The notes beneath the pieces are model-generated. The model did not search any database, was not told where the DNA came from, and saw only the letters and a program-made list of their open reading frames with translations. Shown here in pieces: positions 1 through 52,288 of a DNA stretch of 52,288 bases (positions within the stretch are counted from its first letter, which is position 1; every line of letters starts with the position of its first letter). The position numbers were made by a program, and so were the translations under genes. The DNA comes from Escherichia phage vB_EcoM_Bp10, in sequence record MN122072; one strand, written 5' to 3'.

Positions 1-336
1 ATGAAATCTAAGGAGAAGAAAGAAGCTAAAGCTCTGGTTAACCCGACTGTCTTCTTTGACATGTCCGAGCCGGACTTAGAAGTATTCAACAAACTGCCAG
101 GTGGCGAATCTCCGTATGCAATCAAGAACCGTATTACTTCCGGTGTTGATTTCTACAAGACTAAGCTGTCTGCAATGTTAGGCGGTAAACCTGCCGATGA
201 AGGCGCTGTACCGAATCAGGCTTCTGATGAAGAAGTTGATGCAGCTATGAAAGCTGAACTGGAAGCACAGGCTGCTGCAAAAGCACAGCGTGAAGCGGAA
301 GGTGGTGCTGCCGGTGGTACTGGAATGCCGTTCTGA
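1..336 (+). CDS. hypothetical protein, Ala/Glu-rich C-terminal half
   Basis: ORF begins at window position 1 with ATG; codon usage looks like highly expressed genes (ctg, ggt, cgt); followed by a strong terminator. No recognisable domain. Confidence 0.45.
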   Translation: MKSKEKKEAKALVNPTVFFDMSEPDLEVFNKLPGGESPYAIKNRITSGVDFYKTKLSAMLGGKPADEGAVPNQASDEEVDAAMKAELEAQAAAKAQREAEGGAAGGTGMPF

Positions 337-350
337 TTGTTGAACAATAT

Positions 351-374
351 GGCTCCTTCGGGAGCCTTTAATTT
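351..374 (+). terminator. intrinsic terminator (GGCTCC-TTCG-GGAGCC hairpin plus TTTAATTT)
   Basis: Perfect 6-bp stem with TTCG tetraloop followed directly by a T-rich run, just after the stop of ORF 1..336. Confidence 0.6.
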
Positions 375-383
375 GGAATTCAA

Positions 384-812
384 ATGAAAGTTTGTAGTTC
401 ATGTAAAACACCAAAGCCTTTATCTGAATTCTATAAATGGAAGTTGGGTAAAGATGGGCACCGAGCAAGCTGCAAGTTTTGTGTAAACAAACAGAACAAC
501 AACAGCATAAGCAAGAATCCAGAAGCCAAACTTCGAGCAAGCCGTAAGTATAAGAAAGTTAATATCGACAAAGTTCGAGAACAGACTTCTTTATACAGAA
601 GCTCAAACCCAATAAAGCGTGCAGCACATGTTGCAGTCCAAATAGCTCTTAGAGAGCACAGACTTGTAAAAGGTGTTTGCGAATGTTGTGGAGATACTAA
701 TTCAGTAGCTCACCACGACGACTATTCTAAGCCTCTGGATGTAAGGTGGTTGTGCAACTTCCACCACAAACAGTGGCATACCGAGAACGGAGAAGGACTC
801 AATGGCAAGTAA
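384..812 (+). CDS. HNH endonuclease (homing-endonuclease-like)
   Basis: N-terminal CxxC..CxxC zinc ribbon; C-terminal CECCG...AHHDDYSKP...WLCNFHHKQWH matches the HNH nuclease signature; overlaps the start of the next gene. Confidence 0.65.
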   Translation: MKVCSSCKTPKPLSEFYKWKLGKDGHRASCKFCVNKQNNNSISKNPEAKLRASRKYKKVNIDKVREQTSLYRSSNPIKRAAHVAVQIALREHRLVKGVCECCGDTNSVAHHDDYSKPLDVRWLCNFHHKQWHTENGEGLNGK

Positions 813-1827
813 GAAGCGCGTACTGCTTCTCGTTGACGCGGATATGGTAGCATTTAGCCACTGCGCGGCAGAAGAATATGGGAAAGAGCCAGGAGATATA
901 AACTTCGCCAAGATTCAAATGTCCATAGACTCCAAAATGGAGTTCCTTGCCAAACGCTCTGGCGCTACGGAGATTATGAGTTTTGTATCCCCGTCCGAAA
1001 CTATGAGGCACGTATTTGCCCCTGACTACAAGGGCAACCGTGATAACGTATGGCGTCCAGAAAACCTCAAGAATGCGAAAGCGCATATTATGGTTGCCTG
1101 GAACGGTGTGTGGATGAAGGGTCTGGAAGCAGATGACCTCCTTGCTGTATTCGCACGTCATGAATACGAAATGACAATGGGCAAACGTAATGAGATTAAG
1201 AGCCTCAAGCGCATTGGTCCTTGCACATATGATGAAGTCTGGATTGCGTCGTTGGACAAAGACTTGCGACAAATCGGGCAGAATGGTGGTGCTGGTCCAG
1301 TAATTAAACATTACCAATGGGAACGAGAAACCCAGGGTATTGGTGAGAAGGTTGTAACTCCGAAGGATTACGGCGAACTCAAACTAATCATCAAGGACAA
1401 TGGCAAGTCGAAGAAGAAAGAAGTTAAAGGCAATGGCCCTAAATTCTTCTTGCATCAATTGCTTATCGGCGACTCAACGGATAATGTTATGGGTTGCGGA
1501 GTTCTTGAAGAAAGAATCTACAAAACTGGTGCCAAAGCTGGTGAAACTTATTTCCGTCGTGATGGCATTGGTGCAGTTGCTTCATTCGAAATGCTGGATG
1601 GTACAACCTCCTATGCAGAAGGTTTGAAGAAAGTTATTGGTGCATATATTATGCGCTTCGGGGATGGTTGGGAACAAGAGCTGCTCAAAGTGGGCCGTCT
1701 TGTTTACATGCACCATCAAATTGAAAAGGGTAATTGTGTTCGCTTGTGGCATTACAAAAACATTAACGAATACTTTGACCTTAAAGAGAATCGTATCCTT
1801 ACTCAAGAAGAGTACCTCCAGAAATAA
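802..1827 (+). CDS. 5'-3' exonuclease / flap endonuclease (PIN-like, Pol I 5' nuclease family)
   Basis: Motifs LLLVDADMVAF, GLEADDLLAV, LDKDLRQ and LLIGDSTDNVMG fit the acidic metal-binding clusters of FEN-type nucleases. Confidence 0.75.
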   Translation: MASKKRVLLLVDADMVAFSHCAAEEYGKEPGDINFAKIQMSIDSKMEFLAKRSGATEIMSFVSPSETMRHVFAPDYKGNRDNVWRPENLKNAKAHIMVAWNGVWMKGLEADDLLAVFARHEYEMTMGKRNEIKSLKRIGPCTYDEVWIASLDKDLRQIGQNGGAGPVIKHYQWERETQGIGEKVVTPKDYGELKLIIKDNGKSKKKEVKGNGPKFFLHQLLIGDSTDNVMGCGVLEERIYKTGAKAGETYFRRDGIGAVASFEMLDGTTSYAEGLKKVIGAYIMRFGDGWEQELLKVGRLVYMHHQIEKGNCVRLWHYKNINEYFDLKENRILTQEEYLQK

Positions 1828-1838
1828 TTGGAGTTGGA

Positions 1839-2363
1839 ATGGCTTACGGTTATTGTGGAACGGAAGCCAAGTTCGTGTCTTGGCTCCAATCTGCTATTCG
1901 AAGTGTTTGGTCTAAACACCCAAGCAAACTCGCGCTAATACAATCTCGACGCATTGCATTGAAGGTTGGTGACTCAAAGAAACCAATCTTCCACATTCAA
2001 TGCTACCACTGCAAGAAGTTGTATAAGCTCAAAGAGATTGAAGTAAACCACAAAGTTCAGGTTGGTGGCCTCCTTAAATTGGAAGACCTGCACCGCTTTG
2101 TGGACAACCTTCTACTGGTTCAGCCAGAAGATTTGGAATTGCTGTGTAAAGATTGTCACGGCATTATTACATACATGGAGCGATATGGTGTATCACGTCG
2201 TGATGCAGTCATTGAGAAGAAGTGTATTGCATTTTCCAAATTAACTGACGAAGAGCAAATTGCCAAGTGCAATCTTGCCAAAATAGAGCCAGTTCCTAAA
2301 ACCAAAATCGGACGCAAGAATGCTGTTCGAGAATACCTGAGAAAGAATCTTAATGTCTATTAA
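1839..2363 (+). CDS. HNH endonuclease-like protein
   Basis: CYHC...EVNHK...LLCKDCHG resembles the HNH His-Asn-His core with flanking Cys pairs. Confidence 0.5.
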   Translation: MAYGYCGTEAKFVSWLQSAIRSVWSKHPSKLALIQSRRIALKVGDSKKPIFHIQCYHCKKLYKLKEIEVNHKVQVGGLLKLEDLHRFVDNLLLVQPEDLELLCKDCHGIITYMERYGVSRRDAVIEKKCIAFSKLTDEEQIAKCNLAKIEPVPKTKIGRKNAVREYLRKNLNVY

Positions 2364-3108
2364 GCTCCTCGCTGATGGTACAAGATATACAAAGGCTCAC
2401 GCACATGACTGGGAAGACCCAAACTGTCTTATTCGTGGTCGATGCGAATTGTACATCAAAATTGACGGCATACGAGCGATTCGTAATGCTTCTGGTGAGG
2501 TATGGAGCCGCAACTCTAAACCTCTCCCTCACTGCGACCATCTCAAATTTAAAGATGCAGAAATCTTTCGCGGTTCCTGGAACGAGACTTCATCTATCCT
2601 TGGGCGTATCGACCCTCCGACCATACCGTTATCGCAAGAAAACGTTTATGAGTTGAGTGATGGTGCTGTTGACCCACGCCTGTACATCGGCTGGTGCAAG
2701 GACCCAAGCAATGAAAACCTTAAGGCATTGATGGATAAATATCTGGCGCTTGGTCATGAAGGTATCATTGTCCGCGATGCAAAAGGTAAATGGTGGAAGA
2801 TTGTACCATATAAATATGCCGATGTGAAGATTACTGGTATGAAAGAAGGTACTGGTGCTCTTAAAGGTATGTGCGGTTCTATCTCCTCGAACTACGGCAG
2901 TGCCGGTTCAATGGTGAAAGATTGTCTGGCAGACCACGGTGTTCCAGAATCTAACACATTGATTCGTAAGTGGTTGTGGGAACATCGCCACGAGCTAGTT
3001 GGTTCGATTATGCAAGTTCGGTATCGTGAGAAGACAGAAGCTGGTAAGTTCCGGTTCCCGTCACTCGTTCGTTTACGTGCAGACAAAAGTGAGGAAAGTT
3101 TTGATTAA
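2353..3108 (+). CDS. compact ATP-dependent DNA ligase-like nucleotidyltransferase
   Basis: YIKIDGIRAI matches the KxDG(I)R adenylation motif I; EGIIVRD and WWKIVPYKYADVK resemble motifs IV and V. Only 251 aa. Confidence 0.6.
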   Translation: MSIKLLADGTRYTKAHAHDWEDPNCLIRGRCELYIKIDGIRAIRNASGEVWSRNSKPLPHCDHLKFKDAEIFRGSWNETSSILGRIDPPTIPLSQENVYELSDGAVDPRLYIGWCKDPSNENLKALMDKYLALGHEGIIVRDAKGKWWKIVPYKYADVKITGMKEGTGALKGMCGSISSNYGSAGSMVKDCLADHGVPESNTLIRKWLWEHRHELVGSIMQVRYREKTEAGKFRFPSLVRLRADKSEESFD

Positions 3109-3727
3109 GCGATTAGCTGTTATTCTCAATGGACCTCCTGGCTGCGGCAAAGACACCATTGCAAATAAGATTGTTGCTGCTGAGGAACCTTACTTCCTCG
3201 GCAGACGCAAATTCATTAAACACCAGTTTAAGGATGCACTGTATGAGCATACTGCCAAACACTTTCAAGTTGATGTGGACAAGTTTATTCACTACGCTTC
3301 GGACCGTGACCTCAAAGACTCTATCTCCCTTGCAGGTCTTGGTGGCAGAACACCTCGTCAGGCTCTTATTCACGTTAGCGAAGATGTGTATAAGCCTCGC
3401 CACGGACAAGACTACTTCGGTAAGGTTGAAGCTGCTCGTGTTAAAGAACTCGCGGGGCGTATGGGTGGCATTATTAATGTCATTTATCCCGATGGCGGTT
3501 TTGGTGATGAAGTCGTTGCCATTGAGTCTGCTTATGATTTTGTCCTCGTTGTGCGTTTGCATCGTGATGGTTTTGATTTCACGGGCGATTCTCGCAGATA
3601 CATCAACCTCCCAGACACACCTACCCGCGTAACAGTGGACGAACATTTAGTTGATGGTAAAGTGGGTGATTCTGTATTCAAAGTGTTCAACTGGATTGAA
3701 CGCGTAACCTATAAAGTAGAGAAATAA
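3101..3727 (+). CDS. P-loop NTPase, putative (deoxy)nucleotide kinase
   Basis: Walker A GPPGCGKDT near the N-terminus; small size and nucleotide-metabolism neighbourhood. Start re-picked to in-frame TTG 3101 (GAGGA 5 nt upstream); ORF track starts at 2999. Confidence 0.5.
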   Translation: MIKRLAVILNGPPGCGKDTIANKIVAAEEPYFLGRRKFIKHQFKDALYEHTAKHFQVDVDKFIHYASDRDLKDSISLAGLGGRTPRQALIHVSEDVYKPRHGQDYFGKVEAARVKELAGRMGGIINVIYPDGGFGDEVVAIESAYDFVLVVRLHRDGFDFTGDSRRYINLPDTPTRVTVDEHLVDGKVGDSVFKVFNWIERVTYKVEK

Positions 3728-3729
3728 TC

Positions 3730-4251
3730 ATGTCTTGTATGACTCAAGTTGTTGCTGTAAAGCGAGTGCATCCTAATGCGAAATTACCTGTGTACGCTAC
3801 TGCTGGCGCTGCTGCTGCTGACGTTTGCACTATCTCCGATAGCACTGTTGTTATCAATCCCGGCTGCTCTGCTGTTTTCGATACTGGCCTCCAATTCGAG
3901 ATTCCAGTTGGATACGAACTCAAAGTACATAGCCGTTCTGGTCACGGCTTTAAGTCTGGTATTCGCCTGGCAAACTGTACAGGAATTCTGGACTCCGATT
4001 ATCGTGGTAATCTTATGGTTAAGTTGCACAACGACTCGGACACAGCCTTTGTGGTTCAACCAGGTGAACGTATTTGTCAGGTGCAAGTTAGTAAAGCTAC
4101 TCAACACCATTTCGTTGAAGTTGACCGCTTGAATGCAACTGGTCGTGGTGAAGGTGGCTTTGGCTCAACTGGTCGTGTGGAACTTGGTCAGCATGAAAGA
4201 CCACATATTCCAGAAGGCTTGACAGTCCACAATCACAGCATTGCCAAGTAA
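3730..4251 (+). CDS. dut: dUTP diphosphatase (dUTPase)
   Basis: All five dUTPase motifs are visible: AGAAAADV, RSG, GILDSDYRGNL, QPGERICQ, RGEGGFGSTG. Confidence 0.85.
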   Translation: MSCMTQVVAVKRVHPNAKLPVYATAGAAAADVCTISDSTVVINPGCSAVFDTGLQFEIPVGYELKVHSRSGHGFKSGIRLANCTGILDSDYRGNLMVKLHNDSDTAFVVQPGERICQVQVSKATQHHFVEVDRLNATGRGEGGFGSTGRVELGQHERPHIPEGLTVHNHSIAK

Positions 4252-4290
4252 TATTCGACATTCTCAGTAACCAATTGGAACCTATCTGAA

Positions 4291-4620
4291 ATGAAACTGT
4301 CCTCACCTGTCGTAGTAAATAACCGCAAAGTTAAATTTGCATACCTCAAGTCTAATGTCACCTCCACTGGTGGCGGGACTTATCTCACCCGTGCACTTGC
4401 AGTTCGCAACGAAACAGGTGCGGATGTTATCGTTTTCATGCTTCCTCATGGTGAAAACACAATCAAGAACGTCGAACGTATCAAGCGTGGGCGCGAAGAT
4501 TTAATGTCGGCTGTTAAGCCGCTGATACTGCCATTCAAGATTGTGGTGGTTGTTGGTTCTACCCAAGCATATCTGGAAGATTTCTATAAAGATATGGCCT
4601 GGAGCGATATTAAATATTAA
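4291..4620 (+). CDS. hypothetical protein
   Basis: Clean ORF between dUTPase and a terminator-like hairpin; no recognisable motif. Confidence 0.45.
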   Translation: MKLSSPVVVNNRKVKFAYLKSNVTSTGGGTYLTRALAVRNETGADVIVFMLPHGENTIKNVERIKRGREDLMSAVKPLILPFKIVVVVGSTQAYLEDFYKDMAWSDIKY

Positions 4621-4637
4621 GCGACACGCGTAATTAG

Positions 4638-4667
4638 GGAGGCTATCTGGCCTCCTATCTTATTCGG
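4638..4667 (+). terminator. terminator-like hairpin (GGAGGC/GCCTCC) with T-rich tail
   Basis: 6-bp perfect stem, 6-nt loop, followed by TATCTTATT; sits between two genes. Confidence 0.4.
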
Positions 4668-4675
4668 AGTCGCTT

Positions 4676-4861
4676 ATGCGCACAATACAATGTCCTAACT
4701 GCCACTATGAAATTGCAGAAGATGATTTCATAACGCAGCAATGTCCTATCTGTGATTCATATATGCCACTAAACCGCCTGTATTTAAAGGCCGATTCTGG
4801 TTTAGGCAGCATCATTCGCATCAATCCCGTGCAAACTCAGCCATTAGTGGATTGTGATTAA
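4676..4861 (+). CDS. small zinc-ribbon protein
   Basis: CPNCHY...CPICDS, two CxxC pairs in 61 aa; immediately upstream of the large terminase gene. Confidence 0.45.
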   Translation: MRTIQCPNCHYEIAEDDFITQQCPICDSYMPLNRLYLKADSGLGSIIRINPVQTQPLVDCD

Positions 4862-4880
4862 AAACAAAGAGAACGAATCA

Positions 4881-6899
4881 ATGTCAAAGACTGATGACCT
4901 CGGACCGGAGTTTAATGATACAGTAGCCTCGTATCTTGCCAAGCACTACGGTGACGTATTAAAAGTCTCAAGAGAAAGATTCTGTATTCTATCTTTGCCA
5001 TTGCTCCGTCGATATATTTCAGAAAATACTGCAATAGTTGACAGCTATGAAGAACAAATTCAAGCAGAGTTAGAAGGCCAGGGTCTTGAAAACGATGCTG
5101 TACTGCGTTCCGTTTTCAGAGCACAACTTGAGCGTCTTCGCTCTGGCGACAAGAAAGACTCAACTGCCTATGCAGATGAGTTGAAGAAAGGTATTCAAGC
5201 AGGTGTTACTGACCGTGTTGCAGGTTCCACTTTGGAGGAACCAAACTCGGAACATGATAACACCGATGAACTTGTAGACAAGATTCTGCATGACCCACAT
5301 AACGTGGACCCAACTGTAATCCCTGCCAAGGTTGCAGAACGTGTTCGCAAAATCTTGATGAAAAGTTTCGAAGCCTTTGGTAAATGGCAGTTCCATATCC
5401 AGATGGGATTTCCATTTCAAGCACAAGACTTTCACGATGTAATATTCAGTGTTGGTCAGAAGGTTGTTGATGGCGAGATTGACCGCTTAATAGTGACCAT
5501 TCCTCCACGACACTCTAAGACACAGCTTATGAGTATTGCATTACCCTTGTATTCATTTTGCCACAATGAATCGAGCCATAACATTATCACCTCGTATGCA
5601 GAAGACGTTGTTCTTGAATCGAGTGGTTACATTCGTGCTGTAATGATGGACCCACTGTTCCAACGCATATTTCCGAAGGTGAGAATCGACCCCAACAAAC
5701 GTTCACTTGAGCGCTGGGGTACAACCAAAGCTGGAGTTATGCACGCAGTACCTACTGGTGGTAAGCTAACTGGTAAAGGTGCTGGTCTTCTTGTTGCAAA
5801 ATACTCCGGCTGTTTCGTGGTGGATGACGTTATCAAACCGAAAGATGCCTACTCTGACACAGTTCGAGCAGAAATCAACGACCGATTTGATAACACCTTT
5901 ATGTCCCGTCTTGCCAACGATGGTTGCATAACTGATTCGTACGGAAACCAAATTAAGTGCGCCCGTACACCAATGGTTATCATCATGCAGCGAGTTCATG
6001 ACCAGGATTTAGTTGGTTACATACTCCGTGGTGGCTCTTCTGACAAATACCATTATCTCAATATCCCAGCGATTATTGAGAAAGGCGTTGGAAGTGCCGA
6101 ATGGTATGATAAGTTAATCAAGAAGCAGAACTACACTCATGCCATTCCCATTCTGTACAATTTGAACAGGAAGGAAGAGAAGTCTGCATTATGGCCTTCA
6201 CGTAAGAGCTTAGAATCTCTGGAGGCAATGAAAGAGTCTAACCCATACACATACAATTCACAGTATGCTGGCGACCCATCTGCACAAGGCCACGGCCTTA
6301 TCAAAGAAGATTGGTGGCAAGAGTATGAGCCAGACGTTTTCGACAGAAGTCGCATAGTCAGAAGTTTTATCACAGCGGATACGGCATCAACTGCCAAATC
6401 CTATTCTGATTATTCGGTCCTTAAGCATTGGGGCGTGACTAAAGAGCGTGATGTTTATTGTTTAGATATTATGCTCGGTAAGTTTGAAACTCCAGAACTC
6501 AAGACTGCTATCATCGACTTCTGGAACAAATGCAACAAGTTGGACTTGAAGTGTGTGGGTTGTATTCCTCGTGCATTGTACATGGAAGACAAGTCTGCCG
6601 GACAATTCTTGAACCAACAATTTATTAGAGATGGGAGTGTCCGAGTTTTACCGCTGCCTCGTGATGGCATCAATGGTAATGACAAGGTAACTCGATTCCT
6701 TAACGCAATCCCATATTTCTCGCAAAAGAGAATATTCTTCCCTGCTGGTCATGAACACATTGACCACGTTAGACGTGAAATACTTGGATTCACTTCTTTG
6801 GGTAGTGGTACTGGACACGACGATTGTGTCGATAACGTTTCAGATATGGTTGCAATCGAATTCTCAGGCCCAAGTGCCAACTACTCCGCATGGATGTAA
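4881..6899 (+). CDS. terminase large subunit with N-terminal extension
   Basis: Walker A-like TIPPRHSKTQL, Walker B-like CFVVDD, C-terminal nuclease-like ITADTASTAK and GHDDCVD. Start taken at ATG 4881 (GAGA upstream); the ORF track begins at GTG 4854. Confidence 0.8.
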   Translation: MSKTDDLGPEFNDTVASYLAKHYGDVLKVSRERFCILSLPLLRRYISENTAIVDSYEEQIQAELEGQGLENDAVLRSVFRAQLERLRSGDKKDSTAYADELKKGIQAGVTDRVAGSTLEEPNSEHDNTDELVDKILHDPHNVDPTVIPAKVAERVRKILMKSFEAFGKWQFHIQMGFPFQAQDFHDVIFSVGQKVVDGEIDRLIVTIPPRHSKTQLMSIALPLYSFCHNESSHNIITSYAEDVVLESSGYIRAVMMDPLFQRIFPKVRIDPNKRSLERWGTTKAGVMHAVPTGGKLTGKGAGLLVAKYSGCFVVDDVIKPKDAYSDTVRAEINDRFDNTFMSRLANDGCITDSYGNQIKCARTPMVIIMQRVHDQDLVGYILRGGSSDKYHYLNIPAIIEKGVGSAEWYDKLIKKQNYTHAIPILYNLNRKEEKSALWPSRKSLESLEAMKESNPYTYNSQYAGDPSAQGHGLIKEDWWQEYEPDVFDRSRIVRSFITADTASTAKSYSDYSVLKHWGVTKERDVYCLDIMLGKFETPELKTAIIDFWNKCNKLDLKCVGCIPRALYMEDKSAGQFLNQQFIRDGSVRVLPLPRDGINGNDKVTRFLNAIPYFSQKRIFFPAGHEHIDHVRREILGFTSLGSGTGHDDCVDNVSDMVAIEFSGPSANYSAWM

Positions 6900-7114
6900 A
6901 TATGGCGGTTATCACTCGTTTAGATGCCCGCTCACGCAAGAACAACTCCTTCCAGATTCAAGATTTGGAAGGAAACATTTTATGTGTGATTGAGGCAGTT
7001 TCTACCACAGAGAGCGACTGTGTTAAGTTAAAGCACGAGTCAAATCTGCGACTCCACACCTCCGACAACATTCAAATTGTTAAGGGTAATGGAACTATTC
7101 TAAGGAAGAAATAA
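6890..7114 (+). CDS. hypothetical small protein
   Basis: 74-codon ORF overlapping the terminase stop and the portal start (TAATG); no motif. Confidence 0.3.
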   Translation: MDVNMAVITRLDARSRKNNSFQIQDLEGNILCVIEAVSTTESDCVKLKHESNLRLHTSDNIQIVKGNGTILRKK

Positions 7115-8430
7115 TGACTTCCAAGAAGAAAAATAATCTCTCTGTTAAAGTTGCAGATGGGTTAGAAAACCTTGTAACGGGGTTGGGCGGTCAGGCAGAT
7201 AAGTCCACTTTTAACCAGTGGACTTTCTCAAACAAGAACGCGAACTATCGCGAACTTATGAACCGCTTCCGTGAGGATTGGGTGGCACAGAAAGTGTGTA
7301 CCGTTATTCCTCAAGATATGACGCGTAAGTGGCGGCATATTGATACCGAAGAGGGACGCAAAGCGGATAAGAAACTTCGTATTCGTAAGCTGTTCCGTGA
7401 GGCGTATCAATGGGCCAGATTGTATGGGACTTCATTTGTTCTGCTCGACCTAAAAGGTACGGGCAAACTTGATACACCATTGCGACTGGATAACTTGAAG
7501 ACTGGGTGTATTAAATCCATGAGAGTTATTGACCGCTCACGCTTATTCGCCGCAGGGACTATGGTTCTGGACCCTTTGAGTCCTCACTATGGTTTGCCAG
7601 AGTACTACACTTTGGCTGGGTATCCCGGCTATATCCATTACACTCGTTTCCTTCGGTTCGAGGGTACTGAACTGCCACTGTTCGAATTCCAACGTAACAT
7701 GTGGTATTCCGATTCGGTACTTATTCCGCTGTTGAAAACGATTGACCAATTCTACACAACTGCCGCTGCTGCTGCCAGCCTTGCTCAAGAAGCCACAATT
7801 GATGTGGTAACTGTCGAAGGCTTACAATCTTTGCTCACATCACCGGAAGGTGAGGCTGCTGTGATGAAGCGCTTCAAACTCATGAAGCTGGCAAAGAGTA
7901 TTTATAACGTCTTAATTCTCGACAATACTGAGAAGTATGACACCAAGTCAATTGCACTGTCTGGTGTGAAAGATTTGATTTGGGAATACTTGAAGATAGT
8001 TGCTGCCGCAGTTGGTATTCCGGCTACACGTTTCCTTTCTGCATCTCCAGACGGTATGAATGCTACGGGCGAATCTGACCTCGTAAACTATATCGACTTG
8101 TTGACTGGCTTGCAGACTTCTGTGTTTGACCCTCGTTTAGATGTGGTAGACAAGATTGTCCAGGCGCACTTTGGCATTGAAGAATATAACTACGAATGGT
8201 TAGACATCTTCCCTGAATCCAATGTTGAGAAAGCGAAGCGAGCTAAAGATTTGGCATTTGCTGTTGACCTGCTGGTTAACAACGGCACCATTACCACGGA
8301 AGTTGCAAACGAAGTCATGTTCCATTCGGGCGTGTTCGGAACTTGTGACCTTGGTAAGCCAAATCCTAATCCTCCTAACATCCAAAAGGGTAACGCAAGT
8401 GAAGCAAAACCAAAACCTGGTTCAGCTTAA
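7114..8430 (+). CDS. portal protein (candidate)
   Basis: 438-aa ORF directly downstream of the terminase and upstream of scaffold-like and capsid genes; assigned by position and size, not by a verified motif. Confidence 0.55.
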   Translation: MTSKKKNNLSVKVADGLENLVTGLGGQADKSTFNQWTFSNKNANYRELMNRFREDWVAQKVCTVIPQDMTRKWRHIDTEEGRKADKKLRIRKLFREAYQWARLYGTSFVLLDLKGTGKLDTPLRLDNLKTGCIKSMRVIDRSRLFAAGTMVLDPLSPHYGLPEYYTLAGYPGYIHYTRFLRFEGTELPLFEFQRNMWYSDSVLIPLLKTIDQFYTTAAAAASLAQEATIDVVTVEGLQSLLTSPEGEAAVMKRFKLMKLAKSIYNVLILDNTEKYDTKSIALSGVKDLIWEYLKIVAAAVGIPATRFLSASPDGMNATGESDLVNYIDLLTGLQTSVFDPRLDVVDKIVQAHFGIEEYNYEWLDIFPESNVEKAKRAKDLAFAVDLLVNNGTITTEVANEVMFHSGVFGTCDLGKPNPNPPNIQKGNASEAKPKPGSA

Positions 8431-9463
8431 CGACGAAGATACCGTGAATGAAGTAGTTTTGTTGAACGACAAGGCTACTTTGACGACCCGTCGTTTACGT
8501 GACTCTGGCGAAATGATTGCAGAATGCACCATCGCCCGTACTGGCATCATGCTGTACAAGGCGAAAGAACTTGGTGAAATTGCAAAACATCTGGACCCAG
8601 AATCTATTTGCCGTGTTCGTACCAAGCCGGAAGTATTATTTGACGAAGCAACCATCGAAGGCTGTCGTTCAATCCCGGTTACTATCGGCCATCCGAAAAA
8701 TGATGTTAACATCAAGAACAACAAAGAACTCCAGAAAGGGTTCATCGAAGGGCGTCCAGTTGCAGACGGTTCTTTCTTAGCTGCATCAATCGTTTTGAAT
8801 GACGAGCAAGCTATTCGATTAGTTGATTCTGGTGTTGACCAAATCTCCTTGGGCCATAGTGCTGAACTGGCTGTATCAGAAGATGATGAAGCCGACTTCG
8901 ATAAAGTTCGCATTATCCCTAACCATGCTGCAATTGTTGTTCGTGGTCGTGCTCAGACTACTCGCATTGGTGACTCTGGTGAAGAGATTGCCATTGTTGA
9001 TAAGGCAACCTTTGACGTTGTTGAAGCAGAGCGTGATGCAGCGCTTGACAAGATTAGTGTCCTTGAACAGAAACTTGCTGATGCAGAAACTGCACGACTA
9101 TCCGATGAAGCTATTCAGGCTGAGGTAGACAAACGTGTAGTTGCTCGTACGGCATTGCTTGTTGATGTGGCCCGTCTTGGCGACGAGTTCTCCAACCTAG
9201 ATTTCTCCGGCAAGACCGATGCAGAAATTAAGTTGGCTGTAGTTAATAAATTGCATGACAAGGATTTCAGCGATAAGAGCGAAGACTATATCTCCGCCCG
9301 TTTCGATGCAGCTCTTGAAGATTGCGATTCCATTACTTTGGGAGATGCCCTGAATCAGTCTATGCAATTCTCTGCTAAGAAAGATTCAGAAGCTCGTAAA
9401 CCTAAAGTTTCTATTTCCGAAGAAGCTAACAAACGTCGTTTAGAACGCTTCAACTCTTTATAA
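8399..9463 (+). CDS. head scaffolding / prohead-processing protein (candidate)
   Basis: Sits between portal and capsid genes; C-terminal half is coiled-coil-like and charged. Start re-picked to GTG 8399 (AAGGG upstream); ORF track starts at 8222. Confidence 0.4.
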   Translation: MKQNQNLVQLNDEDTVNEVVLLNDKATLTTRRLRDSGEMIAECTIARTGIMLYKAKELGEIAKHLDPESICRVRTKPEVLFDEATIEGCRSIPVTIGHPKNDVNIKNNKELQKGFIEGRPVADGSFLAASIVLNDEQAIRLVDSGVDQISLGHSAELAVSEDDEADFDKVRIIPNHAAIVVRGRAQTTRIGDSGEEIAIVDKATFDVVEAERDAALDKISVLEQKLADAETARLSDEAIQAEVDKRVVARTALLVDVARLGDEFSNLDFSGKTDAEIKLAVVNKLHDKDFSDKSEDYISARFDAALEDCDSITLGDALNQSMQFSAKKDSEARKPKVSISEEANKRRLERFNSL

Positions 9464-9472
9464 GGTAAGACA

Positions 9473-9946
9473 ATGCCAAAGCAAGATTGGTCTATTAATA
9501 CTGGTGAAGCATATGCAGGTGAACAATACGGCCTGGCTACCACCAACTCCCAGCGCCTGACTTACGTTGCCGAAGAAGAAATGGCAAACTTTGGTCTGGC
9601 TGTTGTTCAAGGCACGGCCTCTAATCAGGTTAAACCTGGTATTGAATCTGATGGCACTGTTCTGGGCATTACCATGCGCCAGATTAACATCGAATCTGCT
9701 ACTCGTCCTGGTGACGGTACTGTTGCTATTAAAGTTGGCTGGCCTCTGGGCGTTATGCTGTCTGGCCCAATCATGGTCAAACTGAAAACCGCAATCACCG
9801 ACAAGAACATCGGCGTATCCACTAAAGGTGAATTTGGTGGCGTTGGTGCTGGCTATACTAAGGCAACCAACCTGACTGCCCTGCGTTATCCGGCTTCCGC
9901 TGGTGATGTTGTCCCGGTCATGATTAACGTAGTCCCAAAGCCGTAA
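9473..9946 (+). CDS. head-associated structural protein (decoration-like), zero-frame product
   Basis: 157 aa with capsid-like codon usage, directly upstream of the major capsid gene; terminates 3 codons after a CCCAAAG slippery heptamer. Confidence 0.5.
   Translation: MPKQDWSINTGEAYAGEQYGLATTNSQRLTYVAEEEMANFGLAVVQGTASNQVKPGIESDGTVLGITMRQINIESATRPGDGTVAIKVGWPLGVMLSGPIMVKLKTAITDKNIGVSTKGEFGGVGAGYTKATNLTALRYPASAGDVVPVMINVVPKP
9934..9940 (+). other. candidate -1 programmed frameshift site (C CCA AAG)
   Basis: Canonical X_XXY_YYZ heptamer in the zero frame, two codons before the stop; the -1 frame is open from here to 10239; imperfect hairpin at 9957-9987. Confidence 0.5.
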
Positions 9947-10239
9947 CGCCACCTCCAGCTCCTACAGTATCTGCTGTAGCAGGAGCTGTAACTGCTGACG
10001 CATCTGTATCTGATGCCACTGTGACTGTGGACAAACTGTTTAAGTTTGAGAACTCCACAGCAACAGACTATCACTTCGCTGTTACACCTCCGGTGACTGG
10101 TGTTTCCGTGGCGGCAAACGGCACTGTGACTGTCCTGAATGAGACAATCACAGGTACTTCTGCGACAATCAAGGCAACAAATAAAACAGCATCTGGCGTA
10201 ACTGCAACCAAAGAAATTACCATTACGCCGAAGGCTTAA
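9940..10239 (+). CDS. -1 frame extension: Pro/Ala/Thr linker plus Ig-like (BIG2-like) domain
   Basis: Translation AVTPPPAPTVSAVAGAVTADASVSDATVTVDKLFKF...TATKEITITPKA; the -1 frame has no stop between 9928 and 10239; beta-rich Thr/Val pattern typical of Ig-like decorations. Confidence 0.5.
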   Translation, partial: AVTPPPAPTVSAVAGAVTADASVSDATVTVDKLFKFENSTATDYHFAVTPPVTGVSVAANGTVTVLNETITGTSATIKATNKTASGVTATKEITITPKA

Positions 10240-10294
10240 GTTGCACTGGCGCAATTAATAGTTGCGCCTAACCAAACAATATGGATTAAATTAC

Positions 10295-11302
10295 ATGCCT
10301 AAGATGATTAAACTGGCGGACGGTTCTGAATTCGAACTGAACGACGCTATCACCCGTATTCAGGATTCTGGCACTGTTGTCCTGAATGACGACGATGCAG
10401 TATTCTTTCAACGCCAGCTTGAGTACATTGAAGCTCAAACTTACGACACTCTGTATCCAGAACTGGAAGCTCGTGCTGCTTTCGGTGTGGACACTACTGG
10501 TGGTGCTGGCGTAAACACTCTGACCTACCGTTCTTACAACCATGTTGGTAAAGCTCAGGTAATTAATGCCCGCGCAACCGACCTGCCGAAGTCCAGCATT
10601 TCTGGTAAAGAATACAGTATCCCTGTTAAATCTGTTGGTACTGCATTCGACTACGATATTGATGAAGTGGCATCCGCTGCTGTTACTGGCCTCCCTCTGG
10701 AAACTCGTAAAGCAAATGCTGCTATTCGTGGTTATGAACAGTATGTTAACTCTGCTGCATGGTACGGCGATAAAGCTAACGGCTTTGTTGGCTTCTTCGA
10801 AAACCCAGACATCACCAAAGCAACTGTTGCTCAGGGTGCTAGCAAGTCTACCAAGTGGGCCGAGAAGACTCCGACCGAAGTTATTGCCGACCTTACTGCT
10901 GCTGTGTCTGCAATGTATGCCTCTACTCTGAAAATCATGCGCCCGGACGAAATCTGGATGCCTGTTGAGCATGAGCAGTACATCTTCAACACTGCACGTT
11001 CTGAACAGTCTGACAAGACGATTGGTCAGTTCTTCATTGACAACAACCAGTTCATCAACTCCCGCGATAAAATCAAGGGTCTGAACGCAATCAAAGGTCA
11101 CGGCGATTCTGGTTCTGATTGCTTCGTTGTTGTTTGCCGCAATGCAATGGGCAACCGCACTTTCCGTCTGCGTGAACCTCTGCCGCTGACCTGGCAACCG
11201 GTACAGCTTCATGGCCTGGTTTATGAAGTTCCTGGTCGTGGTCGTTTCGCTGGCTTCCAAGTGATGTATCCGGCAGCAATCTCCATCAACTCCGGCATCT
11301 GA
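10295..11302 (+). CDS. major capsid protein (HK97-fold candidate)
   Basis: About 335 aa, strongly optimised codon usage, follows portal and scaffold genes. Start uncertain: TTG 10262, ATG 10295 or ATG 10304. Confidence 0.7.
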   Translation: MPKMIKLADGSEFELNDAITRIQDSGTVVLNDDDAVFFQRQLEYIEAQTYDTLYPELEARAAFGVDTTGGAGVNTLTYRSYNHVGKAQVINARATDLPKSSISGKEYSIPVKSVGTAFDYDIDEVASAAVTGLPLETRKANAAIRGYEQYVNSAAWYGDKANGFVGFFENPDITKATVAQGASKSTKWAEKTPTEVIADLTAAVSAMYASTLKIMRPDEIWMPVEHEQYIFNTARSEQSDKTIGQFFIDNNQFINSRDKIKGLNAIKGHGDSGSDCFVVVCRNAMGNRTFRLREPLPLTWQPVQLHGLVYEVPGRGRFAGFQVMYPAAISINSGI

Positions 11303-11348
11303 TAAATAGGGCGGGACTGTTCTCGCCCATAACTTAAGAGAAATAGTA

Positions 11349-11789
11349 ATGCAGATTAAGAACAACGAATCACGCAACCTTCAATTCTTCTTCTATAAGA
11401 AGGGAAAGTCTGGCAAATCTGAACTGGACTTTATTCACATTCCTGGTGGCGCAACTGTAGAAATCGACGATGAAATCTACAAATCTCTTACGGAATCCCT
11501 GACGGAAGTTGAAGAACTGCGCGAAGAAGTGGTTCCGCTTGATGACGAGAATATCGGTGCTTCTGTTAAGACCGGTAAAGAAGCTCTTGTCATTAAAGAG
11601 TATTACAGCACTGGCAAAACTCGCAAAGTCAACCTGGTTAAAGAGGCAATCAAAGCTGGCTCTCTTACCATTGTTGAACGTGTGAAAGTTGGTATGCCTG
11701 ACATTGATGCTATTCTGACTAAGAATGGTATTGATATTAAGGGCATGCCGGAAGACGTTAAACTGGCACTCTACGATAAGTTGGCGTAA
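11349..11789 (+). CDS. hypothetical structural protein
   Basis: ORF in the head-completion position after the capsid gene; no motif. Confidence 0.45.
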   Translation: MQIKNNESRNLQFFFYKKGKSGKSELDFIHIPGGATVEIDDEIYKSLTESLTEVEELREEVVPLDDENIGASVKTGKEALVIKEYYSTGKTRKVNLVKEAIKAGSLTIVERVKVGMPDIDAILTKNGIDIKGMPEDVKLALYDKLA

Positions 11790-12179
11790 ATGATAACACT
11801 GACCGATTTGGTTAAACGTTATCCGGCAATGGCTGACATGACCCCAGAGCGTTTTGATATTTTAGTTGAAGATGCGAAACTCATCATGGGGACAATCGAA
11901 TCGCGTTGGTGTGGGTTTTATGACCCAGCTATGGCATCACTTGTAGCGCATTGGTCTGCAACAATTGACGACCTAATGCCTGGTGATGCCGCAATGCCAG
12001 CTATGCCTGTTAGTCGTACCGATGTGGACGATGTTCAGGTAGAGTTTAGCGACCGAATCATTTCAACAATTCCTTATGTTGAAGCTGATTTCATGTCTAC
12101 TGTGTACGGTCAACGTTACTTGCAATGGCGGCGAATGGCATTTGCTGGGCCGAGGGTTAGCCCTGGGTCACAGTTTTGA
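11790..12179 (+). CDS. head-tail connector / head completion protein (candidate)
   Basis: Position between capsid and tail sheath genes; start overlaps the upstream stop. Confidence 0.4.
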   Translation: MITLTDLVKRYPAMADMTPERFDILVEDAKLIMGTIESRWCGFYDPAMASLVAHWSATIDDLMPGDAAMPAMPVSRTDVDDVQVEFSDRIISTIPYVEADFMSTVYGQRYLQWRRMAFAGPRVSPGSQF

Positions 12180-12538
12180 TTAACCAGCGTCGAGCATTTA
12201 ACCGCTACACAACCACTCGTATGTATCTTGAGGTATATCAAGAAGGTTACTACGATGACAAAAATAATTGGGTTGGTGATTCATATGCTCCAAAGAAACC
12301 CATCCGATGTACTCCCATACCTTATGGTGACAGGGATTCTGGCGTAAGCGGCCAATCGCTTAAAGCCACAGAAGTCGGAGAGCGCCAACCTGCATTCATG
12401 CAAGTACATTCCCGAACTGAAATGCCGATGAAGTCTATCCTAACTATCTACGGCCTTCGTTATAAAGTCATTTCTGTTTCTGACTACAAGGCAGCTGGAT
12501 TTTTCGAAGTCATTGCTGCTAAGGAGCTAGAGAAATGA
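12176..12538 (+). CDS. neck / tail completion protein (candidate)
   Basis: 4-nt overlap with neighbours in the head-to-tail joining block. Confidence 0.4.
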   Translation: MINQRRAFNRYTTTRMYLEVYQEGYYDDKNNWVGDSYAPKKPIRCTPIPYGDRDSGVSGQSLKATEVGERQPAFMQVHSRTEMPMKSILTIYGLRYKVISVSDYKAAGFFEVIAAKELEK

Positions 12539-13047
12539 TTTACGATGAAGATATTCAGGCAATGAAGGATATTGTGGACGTCTGTGTTGGCGTCCCACGC
12601 TTCTCTTATGAGATGCAGATGAACGCACCTCGACCATCTGATAACTATGCCGCAATAAAATGCGTGTCGTCAGTTAATCCAGGCTTTGATGAAACTCGAA
12701 TCGAAGTACGCAATGGTGAGGAGGTATTTGTTACGAGAGGGGTTCGAATCTTAACCTTCTATATTCTTTTCTCACGTCGTGGGAGTGAATATGTTAAGTT
12801 TGACAATTCCTTCTTCCGTCCAGATGTTCAGGCCATGCTCAAGAGTAAAGGCTTTGCAACACTTGACAAAAATCCACTGAATCTTGCCTCGTTAACTCTT
12901 GAGACTAATTGGGAATTCCGAGAAGGAATCCAAATCAAATTCAATGTTCTGCGTGAAGACGTAATGAGCATTGGAACAATGTCTGACGCCAGTGTTGGCG
13001 GCAAATTCTACGACGGTGGTGAACCCATCCTAATTAAGGGAATCTAA
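12535..13047 (+). CDS. neck / tail terminator protein (candidate)
   Basis: Overlapping stop-start with neighbours, immediately upstream of the sheath-like gene. Confidence 0.4.
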   Translation: MIYDEDIQAMKDIVDVCVGVPRFSYEMQMNAPRPSDNYAAIKCVSSVNPGFDETRIEVRNGEEVFVTRGVRILTFYILFSRRGSEYVKFDNSFFRPDVQAMLKSKGFATLDKNPLNLASLTLETNWEFREGIQIKFNVLREDVMSIGTMSDASVGGKFYDGGEPILIKGI

Positions 13048-14496
13048 ATGGCAATTCCAATTTCCGACATCATCCAGGTCAACATCGCGGTAAGTCCTAA
13101 CGCTGTTGCCGTGGAAGGTTTTGGTCCTCTTCTGTTTCTGAGTAAAGAGTTTACTCCAACTCCGGGCGAAGCTGTTCCTGTTCGCCAGTATACTAGCATG
13201 GCTGCTGTATCTGCTGATTTCCCATCTGGTGAAATCTATCAAGCTGCATTAGCATGGTTCTCTCAGAAGCCAACTCCAAAGTATTTCCTCGTGGGTGCTA
13301 TTACTCATGAAGATGTTACTCTGGCAACTCCTGGTACTGTAACCGCATCTTCTGCTGCGACCCTGGAAACCATTAATGCAGTAACTAATGGTGTTCTGTC
13401 CATCAATATTAATGGCGTTGATAAGTCCACTGCACCTATCAACTTCTCGTCTGCAAAAGACTTTGCTGCTGCTGCATCAATGATTAATGCCGCATTTGTT
13501 GCTGCTGACATTCCTGCAACTGCTTCGCAGACCACAGGCACTTTCAAAATCACTACTAACGACACTGGTTCCACTGCTATCATTGGTAACGTGTATGGTT
13601 CTGCTGCTGAGGCATTTGAGTTAGATTCTGCTTCAAGCCCTGTACATGTTCAAGGTACTGATGAAGTGTCTATCGGCACCGACCTGAATGCAATCTTGAA
13701 CTCTGCGTTCGACTTCTTCTTTGTTGCTATTGACCGCAAATATCGTGGCAGTGCTGAGGGTAATAACCAGATGACTGTTGCTAAGTGGGCAGAAGCAAAC
13801 GGCAAAGTGTTTGGTTGGGCCGATAGCGACCCGCAGATTCTGGTTCCTGGTGCTGAGTCTAGCTTTAAGCGTGCCAAAGAGCAGAACCTCCAACGTACTT
13901 TGTTGGTGTATGATGCGTCTGATAATGGCGACGAATATCCAGAAGTTTCTATCCTGGGTCGTGCATCTACTGTTAACTTCAACGTTGCAAACTCCTCGCT
14001 CGTTCTGGCGTTTAAGCAAGGTCCAGCTATTAAGACTGCTGACTTGTCCCCGAACCAGCTTGCTGCACTTGAGCGTGTGAATGGTAACGCATTCATCAAC
14101 GTTGGTGGGAACACCATGTTCTACAACGGCAAGATGGCTGACGGTACTTGGTTCGATACCGTGCAGGGTGTTTCTTGGTTAACCTCCAAGATTCGTGCTA
14201 ACGTGTTCAACCTGTTCTACACTTCCACTACCAAGATTCCTTGGACAGACACTGGTGTTGCACTGGTGAACCAGCAAGTAACCCTGGCTCTGGAACTGGC
14301 AGTGACCAATGGTCTGATTGCCCCAGGTTACGACAATGAAGGCAACTTCTACCCTGATGGTTACAAAGTCTTGTCTACTGACTTGGCTCTTATGCAATCT
14401 CAGAAAGGTGCTCGTATCTGGGAAGGCACTTCCTTCATTGCAATTGGCTCTGGCGCATTGCAGGGTGCAGTTATCTCCGGCAACTTCGTTCAGTAA
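13048..14496 (+). CDS. tail sheath protein (candidate)
   Basis: 482-aa protein followed by a 151-aa tube-like protein, a frameshifting chaperone and a tape measure, the standard contractile-tail order. Confidence 0.55.
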   Translation: MAIPISDIIQVNIAVSPNAVAVEGFGPLLFLSKEFTPTPGEAVPVRQYTSMAAVSADFPSGEIYQAALAWFSQKPTPKYFLVGAITHEDVTLATPGTVTASSAATLETINAVTNGVLSININGVDKSTAPINFSSAKDFAAAASMINAAFVAADIPATASQTTGTFKITTNDTGSTAIIGNVYGSAAEAFELDSASSPVHVQGTDEVSIGTDLNAILNSAFDFFFVAIDRKYRGSAEGNNQMTVAKWAEANGKVFGWADSDPQILVPGAESSFKRAKEQNLQRTLLVYDASDNGDEYPEVSILGRASTVNFNVANSSLVLAFKQGPAIKTADLSPNQLAALERVNGNAFINVGGNTMFYNGKMADGTWFDTVQGVSWLTSKIRANVFNLFYTSTTKIPWTDTGVALVNQQVTLALELAVTNGLIAPGYDNEGNFYPDGYKVLSTDLALMQSQKGARIWEGTSFIAIGSGALQGAVISGNFVQ

Positions 14497-14506
14497 GGTG
14501 CGATAA

Positions 14507-14962
14507 GTGAAACAATATTCTTTCTATAATACCGACCTCATTATCGACGGTGCTCGTGTAGATGGTTTTACTTCTGGTAACTCTATCATCACTGCTCGTC
14601 GTAACGCACCTCAACACCTGCCTGTTATTGACGCGTATGGTAAGTTGGCTGTAGCTACTACGGCTGACTTGTCTGGTACTATTACTTTCCCGCTTCTGCA
14701 AACCGCAGACTGGAACGAAATCCTGTACAGCCGTGCTCAGTTAACTCAGGCAACTGGTCTATCTGGCAACAAATCTCTGTGGCAACCGCTCCAGATTCAG
14801 ATTGTTGACAAGATGGGTGATGTGCTGGTCAACGGTGTAAACGGCGCTATCTTGCAGCAACCTGCAATTCAGCGTGGTGTGTCCTTCACGTCTAACGTGT
14901 GGTCTATCTTTGTAGAACGCCTCCAGATTAAGACTGGCTCTTATCCGGAGATTGGCGTTTAA
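14507..14962 (+). CDS. tail tube protein (candidate)
   Basis: 151 aa, between sheath-like and chaperone genes. Confidence 0.55.
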   Translation: MKQYSFYNTDLIIDGARVDGFTSGNSIITARRNAPQHLPVIDAYGKLAVATTADLSGTITFPLLQTADWNEILYSRAQLTQATGLSGNKSLWQPLQIQIVDKMGDVLVNGVNGAILQQPAIQRGVSFTSNVWSIFVERLQIKTGSYPEIGV

Positions 14963-14973
14963 TTGGAGTAAGT

Positions 14974-15432
14974 ATGGCTTGTGAATTGCTTCAACGTGAA
15001 TTCACAAACTCCAAAGGTGAAACAGTGTTAGTCGTTGTTCGACAATTGTCGGCTTCGGCTGCACTGTCTCTTCACGCGGAGTTGGTAAGCAAGCTAGGCT
15101 CACGAGTATTCCCATTCATCGAAGGCAAATATAACTTCGCTGATATTATATACTTGATGCAGCAAGTGGAGCATACCGTATTCACAGAATTGTTTAAGCG
15201 TGTTATCAGCATGCACTCGTCCATAGATGGACAAGAAATCAAACCTGCATTATATGATATGCAGTTTAATGGCGAATTGATGTTGTCTTGCCATGTCTTT
15301 GCTTTCGTGCTCGAAGCAAACTTCCTTGATTTTTTCAAGCAAGGGCTCGAAATCAACGAACAGAGACGATTGGAGGCGGAGGAAGCATCCAAGCTGGCAG
15401 AGCAGAAGAATTCGAGTCCGGAGACAGTTTAG
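14974..15432 (+). CDS. tail assembly chaperone, short form
   Basis: 152 aa immediately upstream of the tape measure; contains the TTTTTTC slippery heptamer near its 3' end. Confidence 0.6.
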   Translation: MACELLQREFTNSKGETVLVVVRQLSASAALSLHAELVSKLGSRVFPFIEGKYNFADIIYLMQQVEHTVFTELFKRVISMHSSIDGQEIKPALYDMQFNGELMLSCHVFAFVLEANFLDFFKQGLEINEQRRLEAEEASKLAEQKNSSPETV

Positions 15433-15608
15433 TATCCCTGTTCCCCGACATAAAATATTTTCTGCATCGTCCTATAATCGAAGACAGTTCTCTTTGCAAG
15501 TTACATGAATTGCAAGATGGAACCTATTCGATTATGGACTTATTGCTATTCCACGACATTCTCGATTTGCGTAAGAAACTCGAACCAGTAGATGAAGACA
15601 ATGGCTAA
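15330..15608 (+). CDS. tail assembly chaperone -1 frameshift extension (long form)
   Basis: Heptamer T TTT TTC at 15330-15336 in the zero frame; the -1 frame is open from 15330 to TAA 15606-15608, ending at the tape-measure start. Confidence 0.5.
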   Translation, partial: FFQARARNQRTETIGGGGSIQAGRAEEFESGDSLVSLFPDIKYFLHRPIIEDSSLCKLHELQDGTYSIMDLLLFHDILDLRKKLEPVDEDNG

Positions 15609-18600
15609 TCAAAAAGATTTAATGAAGTTGAGCGTTAATGAGTTAATTGCATTAGGCTCTCAAAGCGGTCTGACTTTCCACGCTGGTATGAAGAAGTCGC
15701 ACATGGTTCAACAACTTAGTGCGAGCGCTGCTTCGGGATGGCTGGATACAAATGCAGAATTAATGGGTGGGTCGTTTGAAGACGACAGTTTAATTACTGA
15801 ATCTCTGGGCGACTCTTCCATGATTTCAGACGCTGCCCACATTGCACAAGTGCTTTCAAGTGCAGGCTACACAGAAGCATTTCATGCAGCAATGAATGGC
15901 CCATCACACCATGTAGAAGCTGTTCACGCATACATGGAAAGGCTTGGTGTCAACACAGACGATGTGTGGATGCACATGCCAAAGCCAAATCCGAACTTAC
16001 CGCAAGGTAGTTTCAATATGCTTAATGCCTATATGCGAGATACTTTGCAAGGGCATCAAGACATTATGCCGGAAATCCCAGGCCATTATGCTGGCGATAT
16101 TATGGCAGAATACTCCACCAACCGTGGAAACATTGCTGACTCTTATAACTACATGGCCCACATGTATGTTGACCGAGAGCAATACAGCAATCATGAACAA
16201 TACGCAAGAGACATTAGTCGAGTTGCCAAACGTCTGGAACGAGAGTTACCCTCAGCCTTTAAGGAAGTTGGGTATACATCTGCATCTAATGTAGGAAATA
16301 AATCGGCCCCACATATTTCTTACATGGACGCACTCCCTCAGATTGGCTCTCCTTCAATTGTTTCTGGCATTGCACATCCTCGTGCGCCCCTTAACGCATC
16401 TGGACTTCCTCTCGGTTCTTATGGTTCTGGCATAAATCCAGAATACTCCCTCACTGCATCACTAACTGGTGGCACAGGTTGGAGCGAACCAAGCAAGGCT
16501 TTGTATTCTTCTATTAGTGAAGCTGTTAAATCTGCTGCCAAAGTTTATTCTGGCTCCAAAGGGATGCTGAATACCCGTCACGAAGTATCTGACCGTGACA
16601 TGATTATGGATAGTGCAACACGCTACACAGATTTGGAAGAAGCCAGGAGCGGGTACGAAAACCTTCGTTCTGAACTTGCAGATGAGCCAGCTTATTCTGC
16701 ATCAAGTGTTCGAGCTATTCTCGAAAACACTTATGATAAAATGGATGCCGAACCTGTTCGCATTCCAAAGATGAAGGGAGCTTCACAGCGAGTCGATAAA
16801 GATTCACTGTCAACATCTACAGATTTTACAGCACAACTTGGGGAGGCCACCAATTGGAACTCTGCAAGAATGCGTCGTGAGGAACTTGCGATTGCAAATA
16901 TGGATAGTGCTGGATTCCGTGATGTATCAGACTATGGTACAGGACGTTCCGAGTCCCCCGTCCGATTCCATGACTTAGAACAGGGCAGCCAAGAGTGGCT
17001 GGACTTCCGTAAAAATTATGACATAACTGGTTCAACTGTTGGAACCTTCTTAGGAAACAACCCATATACCCGACCTTGGGCTGGGATGATTGATAAGATT
17101 GGCTTATCTCGTAGTAAAGAGCACAGCGATTTCACCAAGAAGATGTTCGCTGATGGTCACAGGACGGAAGAAGAAGCACGCGCTCGTGTTGGTAAGGAAT
17201 TTGGATTCGATATCAAACAAACTGGCGCTATAACAAATGACAACTATCCCGCCTTCATGTATTCTCCTGATGGTCTTATTGGGGATGATGCCATTTGGGA
17301 GCACAAGAATCCGCAAAGGGCTGGTAAGTTTGCTGACCTTCTTAAAGGCGACCATCCAGATTACATGGACCAAATTCAATTTGGCTTGCACGTTTCTGGT
17401 CGTTCTCGTGCTCTGTTCTCACAAACCATCAACGACGAAACACGTTCACAATGGATTGAGAAGGACGAAGGATGGTACGAAAGAAACCGAAATCGCCTTG
17501 ATTCTGTGCTTGGCCGTCTTGATGCTGGGCGAGAGTTTGTTAGAAACAATGCTGGGCTAGGGCGAGAAGAGCTGATTGCTGGTGCAAGAAGTGCAATGAC
17601 TGGTGATGGAATCTGGAAGGATATTCGTCAAAAGTCCACTCGTGGCTATTCTGCTGCTGCTGGTACTCCAGAAGACCCGTTTATTGGCTCACGCTCTTCG
17701 TACAACCCAGAAGCATCCTACTCTGACTACAAGCCAAACTTTGTAATGCACGAGCAAAACTTTCCAGCAACCACAGGAAACGGTGATACTGGAAATGACT
17801 CGATGGCATTGTCTGTTAAGAAAGGTATTCTTGCTGCCCAGGAAGAAAACAGGCAGAAGGGTATTAGTGCAGATGCAGACTTTGATGGCAAAGCCGACTC
17901 AATGGGCTGGAACCGTGAAAGATTTGATGCTGCCAATGGCGGTGGATATTCTGGCGGTGGCGGTGGTCGTGGCGGCAACTTCACAAGTGGTGGCAACTAC
18001 TATGATGACTACGGTCGCATGGGTGGTTCGTTAGCTGCTGGCATTGCTGGTGGCAGTATTGGTTCAGCAACCAACGGAGTTATGCAAGCATTGATGGCGA
18101 CTCCTGCTGGGCGTATGGCTGCTGTAGGCATTGGTGCTATTCAGATTGGCAATGAAGCTGCTGAATACATGAATGACTTTATCGGCAACTCGCTTGATGC
18201 TGGTGTGATAAATCCTAATGAATATTCTTCCATGTCGCAAGGCTTGGAGATGTTAGGACTCAACTCACAACAAGCGGCACGTCTGAATCAAACCACACAT
18301 AGTGCCTACAACACCATGCTTAACGGCGACCCCAGCGCCGCTGTGAACATCGTTCGCGGAAGTAGGGGATTGCTCACCATAGGTGATATTCGTGCGACAG
18401 GCGGCGACCCTGTGGCCCTAGCTCGCATCATGCAGGAAAGGGGCAAGGAGCGTGGCTGGAGTCAGGCCCGTATCGCAGGTGCTGCCGAAATGGCTGGCCT
18501 GAATGGGATGGCCCGTGCCTACGACCGCACGGAATACAGCCATGAGCAAGCTGGTTCGGTGGTAGAAGCGGGTAGAAACTCTGACTTTGCCGAAGGCATG

Positions 18601-19317
18601 GCTCAGTCAGAAATGTTGCAGGGAAGCCGCGTACGGATGCTGCCGAGCTACAACGTGCCACAAAGTGTCTTATCTAACGGTGCTTCTGTATTCGAAGCTG
18701 GTAGCGATGCACTTGACGGTGTACGAACTGGATTCAACAAAACACGAGAATTTGCTGGAAGTGTTTACGACTTTATCGCTCAAGAAGAATCTGGCGGTAG
18801 TGAATATAACAGGGATGGTTCTCGTGTAACAAGTCGTACTGGTGCTCGTGGAATAATGCAAATTCTTCCTTCAACTGCCCGTGACCCAGGATTTGGAATC
18901 AAGCCGTCTGATGGAACTCCAGAAGATGATGCACGAGTTGGTCGTGAATACTATGACGCAATGTACAAGCGTTATGGCGACCACGAAAAGGCAATGGCTG
19001 CTTACACCGATGGTCCTGGCACTGTTGACAAAGCTATTGACAAGAATGGGCTGGATTGGCTAACTGCTGTTCCTGCACAAGCACAGAATCGCGTTAAAGC
19101 ATTCCGTGAATGGTCCAAGTCTTCTCAGTCTTTGGAAGAAGGTGCTACAGGGTTTACCCGTAATGGAATGTCATACGGACAAACCCAAACTGTTGTTAAT
19201 GTTAAGATTGATGCTAAGGTCAACAACCAGACTGCTTCTGCTACAGTTGCAATTCCTGGTGGCCAGACTGTGACTCAACAAATGAACATGAACAACGGTG
19301 CGCAACAAAGAAGGTAA
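15592..19317 (+). CDS. tail tape measure protein with lytic transglycosylase (SLT) domain
   Basis: 1241 aa following the chaperone pair; Gly-rich segments; ESGGSEYNRDGSRVTSRTGARGIMQILPSTA matches the SLT catalytic Glu-Ser and IMQI motif. Confidence 0.75.
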   Translation: MKTMANQKDLMKLSVNELIALGSQSGLTFHAGMKKSHMVQQLSASAASGWLDTNAELMGGSFEDDSLITESLGDSSMISDAAHIAQVLSSAGYTEAFHAAMNGPSHHVEAVHAYMERLGVNTDDVWMHMPKPNPNLPQGSFNMLNAYMRDTLQGHQDIMPEIPGHYAGDIMAEYSTNRGNIADSYNYMAHMYVDREQYSNHEQYARDISRVAKRLERELPSAFKEVGYTSASNVGNKSAPHISYMDALPQIGSPSIVSGIAHPRAPLNASGLPLGSYGSGINPEYSLTASLTGGTGWSEPSKALYSSISEAVKSAAKVYSGSKGMLNTRHEVSDRDMIMDSATRYTDLEEARSGYENLRSELADEPAYSASSVRAILENTYDKMDAEPVRIPKMKGASQRVDKDSLSTSTDFTAQLGEATNWNSARMRREELAIANMDSAGFRDVSDYGTGRSESPVRFHDLEQGSQEWLDFRKNYDITGSTVGTFLGNNPYTRPWAGMIDKIGLSRSKEHSDFTKKMFADGHRTEEEARARVGKEFGFDIKQTGAITNDNYPAFMYSPDGLIGDDAIWEHKNPQRAGKFADLLKGDHPDYMDQIQFGLHVSGRSRALFSQTINDETRSQWIEKDEGWYERNRNRLDSVLGRLDAGREFVRNNAGLGREELIAGARSAMTGDGIWKDIRQKSTRGYSAAAGTPEDPFIGSRSSYNPEASYSDYKPNFVMHEQNFPATTGNGDTGNDSMALSVKKGILAAQEENRQKGISADADFDGKADSMGWNRERFDAANGGGYSGGGGGRGGNFTSGGNYYDDYGRMGGSLAAGIAGGSIGSATNGVMQALMATPAGRMAAVGIGAIQIGNEAAEYMNDFIGNSLDAGVINPNEYSSMSQGLEMLGLNSQQAARLNQTTHSAYNTMLNGDPSAAVNIVRGSRGLLTIGDIRATGGDPVALARIMQERGKERGWSQARIAGAAEMAGLNGMARAYDRTEYSHEQAGSVVEAGRNSDFAEGMAQSEMLQGSRVRMLPSYNVPQSVLSNGASVFEAGSDALDGVRTGFNKTREFAGSVYDFIAQEESGGSEYNRDGSRVTSRTGARGIMQILPSTARDPGFGIKPSDGTPEDDARVGREYYDAMYKRYGDHEKAMAAYTDGPGTVDKAIDKNGLDWLTAVPAQAQNRVKAFREWSKSSQSLEEGATGFTRNGMSYGQTQTVVNVKIDAKVNNQTASATVAIPGGQTVTQQMNMNNGAQQRR

Positions 19318-19323
19318 GGAGTT

Positions 19324-19349
19324 GGGGAGAAATCCCCAGCTTTCCTTTT
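19324..19349 (+). terminator. terminator-like hairpin (GGGGA-GAAA-TCCCC) with T-rich tail
   Basis: GNRA-looped 5-bp GC stem followed by AGCTTTCCTTTT, directly after the tape-measure stop. Confidence 0.45.
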
Positions 19350-19368
19350 ACATTAGTTGAATATGTAT
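19344..19368 (+). promoter_or_regulatory. copy of conserved motif ACATTAGTTG(G/A)AT(G/A)TG, candidate phage promoter
   Basis: ccttttACATTAGTTGaATaTGtat; one of seven dispersed copies, all in + orientation in intergenic DNA. Confidence 0.4.
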
Positions 19369-19390
19369 TAATTTCAATAGGTATATCGCA

Positions 19391-20500
19391 ATGCCGTGGC
19401 TACGCAGAGTTGAAGTAATAGTTTCACGTAAAGAAGACCCAAGCATTCGAACAGTATTTAAATCACATCGTATTGATTTTGAAGTCCGTTCTACTGTTGG
19501 GTGGCCCGCCGATACAGCAAACATAACTCTGTTTAACTTGTCGTTAGAAGAAGTTAAGTTCCTCCAGGACAAGTCCTACGGAGATATGTATATTGAAATT
19601 CGTGCAGGGTATGCAGAAGATGAACGTTCAGACTCTAGTGGCGGGACTTCTAGTGGCGGTGTTAAGAAGTTTGGCCAGAAGGCTGAACAGAGTGACCGCG
19701 TAACAGTGTCTACATCACTACCAACCATCTTCTCCGGAATTATTACAAACGCAGTTGGCTATAGAAAGCCTCCTGAACATGTAACACAGTTGTTTTGTAT
19801 TTCCAAGGCATATGGTGCATCCACTGATTTCAAACAGTTGACCGCAATCAAGCCTGGAACCAAACTCATTGATGCAATGCGCTCAATGTGTTCCGACTAT
19901 GGGTTCAATACCATCTCTACATTTGGTGTTGAAGATTCGGTCCTTGAAACAGTGATGCCTCGTGGGCGTGTGTTCCATGACACGTTCTTAAACGAATTTC
20001 GTAACATGCTTGGCGAATACAATTTGTTATACACTGTTACAACTGGTGAAGTGCAAATCTTCCCAGATACCTTTGGTGATAAAGATGCTGTAAACAGAAT
20101 GTCTAAAGACAGAGAGCCAGTCCAGCTAGATGAAGACTCTGTTATTGGCAACCCTGTTGCTGGAATCTGCACCTACACTTTAAATACATTCCTAAACCCA
20201 TCTTTCCAACCAGGTATGATTCTTGATGTATCTCCTTTGCTCGGTAAGAAGTTGCTTGCTAACGGTGTAACTTCTGTCAATGGTGAAGGTATTGTTCTTA
20301 ACACTGACCAGTCTGTATTCCGGTGGGCTGTTGAGGACAAATACTTTATCATGGAAGTTGTGCATAAAGGTTCGACTCACACAACCACTTATCAAACATC
20401 AATCACTGCAATCTTGGGTGGTAATACGATGATGGGTGGTAAGGAAGCTGCGTGGCAGGAAATGTATGCTAACAGTGGAATGGCAATGGAGTCATTTTAA
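19391..20500 (+). CDS. tail / baseplate protein (candidate)
   Basis: 369 aa directly after the tape measure; assigned by position only. Confidence 0.45.
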   Translation: MPWLRRVEVIVSRKEDPSIRTVFKSHRIDFEVRSTVGWPADTANITLFNLSLEEVKFLQDKSYGDMYIEIRAGYAEDERSDSSGGTSSGGVKKFGQKAEQSDRVTVSTSLPTIFSGIITNAVGYRKPPEHVTQLFCISKAYGASTDFKQLTAIKPGTKLIDAMRSMCSDYGFNTISTFGVEDSVLETVMPRGRVFHDTFLNEFRNMLGEYNLLYTVTTGEVQIFPDTFGDKDAVNRMSKDREPVQLDEDSVIGNPVAGICTYTLNTFLNPSFQPGMILDVSPLLGKKLLANGVTSVNGEGIVLNTDQSVFRWAVEDKYFIMEVVHKGSTHTTTYQTSITAILGGNTMMGGKEAAWQEMYANSGMAMESF

Positions 20501-21387
20501 TGTCTATCTTTGATACCGACCTCATTGGTGGTGTGTCCTCTGGCTTGAAGAATTTCAGTTATGGGCATCATCCATCTATTGTTATGTGGTCCAATGGACC
20601 TGCATCTCAGAAGGAAGAAGAGTCAGGACTGTTTGGTGGGTTTGCGAAATCTCTTGAGAGCTTGCCTATTGTTGGTGAATCTGCCGTAGAAAGTTTTAAC
20701 TCTTTTAAATTCGATGCTATGGTTAGTGAAGAGCACGCATCGGAAACAACTGTAACCAAGTTCCCTGTCAGTTCTGGGTTCCTGGTTAGCGACCATGTTA
20801 TTAATCAGAACAGGGTACTTAAGTTAACCGCTGTTGCTGTCAACATGCAGAACTCCTCCATGTGGACTGCATCTGTACAAGGTTTGTCCGTTGCTTCTGG
20901 TGCAATCTTCAATAGCCCGATTATCCCAATTCTTGGTGGCATTGCTGGTGGCGTTGCTTCTGCATTTGAAACAAGCAACCGAATCCAGTCTACCTACGAT
21001 TTGTTTAACAGCTTCCGTGTTACGGGGCAGAAGTTATACATCTCCACCATTCTGGGGCCTTATTTGAATTGCGTAGTAACCTCAATCAAAACCAAACATG
21101 ATAAAATGTCTTCTGCAATGTTGGCAGTTGAAATTATGTTTGAGGAATTGCAGACAGTTGATGAAGATGCTCTTGCCAGCGAAGCTCGTAAAGCAATGGA
21201 ATCAATGTCCGACTACTCTGAATTTGCAAAGGTTGCTCAAAGTTTGGGGATGGGTGTTCTTGGAGGTGTTCCGCTTCCTGGACTTGGTGCTCTTGGCACT
21301 CTTCCGACCAAACAGTTATCTAACTTGAAAGGTAAGTTAAGTAAACTGGCTTCTCCACTTTCTTCCATCAAGGGGCGTATCCTATGA
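20500..21387 (+). CDS. baseplate structural protein (candidate)
   Basis: Overlapping stop-start (TAATG) with the upstream gene; within the baseplate block. Confidence 0.4.
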   Translation: MSIFDTDLIGGVSSGLKNFSYGHHPSIVMWSNGPASQKEEESGLFGGFAKSLESLPIVGESAVESFNSFKFDAMVSEEHASETTVTKFPVSSGFLVSDHVINQNRVLKLTAVAVNMQNSSMWTASVQGLSVASGAIFNSPIIPILGGIAGGVASAFETSNRIQSTYDLFNSFRVTGQKLYISTILGPYLNCVVTSIKTKHDKMSSAMLAVEIMFEELQTVDEDALASEARKAMESMSDYSEFAKVAQSLGMGVLGGVPLPGLGALGTLPTKQLSNLKGKLSKLASPLSSIKGRIL

Positions 21388-21746
21388 TTGAGCAGGAACA
21401 TCAAGCTCTAAAGCAAATTGCCGAACTTCTGCCAACCGGATATGTGAAGAGTGTGCCTTACAGCATAAGGAAGGATGTATCGTTTGAGTTTAATGGTGTG
21501 ACGGTTAAAATGTCCGCACTGTACTTAAACGAACCTTTAAACTGTTACATGTTTGACTTGGCGTGGGGAGCTACGAATAAAATATTCGGAATCCCTATTC
21601 GATGCGGTATTGATATTCTTAAGCAATACAAGACTCCGCTCCCAAACATGTATGCAGCTAACACAGTATTCCCTGGTGAAGAAATAACAAGCTACCGACA
21701 ACTCTACCTGTTCATTATTGACGAGAGTGTACTCGAACGTGGCTAG
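21384..21746 (+). CDS. hypothetical baseplate-associated protein
   Basis: Small ORF with overlapping start in the baseplate block. Confidence 0.4.
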   Translation: MIEQEHQALKQIAELLPTGYVKSVPYSIRKDVSFEFNGVTVKMSALYLNEPLNCYMFDLAWGATNKIFGIPIRCGIDILKQYKTPLPNMYAANTVFPGEEITSYRQLYLFIIDESVLERG

Positions 21747-22533
21747 TCATAACAATAACCAAAATGCCCCTGACATTAACACAAGTTATCCAGGGCATAT
21801 TTACAACTTCGATGCAGCAACCCAAACTTGTGAGGTCCAGCTTGCAATCGAAAACCTGTTTGTGGGTTATGCCGAAGCCTACACCTTGCAGCCAAAACAA
21901 AGGTTGCAGGGTGTCCCTGTTCAGTTTATTCAGGGAGGCGGTTGGAGTTTAACTCATCCGGTTCCAGACGGAACTCCATGCTACGTCCATTTCTCCCAGC
22001 GAGGAATAGACCATTGGTTGTCGGAGAACAAGAGTAGTGCTGGCTTAGTAAACGGGCGACCTGCCCCAGAGTTCAGCCAACTGTTCTCCCATAATGCTGC
22101 CGTATGTACTATCGGGACTCAACCTTTGACCAAAGTTATTCCAGGATTTAATGGTGGAGTAACAGAACTGCGCAACGCAGACAGGAGCCAAAGACTAACA
22201 CTGCATGGTGATGGTTTAATTGAAATCATTACTGGTGCTGCGAAGATTCAAATCACAAAAGATTCGGAGATTCTGGTTGAAGTTACGTCGCAAGCTACAG
22301 TTAAAGCGCCGCAGATTACATTGGATGGCGATACGACCGTTACAAAATCTTTAACAGTGTTAGGTGGCATGGCTGTATCTGGGACCAAAGATGGCTCTAC
22401 TGCAACGTTCACTGGTGACTTCAAGATGGACGGCAACATGGTTCAAACTGGCTCCCTCACTCTTAATGGTATTAAGGTTGATGGTCATACTCACACTAAC
22501 CCAGAAGGCGGCGATGTTGGGCCGATGAAATAA
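21718..22533 (+). CDS. baseplate central spike protein (gpV-like candidate)
   Basis: C-terminus GDFKMDGNMVQTGSLTLNGIKVDGHTHTNPEGGDVGP resembles spike tips with a His-x-His metal site. Confidence 0.5.
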   Translation: MTRVYSNVASHNNNQNAPDINTSYPGHIYNFDAATQTCEVQLAIENLFVGYAEAYTLQPKQRLQGVPVQFIQGGGWSLTHPVPDGTPCYVHFSQRGIDHWLSENKSSAGLVNGRPAPEFSQLFSHNAAVCTIGTQPLTKVIPGFNGGVTELRNADRSQRLTLHGDGLIEIITGAAKIQITKDSEILVEVTSQATVKAPQITLDGDTTVTKSLTVLGGMAVSGTKDGSTATFTGDFKMDGNMVQTGSLTLNGIKVDGHTHTNPEGGDVGPMK

Positions 22534-22904
22534 TGGCTGGAAATTTAGCTCTTGATTCAAACCACGACATTATTATCGGTCGTGGAACAACTCGTATTTC
22601 AGGTGCTGCTCAAGTCGCTCAATTGGTTAAGTGCAGATTGCTGACAATCTTCGGAGAATGGAAGCTCGACAATTCGTTGGGCTTACCGTGGTTCGAGGCA
22701 ATCTTCACAAAGCAAGTGCGTCCCTCGGATATTGAGGCGGCAATAGCCAACATTATTCGTGGAACTGCTGGTGTTCAGCAACTTATATCCATAGATATTG
22801 ATGCAGACTACCGAGCAAGAAGCCTTGGAATCTCCTTTACTGCATTGTCTGATTATGGCAACATCACGGAATTCTTAACATGGCAACAATCAAATACGGC
22901 GTAA
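22533..22904 (+). CDS. baseplate wedge protein (gpW/gp25-like candidate)
   Basis: About 120 aa immediately upstream of a baseplate-J-like gene. Confidence 0.45.
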   Translation: MAGNLALDSNHDIIIGRGTTRISGAAQVAQLVKCRLLTIFGEWKLDNSLGLPWFEAIFTKQVRPSDIEAAIANIIRGTAGVQQLISIDIDADYRARSLGISFTALSDYGNITEFLTWQQSNTA

Positions 22905-24037
22905 CAGAGAACGGTTTTGTTCGCAAGCCTGTGGCCGACGTTGTATCAAATCTTAATAACAAATTCATTGCTGCATTTGGTTCCAACTTTGATATAAGTC
23001 CGGAATCTCCTGACGGGCAATATATTGGAATTATGGCCGATGAAATCGCCTCGTGCTGGGAACAGGCTGAACAAGTATTTAACGCATTCCGTCCAGGTGC
23101 TGTATCAGGAATTGGACTAGACAACGTTTGCGAACTAACAAATACTGTTCGATATGTTGACAAGCCTTCTCAAGCAACTGTCTTGTGCGATGGTGATATG
23201 GGAACTACTGTTCCTGCTGGTTCTATCGTAACGGATGGCACCATGCGCTTTATTCTCGACACAGATGTAACACTTCCAGGTGACGTAACTGTTATTGCAG
23301 AAGAGCCTGGTGAGTATTATGTTGCACCGAGAACAATCAACCAAATCGTAACTCCTGTTGCCGGATGGAATTCCGTAATTAACGAAACAGTTGGCGAGAC
23401 TGGCATTAACTATGAATCAGACCCACAACTCCGAGCACGTCGAGAAAAGACTACGGCAGTCAGCAGCACAGCCACAGTCGAAGCCATCTATGCTTCACTC
23501 GCTGACCTCGATATTGATTACATTCGTGTTCGTGATAATGATACCGGCTCTCCTATTGGCAATCAGCCTTCGGGCACTATATTTGTTGTAGTTGATGGCG
23601 GTACGAGCAATGATATTGCACGTCGAATCTACAATGCCAAAACTGGCGGAGTTCCGACATATGGCGATATCACAATTACTGTAGCAGACTCGAAAGGCTA
23701 CCCACACGATATTCATTTCAGCCGACCAACTTACACTGACATTTATGTCAAAGGTACGTTCCGTCGTCGTGCAAATGCCAACATAAGTTCGAACGATGCT
23801 ATTCGTCAGCTTACAGATGCAACCATTGAATATCTCAACTCCCTGCAACCAGGGCAGAGTGTGGTATGGTCCAACATGTTCGCTCCCATTATGGCTGCAA
23901 CACAGTATCTTGAAATTGATTCGCTGTTTATTGGTATTGCACCAAACCCAACTGGCATAGCAACGATAGAGTTGGATATCGACAAACGTGCTCGCGGGGT
24001 TGCTGCTAACATAACTTACACTGATGTGACGGTATAA
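22880..24037 (+). CDS. baseplate J-like protein
   Basis: 385 aa between the small wedge protein and tail-fibre genes; assigned by size and position. Confidence 0.5.
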   Translation: MATIKYGVTENGFVRKPVADVVSNLNNKFIAAFGSNFDISPESPDGQYIGIMADEIASCWEQAEQVFNAFRPGAVSGIGLDNVCELTNTVRYVDKPSQATVLCDGDMGTTVPAGSIVTDGTMRFILDTDVTLPGDVTVIAEEPGEYYVAPRTINQIVTPVAGWNSVINETVGETGINYESDPQLRARREKTTAVSSTATVEAIYASLADLDIDYIRVRDNDTGSPIGNQPSGTIFVVVDGGTSNDIARRIYNAKTGGVPTYGDITITVADSKGYPHDIHFSRPTYTDIYVKGTFRRRANANISSNDAIRQLTDATIEYLNSLQPGQSVVWSNMFAPIMAATQYLEIDSLFIGIAPNPTGIATIELDIDKRARGVAANITYTDVTV

Positions 24038-24038
24038 T

Positions 24039-24680
24039 ATGGCTGGTAAACATGGCTTAGATATGCTGCTTTCACAGTATGCACTATCGCCAAACCTTCG
24101 TAAGTATATTTCAATCTTCTTAGAAGAGTTTGCAGAAGTTAAACAGGCCATGACTGACTCAGTTAAGTACAGATACTTAGCAGATTCGTTCGGAGTCATG
24201 GTTGACGACCTTGCGTATATTGTGGGAGCTTCTCGTGTAATACAAGGTGCTGCGGCACTTGGGTACTTTGGCTTCTACGCCAACCCAGGTGCATTTCCTG
24301 CTGGTGATGACAACGACCCAGGTATTGGTGGTATTCTGAAATCAGATTACGACAAAGACTCTGGGGACTTTGTTCGAACAGACGGGCAGTTAAAGGATGC
24401 AATACGTGCCCGAATCATCAAGATAACTGGCAACTGCACCATTGAACAGCTTATCATGTATATTGAATTGGTCGTAGGAAGGAAGCTGAAACTCCAAATC
24501 GTAGAAGGGTTTCAGACAATGGACTACATTATTCATGAGGAGTTGTCTGTGGCCGAGAGAGTTCTCATGGCCTATATGCTCCCGAACTTTAAGCCTGTTG
24601 GAGTTAAGATTACCCTAAGAGATGCTAAAGGTAACATTGCTCTGGTTTATGGTTCCAAAGATTATCCTCCGGAGAAATAA
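24039..24680 (+). CDS. baseplate / tail protein I-like (candidate)
   Basis: 213 aa between baseplate-J-like and the first tail fibre gene. Confidence 0.4.
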   Translation: MAGKHGLDMLLSQYALSPNLRKYISIFLEEFAEVKQAMTDSVKYRYLADSFGVMVDDLAYIVGASRVIQGAAALGYFGFYANPGAFPAGDDNDPGIGGILKSDYDKDSGDFVRTDGQLKDAIRARIIKITGNCTIEQLIMYIELVVGRKLKLQIVEGFQTMDYIIHEELSVAERVLMAYMLPNFKPVGVKITLRDAKGNIALVYGSKDYPPEK

Positions 24681-25828
24681 TGACTCAACGTCTTAAGTTT
24701 AATTTTCCCTGGGCGCAAGATGGTGAAGTTAAAGACCCGGACTTGGATACCACTGCGCCAAGTTTTATCGAAAACAGGTACGCCAATCTGGGCTGGGAAG
24801 CTGAAAAGCCTCCCAATGAGTGGCAGAACTTCTTATCTCAAATTAGCGATTTGAAGATTATATCCCTGCTGTTCAGTGGCATTGCTGAGTTTGATTCAAG
24901 TGTGACTTATCAAGTTGGTGCAGTATCTTCCCTCAATGGTGTTGTTCGTGTATATACACCAACAGGTTGGGAAGAGGTGATGGACCTCAAGAGGGTTGAC
25001 TATCTTAATGACGTCAGTAACTTGAAGTCCCTCTACGATAGTCACTTGGCTGCAACCAATCCACATAAAGAAACTGTGGACACCATCACAGACAAAACTT
25101 ATAGCAAAACTGATATAGATGATGCCTTTGGAAGCGCCACAGACCCAAGGACCATAGTGTATCATAAGCTACAAACTGGCCGTGTACACCAAGAAACTCC
25201 ACAACAACTTGGAACACTTCCAACATCTGGTGGTAAGTTTTCCGGTCCTGTGTCGCTGTTGGCTGGGATGAAGTTTGGGACAAACGTCACAATTCGAATG
25301 AACCCAGGAAATGGGAGAATTGAGATGCGTGCAGGTAACAGGGTTCTATCCATTGATGCACTTGGCAATGTTCTGTGGAGCATAGTTGGTGGCGAAGAGT
25401 ATCCGGTGATGACGGAACTGAATTATTCAGAATTCCAGATTCGCTGGGGAAACAGGTTCGCACTTCCTGTGCCATACCTTGACATGAACATCACCAAAAC
25501 CTTAAACGACGCATCCTCCGTAAATGGCTGGACTATTACAACATCTGCCCCTCCTGTTTTCCAATCTGTAGATGGTGGACTTAGGGTAGATAACAACACA
25601 GTAACTTTCGAAGGCTTTCAGGTTGCAGCACCAGGAACTTTTGTGGTTTATGCTATGGATGGTAAAGGCAAGAAGTTGCGAGCTGTGGTAGATGCTCCTA
25701 GTGGAAACTACACATCAATGAGCACACTTCTAACAAACCTAGGCCTTGCAAATGCAACGTATGTATCAAGGATTACATACTACCCAAGACTGACAGCCTA
25801 CAATAAATCAATGTTAGCGAGCGTATAA
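24680..25828 (+). CDS. tail fibre protein
   Basis: Contains ATNPHKETVDTI, a tail-fibre-repeat-like NPH(K)xT motif. Confidence 0.55.
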   Translation: MTQRLKFNFPWAQDGEVKDPDLDTTAPSFIENRYANLGWEAEKPPNEWQNFLSQISDLKIISLLFSGIAEFDSSVTYQVGAVSSLNGVVRVYTPTGWEEVMDLKRVDYLNDVSNLKSLYDSHLAATNPHKETVDTITDKTYSKTDIDDAFGSATDPRTIVYHKLQTGRVHQETPQQLGTLPTSGGKFSGPVSLLAGMKFGTNVTIRMNPGNGRIEMRAGNRVLSIDALGNVLWSIVGGEEYPVMTELNYSEFQIRWGNRFALPVPYLDMNITKTLNDASSVNGWTITTSAPPVFQSVDGGLRVDNNTVTFEGFQVAAPGTFVVYAMDGKGKKLRAVVDAPSGNYTSMSTLLTNLGLANATYVSRITYYPRLTAYNKSMLASV

Positions 25829-27202
25829 ATGGCGATTCGTCCTAAACTGAACCGAGTCTGGACTTCAAACAACTCTGTCGCAAGACGTGACCCAGGGGAT
25901 GAAAAATATCTCAAGGGTTGGGTTGCGGAGATTCCGACCTATCAGGTTCTTAACTACCTGCAATACAAGATTGACACCACAATGCTTGCACAAGCAGAAC
26001 GTGGAATCTTTGAGTGGGGCAGTGATGTAAGTTATGGCGTTGGTAGTTTGGCTTGGGACGAAACAAACAAAACGATTTATGTTTGTACTGTCGCCAACCC
26101 CAACAAAACCTTACGCCCAAGTGCAAACTCTGCACAGTGGAGTCCAAGCTCCATTCAAGTTTCTCGTGCGAATTACGACTCAATTGTTGCAGCAATCAAT
26201 GCACACATTGCAGACGTAACCACAAACCCGCACAAGGTAACTGCTGCACAAATTGGTGCATACAACAAGTCTGAACTTGACGCGATTGTGGCCAACTATC
26301 GTGCAATGGTTCAAGCGCACGTAACGGATTACAACAATCCACACAAACTTACTGCGGTCCAAGTTGGTGCTGTCCCTGCGGCTGGTGGTGCATACACTGG
26401 TGAAGTTACCTTCACAACCGTGTTTCTGAATGATTCCAAGACTGCCCAGATTGTTAACGACGGTGGATTGTATCTTCGCAATGGAAGCTACTATCTTGGA
26501 ATCAACGGGGCCACAGGAAATGCAGAAGTCGGAACAGCTTCAAGCAAGTCCCCTGTCGTAACTGACTTAACATTCCCGACACTCAAAGTTGCAACTGAAC
26601 CTGAGTATGCAGTGCCGGAACCAATTGTTAACATGCCCCTTATTGGCAGCATCAACCTGCGAGCCGGGATTGGTAAAGTCAACAGCAGTGCCAACGAGCC
26701 AGTATATGCACCGCAGTTTGGTAATGCACTATTAGTAAGACATGGTGCTGCTTTTGGGATACGCGGCACTGAAGAGGTACTGGCAGGTGGTAGACAAGCG
26801 ACACTTGCCATTGACACCATATTCTCCGGTACTCCGATTGGAGGTAATTGGTTGTGGGACTTTGGTCTTGGTTGGTTTACAATTCTTGTAACACCCAACA
26901 GGGATGTCCGGTGTGAGATTAAAGGGACAGGAACTGTTGCAGTATCTAATGGTGTAACCTTGCCGATGAACGAGTGGGTTCGCATTGTTGCTACATACAA
27001 TGCGGCAACAGGGAGGGTTTGTCTGTACATCAATGGCGTAAAAGCATTCGACCTTACCCCAAGTAACCTCCCAACAACAGGATTTAGGGAGGGGACTATC
27101 TATAATTCGGTATCAGCATCATATCCTAACATCTCCACATACTTGCGAAACTTCCGAATATGGTCTGACGAGTTAACAGACAAACAAGTTTCAACCTTAT
27201 AG
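25829..27202 (+). CDS. tail fibre protein with NPHK-VT-AxQ(I/V)GA repeats
   Basis: Two clear repeats TTNPHKVTAAQIGAYNKSELD and YNNPHKLTAVQVGAVPAAGG. Confidence 0.6.
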   Translation: MAIRPKLNRVWTSNNSVARRDPGDEKYLKGWVAEIPTYQVLNYLQYKIDTTMLAQAERGIFEWGSDVSYGVGSLAWDETNKTIYVCTVANPNKTLRPSANSAQWSPSSIQVSRANYDSIVAAINAHIADVTTNPHKVTAAQIGAYNKSELDAIVANYRAMVQAHVTDYNNPHKLTAVQVGAVPAAGGAYTGEVTFTTVFLNDSKTAQIVNDGGLYLRNGSYYLGINGATGNAEVGTASSKSPVVTDLTFPTLKVATEPEYAVPEPIVNMPLIGSINLRAGIGKVNSSANEPVYAPQFGNALLVRHGAAFGIRGTEEVLAGGRQATLAIDTIFSGTPIGGNWLWDFGLGWFTILVTPNRDVRCEIKGTGTVAVSNGVTLPMNEWVRIVATYNAATGRVCLYINGVKAFDLTPSNLPTTGFREGTIYNSVSASYPNISTYLRNFRIWSDELTDKQVSTL

Positions 27203-27211
27203 GAATTAAAA

Positions 27212-28249
27212 ATGGCTAAAGGTTATTCTTTAGATGCGTTGGTTAGTGAGCACTACATGAAGTCTCGAGTTGCACTAGGGACAACAAACTTAGACACATA
27301 TACCGGTATGGACAATATCGGTGTGTTCTACCAATACTCAAATGCCAACGCAACAAGTGAAAATGGGTATCCGGCAGGTGCACAAGCAGGTTCCCTAGAA
27401 GTTCTTCCCCACAACGCCAACAAAGATGGTCATGTGCTGCAAAGGTACACAAACTATGCAGATAAACGTATGTGGGTAAGAAGCCAGTCTGGTAACCAAA
27501 GTTATGATGGCTTCTACGAGTGGACTGAGTTCGTTAACATGAACAACATCTACAATGCCATCTACCCAATCGGCATTGTATTGCAGTTTGATAATGCCAC
27601 CAACCCGAACAACGTGTTCACCGGTACTGTGTGGGAACAAATCACCGATGGTCGAGCCGCCCGTGCTGCGACTGGTCCGGAGGCTGGCACGGCTGACGGT
27701 AAGATTGGTTCTGTAGCTGGGTCTGATACCGCCGCCATTGCTGTGGCTAACCTACCAGGCCACACACACGGAATGCAAAACCACACTCACGGTATTGCAG
27801 CCCACTCCCACACGATGTCCCACACCCACACCATCAACCACGACCACGGTGCAGTTGCATCAAGTTCATCTGGTGGACACCATCATAGCGTAAGCGGAAG
27901 TACATCATCTGCTGGGGACCACACGCACTCAATAGGTGGTGGTGTATCTGTTTCTGCTGGTAGTGGTAAAACCATTAACCAGGACCACAGTGGTGTAAAC
28001 ACCCGTTCTGCTGGTGCTCACACACACTCAATAAGTGGGTCCACTAACTGGACTGGCGACCATACACACACTGTGGACCTCCCAAACTTCACAGGTACAA
28101 GTGGTGGCTCTAGCGCAGGTAGCACTGGTGGCACTGCACTGACCACTGGGGGTCCTAGCAATAACGAAACAACCTCCACTGGTGGCGGAACTGCACTCAA
28201 TGTGCGTAACTCTTCACACTATTATGCCTTCTGGAAACGGACGGCTTAA
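27212..28249 (+). CDS. tail fibre distal protein with His-x-His repeats and Gly/Ser/Thr-rich tip
   Basis: Run of HTHG, HTHG, HSHT, HTHT, HDHG, HHHS, HTHS, HTHS, HTHT motifs, then a Gly/Ser/Thr-rich C-terminus. Confidence 0.6.
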   Translation: MAKGYSLDALVSEHYMKSRVALGTTNLDTYTGMDNIGVFYQYSNANATSENGYPAGAQAGSLEVLPHNANKDGHVLQRYTNYADKRMWVRSQSGNQSYDGFYEWTEFVNMNNIYNAIYPIGIVLQFDNATNPNNVFTGTVWEQITDGRAARAATGPEAGTADGKIGSVAGSDTAAIAVANLPGHTHGMQNHTHGIAAHSHTMSHTHTINHDHGAVASSSSGGHHHSVSGSTSSAGDHTHSIGGGVSVSAGSGKTINQDHSGVNTRSAGAHTHSISGSTNWTGDHTHTVDLPNFTGTSGGSSAGSTGGTALTTGGPSNNETTSTGGGTALNVRNSSHYYAFWKRTA

Positions 28250-28256
28250 GGAAACA

Positions 28257-28598
28257 ATGGAACGATTATCCATTCAGATGTTTGTGGACCTGATGCACCA
28301 ATACGGCGTATGGCACGGGCTATTGGCTGGTCTGACGGCCTTAATCCGTGGGGCATATGAAAGTGAAGGCTTAAGCAAGGCGCTGCTAGATGCGGCGCTG
28401 TGCAGCTTAATCGGCTTGTTTGCCTTTCATGTTGCTGGCACATTTGAAACCTTCACGACTAACGTCACTATGCAGTTAGTATTGGCTATCGTGATTGGTG
28501 TCATCGGTGCAAACCTCATTATCACAACTGTCAGGGAAAGTTTCTCTGGCGCAATCAAACAACTTAACCCTTTAACGTGGTTCAAGAAGGCACGATGA
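28257..28598 (+). CDS. holin (lambda S-like, three TM segments)
   Basis: Three hydrophobic segments and a charged C-terminus; LIRGAYESEGLSKALLDAALCSLIGLFAF resembles lambda S; directly upstream of a lysin. Start at ATG 28257; ORF track starts at 28182. Confidence 0.65.
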   Translation: MERLSIQMFVDLMHQYGVWHGLLAGLTALIRGAYESEGLSKALLDAALCSLIGLFAFHVAGTFETFTTNVTMQLVLAIVIGVIGANLIITTVRESFSGAIKQLNPLTWFKKAR

Positions 28599-28615
28599 AA
28601 TGATAAGGAACTCGA

Positions 28616-29170
28616 ATGCTATCATTCAAAGTTCTTGCACTTCTGACAGCTCTAGTTCACATCAACGCCCCAGCTTCGGTTGGGGCAGTGAATTCTGCTA
28701 TTACAGATTTTGCAAGTCATTCTTATTTAAATGGAAGTCTGAAACTATCTTCTTCACAACGCAAAGAGCTAGAATGCTACACTAAAGTTATCTGGTATGA
28801 AGCTCGCGGAGAAGACAAACATGGAAAGATTCTGGTAGCTAATGTCGTCCGTAATAGAACCAAGTTCGGGAAGCCATTCGCTAACACCGTTTGTGATGTT
28901 GTCTATCAACGCAATCAATTTGCATGGACAAGAGAAGCAAAGAAGAAGAATGCTCAATGGAAGCATGTAGCAAAGATTAATTATGCCACAGAACAACAAC
29001 AAGTTCTGGACACCATTAATGTTGCAATCTCTTTTGTATTATTTAATCAACCCTCTGTCACCAAAGCAACCCACTTTTGTACAGCATCGGAGAAGTGCAA
29101 CTTCAAGAATGTCAAAGGTTTGGGACGTTACGGTGGCCACAAATTCTATGAGTATCTAGGAAATCTGTAA
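28616..29170 (+). CDS. secreted cell-wall hydrolase, SleB/CwlJ family (endolysin candidate)
   Basis: N-terminal signal-like [24 protein letters not shown]; core VIWYEARGE...VVRNR...QFAW matches the Hydrolase_2 signature. Confidence 0.7.
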
Positions 29171-38131: not shown

Positions 38132-39037
38132 ATGGACAATAAGATTATCGAAATACCTGCAAATTTGGTCAAAACTGGCGACATTGTATTTCATGATGGC
38201 AGAGGGTATCCGATTGTACACATCAACAGACTTAGTGATGTAGTTCAGCTACAACACTCTGGCGGATTCTTTAATTTTGAGTTGGGCCGTATAGTCAGAG
38301 TATTGGAAAAACGTCCCACTACAGAATCTTTTACAAAGCCTACCACAACCCGTGCAGTATTGGCGCATGAAGTACGACCTGGAAACATCTTATCTTACGG
38401 AATCAGATTCTTTGAGATAAAGGAAGTTAAAGACCTTGGGGAAATACCTGAAAATGTGGTTCGATTAACCCATGTAACAGGATACTTTGACTTTTCACCC
38501 AACCGCATAGTCCACATTGTTAATACGCCACCAGCACAGGAAACTCCTACGGTGAAGTTCGATACTCAAATAAAGCCAGTGTTCCTTCCATATGAGGAAG
38601 CGGTGAAACCATTCTCAGATGAAGAGGATGTTCTTGGAAAAGATTTGGAAGTTGGTGATATTATTTGGGTCAATAATACTTGGGCCACTATAACAAATAT
38701 GTATAAACATCCAAATTCACCATTTAATAAAGTGAATGTGGACTATGATGGCGTTAAAGGTTTACAAGTGCGCCTCACATTAACTGGAACATTTTCAAGA
38801 AAGGTAAGGGCAGTTATGGAAACATTATATATTCAAAATGCAATCGAAGCACAACGTATTCTTCTACAAAAGCTTGAGCAAATGCTGGAATTAGCGCAGC
38901 TCCTACCAACAAAAGATGGCAAGATTGCAATCAGCAACTGCAACATTCGCGTGGACAAGGCATCAATCACTAAAGCCGCACGCGATGAAATGAAAGTTGC
39001 TGCAAGCAAATCCGCAGAACTTATCAAGAAGCTGTAA
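38132..39037 (+). CDS. hypothetical protein with three internal repeats of about 60 aa
   Basis: Repeats align on GDI(V/I)...Y(P/G)I..I...V.L.H..G.F.F...RIV. Start at ATG 38132; ORF track starts at 38108. Confidence 0.45.
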   Translation: MDNKIIEIPANLVKTGDIVFHDGRGYPIVHINRLSDVVQLQHSGGFFNFELGRIVRVLEKRPTTESFTKPTTTRAVLAHEVRPGNILSYGIRFFEIKEVKDLGEIPENVVRLTHVTGYFDFSPNRIVHIVNTPPAQETPTVKFDTQIKPVFLPYEEAVKPFSDEEDVLGKDLEVGDIIWVNNTWATITNMYKHPNSPFNKVNVDYDGVKGLQVRLTLTGTFSRKVRAVMETLYIQNAIEAQRILLQKLEQMLELAQLLPTKDGKIAISNCNIRVDKASITKAARDEMKVAASKSAELIKKL

Positions 39038-39044
39038 TTAACAG

Positions 39045-39069
39045 AGGTCATTCCACTTCGAGTGGCCTC
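39045..39069 (+). terminator. terminator-like hairpin (GAGG..CCACT-TCG-AGTGG..CCTC)
   Basis: Nested inverted repeat right after the stop, AT-rich downstream. Confidence 0.35.
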
Positions 39070-39092
39070 GATTAATTATTACTGGAGTATTT

Positions 39093-39443
39093 ATGAAAAC
39101 TTTATATATTGCACTGACAATACTGTTCGGAGTATTCGCATTTAAATCGGAAGCGTCTGTTCGCAACTTCCAGTGCGGCGGATACAAAATGTCCGTTGAA
39201 ACAATTACAATGAGCCAGCCACTCATTGCAACAATTTCTTTGCACGAAGGTACTTGGATTGAGATTCCAGACAATGGGAATCCTAACCCAATGTCCACAG
39301 TGTTTTATAACACACAGAGCAGCAAGCTGGCTTTAGTTGGTGTTGACGCTGAGGAACGTTTAGTGCTACAGATTTATCGTGACATTGACTTCTTTCATGC
39401 CAAATTTCCACTTTTATCAACATATTGTAAGGAAGTTAAATGA
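39093..39443 (+). CDS. secreted / periplasmic protein with signal peptide
   Basis: MKTLYIALTILFGVFAFKSEA is a typical Sec signal with an AxA-like cleavage site. Confidence 0.5.
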   Translation: MKTLYIALTILFGVFAFKSEASVRNFQCGGYKMSVETITMSQPLIATISLHEGTWIEIPDNGNPNPMSTVFYNTQSSKLALVGVDAEERLVLQIYRDIDFFHAKFPLLSTYCKEVK

Positions 39444-39673
39444 CGTCATCCGAATTTACCATTGATGGAGTACCGTACTTACTTGAATCCAGTTGCGAAT
39501 ATCGTCACTGGTCAGTAATTCGTGACCGAGTAGTTAAATTCTTGGAACGAGTAGGGAAAGATGCAGCTATTCTGACTACAGCCACAGTAGAAGGAACAAC
39601 CGAAATCAATCGAGAGCTTGTATCTTTTAAATTAACCATCAACCCAACAGGAAATCCATTCCGTGAAAGTTGA
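39440..39673 (+). CDS. hypothetical protein
   Basis: Overlapping start with the upstream ORF. Confidence 0.4.
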   Translation: MTSSEFTIDGVPYLLESSCEYRHWSVIRDRVVKFLERVGKDAAILTTATVEGTTEINRELVSFKLTINPTGNPFRES

Positions 39674-39932
39674 AGAACTGGCTGACCATCTTGAGGCAGC
39701 AAAACAAGAGCTTGCAACTCACTCAGAACGTGTAAAAACACTGAAAGAGCAAGGCTCAACGTCCGAAGAAATCCAGCTGTTCACAGACAATATCTGGTTT
39801 TCAATGAATCGTGCACAGTTTATCCAGATTCAGGAAGACCGCCTTGCTGAACTGGAAAAGCGTGTTGAAACACTCGAGAATTTACTTGCAACACTGCAAG
39901 AAACTTTGGACCAGGAGTTGAAAAATGTCTAA
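39663..39932 (+). CDS. hypothetical coiled-coil protein
   Basis: Heptad-like charged sequence throughout. Confidence 0.4.
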   Translation: MKVEELADHLEAAKQELATHSERVKTLKEQGSTSEEIQLFTDNIWFSMNRAQFIQIQEDRLAELEKRVETLENLLATLQETLDQELKNV

Positions 39933-40323
39933 CGTCAAACTGGGCCAACGTTCACTTGACCGACTCAAAGGTGTAAATCCTTCATTAGTAGCAGTTTTCA
40001 AGCGTGCATGTGAAACAATGCCGTTTGATATAACTGTTCTTGAAGGATTGCGCACTTATGAGCGTCAACAAGAGCTTTTAAAGCAAGGTGCAACCAAAGT
40101 TTCAGTTAGCCGACACATGTCAGGCAACGCTTTGGACATTGCGCCGTATCCAATTGACTGGAATGACCTCGAACGATTCCAAACTGTAGCTGAGCACATG
40201 TTCAAAGCCGCAGAAGAGATTGGAATTACTATTCGTTGGGGCGGGACATGGGAACGAACCTTCACTAAGCCAGTGAAATGGGCTAAGTTCCTTGATGCAC
40301 CACACTTCGAACTTCCGGCATAA
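39925..40323 (+). CDS. peptidase M15 family (L-alanyl-D-glutamate peptidase-like) lysin
   Basis: SRHMSGNALDI (His-x6-Asp) and DAPHFEL (second His) fit the zinc-binding motifs of the M15/VanY family. Confidence 0.7.
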   Translation: MSNVKLGQRSLDRLKGVNPSLVAVFKRACETMPFDITVLEGLRTYERQQELLKQGATKVSVSRHMSGNALDIAPYPIDWNDLERFQTVAEHMFKAAEEIGITIRWGGTWERTFTKPVKWAKFLDAPHFELPA

Positions 40324-40331
40324 CTTCATCA

Positions 40332-40622
40332 ATGGAGAATCCGATGAATTACGAAGATATTCCAAGAGAGTTAAATGCACTGGAGTCAAGAACCATCCGT
40401 GCAGAGAATATTCTCCACCAGCACCTATCAATTAACGTGGGTGATGAAAAGAAGATGCAGTACACTATGGAACTTGACGATGTAGTCTACACTGTCAGTT
40501 ACAACGAGAAGGCTGCTATCCTCAGTGCACTTATTAAAGGTGGGAATGAGCGAATCAATCAACTTAAGATTCTGGACACAGAATTGAGAGGTACTTGGGA
40601 GAAACTAAATGCAAAACACTAA
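40332..40622 (+). CDS. hypothetical protein
   Basis: ORF with AGGAGA-like RBS context (ATGGAGAATCCGATG). Confidence 0.4.
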   Translation: MENPMNYEDIPRELNALESRTIRAENILHQHLSINVGDEKKMQYTMELDDVVYTVSYNEKAAILSALIKGGNERINQLKILDTELRGTWEKLNAKH

Positions 40623-41157
40623 CATTATTCAAGCAGTAGAACAGCTTAAGTCCTGGCGTAGAGATGAAAATTTATTGGTTCGTTTCTACACAGGCGAAAC
40701 TAATTCTGAATTTGTAGATGCGTGGATTGATGGCCTGTCTTGGCGTCATTATGATTTCAACATGCGGGATTATTTGCATGAAGAATACGGCATTGAATAT
40801 CCAGAAGACGGTACATACGACATTCTGGAATCAAGCGAAGAAGACGTTACCGAAGTTTGCTTTGCCAATGGACTATTCAGCATTCGTAAATATGATAAGT
40901 TCAATGAGCTGCTCGTTGACACCGATTTGGATGTAATTCTTGCAGCATTCCGCAGTGGTGAGATTGATATTTTCACTGTAGACGATTTGAATGACAAGGT
41001 TATTGCTCTGTGTGATTCAATTGTGGATTACTTCAAAAACTACGAAGGAATAGAAGTTCCAGACCACCTTCGTCCATATATTGATTGGGATGCAATCGCC
41101 AGAGATTATGGAAGTGACTACATTTTCTCTGAGGGAATACTGTTCTTAAATGCGTGA
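40609..41157 (+). CDS. strongly acidic protein (about 40 Asp/Glu in 182 aa), DNA-mimic-like
   Basis: Hand count gives about 40 D/E against about 13 K/R; stretches like EEYGIEYPEDGTYDILESSEEDVTEV. Confidence 0.45.
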   Translation: MQNTNIIQAVEQLKSWRRDENLLVRFYTGETNSEFVDAWIDGLSWRHYDFNMRDYLHEEYGIEYPEDGTYDILESSEEDVTEVCFANGLFSIRKYDKFNELLVDTDLDVILAAFRSGEIDIFTVDDLNDKVIALCDSIVDYFKNYEGIEVPDHLRPYIDWDAIARDYGSDYIFSEGILFLNA

Positions 41158-41392
41158 TTTAAATATTGCTGAACTTGAGGCTGGATTGATTGTTCACCAC
41201 CAGCCTCGAAACACTTTCTATCGTATTCTTGGGCCTACAAAGATTAAAACTCACTGCGGAAGTTGGGTGGATGGGTTTGCTTACCAAGAAGTGAAGAAGT
41301 ACGGGGACCATACTTTCTTGAGTATTGATTCTTCTACTATCTACACACGACCGAAAGAGCTGTTTGATTCAGACTGGAAGGTTCTGGGATAG
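41150..41392 (+). CDS. hypothetical protein
   Basis: 80-aa ORF, last gene before the 0.86-kb ORF-free region. Confidence 0.4.
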   Translation: MRDLNIAELEAGLIVHHQPRNTFYRILGPTKIKTHCGSWVDGFAYQEVKKYGDHTFLSIDSSTIYTRPKELFDSDWKVLG

Positions 41393-41455
41393 TTCCAAGC
41401 TGTTCCGTCGAAGTGCCAAGCGGGTTTTGTGCTCGCATTGGCCTTCGGCTTTAGT

Positions 41456-41480
41456 CTGAAACATTAGTGGGATTTGATTC
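41456..41480 (+). promoter_or_regulatory. copy of conserved motif, candidate phage promoter
   Basis: tctgaaACATTAGTgGGATtTGatt. Confidence 0.4.
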
Positions 41481-41595
41481 GGACCACTTAGGGAAGAAAG
41501 GCATTATACACTTATCGCCAAATGGGTGTCAAGCACTTTCTTCATTTATTTTAATTTATTCTTATTATTCTTTTTGTTTGGAATATTGGAATAAT

Positions 41596-41620
41596 TCTGA
41601 AACATTAGTTGGAATTGAAG
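41596..41620 (+). promoter_or_regulatory. copy of conserved motif, candidate phage promoter
   Basis: tctgaaACATTAGTTGGAaTTGaag; 20 bp upstream of a tRNA-like minihelix. Confidence 0.4.
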
Positions 41621-41639
41621 AGACAACATCAGATAAGAG

Positions 41640-41704
41640 CTTTGTAACTAGGTAGTCCGTCTGGTACCAGGGCGTGTGAGAACGTTCGATTCGTTCTACA
41701 AAGT
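41640..41704 (+). ncRNA. tRNA-like element (perfect 7-bp acceptor stem plus T-arm, shortened body)
   Basis: CTTTGTA (41640-46) pairs with TACAAAG (41697-703); adjacent T-arm GAACG-TTCGATT-CGTTC (41680-96); body about 8 nt too short for canonical D and anticodon arms. Confidence 0.3.
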
Positions 41705-42256
41705 TCTTTTCGATGGAATGTTTCCATCAAATACATTTATCTTTTAACATAGGCCAAAGGGCCGGAATACTTCTTCGCAGAAAGCTGTTCACTTGTTATA
41801 GCGATGTATTGGGATGAATTGGTACTAAATAAGCAAGCTGTTAGGGCTGAATAATTAGAGGGTAGTGCCTCATGCTTATGTTAGTCATTCGAAAATAGGT
41901 TTGTGCCACAAGCTGCTGGTGCTCCGAGGAAGTCGGACAAACAGGGCTTAGAGTGGCATAATCCGCACAAAACCGCGCCACCAGCTATGCCAAAGCAGGT
42001 AGGTTGGGTGAATGTATTGGGAAGGGTTGCAAAGCCTCTGTGACACGCCTGAGCCGCAAGGCGACAACACTCATGTGATTAGCGTATCGCACCCTAACGG
42101 GAGTAACTCTTCACCAATGCAGTTATCCAGAATTGACACAAACGGTAGGCAGTGGCCCGATTTTCGGCCTTCCTGCGCTACTCTGTGGCCTGTTTTACCA
42201 GGCTAAAAGATGAGAAGAGAAGTCACAAACACTGAATCGAAAATTGGAGAGTTCCT

Positions 42257-42577
42257 ATGATTCGCAAGCATTCTGCTAAAGTTTTGACGTTAAGAAATGT
42301 ACTAATGTTTCTGTCGAGTGAGGAAGGAGAGGAAGAAACAATCCACTTCGTTCTCGTTGGCGGGCGTTGGTACTATAACGGCACTAATTCTTTCCACGTA
42401 AGTCTGTCGGAGAAAGATGGATTCTGGAAGCACACCTTTAAGGAGTTGCTTGAGAGCAGTGCCAGTTATACACTTGCCGAAGTTAAGAAGTATTTCTACT
42501 GCGGCCCAAACAAGTCCATGCAAATCGCAACTCGCAACTGGACAACAAACCAACCGATTTACGGAGTTCCATTTTGA
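42257..42577 (+). CDS. hypothetical protein
   Basis: 106-aa ORF with GGAGA RBS, first gene after the ORF-free region. Confidence 0.45.
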   Translation: MIRKHSAKVLTLRNVLMFLSSEEGEEETIHFVLVGGRWYYNGTNSFHVSLSEKDGFWKHTFKELLESSASYTLAEVKKYFYCGPNKSMQIATRNWTTNQPIYGVPF

Positions 42578-42864
42578 ACTTACAAGACAAATCTAAAGAA
42601 GAGTTGATTGAGATTATCCAGAAAGAGCACGAACTCGCTGGTATCACAATTAACTTTGAACTCCAGGCAATGCAAGCTGTTGCTTTGGGCCATGGTCTAA
42701 TGGCTACACTCATTCATGCCAAGAATGTGTTAGGCGTTGACAACGAAAAATACCAAATTCTGGAGAAAGCTGCGCAAGAGCGGATTTCGCAGTGCTTGGT
42801 GACATTAGTTGATTTGGGAATCGACGCAGAAACTGCGAACAAACGTATCCTACAAGGCCACTAA
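42574..42864 (+). CDS. hypothetical protein
   Basis: Overlapping stop-start with the upstream ORF. Confidence 0.4.
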   Translation: MNLQDKSKEELIEIIQKEHELAGITINFELQAMQAVALGHGLMATLIHAKNVLGVDNEKYQILEKAAQERISQCLVTLVDLGIDAETANKRILQGH

Positions 42865-42865
42865 A

Positions 42866-43540
42866 ATGTCTTATCATGATGATGACAAAGAGATTGCACT
42901 ATCAACGTGTAAGCAATGGCTCAATGATAATGATGCCGTCTATCTTGCCAAGGAAGATGTTATCATTATGTGGGTCCATTTTAATCCAGAATCGAAGCGC
43001 GGTGAGTGGCAACGCTACAAGATGAAAGAGGCTTGTCGCATAATTAAAGCCACACGCGCTGGCTTCTCTGCTATGAAGTATATTAAGCCAGAGATGCTGA
43101 TGCTTGCTGCACAGGAAGAAGAACGTGCATATAAGCAAGCTGTTAAATCTCGTTCAACTGTTCCTCCAGAGTTCTTTAATTTGGAGCGCGCTGGACACTT
43201 CAACAATTTAGAAATGTTGACACTATGCCTGTTGCAAGAATTAGTTGGAAGAGGACAAAACATTGAAGCTGTTTGTCTTGGAGAACTCATGAAAGAGTTG
43301 TTCTCGGCAAAGGGCTTTGCTGTGCCAAATCGAACTTTACGCTGGAAATTGTTGCGAGCAGTCGCGCAAGAAGCTGGTGTAGTTGTTCGTGACAGAACAA
43401 ACCGACTCACTGTAACTGGAGTTGGGCGTTTTGTAGCAATCCAGATTGAGGGTTATGACGAATCAATCATCACTGAACTCACTGTCGCTGAGACAAAGGA
43501 TTTAGTAAATAAAACACTGGAACGATTCAATAGATATTGA
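42866..43540 (+). CDS. hypothetical protein
   Basis: Start at ATG 42866 immediately after the upstream stop; ORF track starts at 42809. Confidence 0.45.
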   Translation: MSYHDDDKEIALSTCKQWLNDNDAVYLAKEDVIIMWVHFNPESKRGEWQRYKMKEACRIIKATRAGFSAMKYIKPEMLMLAAQEEERAYKQAVKSRSTVPPEFFNLERAGHFNNLEMLTLCLLQELVGRGQNIEAVCLGELMKELFSAKGFAVPNRTLRWKLLRAVAQEAGVVVRDRTNRLTVTGVGRFVAIQIEGYDESIITELTVAETKDLVNKTLERFNRY

Positions 43541-43563
43541 GTCGTTTGACGAATCAGAGCAGT

Positions 43564-43588
43564 TCTGAAACATTAGTTGGATGTGGAA
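43564..43588 (+). promoter_or_regulatory. copy of conserved motif (perfect core), candidate phage promoter
   Basis: tctgaaACATTAGTTGGATGTGgaa, 75 bp upstream of a codon-optimised gene. Confidence 0.45.
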
Positions 43589-43663
43589 AGAGAAAGGCTC
43601 TTTAATTTTATCTAAGTCACGTCACCGTGGCGTGCAAAACTATTCAATATAAGGTATATACAA

Positions 43664-44002
43664 ATGGCTAAGATTGTAACCGTAACTCAGTACGAAGCTA
43701 ACGATGGTTCCCTGTTCCTGACCGAAGCAGAGTGTAATGCACATGACTTCAAACTGGAAAACGGTGCTAAAATTGAGAAAGCTGCCGAAGCGTACCTGAA
43801 CACCGTTGGCGCTATCGACCGTTCTCGCTCCATGCAGAAGAACACCATCGAGCAGTTCCTGGCATTCTACCTGCCGTGGGTTGAAGCTGGTGAGCCGGAA
43901 GTTGAGCGTACTAAGTTCGATACTCCGAAAGAAGCTAAAGTTGCTGACGCAAGTGTTGCCGAAGCTGCCGAAGCTGCTGTAGAAGAAGCTCCGGTATTCT
44001 GA
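43664..44002 (+). CDS. acidic, apparently highly expressed 112-aa protein
   Basis: Codon usage like structural genes; about 21 D/E against 11 K/R; Ala/Glu-rich C-terminus; directly behind a perfect motif copy. Confidence 0.5.
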   Translation: MAKIVTVTQYEANDGSLFLTEAECNAHDFKLENGAKIEKAAEAYLNTVGAIDRSRSMQKNTIEQFLAFYLPWVEAGEPEVERTKFDTPKEAKVADASVAEAAEAAVEEAPVF

Positions 44003-44383
44003 GTTGCCGATGGCAAACTTGAGAGACTAAGCTAAATCGATCTGGCATGCACTGGAAGTTTTCCGGTGCTGCCTTGAACCCATTCCAGAGTGAGTGGGCT
44101 TCAATTTGTACATAATCCAAACACCATTGCATGAGCCTTCGACGGGAGGCAATGTTGGGAAATTTGTTGTGTACAAATTGAAGTAGTTTTCTGAGTCTTA
44201 CGACGGGCCTAAACTGCCTGGAGTTATTGCGACTGTTTTATTCATTTAAAATAAATGCAAATGATTCTGAAATGCGAGTTGCGGCTTAATTAAATTTAAG
44301 TCCTCTCCGTGGTCTTCCAATCCCACGTAACCAAATTTGGCGCATTGTGGCTTCGAGATGTGATTAATAAATCGGAGCAATAA

Positions 44384-44580
44384 TTAATTTGTATTCTGCG
44401 ATGCAACGCAGGCTTAAGTCCCTCAGTGCGCGTGGGGATGTGACAGAGTACAAACTTAATTACTAATTTGTATTCTGGTGTTGTTCGCCAAGATTGGTGC
44501 ACTCATGATTGGTAGTGTTGGAGAGCGCGGAGCCTAAAATATTATCTGGCATCTCCTACCAGAGTACAAACTTAATTATG
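44384..44580 (+). repeat. inverted and direct repeats of an 18-bp unit TAATTAATTTGTATTCTG, including a 36-bp imperfect palindrome at 44444-44478
   Basis: taattaatttgtattctg at 44388 and about 44463; reverse-complement form cagagtacaaacttaatta at 44444 and about 44560; related TTTGTTGTGTACAAATTG palindrome near 44160. Confidence 0.45.
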
Positions 44581-45019
44581 CAGTTGGATATTTCTAGAGG
44601 ACGGACGAGCACACTGGAATGTCTTCAATTGGTTTAGTGTGAGAAGCTATGGCAATTTGAAACGTAACTCCTTGGGGAAGTGCTCCTCTGGATTTCCCTC
44701 CACACAGGAATCTCAAGCCTGTGGCAGCGACTTCGAAGCTGCACTGCGTAACCTAAATTCACCCTAAAGTGAGTTGCCCTGAGTATGGAAATAAACTGCT
44801 CATAACCGATGGTATCTACAAAGGTAGATTAAATCAGGTTGCCTGTTGGTACTTGGGTTCAACACCTGCTTGCACTCGCAAAGTAGTGCCTCGTACCTGA
44901 GATGAAGTGAGTCGGGACCATCAATCCCACGTTATGCCAAAACATAGTAGGCGGCTCACAGATTCTACAAGCCTCGCAGTTCGGGAAAACCTGCGTTATC
45001 AAAACCCCCTTTTTTATTT

Positions 45020-45113
45020 GGACGAGTAGCTCAGAAGGTTTGCATTGTGCTCAGTCAGGTAGAGCAATCTGTTCGACAGATGTGTCGTTGGTTCGAATCC
45101 AACCTCGTCCACC
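45020..45113 (+). tRNA. tRNA-like gene, non-canonical (duplicated D-arm 5' segment, 5-nt anticodon loop)
   Basis: GGACGAG (45020-26) pairs with CTCGTCC (45104-10); T-arm GTTGG-TTCGAAT-CCAAC (45087-103); canonical D-arm GCTCAGTCAGGTAGAGC (45049-65) preceded by an extra TAGCTCAGAAGG; anticodon stem ATCTG/CAGAT has a 5-nt loop. Confidence 0.35.
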
Positions 45114-45143
45114 CACTTTAATAATAGCAATACTGGAGTCCTT

Positions 45144-45284
45144 ATGGATTTTGATGCACTTGATAATTTAGACTTCGGTGCTGCCGAAGAAGCAATTGAA
45201 GAACTTAAGAAGAAGCAGGACGAAGAAGCAATCGTTCCTGGTGAGGGCGATAACGACTGCTCAAGTGGTGCGTGCGCCATCTAA
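45144..45284 (+). CDS. 46-aa acidic peptide ending CSSGACAI (not in ORF track)
   Basis: GGAG 5-6 nt upstream of ATG 45144; MDFDALDNLDFGAAEEAIEELKKKQDEEAIVPGEGDNDCSSGACAI; directly upstream of the spanin-like pair. Confidence 0.35.
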   Translation: MDFDALDNLDFGAAEEAIEELKKKQDEEAIVPGEGDNDCSSGACAI

Positions 45285-45292
45285 GGTGATTT

Positions 45293-45529
45293 ATGCAACA
45301 GCTTAAATCAATAGTTCTTGGCGTCCTGACTGCATTTGGTATTCTTATTGCAGTGTTCCTCAAAGGCAAAAGCTCAGGCAAAGCCGAGGAGCGTCAGGAA
45401 GCCAAAGAGAAGCAACTGGATTCATTAAAAGAATCTATCGAGATTAAATCGCATGTTCAGAAAGAAGTGTCTAGCAGTTCTGATAGCAATGTCGATAGTG
45501 AGTTGCTCTCAAAGTGGGTTCGTAAGTGA
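45293..45529 (+). CDS. i-spanin-like protein (N-terminal TM plus charged domain)
   Basis: TM segment IVLGVLTAFGILIAVFL followed by a charged, Ser-rich domain; overlaps a lipoprotein ORF in another frame. Confidence 0.5.
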   Translation: MQQLKSIVLGVLTAFGILIAVFLKGKSSGKAEERQEAKEKQLDSLKESIEIKSHVQKEVSSSSDSNVDSELLSKWVRK

Positions 45530-45662
45530 TTACTGCATGATTGCACAACCAATCTATTTGGATGTTGCAGAAGTGAAAGTTTTATCACGCGAAACCAAAA
45601 CACAGATTCTAGTCCACAATGAAACGTGGGCACAAAAGTGTTCGAAACTTACCCGACAGTGA
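45453..45662 (+). CDS. o-spanin-like outer-membrane lipoprotein
   Basis: Signal peptide with lipobox-like IVSC; two further Cys; start embedded in the 3' end of the i-spanin-like ORF. Confidence 0.5.
   Translation: MFRKKCLAVLIAMSIVSCSQSGFVSDYCMIAQPIYLDVAEVKVLSRETKTQILVHNETWAQKCSKLTRQ

Positions 45663-52288: not shown

What the first reader, a model, noticed from the sequence alone, without database searches (positions are those of the whole stretch)
4676..6899. Large terminase with a long N-terminal extension and no recognisable small terminase gene
The Walker A-like motif lies more than 190 residues from the likely start. The only upstream candidates are a 61-aa zinc ribbon and a 109-aa ORF, neither resembling a small subunit, so the recognition function may be fused to the large subunit or supplied by an atypical protein.
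Basis: inference. Interest (0 to 1): 0.45.

Follow-up and report, generated by a model that had tools for sequence, protein, structure and literature searches.

The report
Large terminase with extra N-terminal domain
This coliphage's DNA-packaging enzyme carries an extra, family-specific 107-residue helical domain on a flexible tether, and no conventional small-terminase gene can be found, so the extra domain may do the small subunit's job; this is plausible but unproven.

Summary
The window is a Carltongylesvirus (Chaseviridae; 100% identical to phage vB_EcoP_Bp7 across this region). The large terminase (TerL) most likely starts at ATG 4881 and ends at 6899 (672 aa). The Walker A motif PPRHSKT lies at residues 208-214.

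AlphaFold2 splits the leading region into three parts:
- a confident six-helix domain (residues 9-107)
- a disordered linker (about residues 108-127)
- a normal TerL ATPase and nuclease

The N-domain is in every family member found (48-100% identity, 663-681 aa). An exhaustive HMMER scan of 1.84 billion proteins found it nowhere outside TerL N-termini. It has no Pfam or PDB sequence match and no TerS-like fold match, only weak Myb/SANT/Fis-type three-helix similarity.

The nearest TerLs without it have Walker A near residue 63 and an adjacent conventional TerS. These are T1-like phages and uncultured gut phages. No TerS was detected in 37 window ORFs.

The 109-aa ORF is not a candidate: it has a patchy distribution and a terminator after it. 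The zinc-ribbon ORF is absent from about 30% of relatives. A 60-70-aa ORF downstream of TerL is conserved throughout the family and is the main rival.

Fusion of the recognition function is the best-supported reading (about 0.42), not a demonstrated one. Interest is moderate.

The parts
4637..4656 (+). Terminator-like hairpin (GGGAGGC-TATCT-GGCCTCC followed by a T-rich tail) between the 109-aa ORF (4291-4620) and the zinc-ribbon ORF. It marks the end of the nucleotide-metabolism operon and the start of the packaging/structural operon.
   Evidence: scan. The same site is annotated as a rho-independent terminator in phage SA91KD. Sequence verified.
4676..4861 (+). 61-aa acidic zinc-ribbon ORF (CPNC...CPIC; GJ1 gp46; PHROG 21735, unknown function), the first gene of the TerL operon. 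Accessory, not universal.
   Evidence: Searches give only weak zinc-ribbon Pfam hits. A CxxC..CxxC ORF lies directly upstream of TerL in about 31 of 44 family loci and is absent in about 13; BUCT696 likewise has no ORF upstream of TerL.
4881..6899 (+). Large terminase gene, 672 aa plus stop. The alternative GTG start at 4854 would add 9 residues.
4881..5201 (+). Family-specific N-terminal domain, residues 1-107. It has six helices: 9-21, 26-30, 39-48, 50-66, 73-88 and 95-107. It contains the signature YGD(L/V)LKVSRxR-x5-LPxLRxY; invariant residues are Y23, G24, R31, L39, P40, R43, Y56, E63, G66 and Q82.
5202..5261 (+). Disordered acidic linker, residues 108-127. It tethers the N-domain to the ATPase.
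   Evidence: pLDDT is 29-55. Mean pairwise identity is 25% and length varies from 16 to 21 residues.
5262..6305 (+). TerL ATPase domain, about residues 128-475. Walker A PPRHSKT is at nt 5502-5522 and Walker B CFVVDD at nt 5811-5828.
   Evidence: T1-like and outgroup TerLs align from about residue 155-178.
6306..6896 (+). RNase H-like nuclease domain, about residues 476-672. Invariant acidic residues are D500 (FITADTAST), E569/D570 (YMEDKS) and D647/D648/D651 (GHDDCVDN).
   Evidence: Pfam Terminase_6C is above its cut-off. Sequence verified.
6902..7114 (+). 70-aa basic ORF (GJ1 gp49; PHROG 12735) between TerL and portal. It is conserved throughout the family and is a candidate cofactor, mini-TerS or head-completion protein.
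   Evidence: Present directly after TerL in 42 of 44 loci. There are 125 clusters, all 59-90 aa (nearly all 59-75), all unnamed, and the named ones come from Chaseviridae-type phages. It is absent from outgroup loci.
7114..8430 (+). Portal protein (Phage_portal_3), the docking partner of TerL.
   Evidence: Pfam E 4.4e-75 and PHROG 146.

Best explanation
The gene is the large terminase of a Chaseviridae phage that packages genomes with site-specific direct terminal repeats of about 2.3-3.2 kb. Its catalytic body is an ordinary TerL, with an ASCE ATPase and an RNase H-like nuclease.

On the front of that body, via a roughly 20-residue disordered tether, sits a 107-residue six-helix domain found only in this TerL family.

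The most likely role of this domain is to carry out in cis what a separate small terminase does in other phages. It would engage the packaging-initiation region, through the conserved basic three-helix segment at residues 22-49. It might also multimerise or regulate TerL through the three long helices at 50-107. Terminase in this family would then be essentially a single polypeptide, perhaps helped by the conserved 70-aa protein encoded just downstream.

Shown: the domain architecture, its restriction to this family, its conservation, and the absence of a detectable TerS. Inferred: DNA recognition or regulation by the domain.
For: 1. The domain is discrete, confidently folded and tethered.
2. 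It is in every family member from 48% to 100% identity. The helical part at 50-107 has no indels.
3. Exhaustive HMMER finds it only at TerL N-termini and never clearly stand-alone (one possible exception, P0129).
4. There is a complementary pattern. The nearest TerLs with the same PPRHSKT Walker A but no N-domain have an adjacent TerS. These are 472-477-aa uncultured phages with Pfam Terminase_2 TerS (E 1.3e-23), and T1-like phages such as KOX1, whose TerS is annotated pfam16677.
5. No TerS was detected anywhere in the window.
6. In Aeromonas phage BUCT696, TerL follows the ribonucleotide reductase beta gene with a 4-bp overlap and no upstream small ORF.
7. The domain evolves faster than the catalytic domains (45% against 67% and 58% pairwise identity), as specificity subunits do.
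9. Relatives have defined terminal repeats, so sequence-specific recognition must exist. PYps23T has 2,339 bp shown experimentally (PMC8762354), and Mangalitsa has 3,234 bp predicted by PhageTerm.
Against: - The domain as a whole is acidic.
- Known TerS proteins work as 8-12-mer rings, and nothing here shows oligomerisation.
- E217 proves that a TerS can be remote and unannotatable.
- The gp49-like ORF appears together with the N-domain and is absent from the outgroups, so it could be the real partner.
- A long pre-Walker-A region is not in itself unusual. From my own knowledge, not tested here, T4 gp17 has Walker A near residue 161 and HSV pUL15 near residue 258.
Confidence: 0.42

Rival explanations
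1. A separate but atypical small subunit exists: the 60-70-aa basic protein encoded between TerL and portal (6902-7114). The TerL N-domain is its docking platform rather than the DNA reader.
For: - It lies directly downstream of TerL in 42 of 44 family loci, including the most distant ones and BUCT696.
- It is found only on Chaseviridae-type contigs and is absent from outgroup loci. It was therefore gained together with the N-domain.
- It is basic: pI 9.18 is reported for the ST32 orthologue (PMC6266442).
- T7 gp18 is also very small (my own knowledge).
Against: - There is no family or fold assignment.
- At 60 residues it is smaller than any characterised TerS and appears to lack the helical HTH/oligomerisation layout (my reading of the sequence).
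- A position between TerL and portal is equally typical of a head-completion protein such as lambda gpW (my own knowledge).
Confidence: 0.27
2. A conventional-function TerS is encoded far from TerL and is too divergent to recognise, as in Pseudomonas phage E217. The N-domain then has another role, for example portal or procapsid docking or nuclease regulation.
For: - The head and neck genes of this family match E217/Pa193 families: Pa193_gp24, E217_gp27 and E217_gp31_N.
- The E217 TerS lies about 58 kb from TerL (PMC9611059) and is still 'hypothetical' in RefSeq.
- Two core proteins of unknown function (243 aa at 42809-43540 and 112 aa at 43664-44002) are conserved as far as Aeromonas phage BUCT696.
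Against: - The window has no homologue of the E217 TerS.
- The two conserved unknowns sit immediately upstream of the primase/helicase gene in both phages, which points to replication.
- Pfam, PHROG and PDB give nothing for them.
- This reading does not explain why the N-domain appears exactly where the adjacent TerS is missing.
Confidence: 0.13
3. The 61-aa zinc-ribbon protein (4676-4861) is the recognition subunit. It would be loosely analogous to the zinc-finger partner pUL28 of herpesvirus terminase.
For: - It is the first gene of the TerL operon, after a terminator.
- A CxxC..CxxC ORF occupies the same position in about 31 of 44 loci, including Pseudomonas-associated relatives.
Against: - It is absent in about 13 of 44 loci, and BUCT696 and L005 have no ORF upstream of TerL at all. 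In those, TerL directly follows another gene or a tRNA.
- It is acidic (pI 4.4 for the ST32 orthologue; PMC6266442).
- In GJ1 a homing HNH gene separates it from TerL.
- There are only sub-threshold zinc-ribbon hits.
Confidence: 0.05
4. Recognition is transcription-coupled. The N-domain recruits TerL to the phage's T7-like RNA polymerase paused near the concatemer junction, so no DNA-reading TerS is needed.
For: [quoted passage not shown]
- In distant relatives its gene lies immediately upstream of TerL.
- In Carltongylesvirus the whole RNA polymerase gene lies inside the terminal repeat.
- In T7, polymerase pausing at the concatemer junction is linked to DNA maturation (my own knowledge, not tested here).
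Against: This is purely circumstantial. T7 itself still needs its TerS gp18, and there is no interaction evidence of any kind.
Confidence: 0.06

Closest known systems
TerL of T1-like phages (Drexlerviridae, e.g. Klebsiella phage KOX1) with adjacent P22-gp3-type TerS
   Same: These are the closest cultured TerL relatives outside Chaseviridae: 26-32% identity over residues about 155-662, with the same ATPase-plus-nuclease layout.
   Different: They have no N-domain or linker. TerL is about 534 aa, and a 174-aa TerS (annotated pfam16677) lies immediately upstream. T1-type packaging is headful (PMC8762354), whereas this family has defined direct terminal repeats.
Uncultured phage TerLs (IMG/VR loci L048-L085) with Terminase_2 TerS
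   Same: They have the identical Walker A heptapeptide IPPRHSKT and 25-30% identity across the ATPase.
   Different: Walker A is at residue 63-66 rather than 208. TerL is 472-477 aa. A 191-204-aa Pfam Terminase_2 TerS lies directly upstream. There is no gp49-like ORF.
Pseudomonas phage E217 terminase (TerL gp5, TerS gp78, PDB 7UXE)
   Same: It is a myovirus whose head and neck protein families match those of this family. Its TerS is not recognisable by routine annotation.
   Different: E217 TerL is 460 aa with no N-domain. A separate decameric 189-aa TerS exists 58 kb away (PMC9611059). The window has no homologue of it.
Lambda terminase gpNu1-gpA
   Same: Functional analogy only: a small HTH DNA-binding module held at the N-terminal end of TerL (my own knowledge).
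   Different: In lambda the module is a separate polypeptide, and lambda makes cos ends. No sequence or fold similarity was detected here.
T7 gp18/gp19
   Same: It also has direct-terminal-repeat genome ends and a T7-like RNA polymerase. Foldseek matches a T7 gp19 model.
   Different: T7 has a separate 89-aa TerS and 160-bp repeats (my own knowledge). Here the repeats are 2.3-3.2 kb and no gp18 homologue was found by PHROG scans.
phi29 gp16 and herpesvirus pUL15/pUL28/pUL33
   Same: Both are precedents for packaging motors without a phage-type TerS. phi29 is one (my own knowledge). pUL15 is a TerL with a long pre-ATPase region, and it is among the top Foldseek hits.
   Different: phi29 uses pRNA and a terminal protein. 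Herpesviruses use two further subunits. Neither component type is evident here.

Membership tests
Large terminase (TerL) | N-terminal ASCE ATPase with Walker A and Walker B motifs | tested here: met
   PPRHSKT at residues 208-214 (K213 and T214 invariant) and CFVVDD at 311-316 (D315 and D316 invariant).
Large terminase (TerL) | C-terminal RNase H-like nuclease with conserved acidic residues | tested here: met
   Pfam Terminase_6C scores 25.8 bits against a 22.6 cut-off. D500, E569, D647, D648 and D651 are invariant and D570 nearly so. Foldseek matches the G20c, P22, HCMV and HSV nuclease domains.
Large terminase (TerL) | Overall fold and family-level homology; gene next to portal | tested here: met
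   PHROG 38 E 1.3e-96. T4 gp17 Foldseek E 2.5e-9. The portal gene begins 215 nt after the TerL stop.
Large terminase (TerL) | ATP-driven DNA translocation and end cleavage | not testable with these tools
   Needs biochemistry.
Small terminase (TerS), applied to the TerL N-domain (residues 1-107) | Sequence or profile membership in a TerS family | tested here: not met
   No TerS family matched, and no family matched more than one of the 17 members at E<=10. There was no PDB sequence hit. hhalign against Terminase_2 TerS gave probability 0.3%. Only TerL matched in BFVD.
Small terminase (TerS), applied to the TerL N-domain (residues 1-107) | N-terminal helix-turn-helix DNA-binding fold | tested here: inconclusive
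Small terminase (TerS), applied to the TerL N-domain (residues 1-107) | Ring-shaped 8-12-mer oligomer; binding to pac/cos/terminal-repeat boundary DNA; stimulation of TerL | not testable with these tools
   No multimer prediction or biochemistry was available.
Small terminase (TerS), applied to ORFs 4291-4620, 4676-4861 and 6902-7114 | Membership in a TerS family | tested here: not met
   The only hits are to PHROGs of unknown function (18523, 21735, 12735) and sub-threshold zinc-ribbon Pfam families. All source names are 'hypothetical' or clearly spurious.
Small terminase (TerS), applied to ORFs 4291-4620, 4676-4861 and 6902-7114 | Conserved together with TerL across the phage family | tested here: inconclusive
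   The 109-aa ORF is in 21 of 44 loci (not met). The zinc ribbon is in about 31 of 44 (not met). The 70-aa ORF is in 42 of 44 (met).
HNH-assisted terminase (HK97-type HNH next to terminase) | HNH endonuclease conserved adjacent to the terminase genes | tested here: not met
   An HNH_3+AP2 gene sits between gp46 and TerL in GJ1 and a few relatives. It is absent in the window and in most relatives, so it is a mobile homing endonuclease.

The most novel reading that the evidence does not exclude
Chaseviridae use a single-polypeptide terminase. A lineage-specific, tethered N-terminal domain of TerL replaces the ring-forming small subunit and reads the boundaries of the 2-3-kb direct terminal repeats. 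That would make this a tailed-phage packaging system with sequence-specific ends and no separate TerS.
Probability: 0.35. Interest if true: 0.65.

Novelty: new variant of a known kind. Interest (0 to 1): 0.38.

Why it matters
TerS is described as essential for genome recognition in tailed phages and herpesviruses (PMC9611059). How its ring reads DNA specifically is still unsettled.

A phage family that makes precise terminal repeats with the recognition module attached to TerL in cis would be a simpler system. It would be experimentally tractable for studying packaging initiation. It would also explain why TerS is 'missing' from the Chaseviridae genome annotations checked here.

Practically, the YGDLLKVSR-type N-domain and the 60-aa downstream ORF are clean sequence markers for this family in metagenomes.

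If a hidden TerS exists instead, the result is ordinary: one more case of a divergent small subunit.

Tried and rejected
1. An apparent by-eye resemblance between residues 10-60 and the N-terminus of Terminase_2/SF6-type TerS was rejected. hhalign against 17 outgroup TerS sequences gave probability 0.3%.
2. Sequence searches with the N-domain found nothing. This covered Pfam at E<=10 on 17 members and a profile search of all PDB sequences.
4. A stand-alone homologue of the N-domain (Rosetta-stone test) was sought by exhaustive HMMER over 1.84 billion representatives. It gave 9 clusters, eight of them TerL N-terminal pieces. P0129 (198 aa) diverges after about residue 150 and was not resolved.
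5. A search for an E217-type distal TerS in the window by phmmer and tblastn found nothing below E 0.7.
6. PHROG scans of 37 window ORFs and Pfam scans of the unknown core ORFs found no TerS family.
7. The 109-aa ORF as TerS was rejected on distribution and on the intervening terminator.
8. The GTG 4854 start was judged less likely than ATG 4881.
9. The tblastn extension of Webervirus hits back to residue 107, overlapping the TerS annotation, was checked. TerS and TerL there are in the same frame and 9 nt apart, so the extension is probably run-through and not homology.
10. The primary papers on E217 terminase and on phiEcoM-GJ1 could not be read because they are not held. Statements about them come from PMC9611059 and PMC8762354.
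11. Structure prediction for the 109-, 61- and 70-aa ORFs was not possible.
Full report
**Identity of the window**

Megablast of 4200-7200 gives 100% identity to Escherichia phage vB_EcoP_Bp7 and 97-98% to phiEcoM-GJ1, ST32 and others. Bp7 is MN117721 (Chaseviridae, Cleopatravirinae, Carltongylesvirus). These are virulent myoviruses with a T7-like RNA polymerase (PMC8472413).

The local gene order is as follows:
- dNMP kinase
- dUTPase (3730-4251)
- a 109-aa ORF (4291-4620, GJ1 gp45)
- a 61-aa zinc-ribbon ORF (4676-4861, gp46)
- TerL (stop at 6899)
- a 70-aa ORF (6902-7114, gp49)
- portal (7114-8430)
- head and tail genes

**Checking the observation**

The finding's start coordinate (4676) belongs to the zinc-ribbon ORF, not to TerL. 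TerL can start at GTG 4854, as annotated for Bp7 (681 aa), or at ATG 4881 (672 aa).

The ATG is preferred for three reasons. It is the start used in GJ1, ST32, SA91KD and EcoM1. It has an AAGAGA element 7 nt upstream. In GJ1 an inserted HNH gene ends exactly at it.

Numbered from 4881, Walker A PPRHSKT is at 208-214 and Walker B CFVVDD at 311-316. The protein is a real TerL:
- PHROG 38, E 1.3e-96
- Pfam Terminase_6C above its gathering score
- invariant acidic nuclease residues D500, E569 and D647/648/651
- Foldseek best PDB matches T4 gp17, T7 gp19 and HSV-1 pUL15

**What the extra residues are**

AlphaFold2 was run on a 33-sequence family alignment (mean pLDDT 80.7) and on the first 125 residues alone (pLDDT 85, pTM 0.77). 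Both give the same picture:
- six helices between residues 9 and 107, at pLDDT about 90-97
- a disordered stretch at about 108-127 (pLDDT 29-55)
- then the ATPase

So the 'extension' is a discrete domain on a flexible tether.

All homologues recovered from 100% down to 48% identity are 663-681 aa and carry it. The signature is YGD(L/V)LKVSRxR-x5-LPxLRxY, with Y23, G24, R31, L39, P40, R43, Y56, E63, G66 and Q82 invariant.

The helical part at 50-107 has no length variation. The linker varies from 16 to 21 residues and is only 25% identical on average. The domain as a whole evolves faster (45% mean pairwise identity) than the ATPase (67%) or the nuclease (58%).

**Distribution**

An exhaustive HMMER scan of 1.84 billion representative proteins with residues 1-150 found only nine clusters. 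Eight are N-terminal pieces of TerL-like proteins, and one (P0129, 198 aa) diverges after about residue 150 and was not resolved. In the viral structure library BFVD the only significant match is TerL of Aeromonas phage pAh6-C, another Chaseviridae member.

The hits that superpose tightly are three-helix DNA-binding folds:
- TRF1 and WER Myb domains
- MTA1 and MiDAC SANT domains

This is a hint of an HTH-like subdomain, not proof. The domain is net acidic, and only residues 22-49, the most conserved part, are net basic (mean +3.3).

**Comparative evidence**

The nearest TerLs outside the family share the exact IPPRHSKT motif. In 30 uncultured-phage loci it sits at residue 63-66 of a 472-477-aa protein. 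In 29 of those loci a 191-204-aa ORF lies directly upstream; in the thirtieth that ORF is called at 157 aa from an internal start. The one such ORF scanned against Pfam (L048) belongs to Terminase_2 at E 1.3e-23.

Among cultured phages the next relatives are T1-like Drexlerviridae (26-32% identity). They align only from about residue 155 and have an annotated TerS next to TerL, for example KOX1 (pfam16677).

Relative to its nearest kin, this family has therefore gained about 145-150 N-terminal residues and lost the adjacent TerS.

**Is there a TerS anywhere?**

Several searches all came back negative:
- None of 37 window ORFs hits a PHROG small-terminase family.
- The relative EcoM1 has none annotated.
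- HMMs of the outgroup TerS and of the structurally solved E217 TerS find nothing in any frame. The E217 TerS is gp78, confirmed as PDB 7UXE.

This matters because the head and neck genes of this family belong to E217/Pa193 families. In E217 the TerS gene lies about 58 kb from TerL (PMC9611059) and is still labelled hypothetical. Absence of detection is therefore not absence.

A tblastn comparison with the distant Aeromonas phage BUCT696 shows only two conserved proteins of unknown function outside the structural module. They are 243 aa and 112 aa, at 42809-44002. Both lie immediately upstream of primase/helicase in both phages and have no family or structure match.

**The neighbouring small ORFs**

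*The 109-aa ORF.* It occurs in only 21 of 44 family loci. A terminator-like hairpin at 4637-4656 separates it from the TerL operon, and that hairpin is independently annotated in SA91KD. It is not a TerS candidate.

*The zinc-ribbon ORF.* It, or another CxxC..CxxC ORF, sits directly upstream of TerL in about 31 of 44 loci. It is missing in about 13 of them. In L005 a tRNA-Thr fills the gap, and in BUCT696 (not among the 44) TerL overlaps the preceding ribonucleotide reductase gene by 4 bp. In GJ1 an HNH_3+AP2 homing endonuclease separates it from TerL. It is accessory.

It is present in 42 of 44 loci and forms a family of 125 clusters. All are 59-90 aa, nearly all 59-75, and all are unnamed. 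The named ones come from Aeromonas, Vibrio and Shewanella phages. It is absent from the outgroup. It was gained together with the N-domain, so it is the strongest rival candidate for an atypical partner. Its position would equally suit a lambda gpW-like head-completion protein.

**Packaging type**

PYps23T has a TerL 97% identical to that of GJ1 and an experimentally shown 2,339-bp direct terminal repeat. Phages Y2 and PM1 have repeats of about 2.6 kb (PMC8762354). Mangalitsa has a 3,234-bp repeat predicted by PhageTerm.

Mapping these records onto the window puts the left genome end near 30.8-31.1 kb and the right repeat boundary near 33.4-34.0 kb. The repeat therefore contains the whole RNA polymerase gene. 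Defined ends imply a sequence-specific recognition step, so some component must provide it.

**Interpretation**

The best-supported reading (about 0.42) is that the tethered N-domain supplies TerS-like function in cis. Under this reading the basic, conserved three-helix segment contacts DNA. The long helices give regulation or multimerisation.

This rests on architecture, phyletic complementarity and weak fold hints. It is inference, not demonstration.

The rivals, in order of weight:
1. The 70-aa protein is the partner and the N-domain is its dock (about 0.27).
2. A remote unrecognisable TerS exists, as in E217 (about 0.13).
3. The N-domain couples TerL to the phage RNA polymerase (about 0.06).
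4. The zinc ribbon is the recognition subunit (about 0.05).

**Verdict**

TerL itself is already annotated in public records, and a missing TerS is common in phage annotation. However, neither the discrete family-specific N-domain nor its complementarity with TerS loss was mentioned in any paper the searches returned. This is a new variant of a known kind, of moderate interest.

Noticed in passing
L002 6610-7101 (phiEcoM-GJ1 gp47); the equivalent site in the window is 4862-4880: GJ1 and a few relatives (L007, L018, Pel53) carry a 163-aa HNH_3+AP2 homing endonuclease inserted exactly between the zinc-ribbon ORF and TerL. The window lacks it. It is a mobile element, not an HK97-style terminase-associated HNH.
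   Followed up: partly
L043, L044, L045 (e.g. L044 4900-5771): In three metagenomic relatives TerL is split between ...HAVPTGGKMT and GKGAG... (just before Walker B). The insert is about 0.9 kb and carries a free-standing 217-aa ORF with no Pfam hit. It is probably a group I intron or other mobile insertion. Protein fragments P0004, P0006 and P0128 break at similar points.
   Followed up: partly
window about 30,780-34,000: Mapping the Mangalitsa repeat (3,234 bp, PhageTerm) and the PYps23T repeat (2,339 bp, experimental) onto the window places the physical genome end near 30.8-31.1 kb. The whole T7-like RNA polymerase gene then falls inside the direct terminal repeat, so virion DNA would carry the gene twice.
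   Followed up: partly
window 31,160-34,300 compared with 4200-7200: The window is 100% identical to the Bp7 record around TerL but only 95.4% identical across the RNA polymerase and early region. The window is therefore not simply the deposited Bp7 sequence. It is either another isolate or a mosaic.
   Followed up: no
L004 3680-6001; L005 3848-6001: In distant family members the RNA polymerase gene lies immediately upstream of TerL, with a tRNA-Thr between them in L005. In the window it is about 26 kb away. The family has undergone a large rearrangement of the early module relative to the packaging module.
   Followed up: no
window 42809-43540 and 43664-44002: Two ORFs of unknown function (243 aa, PHROG 13087; 112 aa, PHROG 17419) are conserved as far as Aeromonas phage BUCT696. 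In both phages they sit directly upstream of primase/helicase. They have no Pfam or PDB match and are possibly replication-initiation proteins.
   Followed up: partly
protein P0129 (198 aa): One metagenomic protein has the N-domain and linker but then diverges from TerL after about residue 150 and ends. It could be a frameshifted or interrupted TerL, or a rare stand-alone copy of the domain. Its contig was not examined.
   Followed up: no
one search hit H25, PP952070.1: A record named 'Staphylococcus phage Pel53' (host Staphylococcus hyicus) is 91% identical at the DNA level to these coliphages. The host label looks doubtful. In that record the zinc-ribbon ORF is annotated 'DNA-directed RNA polymerase subunit'.
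   Followed up: no
L004 (contig JBNDIW010000010.1, 240 kb, Pseudomonas laurylsulfatiphila assembly); P0068 on a 1.2-Mb contig: Complete Chaseviridae-like packaging and head modules occur on long contigs of bacterial genome assemblies, although the family is described as strictly lytic. Possible explanations are co-assembled phage DNA, pseudolysogeny or integrated relatives.
   Followed up: no

What the first reader, a model, noticed from the sequence alone, without database searches (positions are those of the whole stretch)
9934..10239. Candidate -1 programmed frameshift (C_CCA_AAG) appending an Ig-like domain to a head protein
A canonical slippery heptamer sits two codons before the stop of the 157-aa head gene, and the -1 frame is open for 98 more codons encoding a Pro/Ala/Thr linker and a beta-rich Ig-like domain. 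An imperfect hairpin lies at 9957-9987, about 16 nt downstream. A minor fraction of this protein would then carry a surface Ig-like domain.
Basis: partly seen in the sequence, partly recalled or inferred. Interest (0 to 1): 0.7.

Follow-up and report, generated by a model that had tools for sequence, protein, structure and literature searches.

The report
Frameshift adds Ig domain to capsid cement protein
This coliphage almost certainly makes two versions of its capsid "cement" protein, a short one and, through a programmed -1 ribosomal slip at C_CCA_AAG, a longer one with a surface Ig-like domain; the trick is known from other phages but is not annotated or reported for this phage family.

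Summary
The window is a Chaseviridae (Carltongylesvirus) coliphage. Gene 9473-9946 encodes a 157-aa capsid cement/decoration protein (Pfam PF22758). C_CCA_AAG lies in frame at 9934-9940, one codon before the TAA stop. The -1 frame is open to 10239 and encodes a Pro-rich linker plus an Ig-like beta-sandwich.

Comparative evidence is strong. Of 34 distinct related loci, 27 carry a long -1 extension. Of these, 23 keep C_CCA_AAR and 4 keep N_NNA_AAG, always 0-1 codons before the stop. The 6 loci without an extension have no such site. The codon before CCA varies among nine codons, all ending in C. The linker, upstream of any start codon, is under purifying selection only in the -1 frame (pN/pS 0.27 against 1.9 and 2.4). 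The extensions have no conserved start codon or Shine-Dalgarno sequence. The predicted fold begins 19 residues upstream of the annotated GTG start.

At least three unrelated domain types sit behind the same junction. No in-frame fusion was found. The downstream hairpin exists but is not conserved.

Verdict: a well-supported, unannotated new member of a known kind, namely Ig-like C-terminal extensions made by -1 frameshifting. The trans-frame protein itself has not been observed.

The parts
9473..9946 (+). 0-frame gene for the 157-aa capsid cement/decoration protein
   Evidence: Pfam PF22758 Phage_cement, E 2.4e-17, 63.8 bits against a cut-off of 27. PHROG 563 virion structural protein. AF2 model pLDDT 83; Foldseek matches decoration proteins of T1, Pam3 (TM 0.72), TW1, XM1 and E217, and the phi29 gp8.5 base. 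It lies between the protease/scaffold gene (DUF2213) and the major capsid gene.
9934..9940 (+). Slippery heptamer C_CCA_AAG (P-site CCA to CCC, A-site AAG to AAA)
   Evidence: In frame. Conserved as C_CCA_AAR in 23 of 27 relatives that have the -1 extension. The preceding codon is GTC, ATC, GGC, TCC, GCC, CTC, GAC, TTC or AGC, always ending in C. It is the most efficient -1 heptamer measured in E. coli (PMC4066793; PMC5009743).
9944..9946 (+). 0-frame stop codon TAA, ending the short 157-aa form
   Evidence: In every relative with the site, the stop follows the Lys codon by 0 or 1 codon.
9940..9963 (+). -1 frame Pro-rich linker (AVTPPPAP), read only after the shift
   Evidence: No start codon lies upstream in this frame, which opens at 9928. 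For codons 2-28 after the heptamer start, which also cover the first residues of the domain, pN/pS is 0.27 in the -1 frame against 1.9 and 2.4 in the other frames.
9964..10239 (+). -1 frame Ig-like beta-sandwich domain, ending with stop 10237-10239
   Evidence: PHROG 13745 'Ig domain containing protein', E 2.7e-7. AF2 pLDDT 85.8 with nine strands, the first at extension residues 9-12. Foldseek matches the Ig-like domain of T5 pb6, the phi29 gp8 BIG2 domain and invasin.
10021..10239 (+). The 72-aa ORF as annotated in public records (GTG start); judged not to be an independent gene
   Evidence: The GTG corresponds to extension residue 28, so starting there would remove three predicted strands. 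No SD-like sequence precedes it. Candidate starts in relatives fall anywhere from codon 7 to codon 81. Gene callers chose at least five different starts.
9956..9997 (+). Downstream hairpin, a candidate stimulator that is not conserved
   Evidence: -26 kcal/mol for 9941-10020, z = -2.5. Relatives give z from -3.8 to +0.2 with different shapes and spacers. RNAalifold consensus is -6.2 kcal/mol with a covariation term of +0.24.
10295..11302 (+). Major capsid protein gene (context)
   Evidence: Pfam PF09950 Major_capside, E 2.1e-48.

Best explanation
Ribosomes translating the cement-protein gene (9473-9946) mostly terminate at TAA 9944 and give the 157-aa protein. That protein should decorate the outside of the capsid as gpD-like trimers. 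At C_CCA_AAG (9934-9940), a fraction of ribosomes slip one base back: tRNA-Pro re-pairs CCA to CCC and tRNA-Lys(UUU) re-pairs AAG to AAA. These ribosomes miss the stop and continue through 9940-10236. The result is a 254-aa protein reading ...VVPK-AVTPPPAP-[Ig-like beta-sandwich]. It would co-assemble through its cement part, so a subset of capsid positions would display an Ig-like domain on a Pro-rich tether.

Shown here: the signal, its conservation, coding constraint across the junction, the lack of an independent start, and the two folds. Inferred: that the slip really occurs, its frequency, the outward position of the domain, and a weak-adhesion role like that of other phage Ig-like domains.

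The heptamer alone is probably sufficient. No conserved stimulatory RNA structure was found.
For: The heptamer is in frame and the -1 frame is open for 101 codons. Among 34 distinct loci, 27 have a -1 extension of at least 93 codons past the stop. Of these, 23 have C_CCA_AAR and 4 have N_NNA_AAG, which retains A_AAG, the best tetramer motif. All 6 loci without an extension lack the motif. One locus has the heptamer plus an internally deleted 49-codon remnant.

The third base of the preceding codon is C in nine different codons, whereas NNC usage in this phage is 0.10-0.61 and CCA makes up 0.36 of Pro codons. pN/pS is 0.27 in the -1 frame for the 27 codons after the heptamer, upstream of any start codon, and 1.9-2.4 in the other frames. 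There is no ATG in 25 of 27 extensions, GTG/TTG candidates are at inconsistent positions, and no SD is present. The AF2 fold starts at extension residue 9, whereas the annotated GTG is residue 28.

Different domain types (BIG2-like; Ig_2/I-set-like, Pfam Ig_2 28.2 bits against a cut-off of 27; and a third type) sit behind the same junction, even within the species Loessnervirus Y2. C_CC.A_AA.G is the most efficient E. coli -1 motif, reaching 54% with a pseudoknot, and A_AA.G is the best tetramer (PMC4066793). Ig-like C-terminal extensions made by frameshifting are documented in T3, A2, A118 and A500 (-1) and PSA (+1) (PMC5009743).
Against: No protein-level evidence exists. No virion proteomics for this phage group was found in the searchable literature, and the original phiEcoM-GJ1 and Y2 papers are not held. 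No in-frame cement-Ig fusion exists among the 86 cement-protein hits (lengths tabulated) or the 46 clusters at 50% identity (longest 187 aa), so there is no 'Rosetta stone' support. The downstream hairpin is not conserved. No upstream SD-like stimulator is evident, so efficiency could be low. Four relatives lack the full heptamer. One relative (L032) has a TTG/GTG only 7 codons after the site, so independent initiation is conceivable there.
Confidence: 0.87

Rival explanations
1. The downstream ORF is an independent small gene, as in public annotations (72 aa from GTG 10021). It would be translated by its own initiation and would join the virion, or act elsewhere, as a free Ig-like protein.
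For: All 107 related GenBank records that annotate the region treat it as one or two separate CDSs, and none is shown with a joined CDS. A GTG exists at 10021.
Against: No SD precedes the GTG. Annotated starts differ between records: 10021 and 10027 equivalents, the 1168 and 1294 locus positions, and others. In flopper, 4HA13, L017, L018 and L037 the first candidate start is at codon 52-81, inside the domain. The stretch upstream of the GTG is under purifying selection in that frame and forms the first three strands of the predicted fold. This reading also does not explain the nucleotide-level conservation of CCCAAAG.
Confidence: 0.05
2. Termination-reinitiation or translational coupling. Ribosomes finish the cement protein at TAA 9944 and restart nearby in the -1 frame on a non-canonical codon, giving a separate Ig protein of about 99 aa.
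For: The stop lies 0-1 codons after the conserved site in all relatives. Coding constraint begins right at the junction, which a restart close to the stop would also explain.
Against: No ATG, GTG or TTG lies within 25 codons of the stop in the window, and no SD-like sequence is present. A restart model does not predict conservation of the exact X_XXA_AAG register or of the C at the third base of the preceding codon across nine different codons.
Confidence: 0.04
3. An unexpressed relic. A former in-frame fusion was broken by an indel, or there is an assembly error, and the Ig region is decaying.
For: The domain is dispensable in evolution. It is absent in Nefertitivirinae and in some close relatives, and it is internally deleted in Yersinia phage PYps4T.
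Against: The same frame arrangement is present in 27 distinct genomes from independent isolates and metagenomes. The ORFs are intact, with pN/pS of 0.3. Domains have been duplicated and exchanged behind the junction. These are signs of ongoing selection, not decay.
Confidence: 0.03

Closest known systems
Ig-like C-terminal extensions of phage capsid proteins made by programmed frameshifting: T3 gene 10, Lactobacillus phage A2 major head protein, Listeria phages A118 and A500 (all -1), and PSA (+1). This is the class described by Fraser et al. and summarised in Atkins et al. 2016, PMC5009743.
   Same: A slippery site lies at the very end of a virion structural gene. A second frame encodes an Ig-like domain. 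Two products arise from one gene and both would be incorporated in the capsid. Domains appear to have been acquired by recombination and landed out of frame.
   Different: The carrier here is the auxiliary cement/decoration protein (PF22758, gpD-like fold), not the major capsid or tail protein. The phage family is Chaseviridae. Several unrelated Ig-type domains alternate behind one conserved junction. No protein evidence exists yet.
Lambda G/GT-type tail assembly chaperone frameshift (G_GGA_AAG)
   Same: An X_XXA_AAG heptamer is read by the shifty E. coli tRNA-Lys, and no obligatory RNA stimulator is needed (own knowledge). The window also has a likely example of this type at 15330.
   Different: The protein, its function and the position differ. 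In G/GT the shifted product is an assembly factor that is not part of the virion.
phi29 head fibre gp8.5, and lambda gpD used as a display platform
   Same: Both have the same decoration-protein base fold (Foldseek hit to the gp8.5 N base) carrying an outward appendage or fusion.
   Different: In phi29 the appendage is encoded in frame and is a helical fibre, not an Ig domain. gpD fusions are engineered.
T4 Hoc
   Same: Non-essential Ig-like domains displayed on the capsid surface, proposed to mediate weak adhesion to glycans or mucus (own knowledge).
   Different: Hoc is a separate protein of several Ig domains, involves no recoding, and binds at hexamer centres.

Membership tests
Bacterial -1 programmed ribosomal frameshift site (X_XXZ_ZZN type) | Slippery heptamer in the 0-frame register that allows re-pairing of the P- and A-site tRNAs | tested here: met
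   C_CCA_AAG at 9934-9940 is in frame. It is the most efficient motif in E. coli.
Bacterial -1 programmed ribosomal frameshift site (X_XXZ_ZZN type) | The -1 frame is open from the site and encodes a conserved polypeptide with no initiation signal of its own | tested here: met
   101 codons are open. There is no conserved start or SD. pN/pS is 0.27 across the junction-proximal 27 codons.
Bacterial -1 programmed ribosomal frameshift site (X_XXZ_ZZN type) | The motif is conserved beyond what the amino-acid sequence requires, and it co-occurs with the -1 ORF | tested here: met
   23 of 27 extension-bearing loci have C_CCA_AAR and 4 of 27 retain A_AAG. None of the 6 loci without an extension has it. 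Nine different preceding codons all end in C.
Bacterial -1 programmed ribosomal frameshift site (X_XXZ_ZZN type) | Stimulatory element (downstream hairpin or pseudoknot 5-9 nt away, or an upstream SD-like sequence) | tested here: inconclusive
   The window has a hairpin at 9956-9997 with z = -2.5, but the spacer is 15 nt. It is not conserved. No upstream SD-like sequence was seen, and Rfam gave no match. This feature is not obligatory for the class.
Bacterial -1 programmed ribosomal frameshift site (X_XXZ_ZZN type) | A trans-frame protein is produced | not testable with these tools
   Needs MS, western blot or a reporter assay. No published proteomics was found.
Phage cement/decoration protein (Pfam PF22758; E217 gp24 / Pam3 gp6) | Sequence match above the curated cut-off | tested here: met
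   63.8 bits against 27, covering residues 4-152.
Phage cement/decoration protein (Pfam PF22758; E217 gp24 / Pam3 gp6) | Fold shared with solved capsid decoration proteins | tested here: met
   AF2 pLDDT 83. Foldseek matches Pam3 8hdt_G (TM 0.72), T1 9kzj, TW1 5wk1, XM1 7kmx and E217 8frs. A PDB sequence-profile search found nothing.
Phage cement/decoration protein (Pfam PF22758; E217 gp24 / Pam3 gp6) | Bound on the capsid exterior at three-fold positions | not testable with these tools
   Needs cryo-EM of this phage.
Phage surface Ig-like domains (BIG2 / I-set / FN3 class) | Ig-like beta-sandwich fold | tested here: met
   AF2 pLDDT 85.8 with nine strands. Foldseek matches T5 pb6, phi29 gp8 and invasin, E 1e-4 to 7e-3, TM about 0.6.
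Phage surface Ig-like domains (BIG2 / I-set / FN3 class) | Match to a curated Ig-family sequence model | tested here: inconclusive
   The window's domain has no Pfam hit above cut-off, only PHROG 13745 at E 2.7e-7. The alternative domain in relatives reaches Pfam Ig_2 at 28.2 bits against 27.

The most novel reading that the evidence does not exclude
The junction may be a fixed 'cassette port', made of the heptamer, the adjacent stop and about 5-8 codons of conserved Pro-rich linker (CCCAAAG-NCG-TAA-CGCCNCC). Behind it, unrelated Ig-like domains are exchanged, duplicated or deleted by recombination, even within one phage species. The out-of-frame arrangement would then be selected in itself: no in-frame fusion appears among the 86 cement-protein hits or the 46 clusters at 50% identity. 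The implied reason is that full occupancy of the cement trimers by Ig domains is harmful, so the heptamer would act as a stoichiometry setter. The four N_NNA_AAG variants would then be natural low-efficiency settings.
Probability: 0.35. Interest if true: 0.55.

Novelty: new member of a known kind. Interest (0 to 1): 0.42.

Why it matters
It corrects the annotation of a whole phage subfamily (Cleopatravirinae). At least 53 of 107 public genomes have the cement gene and this window's type of Ig domain in two frames, and every record whose annotation was displayed lists them as separate, often 'hypothetical', genes. It predicts a second capsid protein species. It shows the auxiliary cement protein, and not only major capsid or tail proteins, acting as a carrier for frameshift-delivered Ig-like domains. 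These phages are being explored for therapy and biocontrol of E. coli, Yersinia, Erwinia and Pectobacterium. A naturally sub-stoichiometric, swappable display site on the capsid is relevant to adhesion and mucus binding, and it could serve as a ready-made display platform.

Tried and rejected
**In-frame fusions.** I looked for a cement-Ig fusion encoded in one frame and found none. The search for homologous proteins with the trans-frame sequence gave 86 cement hits of at most 177 aa. phmmer of the cement protein against 1.84 billion representatives gave 46 hits of at most 187 aa. tblastn of the fusion always returned two pieces.

**Conserved stimulatory RNA.** Folds of individual relatives were inconsistent. 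RNAalifold gave no covariation. Rfam gave no hit.

**Other mechanisms.**
- Upstream SD-like stimulator: none seen by inspection.
- Transcriptional slippage: rejected, because the longest homopolymer run is 3 nt.
- Stop-codon readthrough: rejected, because the 0 frame has further stops within 11 codons.
- Promoter or terminator between the two ORFs: none found.

**Searches that could not be completed or gave nothing.**
- PDB sequence-profile search for the cement protein: no hits; the fold search was needed instead.
- The original phiEcoM-GJ1 and Y2 genome papers are not held.
- One literature search was wasted by using too loose a term filter.

Full report
**What the window is.** A 1.2-kb stretch around the finding is 99.8% identical to Escherichia phage vB_EcoP_Bp7 and 85-97% identical to phiEcoM-GJ1, ST32, flopper and others. 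These belong to Chaseviridae, Cleopatravirinae, Carltongylesvirus. A protein-cluster name and a contig length of 52,288 suggest the window is phage vB_EcoM_Bp10. The local gene order is terminase, portal, DUF2213 protease/scaffold, the 157-aa gene, the small ORF, then the major capsid protein.

**Check of the observation.** The 157-aa ORF (9473-9946) ends GTA GTC CCA AAG CCG TAA. CCCAAAG is at 9934-9940 in X_XXY_YYZ register. The -1 frame opens at 9928, directly after a TAA, and stays open to 10239. From the heptamer it reads PKAVTPPPAPTVSAVAGAVTADASVSDATVTVDKLFKFENST...ITITPKA. The first ATG, GTG or TTG in that frame is GTG 10021. The hairpin is there: 9956-9997, -26 kcal/mol for the 80 nt folded, z = -2.5. 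This is the only in-frame CCCAAAG in a long ORF of the window.

**What the two parts are.**
- The 157-aa protein matches Pfam PF22758, 'Structural cement protein (E217 gp24/Pam3 gp6)', at 63.8 bits against a cut-off of 27.
- Its AF2 model (pLDDT 83) matches solved capsid decoration proteins: T1, cyanophage Pam3 (TM 0.72), FCWL1, HFTV1, TW1, XM1, E217 and the base of the phi29 head fibre. It is therefore a gpD-like cement/decoration protein rather than a generic 'head protein'.
- The -1 product matches PHROG 13745, 'Ig domain containing protein'.
- It models as a nine-strand beta-sandwich (pLDDT 85.8). The best structural matches are the Ig-like domain of T5 tail tube protein pb6, the BIG2 domain of phi29 gp8, and invasin.
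- The first strands are extension residues 9-12, 17-20 and 26-28. GTG 10021 is residue 28, so the annotated 72-aa ORF would lack about a third of the fold.

**Comparative test.** I collected 34 distinct versions of the locus, including the window. Sources were IMG/VR, GenBank phages and metagenome contigs. Cement-protein identity to the window ranged from 99% down to about 35%.
- 27 loci have a -1 ORF running at least 93 codons past the cement stop.
- 23 of these have C_CCA_AAG (two have C_CCA_AAA) in frame, 0 or 1 codon before the stop.
- The other 4 have G_GCA_AAG, G_TTA_AAG, G_GTA_AAG or A_GTA_AAG at the same place. They keep A_AAG.
- All 6 loci without a -1 ORF lack any such motif. These are Shewanella, Aeromonas and Vibrio Nefertitivirinae, plus three Cleopatravirinae-like metagenomic phages, one of them 83% identical in the cement protein.
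- One locus (Yersinia phage PYps4T) has the heptamer and an internally deleted 49-codon remnant.
- The residue before Pro varies (V, I, G, S, A, L, D, F), but its codon always ends in C: GTC, ATC, GGC, TCC, AGC, GCC, CTC, GAC, TTC.
- In this phage's structural genes, NNC codons make up only 0.10-0.61 of those residues' codons, and CCA is 0.36 of Pro codons. The heptamer is therefore maintained at the nucleotide level.
- Among 86 cement-protein clusters, 66 end in PK followed by 0-2 residues.

**Evidence that the junction is translated in the -1 frame.** I compared seven phages with the same domain type. For the 27 codons that follow the heptamer and precede the window's first candidate start, pN/pS is 0.27 in the -1 frame but 1.9 and 2.4 in the other two frames. 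The domain proper gives 0.31. There is no ATG in 25 of 27 extensions. GTG/TTG candidates fall anywhere from codon 7 to codon 81 and lack SD-like sequences. Gene callers and annotators chose at least five different starts. Only a ribosome arriving from the cement ORF can translate this stretch.

**Modularity.** At least three unrelated domain types follow the same junction.
- The BIG2-like '..DKLF..' type of the window.
- An Ig_2/I-set-like type (Pfam Ig_2, 28.2 bits against 27).
- A third '..GKGDV..' type.
- Erwinia phages Y2 and Nougat, both assigned to the species Loessnervirus Y2, carry different types.
- Flopper and one metagenomic phage carry two tandem domains.
- Only the heptamer, the stop and 5-8 linker codons (V-[VAT]-[TA]-P-P/A-P) are shared.

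**Mechanism.** C_CC.A_AA.G is the most efficient -1 heptamer measured in E. coli, reaching 54% with a strong pseudoknot. A_AA.G is by far the best tetramer. About 61% of heptamers shift detectably without any stimulator (PMC4066793; also PMC5009743). The shiftiness rests on the single tRNA-Lys(UUU) of these hosts.

I found no conserved stimulator. Folding the 80 nt downstream of the site in 12 further relatives, z ranged from -3.8 to +1.0 (to +0.2 among the heptamer-bearing loci), with different shapes and spacers of 6-30 nt. The alignment fold gave -6.2 kcal/mol with no covariation support. One compensatory pair of synonymous changes in L007 (ACA/GCT to ACC/GCG) keeps the inner stem within the genus, so a lineage-specific modulator cannot be excluded.

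The most likely mechanism is tandem slippage driven by the heptamer itself, as in lambda G/GT (own knowledge). Efficiency is unknown.

**Rivals.** An independent gene, termination-reinitiation and a dead relic were each considered. Each fails to explain at least two of the following: heptamer conservation, coding constraint upstream of any start, the fold boundary, and active domain exchange. See the rival entries.

**What is missing.** No in-frame fusion exists in any homologue. No proteomic or other experimental report for this phage group was found in the searchable literature, and no displayed record annotation joins the two frames. The two original genome papers are not held, so I cannot exclude that they mention it.

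**Comparison with the known.** The kind is established: Ig-like C-terminal domains added to phage structural proteins by frameshifting in T3, A2, A118, A500 and PSA. The new elements are the carrier (a PF22758 cement protein), the phage family, and the clear picture of one conserved recoding junction serving several interchangeable domains.

**Verdict.** I rate it a new member of a known kind. Confidence that the frameshift operates is about 0.87. Interest is moderate (0.42): it is not surprising to a recoding or phage-structure specialist, but it is well supported, is unannotated in every record whose annotation was displayed, and is directly testable.

Noticed in passing
window 15330-15336 (ORF 14974-15432; -1 frame open to ~15608): A second candidate -1 frameshift. 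T_TTT_TTC lies in frame in the tail assembly chaperone gene (PHROG 11820, E 2.5e-75). A 92-codon -1 extension ends at the start of the 1241-aa tape-measure-like ORF, and its C-terminal 50 residues match PHROG 4364. This is the classic G/GT arrangement.
   Followed up: partly
window 10248-10268: A perfect 7-bp hairpin (GGCGCAA / TTGCGCC, 7-nt loop) lies just after the Ig-ORF stop and before the major capsid gene. It has no T-run, so the terminator scan did not call it. It may be an mRNA-processing or stability element.
   Followed up: no
L008 (phage flopper) 2462-3049; L032 1965-2555: Two tandem Ig-like domains follow the frameshift site instead of one (195 and 197 codons from the heptamer). 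This explains the 282-bp insertion seen in flopper and JL1.
   Followed up: partly
L036 (Yersinia phage PYps4T) 1362-1520: The heptamer is retained, but the Ig domain carries an internal deletion between two 'TVTV'-like strands. This leaves a 52-codon -1 ORF from the heptamer (49 codons past the stop). The extension is evidently dispensable.
   Followed up: partly
L026, L027, L028 (metagenomic relatives); proteins P0006, P0017, P0034, P0059, P0062, P0070, P0071, P0073: Cement proteins that lack the heptamer and the Ig ORF often end in short in-frame Pro/Ala-rich tails (for example ...NVFSKGAATPGE...VPGTTPPAAGGGE). These may be linker remnants left after loss of the domain.
   Followed up: partly
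L038 (Erwinia phage Nougat) 1680-2009: An extra annotated 109-aa hypothetical ORF lies between the Ig extension and the major capsid gene. It is absent from the window and from Y2.
   Followed up: no
hit H19 (PP952070.1): A record named 'Staphylococcus phage Pel53' (host Staphylococcus hyicus) is 88.9% identical in DNA to this enterobacterial Chaseviridae region. The host label looks doubtful.
   Followed up: no
L021 (Proteus phage Myduc), L033, L034, L035: Four relatives have an intact Ig extension but only N_NNA_AAG at the junction: G_GCA_AAG, G_TTA_AAG, G_GTA_AAG and A_GTA_AAG. If these are expressed, the shift would rely on A-site tRNA-Lys slippage alone, next to the stop codon.
   Followed up: partly

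What the first reader, a model, noticed from the sequence alone, without database searches (positions are those of the whole stretch)
15330..15608. Tail assembly chaperone -1 frameshift at T_TTT_TTC running into the tape-measure start
The heptamer lies about 100 nt before the chaperone stop and the -1 frame stays open to 15608, overlapping the tape-measure start. This is the conserved long-tailed-phage arrangement and supports the tail-gene assignments. A frame-2 ORF 15293-15508 in the ORF track is likely spurious.
Basis: partly seen in the sequence, partly recalled or inferred. Interest (0 to 1): 0.45.

Follow-up and report, generated by a model that had tools for sequence, protein, structure and literature searches.

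The report
Unannotated tail-chaperone -1 frameshift, real
The phage's tail assembly chaperone gene carries a conserved slippery T_TTT_TTC site that lets some ribosomes slip back one base and make a longer chaperone ending at the next gene's start; this is the ordinary long-tailed-phage arrangement, but public records of this phage family (Chaseviridae) leave it unannotated.

Summary
Observation confirmed; interpretation supported. The window is Escherichia phage vB_EcoP_Bp7 (Chaseviridae). ORF 14974-15432 is a tail assembly chaperone (TAC; Pfam Phage_TAC_15), lying between the tube gene and the 1241-aa protein in the tape-measure position. T_TTT_TTC (15330-15336) is in X_XXY_YYZ phase. The -1 frame is closed by TGA directly before it, then stays open for 92 codons to TAA 15606-15608, overlapping ATG 15601. 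In 45 non-identical relatives the in-phase heptamer is T_TTT_TTC (41), T_TTT_TTT (3) or G_TTT_TTC (1). The -1 frame is always open and shows coding constraint: no stops against 143 and 184 in the other frames, pN/pS 0.37. Usually it has no start codon of its own. Its C-terminal part is Pfam DUF6889. Two distant phages encode TAC+DUF6889 as one in-frame protein, colinear with the predicted 211-aa product across the junction. This T6 is the only A/T run of 6 or more inside coding sequence in the 52 kb. I found no conserved stimulatory RNA structure. The +1 ORF 15293-15508 is spurious. None of 20 related GenBank records annotates the join. No product has been detected experimentally. It is a new member of a known kind, of modest interest.

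The parts
14974..15432 (+). Short chaperone isoform (TAC-N), 0 frame, 152 aa, 17.3 kDa
15327..15329 (+). TGA stop in the -1 frame, directly upstream of the slippery site; it sets the 5' limit of the shift window
15330..15336 (+). Slippery heptamer T_TTT_TTC (0 frame GAT TTT TTC = D119 F120 F121)
   Evidence: Phase checked. Among 45 unique loci the in-phase site is T_TTT_TTC (41), T_TTT_TTT (3) or G_TTT_TTC (1). Synonymous third-position entropy is 0.0 at codons 119-121, against about 1.0-1.2 upstream. It is the only A/T run of 6 or more within coding sequence of the window. It is the only one of 22 FF dipeptides that forms a T6.
15336..15608 (+). -1 frame extension. It adds 90 aa (QARARNQ...DEDNG) after F121, then stop TAA 15606-15608. 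The full long isoform (TAC-NC) is join(14974..15336,15336..15608): 211 aa, 23.9 kDa.
   Evidence: The -1 frame is open in every relative.
15337..15432 (+). Dual-coding overlap: the 0-frame tail KQGLEINEQ... and the -1-frame Arg-rich and Gly-rich linker QARARNQRTETIGGGG...
   Evidence: Synonymous-site entropy falls to 0.18 (residues 122-135) and 0.57 (residues 136-152), against about 1.0-1.2 upstream. Both translations are conserved.
15438..15581 (+). Conserved C-terminal domain of the long isoform (LFPDIKYFLHRPIIEDSSLCKLHELQDGTYSIMDLLLFHDILDLRKKL), related to DUF6889 and phrog_4364
   Evidence: phrog_4364 E 1.5e-18. DUF6889 scores 23.4 bits here (cutoff 23.9) and is matched by 18 of 26 relatives. 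In this block: 0 stops in the -1 frame against 143 and 184 in the other frames; codon-position entropy 1.01/0.53/1.59; pN/pS 0.37.
15601..19317 (+). Downstream large virion protein in the tape-measure position. The conserved start is ATG 15601 (MANQK...), with an alternative ATG at 15592. The stop of the long chaperone isoform overlaps it as ATGGCTAA.
   Evidence: Pfam finds only YqaJ (residues 468-604) and SLT (1061-1152).
15293..15508 (+). +1-frame ORF of 71 aa: spurious
   Evidence: The +1 frame is open for only 2-91 codons in relatives. Over the conserved block, pN/pS is 2.17 and there are 184 stops in that frame.
14507..14962 (+). Tail tube gene immediately upstream (context)
   Evidence: phrog_280 E 3e-32; KPP10_Orf10 weak hit. 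Annotated as tail tube in Mangalitsa.

Best explanation
This is a programmed -1 ribosomal frameshift in the tail assembly chaperone gene of a Chaseviridae myophage.

Most ribosomes read 14974-15432 and release the 152-aa short chaperone. A minority slip back one base on T_TTT_TTC while codons TTT and TTC occupy the P and A sites. At that point both bound tRNAs are tRNA-Phe, and both can re-pair with TTT in the -1 frame. These ribosomes continue to TAA 15606-15608 and make a 211-aa long isoform: residues 1-121 of the chaperone, then an Arg/Gly-rich linker, then a DUF6889-type C-terminal domain.

By analogy with lambda gpG/gpGT, the shared N-terminal part would coat the tape-measure-position protein, and the extra domain would recruit the tail tube protein. 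Neither isoform would end up in the virion.

Shown by sequence analysis here: the site, its phase, its conservation, coding constraint on the -1 frame, the absence of an independent start codon, and the existence of natural in-frame fusions.

Inferred, not shown: that the shift happens on the ribosome, how efficient it is, and what the extra domain binds.
For: 1. Anatomy. The heptamer is in phase, a TGA closes the -1 frame directly before it, and the frame is then open for 92 codons, ending on the ATG of the next gene.

2. The gene is a TAC in the canonical position, in the order terminator, sheath, tube, TAC, large protein, baseplate hub.

3. tblastn of the 211-aa product finds 108 phage records. 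All but one of the 60 rows listed matched as two pieces.

4. In 45 non-identical loci the in-phase site is T_TTT_TTC (41), T_TTT_TTT (3) or G_TTT_TTC (1), although the residue before FF varies (D, A, S, E). The -1 frame is open for 80-117 codons in all of them.

5. The -1 frame is under protein-coding constraint. It has 0 stops, against 143 in the 0 frame and 184 in the +1 frame. Codon-position entropy runs 3rd > 1st > 2nd. pN/pS is 0.37, against 0.82 and 2.17.

6. Synonymous variation in the 0 frame collapses from the heptamer to the 0-frame stop, which is the signature of an overlapping gene.

7. 34 of 45 loci have no ATG, GTG or TTG in the -1 frame before the conserved domain. In Bp7 the first one, TTG 15510, lies inside that domain.

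8. Natural fusion proteins exist. P0073 (194 aa) carries Phage_TAC_15 and DUF6889 in a single frame. It aligns colinearly with the predicted product across the junction: ANFLDFF aligns to ENFGVFF, hhalign probability 98%, E 3e-13. In it FF is encoded TTC TTC.

9. Slippery runs are avoided elsewhere in this window. This is the only A/T run of 6 or more inside coding sequence, and 19 of 22 FF dipeptides begin with TTC (binomial P = 0.002).

10. U_UU.U_UU.C belongs to the high-efficiency heptamer class measured in E. coli (H_HH.U_UU.Y), and U_UU.C is the second-best tetramer (PMC4066793).

11. Phages with the same sheath and tube families have a conserved TAC -1 frameshift at GTTTTT (PMC12846349).
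Against: - There is no experimental detection of the 23.9-kDa product in this phage or any relative.
- I found no conserved stimulatory element. RNAalifold predicted 0 pairs. The 9-bp stem 15343-15351/15411-15419 in Bp7 shows no covariation beyond shuffles. The mean z-score of the downstream 60 nt is 0.03. There is no Shine-Dalgarno-like motif upstream in Bp7.
- A one-base insertion by RNA polymerase at the T6 run would give the identical protein, so sequence alone cannot fully separate the two routes.
- Erwinia phage Faunus lacks a canonical heptamer; it has G_TTT_TTC.
- The IMG/VR loci were retrieved with a peptide pattern that contains FF. This biases the sample towards the amino acids, though not towards the codon choice.
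Confidence: 0.86

Rival explanations
1. Transcriptional slippage. RNA polymerase (the host enzyme, or the phage's own if, as I recall, this family encodes one) occasionally adds one extra U at the T6 run. Standard translation of those mRNAs then gives the same 211-aa protein.
For: The site is a homopolymer, and the protein product would be identical. A/T runs of 6 or more are strongly avoided elsewhere in coding sequence, which would fit either kind of slippage. Three loci have T7.
Against: - From my own knowledge, bacterial and T7-type polymerases need runs of about 8-9 or more for appreciable slippage; here the run is 6, and in Faunus 5.
- If run length were what selection favoured, TTTTTTT would be preferred. 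Yet 41 of 45 loci keep C at position 7.
- What is conserved is the X_XXY_YYZ phase, including the wobble T of whichever codon precedes (GAT, GCT, AGT, TCT).
- Related families conserve only GTTTTT (PMC12846349).
- U_UU.U_UU.C is an experimentally efficient ribosomal shift site in E. coli (PMC4066793).
Confidence: 0.07
2. The -1 ORF is a separate small gene translated from its own start codon. Some GenBank records annotate it this way: gp61 of phiEcoM-GJ1, PM1_050, ORF069 of PYps3T, and HWC59_gp50 of Myduc.
For: Several records call a 37-73-aa ORF here. The protein databases hold such small ORF calls.
Against: - The annotated starts differ between genomes and cut into the conserved domain.
- 34 of 45 loci have no canonical start codon between the heptamer and the conserved block. 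In Bp7 the first start codon, TTG 15510, would remove half of the domain.
- Conservation of the -1 reading begins at the heptamer itself (FFxxR, the Gly-rich linker).
- The domain occurs fused in frame to a TAC domain in P0073.
Confidence: 0.03
3. The long isoform is made by some other non-standard route, for example ribosome re-initiation or hopping, as has been argued for T4-like chaperone genes. On this view the T-run is conserved only because FF is structurally required.
For: Vladimirov et al. 2022, as cited in PMC12846349, argue for a mechanism other than frameshifting in T4-like phages. No stimulatory element was found here.
Against: A requirement for FF does not explain the fixed synonymous choices: T at the preceding wobble position in 44 of 45 loci, and TTT as the first Phe codon in 45 of 45. 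Elsewhere in this genome 19 of 22 FF dipeptides start with TTC. The in-frame fusion P0073 keeps FF but encodes it TTC TTC.
Confidence: 0.03
4. It is a chance open frame with no function.
For: In a single genome the open frame (P about 0.03) and the heptamer (about 0.09 expected) are only mildly unlikely.
Against: The feature is conserved across at least 45 divergent loci with the signatures of purifying selection, and the -1 frame matches a Pfam/PHROG domain.
Confidence: 0.01

Closest known systems
Phage lambda gpG/gpGT, the prototype of the conserved tail assembly chaperone -1 frameshift (Levin et al. 1993 and Xu et al. 2004, from my own knowledge; summarised in PMC5009743)
   Same: - Two overlapping ORFs lie between the major tail/tube gene and the tape-measure gene.
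[quoted passage not shown]
- No strong RNA stimulator is needed.
   Different: - Lambda is a siphovirus, and its heptamer is G_GGA_AAG rather than T_TTT_TTC.
- There is no detectable sequence similarity between gpT and the DUF6889 domain.
- Efficiency and binding partners have been measured for lambda but not here.
Phage P2 E / E+E' (a contractile-tailed phage; the frameshift is on a T-run, TTTTTTG; Christie et al. 2002, from my own knowledge)
   Same: It is a myovirus chaperone pair placed after the sheath and tube genes. The shift occurs on a run of six T read by tRNA-Phe, and the extension ends near the start of the tape-measure gene.
   Different: The protein families differ: P2 E is not Phage_TAC_15. 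The seventh base is G, not C.
TAC-N/TAC-NC frameshift at the GTTTTT motif in Vandenendeviridae (Pakpunavirus, phage Adele) and Andersonviridae (PMC12846349)
   Same: - The tail module is of the same type: DUF3383-family sheath and KPP10_Orf10-family tube.
- The -1 frame is open through what is annotated as an 'intergenic' gap or a small hypothetical ORF, and is routinely left unannotated.
- The slippery motif is T-rich. Faunus has G_TTT_TTC, which contains that same GTTTTT string.
   Different: These are different virus families, and the Chaseviridae consensus is a full T_TTT_TTC heptamer. That paper does not treat the chaperone locus of Chaseviridae, which it mentions only for a tail fibre protein.
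Two-gene solution in uncultured relatives (L059 and L060; proteins P0073 and P0116)
   Same: The same DUF6889 C-terminal domain follows a chaperone domain (Phage_TAC_15 detected by Pfam in P0073 only). L060 has the same gene order of terminator, sheath, tube and TAC.
   Different: Short and long isoforms are encoded by two adjacent paralogous genes in one frame each. There is no T-run, and FF is encoded TTC TTC.

Membership tests
G/GT-type tail assembly chaperone with programmed -1 frameshift | The gene lies between the major tail/tube gene and the tape-measure gene | tested here: met
   Gene order is terminator 12535, sheath 13048, tube 14507, TAC 14974, 1241-aa protein 15601, baseplate hub 19391. 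The identity of the downstream protein as a tape measure is positional only.
G/GT-type tail assembly chaperone with programmed -1 frameshift | A second ORF in the -1 frame overlaps the 3' end of the first and lacks its own conserved start codon | tested here: met
   The overlap is 100 nt, and the first start codon in the -1 frame is TTG 15510. 34 of 45 loci have no start codon before the conserved block.
G/GT-type tail assembly chaperone with programmed -1 frameshift | An X_XXY_YYZ slippery heptamer lies in phase within the overlap | tested here: met
   T_TTT_TTC at 15330-15336 is the only in-phase heptamer in the overlap.
G/GT-type tail assembly chaperone with programmed -1 frameshift | The site and the -1 reading frame are conserved in divergent relatives | tested here: met
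   44 of 45 loci have a canonical heptamer and 45 of 45 have an open -1 frame.
G/GT-type tail assembly chaperone with programmed -1 frameshift | The first ORF has a tail assembly chaperone fold or detectable homology | tested here: met
G/GT-type tail assembly chaperone with programmed -1 frameshift | The transframe protein is actually produced at a low fixed ratio and is required for tail assembly | not testable with these tools
   No proteomic or genetic data were found for Chaseviridae.
Pfam DUF6889 (PF21829) | The score reaches the family's gathering threshold | tested here: inconclusive
   The window sequence scores 23.4 bits (22.7 in the fusion context) against a cutoff of 23.9. 18 of 26 relatives match at E<=0.01, the best at 1.9e-9. 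The homologous P0073 scores 46.8 bits, and BLASTP between the window domain and P0073 gives E 2e-11.
dnaX/IS-type stimulated -1 frameshift | An upstream Shine-Dalgarno-like element and/or a downstream hairpin or pseudoknot 5-9 nt after the heptamer | tested here: not met
   There is no consensus structure, no covariation in the Bp7 stem and mean z is 0.03. GAGG lies 13 nt upstream in about 20 of 45 loci, but Bp7 has GAAG there.
Programmed transcriptional slippage | A long homopolymer (about 8-9 nt or more) whose length, not its codon phase, is conserved | tested here: not met
   The run is T6 (T5 in Faunus). C at position 7 is kept in 41 of 45 loci, and the phase is conserved.

The most novel reading that the evidence does not exclude
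The stop codon of the long isoform is nested in the start of the tape-measure-position gene (ATGGCTAA), and this is conserved in many relatives. The 0-frame stop lies 170 nt upstream, and the intervening stretch has no obvious Shine-Dalgarno sequence. A speculative reading follows: ribosomes that have frameshifted could re-initiate on the downstream gene by termination-reinitiation. The frameshift would then set the chaperone ratio and also tie synthesis of the large tail protein to that of the long isoform. Separately, the family appears to have switched between frameshifting and a duplicated gene for making the long isoform.
Probability: 0.12. Interest if true: 0.5.

Novelty: new member of a known kind. 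Interest (0 to 1): 0.3.

Why it matters
The finding corrects an annotation gap across a whole phage family. None of the 20 related GenBank records I inspected joins the two ORFs. Several instead call a truncated 'hypothetical protein' or leave a gap of about 170 nt.

It also gives DUF6889/phrog_4364 a concrete context, as the C-terminal domain of the long tail-chaperone isoform. It supports the assignment of the tail-gene block. It further shows that relatives reach the same two-isoform outcome either by frameshifting or with two genes.

It does not change the understanding of frameshifting or of tail assembly.

Tried and rejected
- Downstream stimulatory RNA structure. The single-sequence fold has z -1.31. 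RNAalifold on 21 relatives predicted 0 pairs. An explicit test of the Bp7 stem 15343-15351/15411-15419 gave 144 of 500 shuffles as good. Local folding in each locus gave mean z 0.03. Rejected as a conserved element.
- The conserved AAGG 4-8 nt after the heptamer. It is explained by dual coding: Gly124 in the 0 frame and Arg5 in the -1 frame. It is not a Shine-Dalgarno element.
- Structure of the -1 extension. The model has pLDDT 47 and is unusable, so no fold search was run on it.
- Structure of the fusion protein.
- Sequence search of the chaperone against the PDB. 0 hits.
- NCBIfam. No family for either part of the chaperone.
- Word-indexed protein search with the extension. Only 4 small-ORF hits. 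The exhaustive profile search was needed to find the in-frame fusions.
- The metric '-1 frame open beyond the stop' across all window genes. It is uninformative, because neighbouring genes often lie in that frame.
- Promoter and terminator scan between the chaperone and the next gene. Nothing relevant.
- Literature search for a reported Chaseviridae chaperone frameshift. None found.

Full report
**Identity of the window.** The region 14500-16000 is 100% identical to Escherichia phage vB_EcoP_Bp7 (MN117721). It is 97-99% identical to phiEcoM-GJ1, ST32, flopper and other members of Carltongylesvirus, family Chaseviridae.

**The observation.**
- ORF 14974-15432 encodes 152 aa and ends at TAG 15430-15432.
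- TTTTTTC occupies 15330-15336. The 0-frame codons are GAT TTT TTC, so the heptamer is phased T_TTT_TTC.
- After a -1 slip the reading is ...ANFLDFF|QARARNQRTETIGGGG..., which runs for 90 further codons to TAA 15606-15608.
- That stop is nested in ATGGCTAA, the start (ATG 15601) of the 1241-aa downstream ORF. GenBank's Bp7 record starts that gene at ATG 15592; the phiEcoM-GJ1 RefSeq record uses the equivalent of ATG 15601.
- The -1 frame carries TGA at 15327-15329, immediately before the heptamer. The heptamer is therefore the first position at which a shifted ribosome could continue, and it is the only in-phase X_XXY_YYZ in the 100-nt overlap.

The predicted products are 17.3 kDa (152 aa) and 23.9 kDa (211 aa).

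**Chance.** Within this genome alone the case is only suggestive. In-phase heptamers occur at 38 per 13,430 codons, so about 0.09 are expected in the 33-codon overlap. From composition, 58 further open codons have P of about 0.03.

Two genome-internal observations strengthen the case.
- A/T homopolymers of 6 or more are scarce in the window: 7 T-runs and 0 A-runs, where about 15 of each would be expected. Five lie in the non-coding stretch 30271-30915. One lies just upstream of a tRNA-Leu gene. The remaining one is this site, so it is the only such run inside protein-coding sequence.
- Of 22 Phe-Phe dipeptides in the 50 longest ORFs, 19 begin with TTC even though TTT makes up 45% of Phe codons (binomial P = 0.002). 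Only this one forms a T6.

**What the gene is.**
- The 152-aa protein matches Pfam Phage_TAC_15 (67 bits, cutoff 22) and phrog_11820 'tail assembly chaperone' (E 2.5e-75).
- An AlphaFold model built on 35 homologues has pLDDT 83.
- The neighbouring genes are tail terminator, sheath (DUF3383), tube, then the chaperone, then the 1241-aa protein, then a baseplate hub.

**Comparative evidence.**
- tblastn with the 211-aa product finds 108 phage records. Hosts are Escherichia, Yersinia, Pectobacterium, Erwinia, Pantoea, Proteus, Aeromonas, Shewanella and Vibrio. In 84 of them at least 80% of the query is covered, and all but one of the 60 rows listed matched as two pieces.
- I read 20 GenBank loci and 40 IMG/VR loci. 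After removing duplicates there are 45 distinct sequences.
- The in-phase site is T_TTT_TTC in 41, T_TTT_TTT in 3 and G_TTT_TTC in 1 (Erwinia phage Faunus).
- The preceding codon varies (GAT, GCT, AGT, TCT) but keeps T at its wobble position in 44 of 45.
- The -1 frame is open for 80-117 codons in every locus. In most loci it ends within a few bases of a downstream ATG that opens a long ORF.
- The +1 frame is open for only 2-91 codons.

One caveat applies. The IMG/VR scan used a peptide pattern containing FF, which selects for the amino acids but not for the codons.

**Coding constraint on the -1 frame.** Over the conserved block downstream of the 0-frame stop (window 15438-15581) the three frames compare as follows:

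| Measure | -1 frame | 0 frame | +1 frame |
|---|---|---|---|
| Stop codons in 45 loci | 0 | 143 | 184 |
| pN/pS | 0.37 (pS near saturation at 0.84) | 0.82 | 2.17 |

- Entropy by codon position in the -1 frame is 1.01 / 0.53 / 1.59.
- In the 0-frame codon alignment of 21 relatives, third-position entropy among sequences sharing the same amino acid is about 1.0-1.2 through residues 1-118.
- It falls to 0.0 at codons 119-121 (the heptamer), 0.18 for residues 122-135 and 0.57 for residues 136-152.
- This is the suppression of synonymous change expected where two frames are both read.

**No independent initiation.** In Bp7 the first ATG, GTG or TTG in the -1 frame is TTG 15510, which lies inside the conserved domain. 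34 of 45 loci have no start codon between the heptamer and that domain, and conservation of the -1 reading begins at the heptamer itself (FFxxR, the Gly-rich linker). The small ORFs annotated in some records (gp61 of phiEcoM-GJ1, PM1_050 and others) are truncated calls of this frame.

**The extra domain and natural fusions.**
- The C-terminal 50 aa of the extension match phrog_4364 (E 1.5e-18).
- The extension also matches Pfam DUF6889. The window sequence scores 23.4 bits, just under the 23.9 cutoff; 18 of 26 relatives match, the best at E 1.9e-9.
- All 46 database homologues of the fusion are 0-frame products of about 150 aa (135-159).
- An exhaustive profile search with the extension found mostly fragments of 34-110 aa. 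It also found two proteins of 194 and 197 aa with the domain at their C-terminus.
- P0073 carries Phage_TAC_15 (43.6 bits) and DUF6889 (46.8 bits) in one frame.
- hhalign aligns the profile of predicted transframe products colinearly with P0073 across the junction: query 54-206 to target 47-184, with ANFLDFF aligned to ENFGVFF, probability 98%, E 3e-13.
- On their contigs, P0073 and P0116 each follow a separate short chaperone gene of 170-171 aa. L060 has the same terminator, sheath and tube genes upstream.
- P0073 encodes FF as TTC TTC, P0116 has no FF, and neither gene pair contains a T-run.
- These phages therefore make the two isoforms from two genes. This is independent evidence that the -1 ORF of Bp7 belongs on the end of the chaperone.

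**Mechanism.** Both slippery codons are read by tRNA-Phe, which can re-pair with UUU after a one-base backward slip.
- In E. coli, U_UU.C is the second most shift-prone tetramer.
- H_HH.U_UU.Y heptamers are among the most efficient class, and U_UU.U_UU.C is under-represented in E. coli genes (PMC4066793).
- I found no conserved stimulator. RNAalifold predicted no pairs. The 9-bp stem that Bp7 can form, starting 6 nt after the heptamer, shows no covariation. Downstream folding energies are average. Bp7 has no Shine-Dalgarno-like motif upstream.
- From my own knowledge, lambda G/GT likewise needs only the heptamer.

Transcriptional slippage would give the same protein and cannot be excluded from sequence. 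It is disfavoured for four reasons: the run is short (T6, and T5 in Faunus); C is retained at position 7 in 41 of 45 loci; the codon phase is conserved; and phages with the same tail module have a GTTTTT frameshift motif (PMC12846349).

Function is inferred from lambda (PMC5009743). The shared N-terminal domain would bind the tape-measure-position protein, and the DUF6889 domain would recruit the tube protein.

**Comparison with what is known, and novelty.** This is the conserved tail-chaperone frameshift of long-tailed phages.
- The closest functional parallels are lambda G/GT, P2 E/E+E' (also on a T-run, in a contractile-tailed phage) and the recently described TAC-N/TAC-NC frameshift of Vandenendeviridae and Andersonviridae.
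- I found no report of it for Chaseviridae.
- None of the 20 annotated records I inspected joins the ORFs.
- It is therefore a new member of a known kind: worth an annotation fix, join(14974..15336,15336..15608) with ribosomal_slippage, but not surprising.

**Limits.** No experiment supports production of the long isoform. Its efficiency is unknown. The 'tape measure' label for the downstream protein is positional only. The structure of the extra domain could not be modelled (pLDDT 47).

Noticed in passing
window 15601-19317: The 1241-aa protein in the tape-measure position matches no tape-measure family. It contains a YqaJ/lambda-exonuclease-like domain (residues 458-611), a C-terminal SLT lytic transglycosylase domain (1061-1152) and a Gly-rich stretch. 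Relatives label it variously as tail fibre, tape measure, exonuclease or T4 gp5 analogue. A nuclease-like domain inside a tail-length protein is unusual.
   Followed up: partly
window 30271-30915: This non-coding, AT-rich stretch of about 650 nt holds five of the seven T-runs of 6 or more in the window (T9, T10, T6, T6, T7). It also holds three direct repeats of about 27 nt (aatgagactcaaattgtttcaatatt and variants) and two 'gaggagggg(g)aag' motifs. It may be an origin, a regulatory region or a genome-end region.
   Followed up: no
window, whole: A/T homopolymers of 6 or more are strongly depleted: 7 T-runs and 0 A-runs, against about 15 of each expected from composition. Phe-Phe dipeptides avoid TTT as the first codon (3 of 22). 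This suggests genome-wide avoidance of slippery runs.
   Followed up: partly
L059 2493-3585; L060 2511-3594: Two uncultured phages encode the short chaperone and a long TAC+DUF6889 protein as two adjacent genes, with no T-run. This is an alternative to frameshifting for making the two isoforms.
   Followed up: partly
L061 (PP952070.1): 'Staphylococcus phage Pel53', with host given as S. hyicus, is 94% identical in DNA to this E. coli phage over the tube, chaperone and tape-measure region. That is an unexpected host for a Chaseviridae genome. It may be a host mis-assignment or contamination.
   Followed up: no
window 15601-15608 and the equivalent positions in relatives: The stop of the long isoform is nested in the next gene's start as ATGGCTAA in many relatives. 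In most loci examined the -1 stop lies within about 25 nt of a downstream ATG opening a long ORF. Translational coupling is possible.
   Followed up: no
13-17 nt upstream of the heptamer in about 20 of 45 loci (e.g. L013, L041-L049, L053-L056): A GAGG sits 13 nt before the heptamer, from the codons GAG GTN of the conserved E-[AV]-N motif. This is the spacing at which a Shine-Dalgarno-like element stimulates -1 shifting in dnaX. Bp7 and its close relatives have GAAG there instead.
   Followed up: no
P0049, P0050: Small ORF calls of the -1 domain occur in a 'Candidatus Symbiopectobacterium' metagenome-assembled genome (50-kb contig) and on a 1.2-Mb JGI contig. The latter would be odd for a family regarded as virulent.
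   Followed up: no
window 45019-45115: A single tRNA gene, tRNA-Leu(CAG), preceded by a T6 run at 45010.
   Followed up: no

What the first reader, a model, noticed from the sequence alone, without database searches (positions are those of the whole stretch)
15592..19317. Tape measure protein carrying a lytic transglycosylase motif near its C-terminus
The SLT-like motif lies around residue 1060 of 1241, inside the length-determining protein rather than in a separate virion enzyme. It would be delivered to the peptidoglycan as the tape measure exits during ejection.
Basis: partly seen in the sequence, partly recalled or inferred. Interest (0 to 1): 0.35.

Follow-up and report, generated by a model that had tools for sequence, protein, structure and literature searches.

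The report
Phage tape measure carrying transglycosylase and nuclease

Summary

The window is 100% identical to Escherichia phage vB_EcoP_Bp7 (Chaseviridae), where the gene is annotated 'putative tail fiber'.

The tape-measure (TMP) reading rests on context:
- The gene order is sheath, tube, chaperone, this gene, baseplate hub.
- The chaperone carries a conserved, unannotated -1 frameshift (T_TTT_TTC at 15330, 90-aa extension ending on the ORF's start).
- A 63%-identical homolog is found in virions.

It is not a classic ruler. It matches no TMP family, its longest predicted helix is 32 aa, and it is about 55% longer than the 116.5 nm tail of a relative requires.

The more interesting feature was missed. 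Residues 456-650 are a full lambda-exonuclease (YqaJ) domain (profile vs LHK-Exo E=2e-36) with invariant R473/D560/E570/K572. It is retained in distant family members that show no SLT match. A weak SAP-like fold sits at the N-terminus.

A TMP carrying SLT is a known kind; a nuclease-bearing TMP is a new variant. Delivery and nuclease function are inferred, not shown.

The parts
13048..14496 (+). Tail sheath gene (context)
   Evidence: PHROG 205 tail sheath, E=4e-102.
14507..14962 (+). Tail tube gene (context)
   Evidence: PHROG 280. Annotated as tail tube in Mangalitsa and PP101.
14974..15432 (+). Tail assembly chaperone, frame-0 product of 152 aa (analogue of lambda gpG / P2 gpE)
   Evidence: PHROG 11820 tail assembly chaperone, E=2.5e-75.
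15330..15336 (+). In-phase slippery heptamer T_TTT_TTC for a -1 programmed frameshift
   Evidence: It is the only in-phase X_XXY_YYZ site in the gene, and the -1 frame opens exactly here. The identical heptamer is present in Mangalitsa, PP101, 4HA13, SSEM1 and Myduc. An RNA structure begins 6 nt downstream (-24.6 kcal/mol, z=-2.85).
15330..15608 (+). -1-frame extension giving a product of about 211 aa (analogue of gpGT / E+E'). Its stop at 15606-15608 overlaps the start of the big ORF.
   Evidence: The extension's amino-acid sequence (FFQARARN..GGGG..LFPDIKYFLHRPIIEDSSLC..LQDGTYS..DLL.FH.ILDLR) is conserved across six genera. None of the six relatives' records inspected annotates it as a frameshift product.
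15592..19317 (+). Tape-measure-slot protein, 1241 aa; probable start at 15601
   Evidence: 100% identical to Bp7 gp51, annotated 'putative tail fiber'. PHROG 19855 'virion structural protein' matches over the full length. The 4HA13 homolog was found in virions with 64-67% peptide coverage (PMC9699118, Table S2).
15610..15732 (+). Residues ~7-47: possible SAP / Rho-N-like helix-extended-helix domain (nucleic-acid-binding fold)
15826..16731 (+). Residues 79-380: conserved helical region of unknown fold
16957..17541 (+). Residues 456-650: lambda-exonuclease / YqaJ PD-(D/E)XK nuclease domain
   Evidence: Pfam YqaJ E=4.3e-13, 50.2 bits against GA 22. TIGR03033 E=1.7e-14. Family profile against PDB: LHK-Exo 3syy E=2e-36, lambda exonuclease E=3e-17, both over the whole domain. 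Q464, W469, R473, D560, E570, K572, Q594 and Q596 are invariant in 12 members that are only 24-56% identical to the query.
17932..18165 (+). Residues 781-858: Gly-rich linker followed by the only hydrophobic, glycine-zipper-like segment (about 816-858)
   Evidence: Composition and hydropathy scan. A Gly-rich stretch followed by the helical domain also aligns weakly with Aeromonas phage ZPAH14.
18166..18621 (+). Residues 859-1010: conserved helical domain, the family core
   Evidence: AF2 pLDDT 76-91. It is among the best conserved regions. The mid region 640-1056 has only 29 relatives among 1.84 billion representatives, nearly all 1150-1450 aa long.
18760..19131 (+). Residues 1057-1180: SLT lytic transglycosylase domain; catalytic E1066
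19132..19314 (+). Residues 1181-1241: conserved C-terminal tail with predicted beta strands, presumed hub-binding end
   Evidence: Conserved but pLDDT <50. The hub-binding role is inferred from TMP topology in other phages.
19391..20500 (+). Baseplate hub gene (context)
   Evidence: PHROG 196 baseplate hub, E=6e-52. The homolog is annotated as P2 gpD family in PP101 and as a T4 gp27 homolog in 4HA13.

Best explanation
This is the gpT/gpH-equivalent tape-measure and ejection protein of a phiEcoM-GJ1-like myovirus (Chaseviridae, Carltongylesvirus; identical to phage Bp7). It is built as a string of modules:
- a possible SAP-like DNA-binding motif at the N-terminus;
- a helical region of unknown fold;
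- a complete lambda-exonuclease-type nuclease;
- a Gly-rich linker and a glycine-zipper hydrophobic segment;
- a conserved helical core domain;
- an SLT lytic transglycosylase;
- a short C-terminal tail.

Proposed mechanism. The protein is assembled inside the tail tube with the help of the upstream chaperone pair, which is made by a -1 frameshift. Its C-terminus lies at the baseplate hub and its N-terminus lies toward the head, next to the DNA end. On sheath contraction it leaves C-terminus first. The SLT domain then cuts glycan strands locally, filling the role that the gp5 lysozyme plays in T4 and gp16 plays in T7. The hydrophobic segment helps cross the inner membrane. The N-terminal half, carrying the DNA-binding motif and the nuclease, enters together with the leading genome end. 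There the exonuclease most plausibly acts on linear DNA ends, for example resecting the 5' strands of the ~3.2 kb direct terminal repeats or capping the end against RecBCD.

What is shown: the gene position, the frameshift signal, both enzyme domains with intact and invariant active sites, and virion presence of a homolog.

What is inferred: the orientation in the tail, the ejection order, enzymatic activity, and above all the target of the nuclease.
For: Identity and taxonomy.

TMP slot: the order is tail completion, sheath, tube, chaperone, ORF, hub. No other large ORF lies in the tail module.

Frameshift: a conserved -1 frameshift in the chaperone ends on the ORF's start codon, with a downstream RNA structure.

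Virion protein: the 4HA13 homolog (63% identical, P0024) was detected with 64-67% peptide coverage.

Nuclease: Pfam E=4e-13; family profile vs LHK-Exo E=2e-36 and vs lambda exonuclease E=3e-17; the catalytic D560-x9-E570-x-K572 motif and R473 are invariant in the 12 deeply diverged members aligned in A4, and the motifs are also retained by eye across the 21 aligned YqaJ segments.

Distribution: YqaJ is present in the same slot in Aeromonas phage ZPAH14 and Shewanella phage Spp001 and in 6 of 7 distant representatives. SLT is detected in only 2 of those 7.

Separate lysis genes: the phage has its own holin and endolysin (Hydrolase_2) and an M15 peptidase, so the SLT is not the lysis enzyme.

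Genome ends: a 3234-bp direct terminal repeat is predicted in Mangalitsa.
Against: No sequence match to any curated TMP family in Pfam, NCBIfam or PHROGs.

The AF2 models are only about 50% helical, with a longest helix of 32 residues and long low-confidence linkers, unlike the long helices expected for a TMP.

The 1204-aa homolog would span about 180 nm as an alpha helix, but the 4HA13 tail measures 116.5 nm.

Folded 20-kDa domains would not fit a tail-tube lumen as a trimer (general knowledge), so their state in the virion is unknown.

No single-strand annealing partner for the exonuclease was found in the genome.

There are no biochemical data for either enzyme domain. The 4HA13 virion preparation also contained non-structural proteins such as SSB, so the MS evidence is not perfectly clean.
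Confidence: 0.7

Rival explanations
1. The protein occupies the TMP slot but is mainly an ejected cargo or pilot protein. Tail length would then be set by only a sub-segment of it, such as the Gly-rich, hydrophobic and helical core, or by another mechanism. The enzymatic domains would sit outside the tube lumen, in the hub cavity or the neck.
For: About 430 residues exceed the number needed for a 116.5 nm tail. The domain predictions are globular. There is no homology to TMP families. The C-terminal half resembles 600-700-aa 'LT_GEWL / lysozyme-like virion structural / lytic tail fiber' proteins, including Acinetobacter phage Presley and Delftia phage RG-2014 (Foldseek E 1e-7 to 1e-4). These matches are stronger than those to named TMPs (E of about 2e-3 and weaker).
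Against: There is no alternative ruler gene in the tail module. The chaperone frameshift pair is specific to TMP handling. This rival overlaps with the main explanation rather than excluding it.
Confidence: 0.2
2. The YqaJ domain is a catalytically silent relic. It would be used only to grip the DNA end in the virion, or serve as a structural spacer.
For: There is no partner annealase. The TIGR03033 score of 54.2 is below that model's cut-off of 68. An exonuclease is an odd passenger for a tail lumen.
Against: Every residue needed for catalysis and 5'-phosphate binding is invariant in members down to 24% identity, while the surrounding sequence has diverged. The whole fold aligns end to end with active enzymes.
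Confidence: 0.15
3. The nuclease acts in the producing cell rather than after ejection. It would serve as the phage's recombination or host-DNA-degrading exonuclease before, or instead of, incorporation into tails, possibly after proteolytic release.
For: YqaJ-family proteins are otherwise stand-alone cytoplasmic recombination exonucleases of 147-382 aa. TMPs of other phages are known to be processed (general knowledge).
Against: The gene lies in the late structural operon. The phage already has a PIN-like 5'-3' exonuclease and an endonuclease VII in its replication module. The 128-kDa homolog shows 64-67% peptide coverage in virions. The fusion is fixed in all inspected lineages of the family.
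Confidence: 0.1
4. It is a tail fibre, as annotated in GenBank for Bp7, phiEcoM-GJ1, flopper and others.
For: Only the inherited annotations.
Against: The position is between the chaperone and the hub. There are no fibre or receptor-binding domains. The real fibre genes lie downstream at about 24.7-28.2 kb. The domain content is enzymatic.
Confidence: 0.02

Closest known systems
P2 gpT / lambda gpH tape measure proteins with their frameshifted chaperones (P2 E/E+E', lambda G/GT)
   Same: Same gene order (sheath, tube, chaperone with -1 frameshift, large protein, hub). The chaperone extension ends at the start of the large gene. A homolog of the large protein is a virion protein.
   Different: No detectable sequence homology. 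Not dominated by long helices. About 1.5 times longer than the tail requires. Carries two enzyme domains.
Mycobacteriophage TM4 TMP with a peptidoglycan-hydrolase motif (Piuri & Hatfull 2006, PMC1796659), and enterococcal phage TMPs with lytic transglycosylase domains (PMC10194240)
   Same: A cell-wall hydrolase domain embedded in the TMP, presumed to act during DNA injection.
   Different: Those are siphoviruses of Gram-positive or mycolate hosts. Here the phage is a contractile-tailed coliphage, the SLT lies near the C-terminus, and a nuclease is present as well.
T7 gp16 internal core / ejection protein with an SLT domain (Moak & Molineux 2000; structure 6yt5)
   Different: gp16 is a head-internal protein of a podovirus, and its SLT is N-terminal (from memory). 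It is not in a TMP slot and has no nuclease.
Lambda exonuclease / LHK-Exo / RecE (YqaJ family, PF09588)
   Same: Full-length domain match. The D-x9-E-x-K active site, the W-x3-R 5'-phosphate pocket motif and the Y-x-D/A-Q-x-Q motif are shared.
   Different: Known members are stand-alone proteins of 147-382 aa. They usually pair with an annealase and act in the cytoplasm as toroidal oligomers (from memory). Here the domain is internal to a 1241-aa virion protein with no annealase found.
DNA-end-binding proteins delivered with the genome (T4 gp2, Mu N); functional analogy from memory only
   Same: Virion proteins thought to enter with the DNA and deal with its ends or RecBCD.
   Different: Those are not nucleases and not TMPs. 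No homology was tested or claimed.

Membership tests
Tape measure protein (functional class) | Gene lies between the tail assembly chaperone and the baseplate hub / distal tail genes | tested here: met
Tape measure protein (functional class) | Upstream chaperone gene with a conserved programmed -1 frameshift (G/GT type) | tested here: met
   T_TTT_TTC at 15330. The extension beginning at the heptamer reads 92 codons (90 residues beyond F121) and is conserved across six genera. A downstream structure has z=-2.85.
Tape measure protein (functional class) | Sequence membership in a curated TMP family (Pfam, NCBIfam, or a PHROG family named as tape measure) | tested here: not met
   Only its own PHROG 19855 'virion structural protein', plus SLT and YqaJ, were found. 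No TMP model matched, even at relaxed E-values.
Tape measure protein (functional class) | Length proportional to tail length (about 1.5 A per residue) | tested here: not met
   The 4HA13 homolog has 1204 aa, which would give about 180 nm, against a measured 116.5 nm. The ratio fits only if about 430 residues (roughly the enzyme domains) do not count.
Tape measure protein (functional class) | Predominantly long alpha-helical / coiled-coil chain | tested here: inconclusive
   About 50% helix, longest helix 32 residues, large regions with pLDDT <50. Monomer AF2 is a weak test for a lumen-confined trimer.
Tape measure protein (functional class) | Present in the virion | tested here: met
   From the literature on a homolog only: 4HA13 LC-MS/MS with 64-67% coverage (PMC9699118).
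Tape measure protein (functional class) | Altering its length alters tail length | not testable with these tools
   Needs phage genetics and electron microscopy.
SLT / family-1 lytic transglycosylase (PF01464) | Profile match above the curated threshold | tested here: met
   49.7 bits against 21.3; E=3.1e-13.
SLT / family-1 lytic transglycosylase (PF01464) | Catalytic Glu (E-S motif) and downstream signature motifs conserved | tested here: met
   E1066, S1067, Q1090, A1137, Y1138 and G1141 are invariant in 19 sequences.
SLT / family-1 lytic transglycosylase (PF01464) | Goose-lysozyme-like fold | tested here: met
SLT / family-1 lytic transglycosylase (PF01464) | Muralytic activity producing 1,6-anhydro-muropeptides | not testable with these tools
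   Needs a zymogram or muropeptide analysis.
Lambda exonuclease / YqaJ (PF09588) | Profile match above the curated threshold | tested here: met
   Pfam 50.2 bits against 22. Note that NCBIfam TIGR03033 scores 54.2 bits, below its cut-off of 68.
Lambda exonuclease / YqaJ (PF09588) | PD-(D/E)XK catalytic triad D...E-x-K | tested here: met
   D560, E570 and K572 are invariant in the 12-sequence A4 alignment, and the motif is retained by eye across the 21 aligned segments. They align with SPDGL...E-I/L-K of LHK-Exo and lambda exonuclease.
Lambda exonuclease / YqaJ (PF09588) | Whole-domain similarity to solved family members | tested here: met
   Family profile vs 3syy E=2e-36 (positions 8-189 of 192) and vs lambda exonuclease 1avq E=2.8e-17 (positions 2-182).
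Lambda exonuclease / YqaJ (PF09588) | Partner single-strand annealing protein encoded nearby | tested here: not met
   None is annotated in Mangalitsa, and none was found by PHROGs among the larger unassigned ORFs.
Lambda exonuclease / YqaJ (PF09588) | Processive 5'-3' dsDNA exonuclease activity as a toroidal oligomer | not testable with these tools
   Needs biochemistry or a multimer structure.
SAP / Rho-N helix-extended-helix domain | Fold or profile match | tested here: inconclusive

The most novel reading that the evidence does not exclude
The tape measure protein doubles as a delivery vehicle for an active lambda-exonuclease-type nuclease that enters the cell with the leading end of the genome. 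Three copies from the TMP trimer could form the toroid typical of this enzyme family. The nuclease would then resect the ~3.2 kb terminal repeats to start recombination or concatemer formation, shield the end from RecBCD, or destroy competing linear DNA. This would be an injected DNA-processing enzyme built into the tail ruler, conserved across Chaseviridae.
Probability: 0.3. Interest if true: 0.7.

Novelty: new variant of a known kind. Interest (0 to 1): 0.42.

Why it matters
A wall-cutting domain on a tape measure protein is textbook. Confirming it mainly corrects a mis-annotation ('tail fiber') that has been copied through many GenBank records.

The nuclease is different. Virion-delivered DNA enzymes are rare. 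A lambda-exonuclease domain with an invariant active site, fixed in the tail-lumen protein across the inspected lineages of a phage family, suggests that these phages start processing DNA ends at the moment of injection. That bears on how T7-like genomes with long terminal repeats survive RecBCD and begin recombination-dependent replication.

The case also shows that a TMP can carry several hundred residues of enzymatic cargo beyond what the tail length needs. This matters for predicting tail length from gene length and for engineering phage tails or tailocins to deliver proteins.

Tried and rejected
- Searching for TMP-family homology of the non-enzymatic parts (residues 1-455, 640-1056, 1152-1241) in Pfam and PHROGs at relaxed E-values, and of the whole protein in NCBIfam, gave nothing beyond the protein's own PHROG.
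- The search for homologous proteins with the YqaJ domain alone returned no hits at all, not even the protein's own family. I treat this as a limitation of the word index, not a biological result. The repeat with a profile found only short stand-alone YqaJ proteins and again not the TMP family. Absence of other long fusions is therefore suggestive only.
- Literature searches for 'YqaJ' or 'nuclease domain' together with 'tape measure' found no description of such a fusion. The genome papers for Mangalitsa and Myduc do not mention the tape measure, transglycosylase, exonuclease, frameshift or chaperone; those for PP101, the Yersinia phages and SKA49 do not mention the tape measure or its domains. 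The original phiEcoM-GJ1 paper is not held.
- The tail-fibre annotation was considered and rejected on position and domain content.
- An endolysin role for the SLT was rejected because a holin-endolysin pair exists at about 28.2-29.2 kb.
- A search for a partner annealase found none.


Full report
**What is at the coordinates.** ORF 15592-19317 (+) is uninterrupted and encodes 1241 aa. The DNA is 100% identical to Escherichia phage vB_EcoP_Bp7. It is 95-96% identical to SA91KD, DE15, flopper, SKA49 and ST32, and 83-87% identical to Mangalitsa and phiEcoM-GJ1. These are small myoviruses with a T7-like RNA polymerase, classified as Chaseviridae, Cleopatravirinae, Carltongylesvirus. Across records the same gene is variously labelled 'putative tail fiber', 'virion structural protein', 'putative endonuclease', 'tail tube initiator', 'hypothetical protein' or 'tape measure protein'.

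**The SLT observation.**
- Pfam SLT matches residues 1061-1152 with E=3.1e-13 and 49.7 bits against a threshold of 21.3.
- PHROG lysin, 'lytic tail fiber' and transglycosylase families hit the same region.
- An AlphaFold2 model of residues 640-1241, built with 62 family sequences, gives pLDDT of about 90 for residues 1059-1179.
- In an alignment of 19 family members 43-89% identical to the query, E1066-S1067 (the catalytic Glu-Ser), Q1090 and A1137-Y1138-x-x-G1141 are invariant.

**Is it the tape measure protein?**

Evidence for:
- PHROG assignments give the gene order tail completion (12535-13047), sheath (13048-14496), tube (14507-14962), tail assembly chaperone (14974-15432), this ORF, baseplate hub (19391-20500), then further baseplate genes. 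This is the P2 order, and no other large ORF lies in the tail module.
- The chaperone gene has a single in-phase slippery heptamer, T_TTT_TTC, at 15330-15336. The -1 frame opens exactly there and runs 92 codons to a stop at 15606-15608, overlapping the ATG at 15601.
- The heptamer and the amino-acid sequence of the extension are conserved in Mangalitsa, PP101, 4HA13, SSEM1 and Myduc. Faunus has G_TTT_TTC instead.
- A stable RNA structure begins 6 nt downstream (z=-2.85).
- This is the G/GT (E/E+E') arrangement that precedes TMP genes. None of the six relatives' records inspected annotates it as a frameshift product.
- The 63%-identical 4HA13 homolog was identified in purified phage with 64-67% peptide coverage (PMC9699118).

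Evidence against a classic ruler:
- No TMP family in Pfam, NCBIfam or PHROGs matches any part of the protein.
- The two AF2 models show about 50% helix, a longest helix of 32 residues, and long low-confidence linkers at 54-78, 382-419, roughly 673-858, 1013-1056 and 1180-1241.
- The 4HA13 tail is 116.5 nm, whereas 1204 residues of helix would span about 180 nm.
- The surplus of about 430 residues is close to the summed size of the YqaJ, SLT and SAP-like modules.

I conclude that this is the TMP-slot protein and very probably contains the ruler. A large part of it is cargo.

**The missed feature.**
- Pfam YqaJ matches residues 468-604 (E=4.3e-13). PHROG RecE-like exonuclease families and TIGR03033 'lambda-exonuclease family' match too.
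- phmmer finds the Laribacter LHK-Exo structure 3syy. A profile of 12 diverged family domains matches it at E=2e-36, and matches lambda exonuclease at about 3e-17, both over essentially the whole domain.
- The alignment places SPD560GL...WE570HK572 on SPDGL...IEIK (LHK-Exo) and SPDGL...LELK (lambda), and YMDQ594IQ on YIKQMQ (LHK-Exo) and YMAQVQ (lambda).
- The N-terminal EQGSQEW469LDFR473 matches EQRTEEWFAAR of LHK-Exo. From my memory of the lambda exonuclease sequence, this corresponds to the W24...R28 5'-phosphate pocket.
- In 12 domains only 24-56% identical to the query, Q464, W469, R473, T479, G522, E526, S558, D560, E570, K572, Q594 and Q596 are invariant.

That pattern is what purifying selection on catalysis looks like.

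**Distribution.**
- 88 clusters of full-length homologs (39-94% identical, mostly 1197-1284 aa) nearly all carry YqaJ plus SLT.
- 78 phage records contain at least 80% of the protein. Those listed infect Escherichia, Shigella, Yersinia, Erwinia, Pectobacterium, Pantoea or Proteus, and all those inspected are Cleopatravirinae.
- In Aeromonas phage ZPAH14 (sheath 33% identical), the same slot holds a 1205-aa protein annotated 'exonuclease / yqaJ'. It has a Pfam YqaJ match and no SLT match.
- In Shewanella phage Spp001 the slot is split into two ORFs, and the first has YqaJ.
- phmmer of the non-enzymatic mid region (640-1056) against 1.84 billion representatives finds only 29 proteins, almost all 1150-1450 aa.
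- Of seven distant ones, six have YqaJ and two have SLT.
- The nuclease, the Gly-rich linker and the helical core therefore define the family, and the SLT match is the less widely retained part.
- Outside the family, the YqaJ profile retrieves only stand-alone proteins of 147-382 aa. The tblastn hits outside the family are ordinary 'exonuclease' genes.

**Other modules.**
- Residues 79-380 and 859-1010 are well conserved and confidently modelled but match nothing.
- The only hydrophobic stretch is the glycine-zipper-like 816-858.
- Foldseek against viral models aligns the C-terminal half with 600-700-aa 'LT_GEWL / lysozyme-like virion structural / lytic tail fiber' proteins, among them Acinetobacter phage Presley and Delftia phage RG-2014 (E 1e-7 to 1e-4). 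It aligns only weakly with named TMPs (E of about 2e-3 and weaker).

**Mechanism.**

Shown:
- Gene context.
- The frameshift signal.
- Two enzyme domains with intact active sites.
- Presence of a homolog in virions.
- Separate lysis genes: a holin and a Hydrolase_2 endolysin at about 28.2-29.2 kb, plus an M15 peptidase.
- A T7-like replication module with its own PIN-like exonuclease, endonuclease VII and ligase, and a predicted 3234-bp direct terminal repeat in Mangalitsa.

Inferred from TMP topology in other phages:
- The C-terminus sits at the hub and leaves first, so the SLT meets the peptidoglycan.
- The hydrophobic segment helps breach the inner membrane.
- The N-terminal half, next to the DNA end, follows with the genome.

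What the nuclease then does is open. An exonuclease needs ends, so the phage's own terminal repeats, protection from RecBCD, or competing linear DNA are the plausible targets. No annealase partner was found.

My estimates of probability:
- The SLT is an entry enzyme on the TMP-slot protein: about 0.85.
- The nuclease is catalytically active: about 0.7.
- The nuclease is delivered into the cell and acts on DNA ends: about 0.3-0.4.

**Comparison and novelty.** TMPs with peptidoglycan hydrolase domains are well known: TM4 (PMC1796659), enterococcal phages (PMC10194240) and, from memory, T5 Pb2. So are SLT domains on ejected proteins (T7 gp16). The finding as written is thus a new member of a known kind, and the sequence itself is already public. 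I found no paper describing a nuclease domain inside a TMP, although automated annotations already hint at it ('exonuclease/yqaJ' in ZPAH14, 'putative endonuclease' in SKA49). I therefore rate the whole object as a new variant of a known kind, of moderate interest.

Noticed in passing
window 14974-15608 (+): An unannotated -1 programmed frameshift in the tail assembly chaperone. The slippery site T_TTT_TTC lies at 15330 and the -1 frame reads 92 codons from it (90 residues beyond F121), giving a product of about 211 aa. It is conserved across six Cleopatravirinae genera. In the records it appears as a short 'hypothetical protein' (PP101_66, Myduc gp50) or is missing.
   Followed up: yes
window 15592-15825; L001 9001-9230: The Mangalitsa record starts its 'tape measure protein' about 76 codons downstream of the conserved N-terminus, cutting off the SAP-like region that is conserved throughout the family. 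In Bp7 the likely start is the ATG at 15601 rather than 15592.
   Followed up: partly
window 45019-45115 (+): ARAGORN calls a 97-nt tRNA-Leu (anticodon CAG). The SKA49 paper describes the single tRNA of these phages as tRNA-Arg, with an intron in GJ1. Either the identity call or the intron handling differs.
   Followed up: no
window 28616-29170 and 39925-40323 (+): Besides the SLT on the TMP, the phage has two more wall hydrolases. One is a SleB-like Hydrolase_2 endolysin next to the holin. The other is an M15 peptidase (T5-like L-Ala-D-Glu peptidase) in the early region, with no obvious lysis partner.
   Followed up: partly
window 20500-21387 (+): The gene after the hub, annotated 'tail tube initiator (P2 gpU family)' in relatives, matches Pfam Dit_like (PF21821, E=3e-20). 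It also has a weak hit on residues 71-115 to a PHROG family annotated as endolysin.
   Followed up: no
L010 9927-13387 (Shewanella phage Spp001): The TMP slot is split into 674-aa and 423-aa ORFs separated by 164 nt, with YqaJ in the first. This could be a real split, a sequencing error or a recoding event.
   Followed up: no
whole window vs NC_079181.1: The window is a different circular permutation of the Bp7 record: the TMP lies at 15592 here and at 37266 in the record. The record is 327 bp longer. Relatives have ~3.1-3.2 kb direct terminal repeats, which are collapsed in such assemblies.
   Followed up: no
window 802-1827 and 384-812 (+): The replication module already encodes a PIN-like 5'-3' exonuclease (PHROG 107) and an endonuclease VII/HNH-like protein. 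The YqaJ domain on the TMP is therefore a second, different exonuclease in a 52-kb genome.
   Followed up: partly

Follow-up and report, generated by a model that had tools for sequence, protein, structure and literature searches.

A multi-copy 23-nt motif in a Carltongylesvirus genome as the predicted promoter of the phage-encoded T7-type RNA polymerase

Promoters of the T7 group of phages (Autographiviridae: T7, T3, SP6, K11) are contiguous duplex elements of ~23 bp that occur in multiple copies on the coding strand, are located at operon starts, frequently right after terminators, and contain a conserved G followed by purines. Some of the T7 promoters, namely phiOL, phiOR and phi1.1A/B (the primary origin), serve replication or genome-end functions instead of gene expression. 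Short strand-specific intergenic motifs are also found at activator-dependent promoters, as in the MotA/AsiA system of T4, and the RNase processing sites of T7 mRNA are likewise strand-specific, intergenic and next to hairpins. The closest described system is that of phage phiEcoM-GJ1 (GJ1), for which the 2008 abstract of Jamalludeen et al. (Appl Environ Microbiol 74:516) reportedly mentions "nine putative phage promoters". The GenBank record of GJ1 (EF460875 / NC_010106) lists them as "putative phage promoter 1-9" with the consensus AACATTAGTTGGATGTGAA, and the record of vB_EcoM_SA91KD (SA91KD, OL960574) repeats this annotation, citing Jamalludeen et al. 2008. The ICTV 2022 profile states that chasevirus promoters "have not yet been identified", and our literature search found no experiment that tested, for any chasevirus, whether transcription starts at such sites.

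The window analysed here, a stretch of 52,288 nt, is a complete genome, closed as a circle, of a myovirus assigned to Carltongylesvirus (Chaseviridae). It contains a motif identical to that of GJ1, with matching strand and map positions: one copy follows the RNA polymerase (RNAP) gene, one precedes the gene for the single-stranded DNA-binding protein (SSB), two in tandem follow the antirestriction gene, one precedes an acidic-protein gene, one lies in the small gene after the DNA polymerase gene, and one precedes the baseplate hub gene. Based on the sequence comparisons presented below, we consider it quite probable that the copies are promoters at which the T7-type single-subunit RNAP of the phage itself, encoded at 30988-33102, starts transcription. 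This reading is not new, since a prediction of the kind dates from 2008 and concerns GJ1, a related phage; the first-pass annotation of the window, which had no familiar sequence to match to the motif, implied a novelty that the GJ1 and SA91KD records do not support. What we add is modest, namely a conserved copy 5' of the polymerase gene, within the terminal repeat, that is unannotated in the public records examined, among them GJ1 and SA91KD, and the observation that two copies (33421 and 41597) point into non-coding DNA.

Allowing up to three mismatches over the whole 52-kb genome, the + strand carries nine matches to the 16-nt core ACATTAGTTGGATGTG and the - strand none, where 0.53 are expected, and none of 100 shuffled genomes reached nine. 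The core occurs in its exact form only at 33426 and 43570. The strand bias also emerges from a blind k-mer count, in which the top strand-specific 11-mer is CATTAGTTGGA (five on the + strand versus none on the - strand), and the motif likewise ranks first among strand-specific 10-mers and among intergenic words. A 23-nt position weight matrix (PWM), trained on 38 sites that all come from other phages and none from the window, gave nine window sites over a threshold of 17.4 bits (the 95th percentile of shuffled-genome maxima), every one of them on the + strand. The whole-genome search proposed in the first-pass annotation thus shows a strict + bias. The seven intergenic + strand copies reported there are all present, at 19345, 30904, 33421, 37539, 41456, 41597 and 43565, and the coordinates given for them, 5-6 nt 5' of the core, correspond to where the conserved 23-nt element begins; the count of seven was too low, as the copies at 51675 (24.7 bits) and 43233 (18.1 bits) had been overlooked. 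Eight of the nine annotated GJ1 sites have a window homolog over the null, and the homolog of the ninth (promoter 2) is degraded: it lies at 34280..34302 (+; TCTTTCGATTAGTTGCATGTGAA), has three mismatches to the core, and scores 15.2 bits, under the PWM threshold, versus 25.5 bits in GJ1.

An information profile of 52 sites shows contiguous conservation over ~23 nt (positions -4 to +18, counted from where the core begins). Core positions T5, A6 and G10 are invariant, G16 is present in 51 of the 52 sites, and it is followed by purines at the first (45/52) and second (38/52) positions; it should be noted that information content and footprint values within the core are inflated, because the sites were collected by core matching. 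At orthologous sites in different genera the element is 74% identical, versus 36-40% for its flanks. In size and form it resembles the T7-group promoters, and a G followed by purines is compatible with a conserved +1 purine at a fixed distance. There is no corresponding similarity in sequence. Set against the consensus sequences of T7, T3, SP6 and K11, the best ungapped match covers 9-10 of 19-22 positions (P 0.34-0.84), and no 23-mer in the window comes within six mismatches of any of them, the nearest having 7-8; membership of that sequence family was rejected, and the analogy is therefore one of architecture.

The architecture also bears on the possibility that the motif is bound by a transcription activator, of phage or host origin, through which the host RNA polymerase would be redirected, much like a MotA box. 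A short conserved motif before middle genes in a myovirus is what T4 middle promoters would lead one to expect, strand-specific short intergenic motifs before middle or late genes are typical of activator-dependent promoters in general, and downstream of the RNAP gene are many small early genes without known function. However, the conserved block of 23 contiguous nt is far longer than a MotA box, no -10-like element is conserved downstream at a fixed distance (no position between +19 and +46 reaches 0.3 bit), and this phage, unlike T4, encodes its own polymerase. The + strand sigma-70-like matches in 30000-46000 coincide with no copy of the motif and are not enriched (30 versus 35 in shuffles), and the distribution of the motif tracks the RNAP lineage, as shown below. 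We therefore regard an activator site as unlikely. Two specific classes were rejected on these grounds: a T4 MotA-box middle promoter (a ~9-bp box ~12 nt before a sigma-70 -10 element), for want of the conserved -10 element downstream of the motif, and a bacterial sigma-70 promoter (-35 and -10 hexamers with 16-18 nt between them), as no such match in 30000-46000 coincides with a copy and no downstream hexamer is conserved.

The presumed reader of the motif, as in the T7 group, is a single-subunit polymerase, and its catalytic motifs are those of the T7-group enzymes. The RNAP gene (30988..33102, +) encodes 704 aa with a Pfam RNA_pol match (E=1.3e-19), and its start codon is the same as in the Mangalitsa annotation. 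A phmmer search of the PDB with the window RNAP gave no match; a profile of chasevirus RNAPs matches T7 RNAP in the PDB (E=3e-9), with motif A aligned as DAKCSGTQY versus DGSCSGIQH in T7 and motif C as IHDCFR versus IHDSFG, and both motifs are invariant across seven chasevirus RNAPs. The enzyme is strongly divergent from that of T7 and ~180 aa shorter (T7 RNAP has 883 aa). The window phage further differs from the T7 group in being a myovirus and in having its polymerase gene inside a terminal repeat of ~3.2 kb.

Among 50,697 phage records searched, multi-copy matches to the motif occur only in chaseviruses. GJ1, 4HA13, Y2, PA_03 and PM1 carry the motif at equivalent map positions, so that the syntenic positions span five other genera, six in all, and the RNAPs of these phages are 68-92% identical to that of the window, GJ1 having the 92%. 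In the chasevirus VPs20, whose RNAP is only 34% identical, the motif is absent and a different + strand intergenic element is present instead. The RNAP segment equivalent to the T7 specificity-loop region follows the same pattern: it is 80-90% identical among the motif-bearing genera, whereas in VPs20 it is 32% identical and contains indels. ZPAH14 has neither the Cleopatravirinae motif nor the VPs20 element, and the sequences resolve the covariation of motif and polymerase outside the Cleopatravirinae only partly.

Taken with the strand, the operon-boundary positions, the size, the synteny and the lack of host-promoter features, this restricted distribution supports the view, already put forward in the first-pass annotation, that the copies are promoters for the phage polymerase, and the same call had been made independently by the annotators of GJ1 and SA91KD. 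Counted against it are the dissimilarity in sequence to the T7, T3, SP6 and K11 consensus, the only partly resolved covariation outside the Cleopatravirinae, two strong copies without an obvious gene downstream (33421 and 41597) and one copy within conserved coding sequence (43233). In the mechanism that we propose, the polymerase would be produced early and would bind the ~23-bp duplex c-T-g-A-A-ACATTAGTTGGATGTG-A-A, with the invariant upstream block ATTAGTTG likely providing binding or specificity, and GATGT, which varies more, likely being where the duplex melts. RNA would start at, or a few bases from, the G at position 16 of the core, which is almost invariant and lies at 19365, 30924, 33441, 37559, 41476, 41617, 43585 and 51695 for the copies at 19345, 30904, 33421, 37539, 41456, 41597, 43565 and 51675, respectively. 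Each copy would restart transcription of a rightward gene block, mostly right after a hairpin or terminator, the blocks being the early/DNA-metabolism genes, the SSB gene, the acidic-protein gene, the replication-to-structural genes and the baseplate/tail-fibre genes, and the copy before the polymerase gene would let the enzyme raise its own synthesis. The features of the sequence, their strand and positions, their conservation and their restriction to one lineage are observations; from them we infer the recognition by the polymerase, this feedback loop and the +1 position, the last of which is a guess.

We next describe the surroundings of the individual copies; all copies, hairpins and terminators given below are on the + strand. 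Folding of the 60 nt upstream of each copy (76 nt for 33421) detected hairpins at six of the nine copies, with fold z-scores of -2.5 to -4.5. The first-pass annotation was right that terminator hairpins precede some of the copies, but placed them in two cases where stable hairpins are found at six. The copy at 19345..19367 (23.5 bits; homolog of GJ1 promoter 9) abuts an intrinsic terminator at 19309..19349, which consists of a hairpin and the U-run GCTTTCCTTTT (z = -3.08), and precedes the baseplate hub gene at 19391-20500 (phrog_196) with a putative leader of 26 nt; orthologous copies are found in 4HA13 (42330) and PA_03 (41275). A hairpin at 37504..37540 (z = -3.71) lies directly 5' of the copy at 37539..37561 (20.8 bits; promoter 3), which precedes the SSB gene at 37633-38010 (phrog_7364), whose product has the acidic tail DFDDDIPF; the SSB gene is preceded by orthologous copies in 4HA13, Y2, PA_03 and PM1. 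The copy at 41456..41478 (25.8 bits; promoter 4) has a strong hairpin on its 5' side at 41407..41449 (-27.8 kcal/mol, z = -4.51). Another hairpin, at 43518..43548 (z = -3.93), is 5' of the copy at 43565..43587 (31.9 bits; promoter 7), which precedes the gene for an acidic protein at 43664-44002 (phrog_17419, 112 aa, pI 4.49) and has orthologs in four other genera. Terminators are annotated in SA91KD at the places homologous to these last three hairpins. The baseplate hub, the RNA polymerase, the acidic-tailed SSB and the acidic protein had all been named as downstream genes in the first-pass annotation, and these assignments hold. The copy at 51675..51697 (24.7 bits; promoter 8) lies within the last 50 nt of the gene at 51455-51727, and 63 nt separate it from the gene that follows (51758..52288+1..336).

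A motif that is strand-specific, located between genes and beside hairpins could also be a signal for RNA processing, stability or protein binding in polycistronic transcripts. Nevertheless, the element is a linear sequence without structure of its own, in which the invariant positions call for specific bases, and its distance to the next start codon ranges from 26 to 395 nt. In addition, the copy at 19345 directly follows a hairpin and U-run terminator and would therefore often not be transcribed from upstream, and the one at 30904 is ~125 nt from the predicted left end with no promoter detectable upstream of it. We consider such an RNA-level role quite unlikely, and continue with the copies as putative promoters.

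Two copies deserve separate consideration. The copy at 30904..30926 (TCTCACCATTAGTTGGTTGTGAT; 20.8 bits), for which folding detected no upstream hairpin, is located before the RNAP gene with a putative leader of 64 nt, and orthologs are found in GJ1 (566, 26.3 bits), SA91KD (567), 4HA13 (122), PA_03 (172) and PM1 (184); those of GJ1 and SA91KD score 24-26 bits and were left unannotated. The strongest copy, at 33421..33443 (CTGTAACATTAGTTGGATGTGAA; 33.1 bits; promoter 1), follows an intrinsic terminator after the RNAP gene region at 33358..33383 (GGGAGCTTCGGCTCCC + TTTCTTGTTT), a homolog of which is annotated in SA91KD, and points into non-coding, iteron-rich DNA; the leader GAAGTAACAGAATACGGAGAAGTATTCCGCA downstream of it is kept in four genera. 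When the PhageTerm predictions for Mangalitsa and 4HA13 are projected onto the window by homology, both copies lie within the predicted ~3.2-kb terminal repeat, that at 30904 being ~125 nt from the left genome end, and the ~850-bp iteron-rich non-coding region downstream of 33421 spans the boundary of the repeat. That two copies flank such a region in or beside the terminal repeat, and that chaseviruses contain several HNH homing endonucleases, would suit a DNA signal that acts in replication, recombination or packaging, or the trace left by a small mobile or homing element. The motif, however, is present as nine co-oriented copies at operon boundaries over 52 kb, syntenic in six genera, a pattern that fits poorly with an origin or a pac site, or with mobile elements inserted recently, and cross-genus alignments revealed no flanking repeats or ORFs travelling with it. 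This explanation is thus very unlikely for the motif as a whole.

Promoters for the phage polymerase may nonetheless differ in what they serve. The likenesses to T7 at the genome ends are positional only: the copy at 30904, near the predicted left end and 5' of the polymerase gene, resembles phiOL, and the copy at 33421 resembles phi1.1A/B in being located after the polymerase gene and facing repeat-rich non-coding DNA, and phiOR in that, within the right-hand terminal repeat, it would be ~590 nt away from the end of the genome. The two copies may perhaps not be promoters for gene expression. A tentative and rather doubtful proposal is that they would combine a positive feedback loop for the polymerase with a transcription-primed replication origin or a signal for genome-end processing, and that the copy at 41597 would drive a structured non-coding RNA. 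If true, this would be a genome-end arrangement like that of phiOL, phi1.1A/B and phiOR in T7, but in a myovirus.

The weak internal copy at 43233..43255 (18.1 bits, just over the null; promoter 6) lies within the gene at 42809-43540. Its function is doubtful: as read from the alignment, it codes for the conserved peptide (E/T)LVGRG, so that the match may be coincidental and constraint on the protein may account for its conservation. The copy at 41597..41619 (29.6 bits; promoter 5) is followed by ~395 nt of non-coding structured sequence (downstream fold z = -2.9), no ORF of at least 50 aa starting before 42012, and may have a dedicated structured non-coding RNA as its product. A tRNA-like element had been suggested here, but neither ARAGORN nor Rfam (E<=1) finds a tRNA in 41380-42100, and the only tRNA found is at 45019-45115. 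The RNA after 41597 is instead a significantly structured candidate with a T-arm-like hairpin.

Chaseviruses are myoviruses with a T7-like single-subunit RNA polymerase, and according to the ICTV profile their promoters "have not yet been identified" (PMC12842549). The window holds the complete genome of one of these phages (Carltongylesvirus, Chaseviridae), closed into a circle: the gene starting at 51758 continues through the window end into 1-336 as an intact 867-nt ORF. The polymerase is encoded at 30988-33102 (Pfam RNA_pol, E=1.3e-19). To our knowledge, chaseviruses are the only well-sampled myoviruses to have a T7-type polymerase. The window polymerase is divergent, and hence a phmmer search with it against the PDB gave no match; a profile built from seven chasevirus polymerases recovers T7 RNAP (E=3e-9), and catalytic motifs A and C line up in the alignment.

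A motif search of the whole window bore out the strand bias of the repeated element: the 16-nt core is found nine times at three or fewer mismatches, always on the + strand, versus 0.53 expected. Consistent with this, a blind count of exact k-mers ranked CATTAGTTGGA as the top strand-specific 11-mer genome-wide (five on +, none on -), and TTAGTTGGAT comes first among intergenic words when intergenic one-mismatch neighbourhoods are counted. To avoid circularity, a 23-nt weight matrix was trained on 38 sites from other phages only, and its threshold was set at 17.4 bits, the 95th percentile of shuffled-genome maxima. Nine window sites exceed this value, all on the + strand (19345, 30904, 33421, 37539, 41456, 41597, 43233, 43565 and 51675), and the top score on the minus strand is 15.7. 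The matrix thus recovers all seven copies listed in the first-pass annotation, which had missed the copy at 51675 (24.7 bits) and a weak internal one at 43233 (18.1 bits), along with one that is degraded, at 34280 (15.2 bits). A sub-threshold match at 4836-4858 (CTCAGCCATTAGTGGATTGTGAT, 16.7 bits), conserved in the Escherichia phages GJ1 (26978) and SA91KD (27973), is the sole candidate for a start signal in the vicinity of the head-gene block. Because it lies at the end of a small conserved ORF and overlaps the terminase start codon, it was rejected as a promoter and is probably a coding coincidence.

The anatomy of the element was derived from the information per column in a stack of 52 sites from six genomes. 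About 23 contiguous positions are conserved (c-T-g-A-A-ACATTAGTTGGATGTG-A-A): T5, A6 and G10 of the core are invariant, ATTAGTTG is conserved to 90% or more, the GATGT block is more variable, and G16, present in 51 of the 52 sites, is followed by purines; the sites were collected by core match, which inflates the core values and leaves those of the flanks unaffected. Downstream of the element these sites show no further conservation (<0.3 bit), and the one upstream feature is a weak AATATTG in some of them, located in several genera about 18 nt before the core. The architecture is similar to that of T7-group promoters. The T7, T3, SP6 and K11 families were rejected as a class for the element, which has no similarity to their consensus and cannot be assigned to them. 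Nor do the data support the view that the copies are host sigma-70 promoters or activator-dependent (MotA-like) ones: no copy falls on any of the + strand sigma-70-like matches between 30000 and 46000, these matches number 30 there against an expectation of 35, and no conserved -10 element lies downstream of the motif.

The same motif has been annotated before. The GenBank record of GJ1 contains nine "putative phage promoter" features whose extracted sequences are this motif at the same map positions as in the window, and in SA91KD it is annotated as "similar to promoter of phiEcoM-GJ1 (Jamalludeen 2008)". The novelty implied by the first-pass annotation therefore falls away: the element belongs with the GJ1-type predicted promoters, and its finding here is a re-discovery, in a close relative, of a published prediction and not a new kind of element. 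A full-text literature search for the motif string returned unrelated primers only, publications on ST32, PYps, 4HA13, Tiny and APEC phages contain no promoter or TSS data, and our literature searches found no experimental test of this promoter family.

The prediction made in 2008 holds, in that the ~23-bp element is conserved in at least six genera and is confined to this polymerase lineage. In another four genera, with polymerases of 68-76% identity, the core at three or fewer mismatches occurs far above chance and nearly always on the + strand (10 matches in 4HA13, 8 in Y2, 11 in PA_03 and 7 in PM1). Copies again follow the polymerase gene and precede the genes for SSB and the acidic protein, and the one before the baseplate hub is also present in 4HA13 and PA_03. 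At orthologous sites compared between genera, the element is 74% identical and the adjacent 25-28 nt are 36-40% identical. When a 33-nt copy was compared by BLAST with 50,697 phage records, 59 records matched. Chaseviruses account for 51 of them and usually have 2-5 copies apiece; the matches outside this family are single, have E values of at least 1 and lie inside genes of Vibrio and Bacillus phages. Two matching records have host labels that look doubtful: "Staphylococcus phage Pel53" (PP952070.1; listed host S. hyicus) has about 87% DNA identity to these E. coli chaseviruses and contains the motif, and "Aeromonas phage phiA050" (PP763568.1) combines the motif with a Cleopatravirinae-type RNAP gene (76% DNA identity).

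Outside the Cleopatravirinae, the search for an alternative promoter that goes with a different polymerase was only partly successful. The polymerase of Vibrio phage VPs20 (Nefertitivirinae) is only 34% identical to that of the window, and its genome has no copy of the motif at three or fewer mismatches (matrix maximum, 10.5 bits). It has instead a different intergenic element, GGGCTCG-N4-6-TCGCCCACTAG, present eight times on the + strand (2319-20998) and never on the other, in a series that begins directly after the polymerase gene and is plausibly a different promoter motif. Between motifs B and C of the polymerase, where T7 has its specificity loop, identity is 80-90% among the motif-sharing genera versus 32%, with indels, for VPs20. 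This is the pattern expected of a polymerase-specific promoter; the first 14 kb of Aeromonas phage ZPAH14 (Shantouvirus), however, contain neither the window motif nor the VPs20 element. What ZPAH14 does carry is a short hairpin, GGCTCTnnGAGCC, with AAAAG after it, three times (2797, 4722 and 9193), and clustered GTATGAGAC iterons directly after its RNAP gene (3132-3444); the + strand elements of both phages are candidate lineage-specific promoters. Taking conservation, lineage restriction and the lack of sigma-70 features together, the proposal that the motif is a promoter for the phage's own polymerase is well supported computationally, and we consider it quite likely to be correct. If confirmed, the polymerase and its promoter would form a pair unlike those of T7, T3, SP6 and K11 in sequence, which could serve as an orthogonal expression system.

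The gene context is largely as originally described. The seven copies first listed are indeed intergenic, the 51675 copy lies at the end of a small conserved gene (final 50 nt), and the 43233 copy is inside a conserved gene. The genes for the baseplate hub, the polymerase, SSB and the acidic 112-aa protein are found after copies as claimed, and the gene after the DNA polymerase likewise follows one; in these cases the start codon lies 26-79 nt from G16. Hairpins had been reported before two copies; they are present, and the number is larger, folding of the upstream 60 nt (76 nt for 33421) giving a significantly stable hairpin at six of the nine sites (z -2.5 to -4.5). The 19345 element is directly abutted by a hairpin and U-run terminator, and several homologous positions in SA91KD carry annotated terminators. 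Some small ORFs, annotated or listed, start inside the motif, as in Mangalitsa gp03 (2661-2825; at the ATG of GGATGTG by coordinate mapping) and at window 41467-41655 (at a GTG inside the 41456 copy); they are probably gene-calling artefacts.

The copy upstream of the polymerase gene, at 30904, is conserved (GJ1 566, SA91KD 567, 4HA13 122, PA_03 172, PM1 184) and carries no annotation in the GJ1 and SA91KD records, which makes it modestly new. By homology to the terminal repeats predicted by PhageTerm in Mangalitsa (1-3234) and 4HA13 (1-3120), the repeat would map to about 30778-34011, placing this copy some 125 nt from the predicted left genome end; the copies at 30904 and 33421, both inside the repeat, would then occur twice in virion DNA. 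That the element acts as a signal in RNA is less likely: it is a linear, unstructured sequence, one copy comes immediately after a terminator, and the copy near the predicted physical left end has no detected promoter upstream. The placement of the 30904 and 33421 copies may parallel that of the T7 promoters phiOL, phi1.1A/B and phiOR.

No gene follows the strongest copy, 33421, from which transcription would run into iteron-like repeats. Between this copy and the degraded one at 34280, non-coding DNA contains an iteron-like array (33630-34290) with four GCATGT-N5-6-TTGTGACAATATTG units and the palindrome AATATTGTGACAATATT, and all six CAATATTG octamers of the genome (1.5 expected) cluster around the RNAP gene, also at 30359, 30562 and 33406. 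An origin, an operator array and the terminal-repeat boundary are possible readings of these repeats. For the promoter-like element itself, nine copies that are dispersed, point the same way and keep their syntenic positions are at odds with an origin, a packaging site or the footprint of a mobile element. In AT-rich DNA upstream of the RNAP gene, three tandem units of about 26 bp, GAGACTnnAATTGT (30583, 30609 and 30635; 30583-30660; 0.37 expected), look like tandem early host promoters, the third being the homolog of the "putative host sigma70 promoter" annotated in GJ1. With the repeat mapped by homology, these units fall beyond its left end, so that of the two RNAP gene copies only the right-hand one would have them in front of it.

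The 41597 copy is likewise not directly followed by a gene, and a non-coding stretch of about 395 nt comes after it. The predicted fold of its segment 41617-41780 is stable (-45.1 kcal/mol, z -2.9) and multi-branched; it includes a T-arm-like hairpin, GAACGUUCGAUUCGUUC, and then two more hairpins. The tRNA-like element proposed for this place was not recognised as a tRNA by ARAGORN or Rfam and was rejected; the structured RNA of about 90 nt is a candidate for a non-coding RNA of the phage that has a promoter to itself. The sole tRNA gene is a 97-nt tRNA-Leu(cag) at 45019-45115 according to ARAGORN (Rfam tRNA match, 45020-45111). Its identity and intron status are inconsistent between sources: the GJ1 annotation gives the homolog as tRNA-Arg (95 bp) and adds that it "may contain an intron", and in the ST32 paper it is an intronless tRNA-Arg. 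Finally, the 1241-aa tail protein encoded at 15592-19317 (tape-measure or "tail fiber" in relatives) has a C-terminal SLT lytic transglycosylase domain and, at aa 468-604, a YqaJ-like viral recombinase (exonuclease) domain, which is unusual in a tail protein.

What the first reader, a model, noticed from the sequence alone, without database searches (positions are those of the whole stretch)
27212..28249. Tail fibre tip with nine consecutive His-x-His motifs and a Gly/Ser/Thr-rich C-terminus
The dense HxH array is characteristic of metal-coordinating fibre tips that intertwine in trimers. The following Gly/Ser/Thr-rich tail is low-complexity and probably forms the receptor-contacting end.
Basis: partly seen in the sequence, partly recalled or inferred. 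Interest (0 to 1): 0.45.

Follow-up and report, generated by a model that had tools for sequence, protein, structure and literature searches.

The report
T4 gp37-type tail-fibre needle protein
This gene encodes a small phage tail-fibre protein whose nine His-x-His motifs match the metal-binding "needle" of phage T4's long tail fibre; the design is familiar, and the end that meets the host is most likely the hypervariable loop in the middle of the His array, not the Gly/Ser/Thr-rich C-terminus.

Summary
ORF 27212-28249 (+) encodes 345 aa with nine HxH motifs (aa 184-286) and a 53% Gly/Ser/Thr C-terminal stretch. Composition-preserving shuffles give 1.6 HxH on average and never nine. All 18 flanking histidines are invariant in 119 homologues.

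The window is Escherichia phage vB_EcoM_Bp10 (Chaseviridae, Carltongylesvirus). The protein is the orthologue of phiEcoM-GJ1 gp72 and is annotated "putative tail fiber protein".

It is a sequence homologue of the T4 gp37 receptor-binding needle (PDB 2XGF, E=1e-10).

In gp37 the chain climbs the needle, forms the tip and returns to the collar. Here the segment that aligns to the gp37 tip (aa 240-269) is hypervariable: 27% identity, indels and at least 15 unrelated types. The Gly/Ser/Thr-rich C-terminus is 85% conserved. Its length tracks the number of ascending HxH units (about 9.6 aa per unit, r=0.98), so it behaves as a structural return strand.

Nine HxH is the commonest count among the 149 newly listed representative relatives. 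Verdict: an ordinary new member of a known fibre family, of low interest.

The parts
27212..28249 (+). Whole gene: 345-aa tail-fibre protein, orthologue of phiEcoM-GJ1 gp72, identical to the GenBank 'putative tail fiber protein' of Escherichia phage vB_EcoM_Bp10
   Evidence: PHROG phrog_2097 'tail fiber protein' E=5e-45
27212..27253 (+). aa 1-14, conserved N-terminal peptide MAKGYSLDALVSEH; inferred attachment element
   Evidence: 92% identity across 119 homologues. The same peptide is fused directly to the collar in knob-less relatives (P0123; 4HA13 gp77), to two knobs (P0137), or to unrelated C-terminal domains (P0153, P0232). The attachment role is inference.
27254..27532 (+). aa 15-107, globular beta 'knob' domain; optional and variable
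   Evidence: AF2 pLDDT 89-95 for aa 21-100. Weak Foldseek matches to fibre knob domains (AS12 tailspike 6EU4 E=0.005; R2 pyocin fibre 6CL6 E=0.02). 55% identity and 11 types at 70% identity. Called a 'pyocin knob domain' for the SKA49 orthologue in PMC10282059.
27533..27760 (+). aa 108-183, N-terminal part of the collar domain (gp10/gp12/gp37 type)
27761..27847 (+). aa 184-212, dense ascending ladder of five HxH (spacing 7, 7, 6, 6 aa); proximal stem
   Evidence: 86% identity, one sequence type. A similar ascending HxH array (8-10 aa spacing), followed by His-free sequence over the aligned stretch, is in A-1(L) LTF 8KEC.
27848..27928 (+). aa 213-239, distal ascending stem with HxH #6 and #7 (GGHHHSVSGSTSSAGDHTH)
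   Evidence: Aligns to T4 gp37 913-931 GGHTHSGSGSTSTNGEHSH.
27929..28018 (+). aa 240-269, tip loop: predicted distal pole and receptor-contacting part
   Evidence: Aligns to the gp37 tip subdomain 932-959 (topology from PMC6957217). 27% identity, 2.27 bits column entropy, indels after aa 246 and 256. At least 15 unrelated types, 30-44 aa long. Lowest nucleotide identity between Bp10 and Bp7.
28019..28069 (+). aa 270-286, distal descending stem with HxH #8 and #9 (AHTHSISGSTNWTGDHTH)
   Evidence: Aligns to gp37 966-982.
28070..28186 (+). aa 287-325, His-free Gly/Ser/Thr-rich return strand of the proximal stem
   Evidence: 85% identity. The C-terminal stretch aa 287-345 forms one sequence type. 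Across relatives its length is 9.6 aa per dense ascending HxH unit, r=0.98, n=13.
28187..28246 (+). aa 326-345, C-terminal strand that re-enters the collar (…ALNVRNSSHYYAFWKRTA)
   Evidence: pLDDT 93-95 with a beta-strand at aa 339-343 in the module-only model. N333, H336, Y337, Y338, A339, W341, K342 and R343 are invariant.
24680..25828 (+). Upstream fibre gene 1 (382 aa), paralogue of fibre gene 2 at the N-terminus
   Evidence: phrog_8147 'tail fiber protein' E=5e-117; GJ1 gp70
25829..27202 (+). Upstream fibre gene 2 (457 aa), with a C-terminal ConA-like lectin domain
   Evidence: phrog_8147 E=1e-121; Pfam Laminin_G_3 E=8e-10 at aa 346-455
28258..28598 (+). Holin immediately downstream; there is no room for a fibre-chaperone gene between the two
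   Evidence: Pfam Phage_holin_3_1 and phrog_126. The ATG at 28258 with a GGA upstream is read from the sequence. The mechanical ORF list starts at GTG 28182.

Best explanation
The gene encodes a complete, short tail-fibre subunit of a Chaseviridae myovirus, built like the distal end of the T4 long tail fibre. In order it has: a conserved 14-residue N-terminal peptide (inferred anchor to the baseplate or to another fibre); an optional knob domain; a gp10/gp12/gp37-type collar domain; and, inserted into that collar, a needle. Three chains are expected to intertwine. Each HxH motif would give two histidines per chain, so the trimer gives six, which form one octahedral metal site on the three-fold axis. 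Nine HxH motifs would therefore give a column of nine metal ions (Fe2+ in gp37; the metal here is unknown). The chain climbs the needle carrying seven of the nine HxH, forms a 30-residue tip loop (aa 240-269) at the distal pole, and then descends. The descent carries two HxH next to the tip, followed by a His-free Gly/Ser/Thr-rich strand that lies alongside the dense ascending ladder. The last ~20 residues re-enter the collar. The tip loop would be the receptor-contacting, host-range-determining part. The whole needle (aa ~150-330) behaves as an exchangeable cassette. Shown: the motif count and its conservation, the homology, the variability pattern, the arm-length covariation and the cassette exchange. 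Inferred: the trimer, the metal sites, the identity of the metal, receptor binding by the tip, and the mode of attachment.
Confidence: 0.85

Rival explanations
1. One reading: a linear fibre in which the HxH region forms the shaft and the Gly/Ser/Thr-rich C-terminus is the free, low-complexity, receptor-contacting end.
For: The C-terminal 59 residues are 53% Gly/Ser/Thr. In many other phage fibres the C-terminus is distal. The stem part of the return strand is modelled with low confidence.
Against: The segment is 85% conserved and of a single sequence type, while the loop aa 240-269 is hypervariable. Its length is tied to the number of ascending HxH units (r=0.98). The last 17 residues are modelled at pLDDT above 90 with the collar and contain eight invariant residues. 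The homologous gp37 chain returns to the collar.
Confidence: 0.04
2. Same structure, different role: the protein acts like a short tail fibre (gp12-like). It would bind a conserved LPS-core element for irreversible adsorption after the two upstream fibres (one with a lectin domain) have bound the O-antigen, rather than being the primary host-range determinant.
Against: The tip is extremely diverse (at least 15 unrelated types within one genus-level group) and is swapped between near-identical phages. That is not what one expects for a binder of a conserved core structure. Sequence similarity is to gp37 rather than to gp12.
Confidence: 0.25
3. The protein is not attached to the baseplate directly. 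It would be the distal half of a jointed fibre, docked through its N-terminal peptide onto one of the upstream fibre proteins, as gp37 is joined to gp36 in T4.
For: The N-terminal 14 residues are 92% conserved and portable between different architectures. phrog_2097 aligns this protein to the C-terminal half (positions 301-600 of 644) of longer fibres. The upstream fibres are conserved in position.
Against: No gp36 homologue was found. A-1(L) LTF shows that a fibre of this size with a gp37-like arm can bind the baseplate wedge directly. No evidence bears on the contact itself.
Confidence: 0.35
4. The HxH array is a compositional accident of a His/Gly/Ser/Thr-rich low-complexity region and binds no metal.
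For: Within the His-rich stretch alone, shuffles already give 3.4 HxH on average. HMMER reports strong compositional bias.
Against: Nine was reached in only 88 of 100,000 regional shuffles and never in whole-protein shuffles. All 18 histidines are invariant while the middle residues vary. Spacing is regular. Alanine substitution of the homologous gp37 histidines H929 and H931 abolishes plaque formation (PMC6957217).
Confidence: 0.02

Closest known systems
T4 gp37 C-terminal receptor-binding needle (domains D10-D11, PDB 2XGF)
   Same: There is significant sequence similarity over the collar, stem and tip. Both have GxHxH units on the two arms flanking a Gly-rich tip loop. Both end in a C-terminal collar strand. 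In both phages the gene lies just upstream of the holin. Tequatrovirus gp37 proteins are reported to carry seven to nine HxH motifs (PMC6563267).
   Different: T4 has 7 HxH, split 3 ascending and 4 descending, with 9-aa spacing on the descending arm. Bp10 has 9, split 7 ascending and 2 descending, with a dense 6-7-aa ladder on the ascending arm and a His-free Gly/Ser/Thr return strand. The Bp10 tip loop is 4 residues shorter. Bp10 is a 345-aa protein, not the end of a 1026-aa one. No gp38, gp57A or gp36 homologues are present.
Anabaena myophage A-1(L) long tail fibre gp34 (PDB 8KEC)
   Different: The sequence match is weak (E=0.003). The N-terminal 'shoulder' (155 aa) shows no detected similarity to the Bp10 peptide plus knob. 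It has no distal HxH pairs flanking the tip. The paper does not discuss metal sites.
T4 gp10 / gp12 / gp11 collar-type C-terminal domains (PDB 2FKK, 1OCY, 1EL6; Pfam PF21939 Gp10_C)
   Different: gp10 has no HxH needle inserted in the collar. The Bp10 score on PF21939 is 25.1 bits, just under the cut-off of 27.
R-type pyocin fibre knob domains (PDB 6CL6)
   Same: The N-terminal domain aa 15-107 gives weak Foldseek matches to fibre knobs (E=0.02, probability 1.00). The SKA49 orthologue was described as carrying a 'pyocin knob domain' (PMC10282059).
   Different: This concerns the N-terminal domain only. The pyocin fibre ends in a lectin-like foot, not in a metal-ladder needle.

Membership tests
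gp37-type metal-ladder needle (T4 gp37 D10-D11) | Significant sequence similarity to the solved needle | tested here: met
   2XGF phmmer E=1.3e-10 and profile E=8.5e-9. There are 3049 representative relatives at E<=1e-3 in the 50% identity library.
gp37-type metal-ladder needle (T4 gp37 D10-D11) | Repeated, conserved HxH motifs on both arms of the stem | tested here: met
   Nine motifs, 7 before and 2 after the tip loop, with all 18 His invariant.
gp37-type metal-ladder needle (T4 gp37 D10-D11) | Needle inserted into a split collar domain, with the C-terminus returning to the collar | tested here: met
gp37-type metal-ladder needle (T4 gp37 D10-D11) | Variable tip subdomain inserted between the arms, forming the distal pole | tested here: met
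   aa 240-269 aligns to gp37 932-959. It is the hypervariable, indel-rich segment. Its distal position is inferred.
gp37-type metal-ladder needle (T4 gp37 D10-D11) | Intertwined homotrimer with each HxH triplet coordinating one metal ion octahedrally on the axis | not testable with these tools
   Only monomer prediction is offered. The monomer stem has pLDDT 50-68.
gp37-type metal-ladder needle (T4 gp37 D10-D11) | Bound iron (Fe2+) | not testable with these tools
   The metal cannot be read from the sequence. From my own recollection, not checked here, the related gp12 site binds zinc.
gp37-type metal-ladder needle (T4 gp37 D10-D11) | Assembly assisted by gp57A and gp38 (a property of T4, not strictly defining) | tested here: not met
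   tblastn with T4 gp38, gp57A and gp36 against the window gave a best E of 0.19. No gene lies between the fibre and the holin. No fibre chaperone is annotated in flopper. tblastn is a weak test for a short coiled-coil protein such as gp57A.
Pfam PF21939 Gp10_C | Score at or above the gathering threshold (27 bits) | tested here: not met
   25.1 bits, E=3.8e-5, at aa 114-211. Most homologues, including the identical database entry P0001, carry a precomputed PF21939.2 hit. This is therefore borderline rather than absent.
Pfam PF07484 Phage Tail Collar | Match to the model | tested here: not met
   Not among the Pfam hits at E<=0.1.
R-pyocin-type fibre knob (N-terminal domain only) | Structural match of aa 15-107 to a solved knob domain | tested here: inconclusive
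   Foldseek 6CL6 E=0.022, TM 0.24; 6EU4 E=0.005. No significant sequence-family hit was found.

The most novel reading that the evidence does not exclude
The proximal stem may be a distinct 'one-armed' variant of the metal ladder. Five consecutive metal sites would be supplied only by the ascending strand at 6-7-residue spacing and wrapped by a His-free Gly/Ser/Thr strand at about 9.6 residues per level. The 345-aa fibre would also fold without any gp38- or gp57A-type chaperone. If both hold, it would be a minimal, self-assembling nine-metal needle whose tip and stem can be swapped as a cassette, which could serve as a scaffold for host-range engineering.
Probability: 0.3. Interest if true: 0.35.

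Novelty: new member of a known kind. Interest (0 to 1): 0.2.

Why it matters
The main value is in correcting the map of this protein. Anyone who wants to retarget Carltongylesvirus phages, which are being characterised as candidate biocontrol or therapeutic agents against APEC, UPEC and STEC, should exchange or mutate the loop aa 240-269. Alternatively they could swap the natural cassette aa ~150-330. The Gly/Ser/Thr-rich C-terminus is not the place to work. The result also shows that the gp37-type needle exists outside the T4-like phages as a stand-alone 345-aa fibre with no recognisable dedicated chaperone. It further shows that the family tolerates very different divisions of HxH sites between the two arms. 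None of this changes current understanding of how such fibres work.

Tried and rejected
- **Trimer prediction.** I submitted three copies joined by Gly-Ser linkers.
- **Full-length monomer AF2 with 54 close homologues.** Only the knob was confident, and the needle was below pLDDT 60.
- **Module-only AF2 with a more diverse alignment.** The collar and the C-terminal strand became confident. The stem stayed at pLDDT 50-68.
- **First arm-length analysis.** My first version used a simple regular-expression anchor and was noisy (r=0.37), because the anchor was misplaced in some proteins, including T4. I replaced it with HMM-defined anchors.
- **The 9.6-aa-per-level regression.** It uses 13 of the 16 dense-ladder representatives. 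I left out P0135 (a run of consecutive His), and P0169 and P0261 (alternating 6/14 spacing).
- **Virion evidence.** The 4HA13 LC-MS/MS table lists only proteins with at least 50% coverage and contains no fibre protein, so it is uninformative.
- **Papers not held.** The phiEcoM-GJ1 genome paper and the 2XGF structure paper are not in the library.
- **'His box' recombination literature.** From my own recollection, early T-even work by Tétart, Krisch and colleagues described this. I could not verify it: the first search found no paper, and in the second no listed paper contained the term.
- **Other searches.** NCBIfam gave no hit. Tandem Repeats Finder found only two short, weak DNA repeats in the gene, so the array is not a recent DNA-level duplication.
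- **'Ferrojan horse' idea.** This is the proposal that iron-loaded fibres mimic siderophores (PMC11705849). I considered it and set it aside, because nothing here bears on it.

Full report
**What is there**

The coordinates 27212-28249 are exactly one + strand ORF of 345 aa. It has an ATG start and an AGGA nine bases upstream. The translation carries nine HxH motifs, starting at aa 184, 191, 198, 204, 210, 223, 237, 270 and 284. The last 59 residues are 53% Gly/Ser/Thr.

The count is not a by-product of composition:
- 100,000 shuffles of the whole protein gave a mean of 1.6 HxH and a maximum of 7.
- Shuffles of the His-rich stretch alone reached nine only 88 times in 100,000.
- In 119 full-length homologues (59-100% identity) all 18 flanking histidines are invariant, while the middle residue varies.

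The motifs are not evenly consecutive. There is a dense ladder of five (spacing 7, 7, 6, 6), then two more at 13-14 residues, then a 30-residue gap, then two more.

**Where it comes from**

The identical protein is in GenBank as [quoted passage not shown], on a 52,288-bp contig, which is the length of the window. The region is 94% identical to phage Bp7 and 87% identical to phiEcoM-GJ1, whose records are classified in Chaseviridae, genus Carltongylesvirus.

The gene is the orthologue of GJ1 gp72. It is the last gene of the baseplate and fibre module. Two paralogous fibre genes lie upstream (phrog_8147; the second ends in a ConA-like lectin domain). Holin and endolysin follow directly. The same order is found in flopper and in the more distant 4HA13.

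**What it is**

A search against PDB sequences gives one clear relative: the receptor-binding needle of the T4 long tail fibre, gp37, PDB 2XGF. The phmmer E-value is 1.3e-10 over aa 160-320, and a profile of 54 homologues gives 8.5e-9. A BLASTP alignment without composition correction runs from aa 107 to 321 against gp37 795-1013. It puts five Bp10 HxH motifs exactly on gp37 HxH motifs (191→883, 223→915, 237→929, 270→966, 284→980).

A second, weaker hit is the long tail fibre of cyanophage A-1(L), PDB 8KEC (E=0.003).

The segment before the array (NIYNAIYPIGIVLQFDNATNPNN…) matches the gp10 C-terminal, collar-type domain:
- Pfam Gp10_C scores 25.1 bits, just below the cut-off of 27.
- Most homologues, including the identical database entry, carry a precomputed hit to that family.

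**Topology**

PMC6957217 gives the gp37 layout:
- The collar D10 is residues 811-881 plus 1010-1026.
- The needle D11 is an insertion into the collar.
- Within the needle, the stem is 882-931 plus 960-1009.
- Seven iron atoms lie along the needle, held by the histidines of the three chains.
- Alanine substitution of H929 or H931 is lethal.

Transferring this layout through the alignment gives the following for Bp10:

| Part | Residues |
|---|---|
| Collar | ~108-183 plus ~326-345 |
| Ascending stem | 184-239 (seven HxH) |
| Tip | 240-269 |
| Descending stem | 270-325 (two HxH, then a His-free Gly/Ser/Thr stretch) |

Four independent results agree with this fold-back layout.

2. *Arm lengths.* In 66 representative relatives anchored by small HMMs for the two collar halves, the lengths of the ascending and descending arms co-vary. 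Spearman is 0.79 and the Theil-Sen slope is 0.93. The arms range from 76 to 183 and from 10 to 110 residues.
3. *Return strand.* I took 13 of the 16 representatives with the same dense one-armed ladder; the three left out are named under what I tried. In these, the His-free return strand lengthens by 9.6 residues for each added 6-7-residue HxH unit on the ascending arm (r=0.98). This is close to the 9-residue spacing of consecutive HxH on the descending arm of gp37.
4. *Variability*.
   - The tip, aa 240-269, is 27% identical on average. It holds 14 of the 23 insertion columns in the alignment and falls into at least 15 unrelated types of 30-44 residues.
   - The dense ladder is 86% identical and the return strand 85%. 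The ladder and the C-terminal stretch aa 287-345 each form a single sequence type.

So the Gly/Ser/Thr-rich region is a conserved structural strand whose length is set by the number of metal levels. It is not a loose receptor-binding tail.

**Exchange unit**

Bp10 and Bp7 are 98-100% identical in nucleotides across both upstream fibre genes, the first 90 codons of this gene, and the lysis genes. Identity falls to 55-72% between aa ~150 and ~330, with the minimum and the indels at the tip. The needle is therefore swapped as a cassette bounded by the two halves of the collar.

Within the close homologues, 11 knob types and 15 tip types occur in 41 combinations, so the two assort independently. 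The authors of the SKA49 genome noted the same mosaic in its orthologue: a conserved 3' end, a unique middle and a "pyocin knob domain" near the N-terminus (PMC10282059).

**The N-terminal part**

Residues 21-100 fold confidently (pLDDT 89-95) into a small beta domain. It gives weak Foldseek matches to fibre knobs, including the R2 pyocin fibre.

The first 14 residues are 92% conserved and are portable between architectures:
- They are fused directly to the collar in knob-less relatives (P0123, 237 aa; 4HA13 gp77, 212 aa, at the same genomic position).
- They are fused to two knobs in P0137.
- They are fused to unrelated C-terminal domains in P0153 and P0232.

I infer that this peptide is the attachment element and that the knob is optional. 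Whether it docks on the baseplate wedge or on one of the upstream fibres is open. Direct wedge binding is what the N-terminal "shoulder" of the similarly sized A-1(L) fibre does (PMC10966104).

**How ordinary it is**

The profile finds 3049 representatives (50% identity clusters) at E<=1e-3 and 369 at E<=1e-10. These proteins are 170 to 1,480 aa long, and the module usually lies at the C-terminus.

Among the 149 newly listed representatives the HxH count ranges from 0 to 29, and nine is the most frequent value (24 proteins). Tequatrovirus gp37 proteins with seven to nine HxH motifs have already been reported and interpreted through 2XGF (PMC6563267). HxH motifs in fibres of unrelated phages have also been discussed as iron sites (PMC11705849).

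Bp10 differs from T4 in three ways:
- The sites are divided 7 up and 2 down, against 3 up and 4 down in T4. Sixteen of 63 analysed representatives have a dense ascending ladder (at least three spacings of 8 aa or fewer); fourteen of these have only one or two descending HxH. 8KEC has a comparable ascending HxH array at wider (8-10 aa) spacing, followed by His-free sequence over the aligned stretch.
- The protein is small and self-contained.
- No recognisable gp38, gp57A or gp36 homologue is present (best tblastn E=0.19). There is no gene between the fibre and the holin, and no fibre chaperone is annotated in flopper.

**What remains untested**

- The trimer, the octahedral geometry and the identity of the metal are inferred from homology only.
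- Presence in the virion could not be documented.
- The receptor is unknown. A related phage, MLP1, depends on O-antigen (PMC8849078), but nothing assigns that dependence to this fibre rather than to the two upstream ones.

**Verdict**

This is a new member of a known kind and is of low interest.

Noticed in passing
window 27660-28200: Between Bp10 and its near-twin Bp7, only the needle part of this gene (aa ~150-330) is diverged (55-72% nucleotide identity against 98-100% on both sides). This looks like a clean cassette replacement bounded by the two halves of the collar domain.
   Followed up: yes
window 30566-30654 (also 30341-30378 and 30544-30581): Three direct repeats of about 37 nt, spaced 26 nt apart, and a second repeat pair lie in the 646-nt gap between the nrdB-like gene and the T7-like RNA polymerase gene. 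Phage flopper has 'repeat_region' features annotated at the same place. They could be origin iterons or a promoter or regulatory array.
   Followed up: no
window 45019-45115: ARAGORN calls a single tRNA-Leu(CAG) that is 97 nt long, which is unusually long for a tRNA. It may be an extended variable arm, an intron or a miscall.
   Followed up: no
window 24680-27202: Two tandem paralogous fibre genes (382 and 457 aa) share an N-terminal region and NPHK-containing repeats. The second ends in a ConA-like lectin (Laminin_G_3) domain. The phage therefore carries three different fibre proteins, and their division of labour is unknown.
   Followed up: partly
window 28182-28598: The mechanical ORF for the holin starts at GTG 28182, inside the fibre gene. 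An ATG at 28258 with a GGA upstream, 9 nt after the fibre stop codon, is the more likely start.
   Followed up: partly
L003 (Bp7, NC_079181.1) 4158-5156: The Bp7 orthologue is annotated as 332 aa, but tblastn aligns the full 345 aa of Bp10 starting 45 nt upstream of the annotated start, including the conserved MAKGYSL N-terminus. The annotated start in Bp7 is probably too far downstream.
   Followed up: partly
PP952070.1 (hits H15 and H31): A record named 'Staphylococcus phage Pel53', with host Staphylococcus hyicus, is 87% identical in nucleotides to this E. coli Carltongylesvirus region and carries the same fibre (65% aa identity). The host assignment looks doubtful, possibly through a contaminating coliphage or mislabelling.
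   Followed up: no
L002 (T4) 4543-8878 compared with window 27212-28598: In T4 the holin gene t lies just downstream of genes 37 and 38. In Bp10 the holin directly follows the gp37-like gene. The two phages share a fibre-then-holin order, but Bp10 lacks the gp38 chaperone gene.
   Followed up: partly
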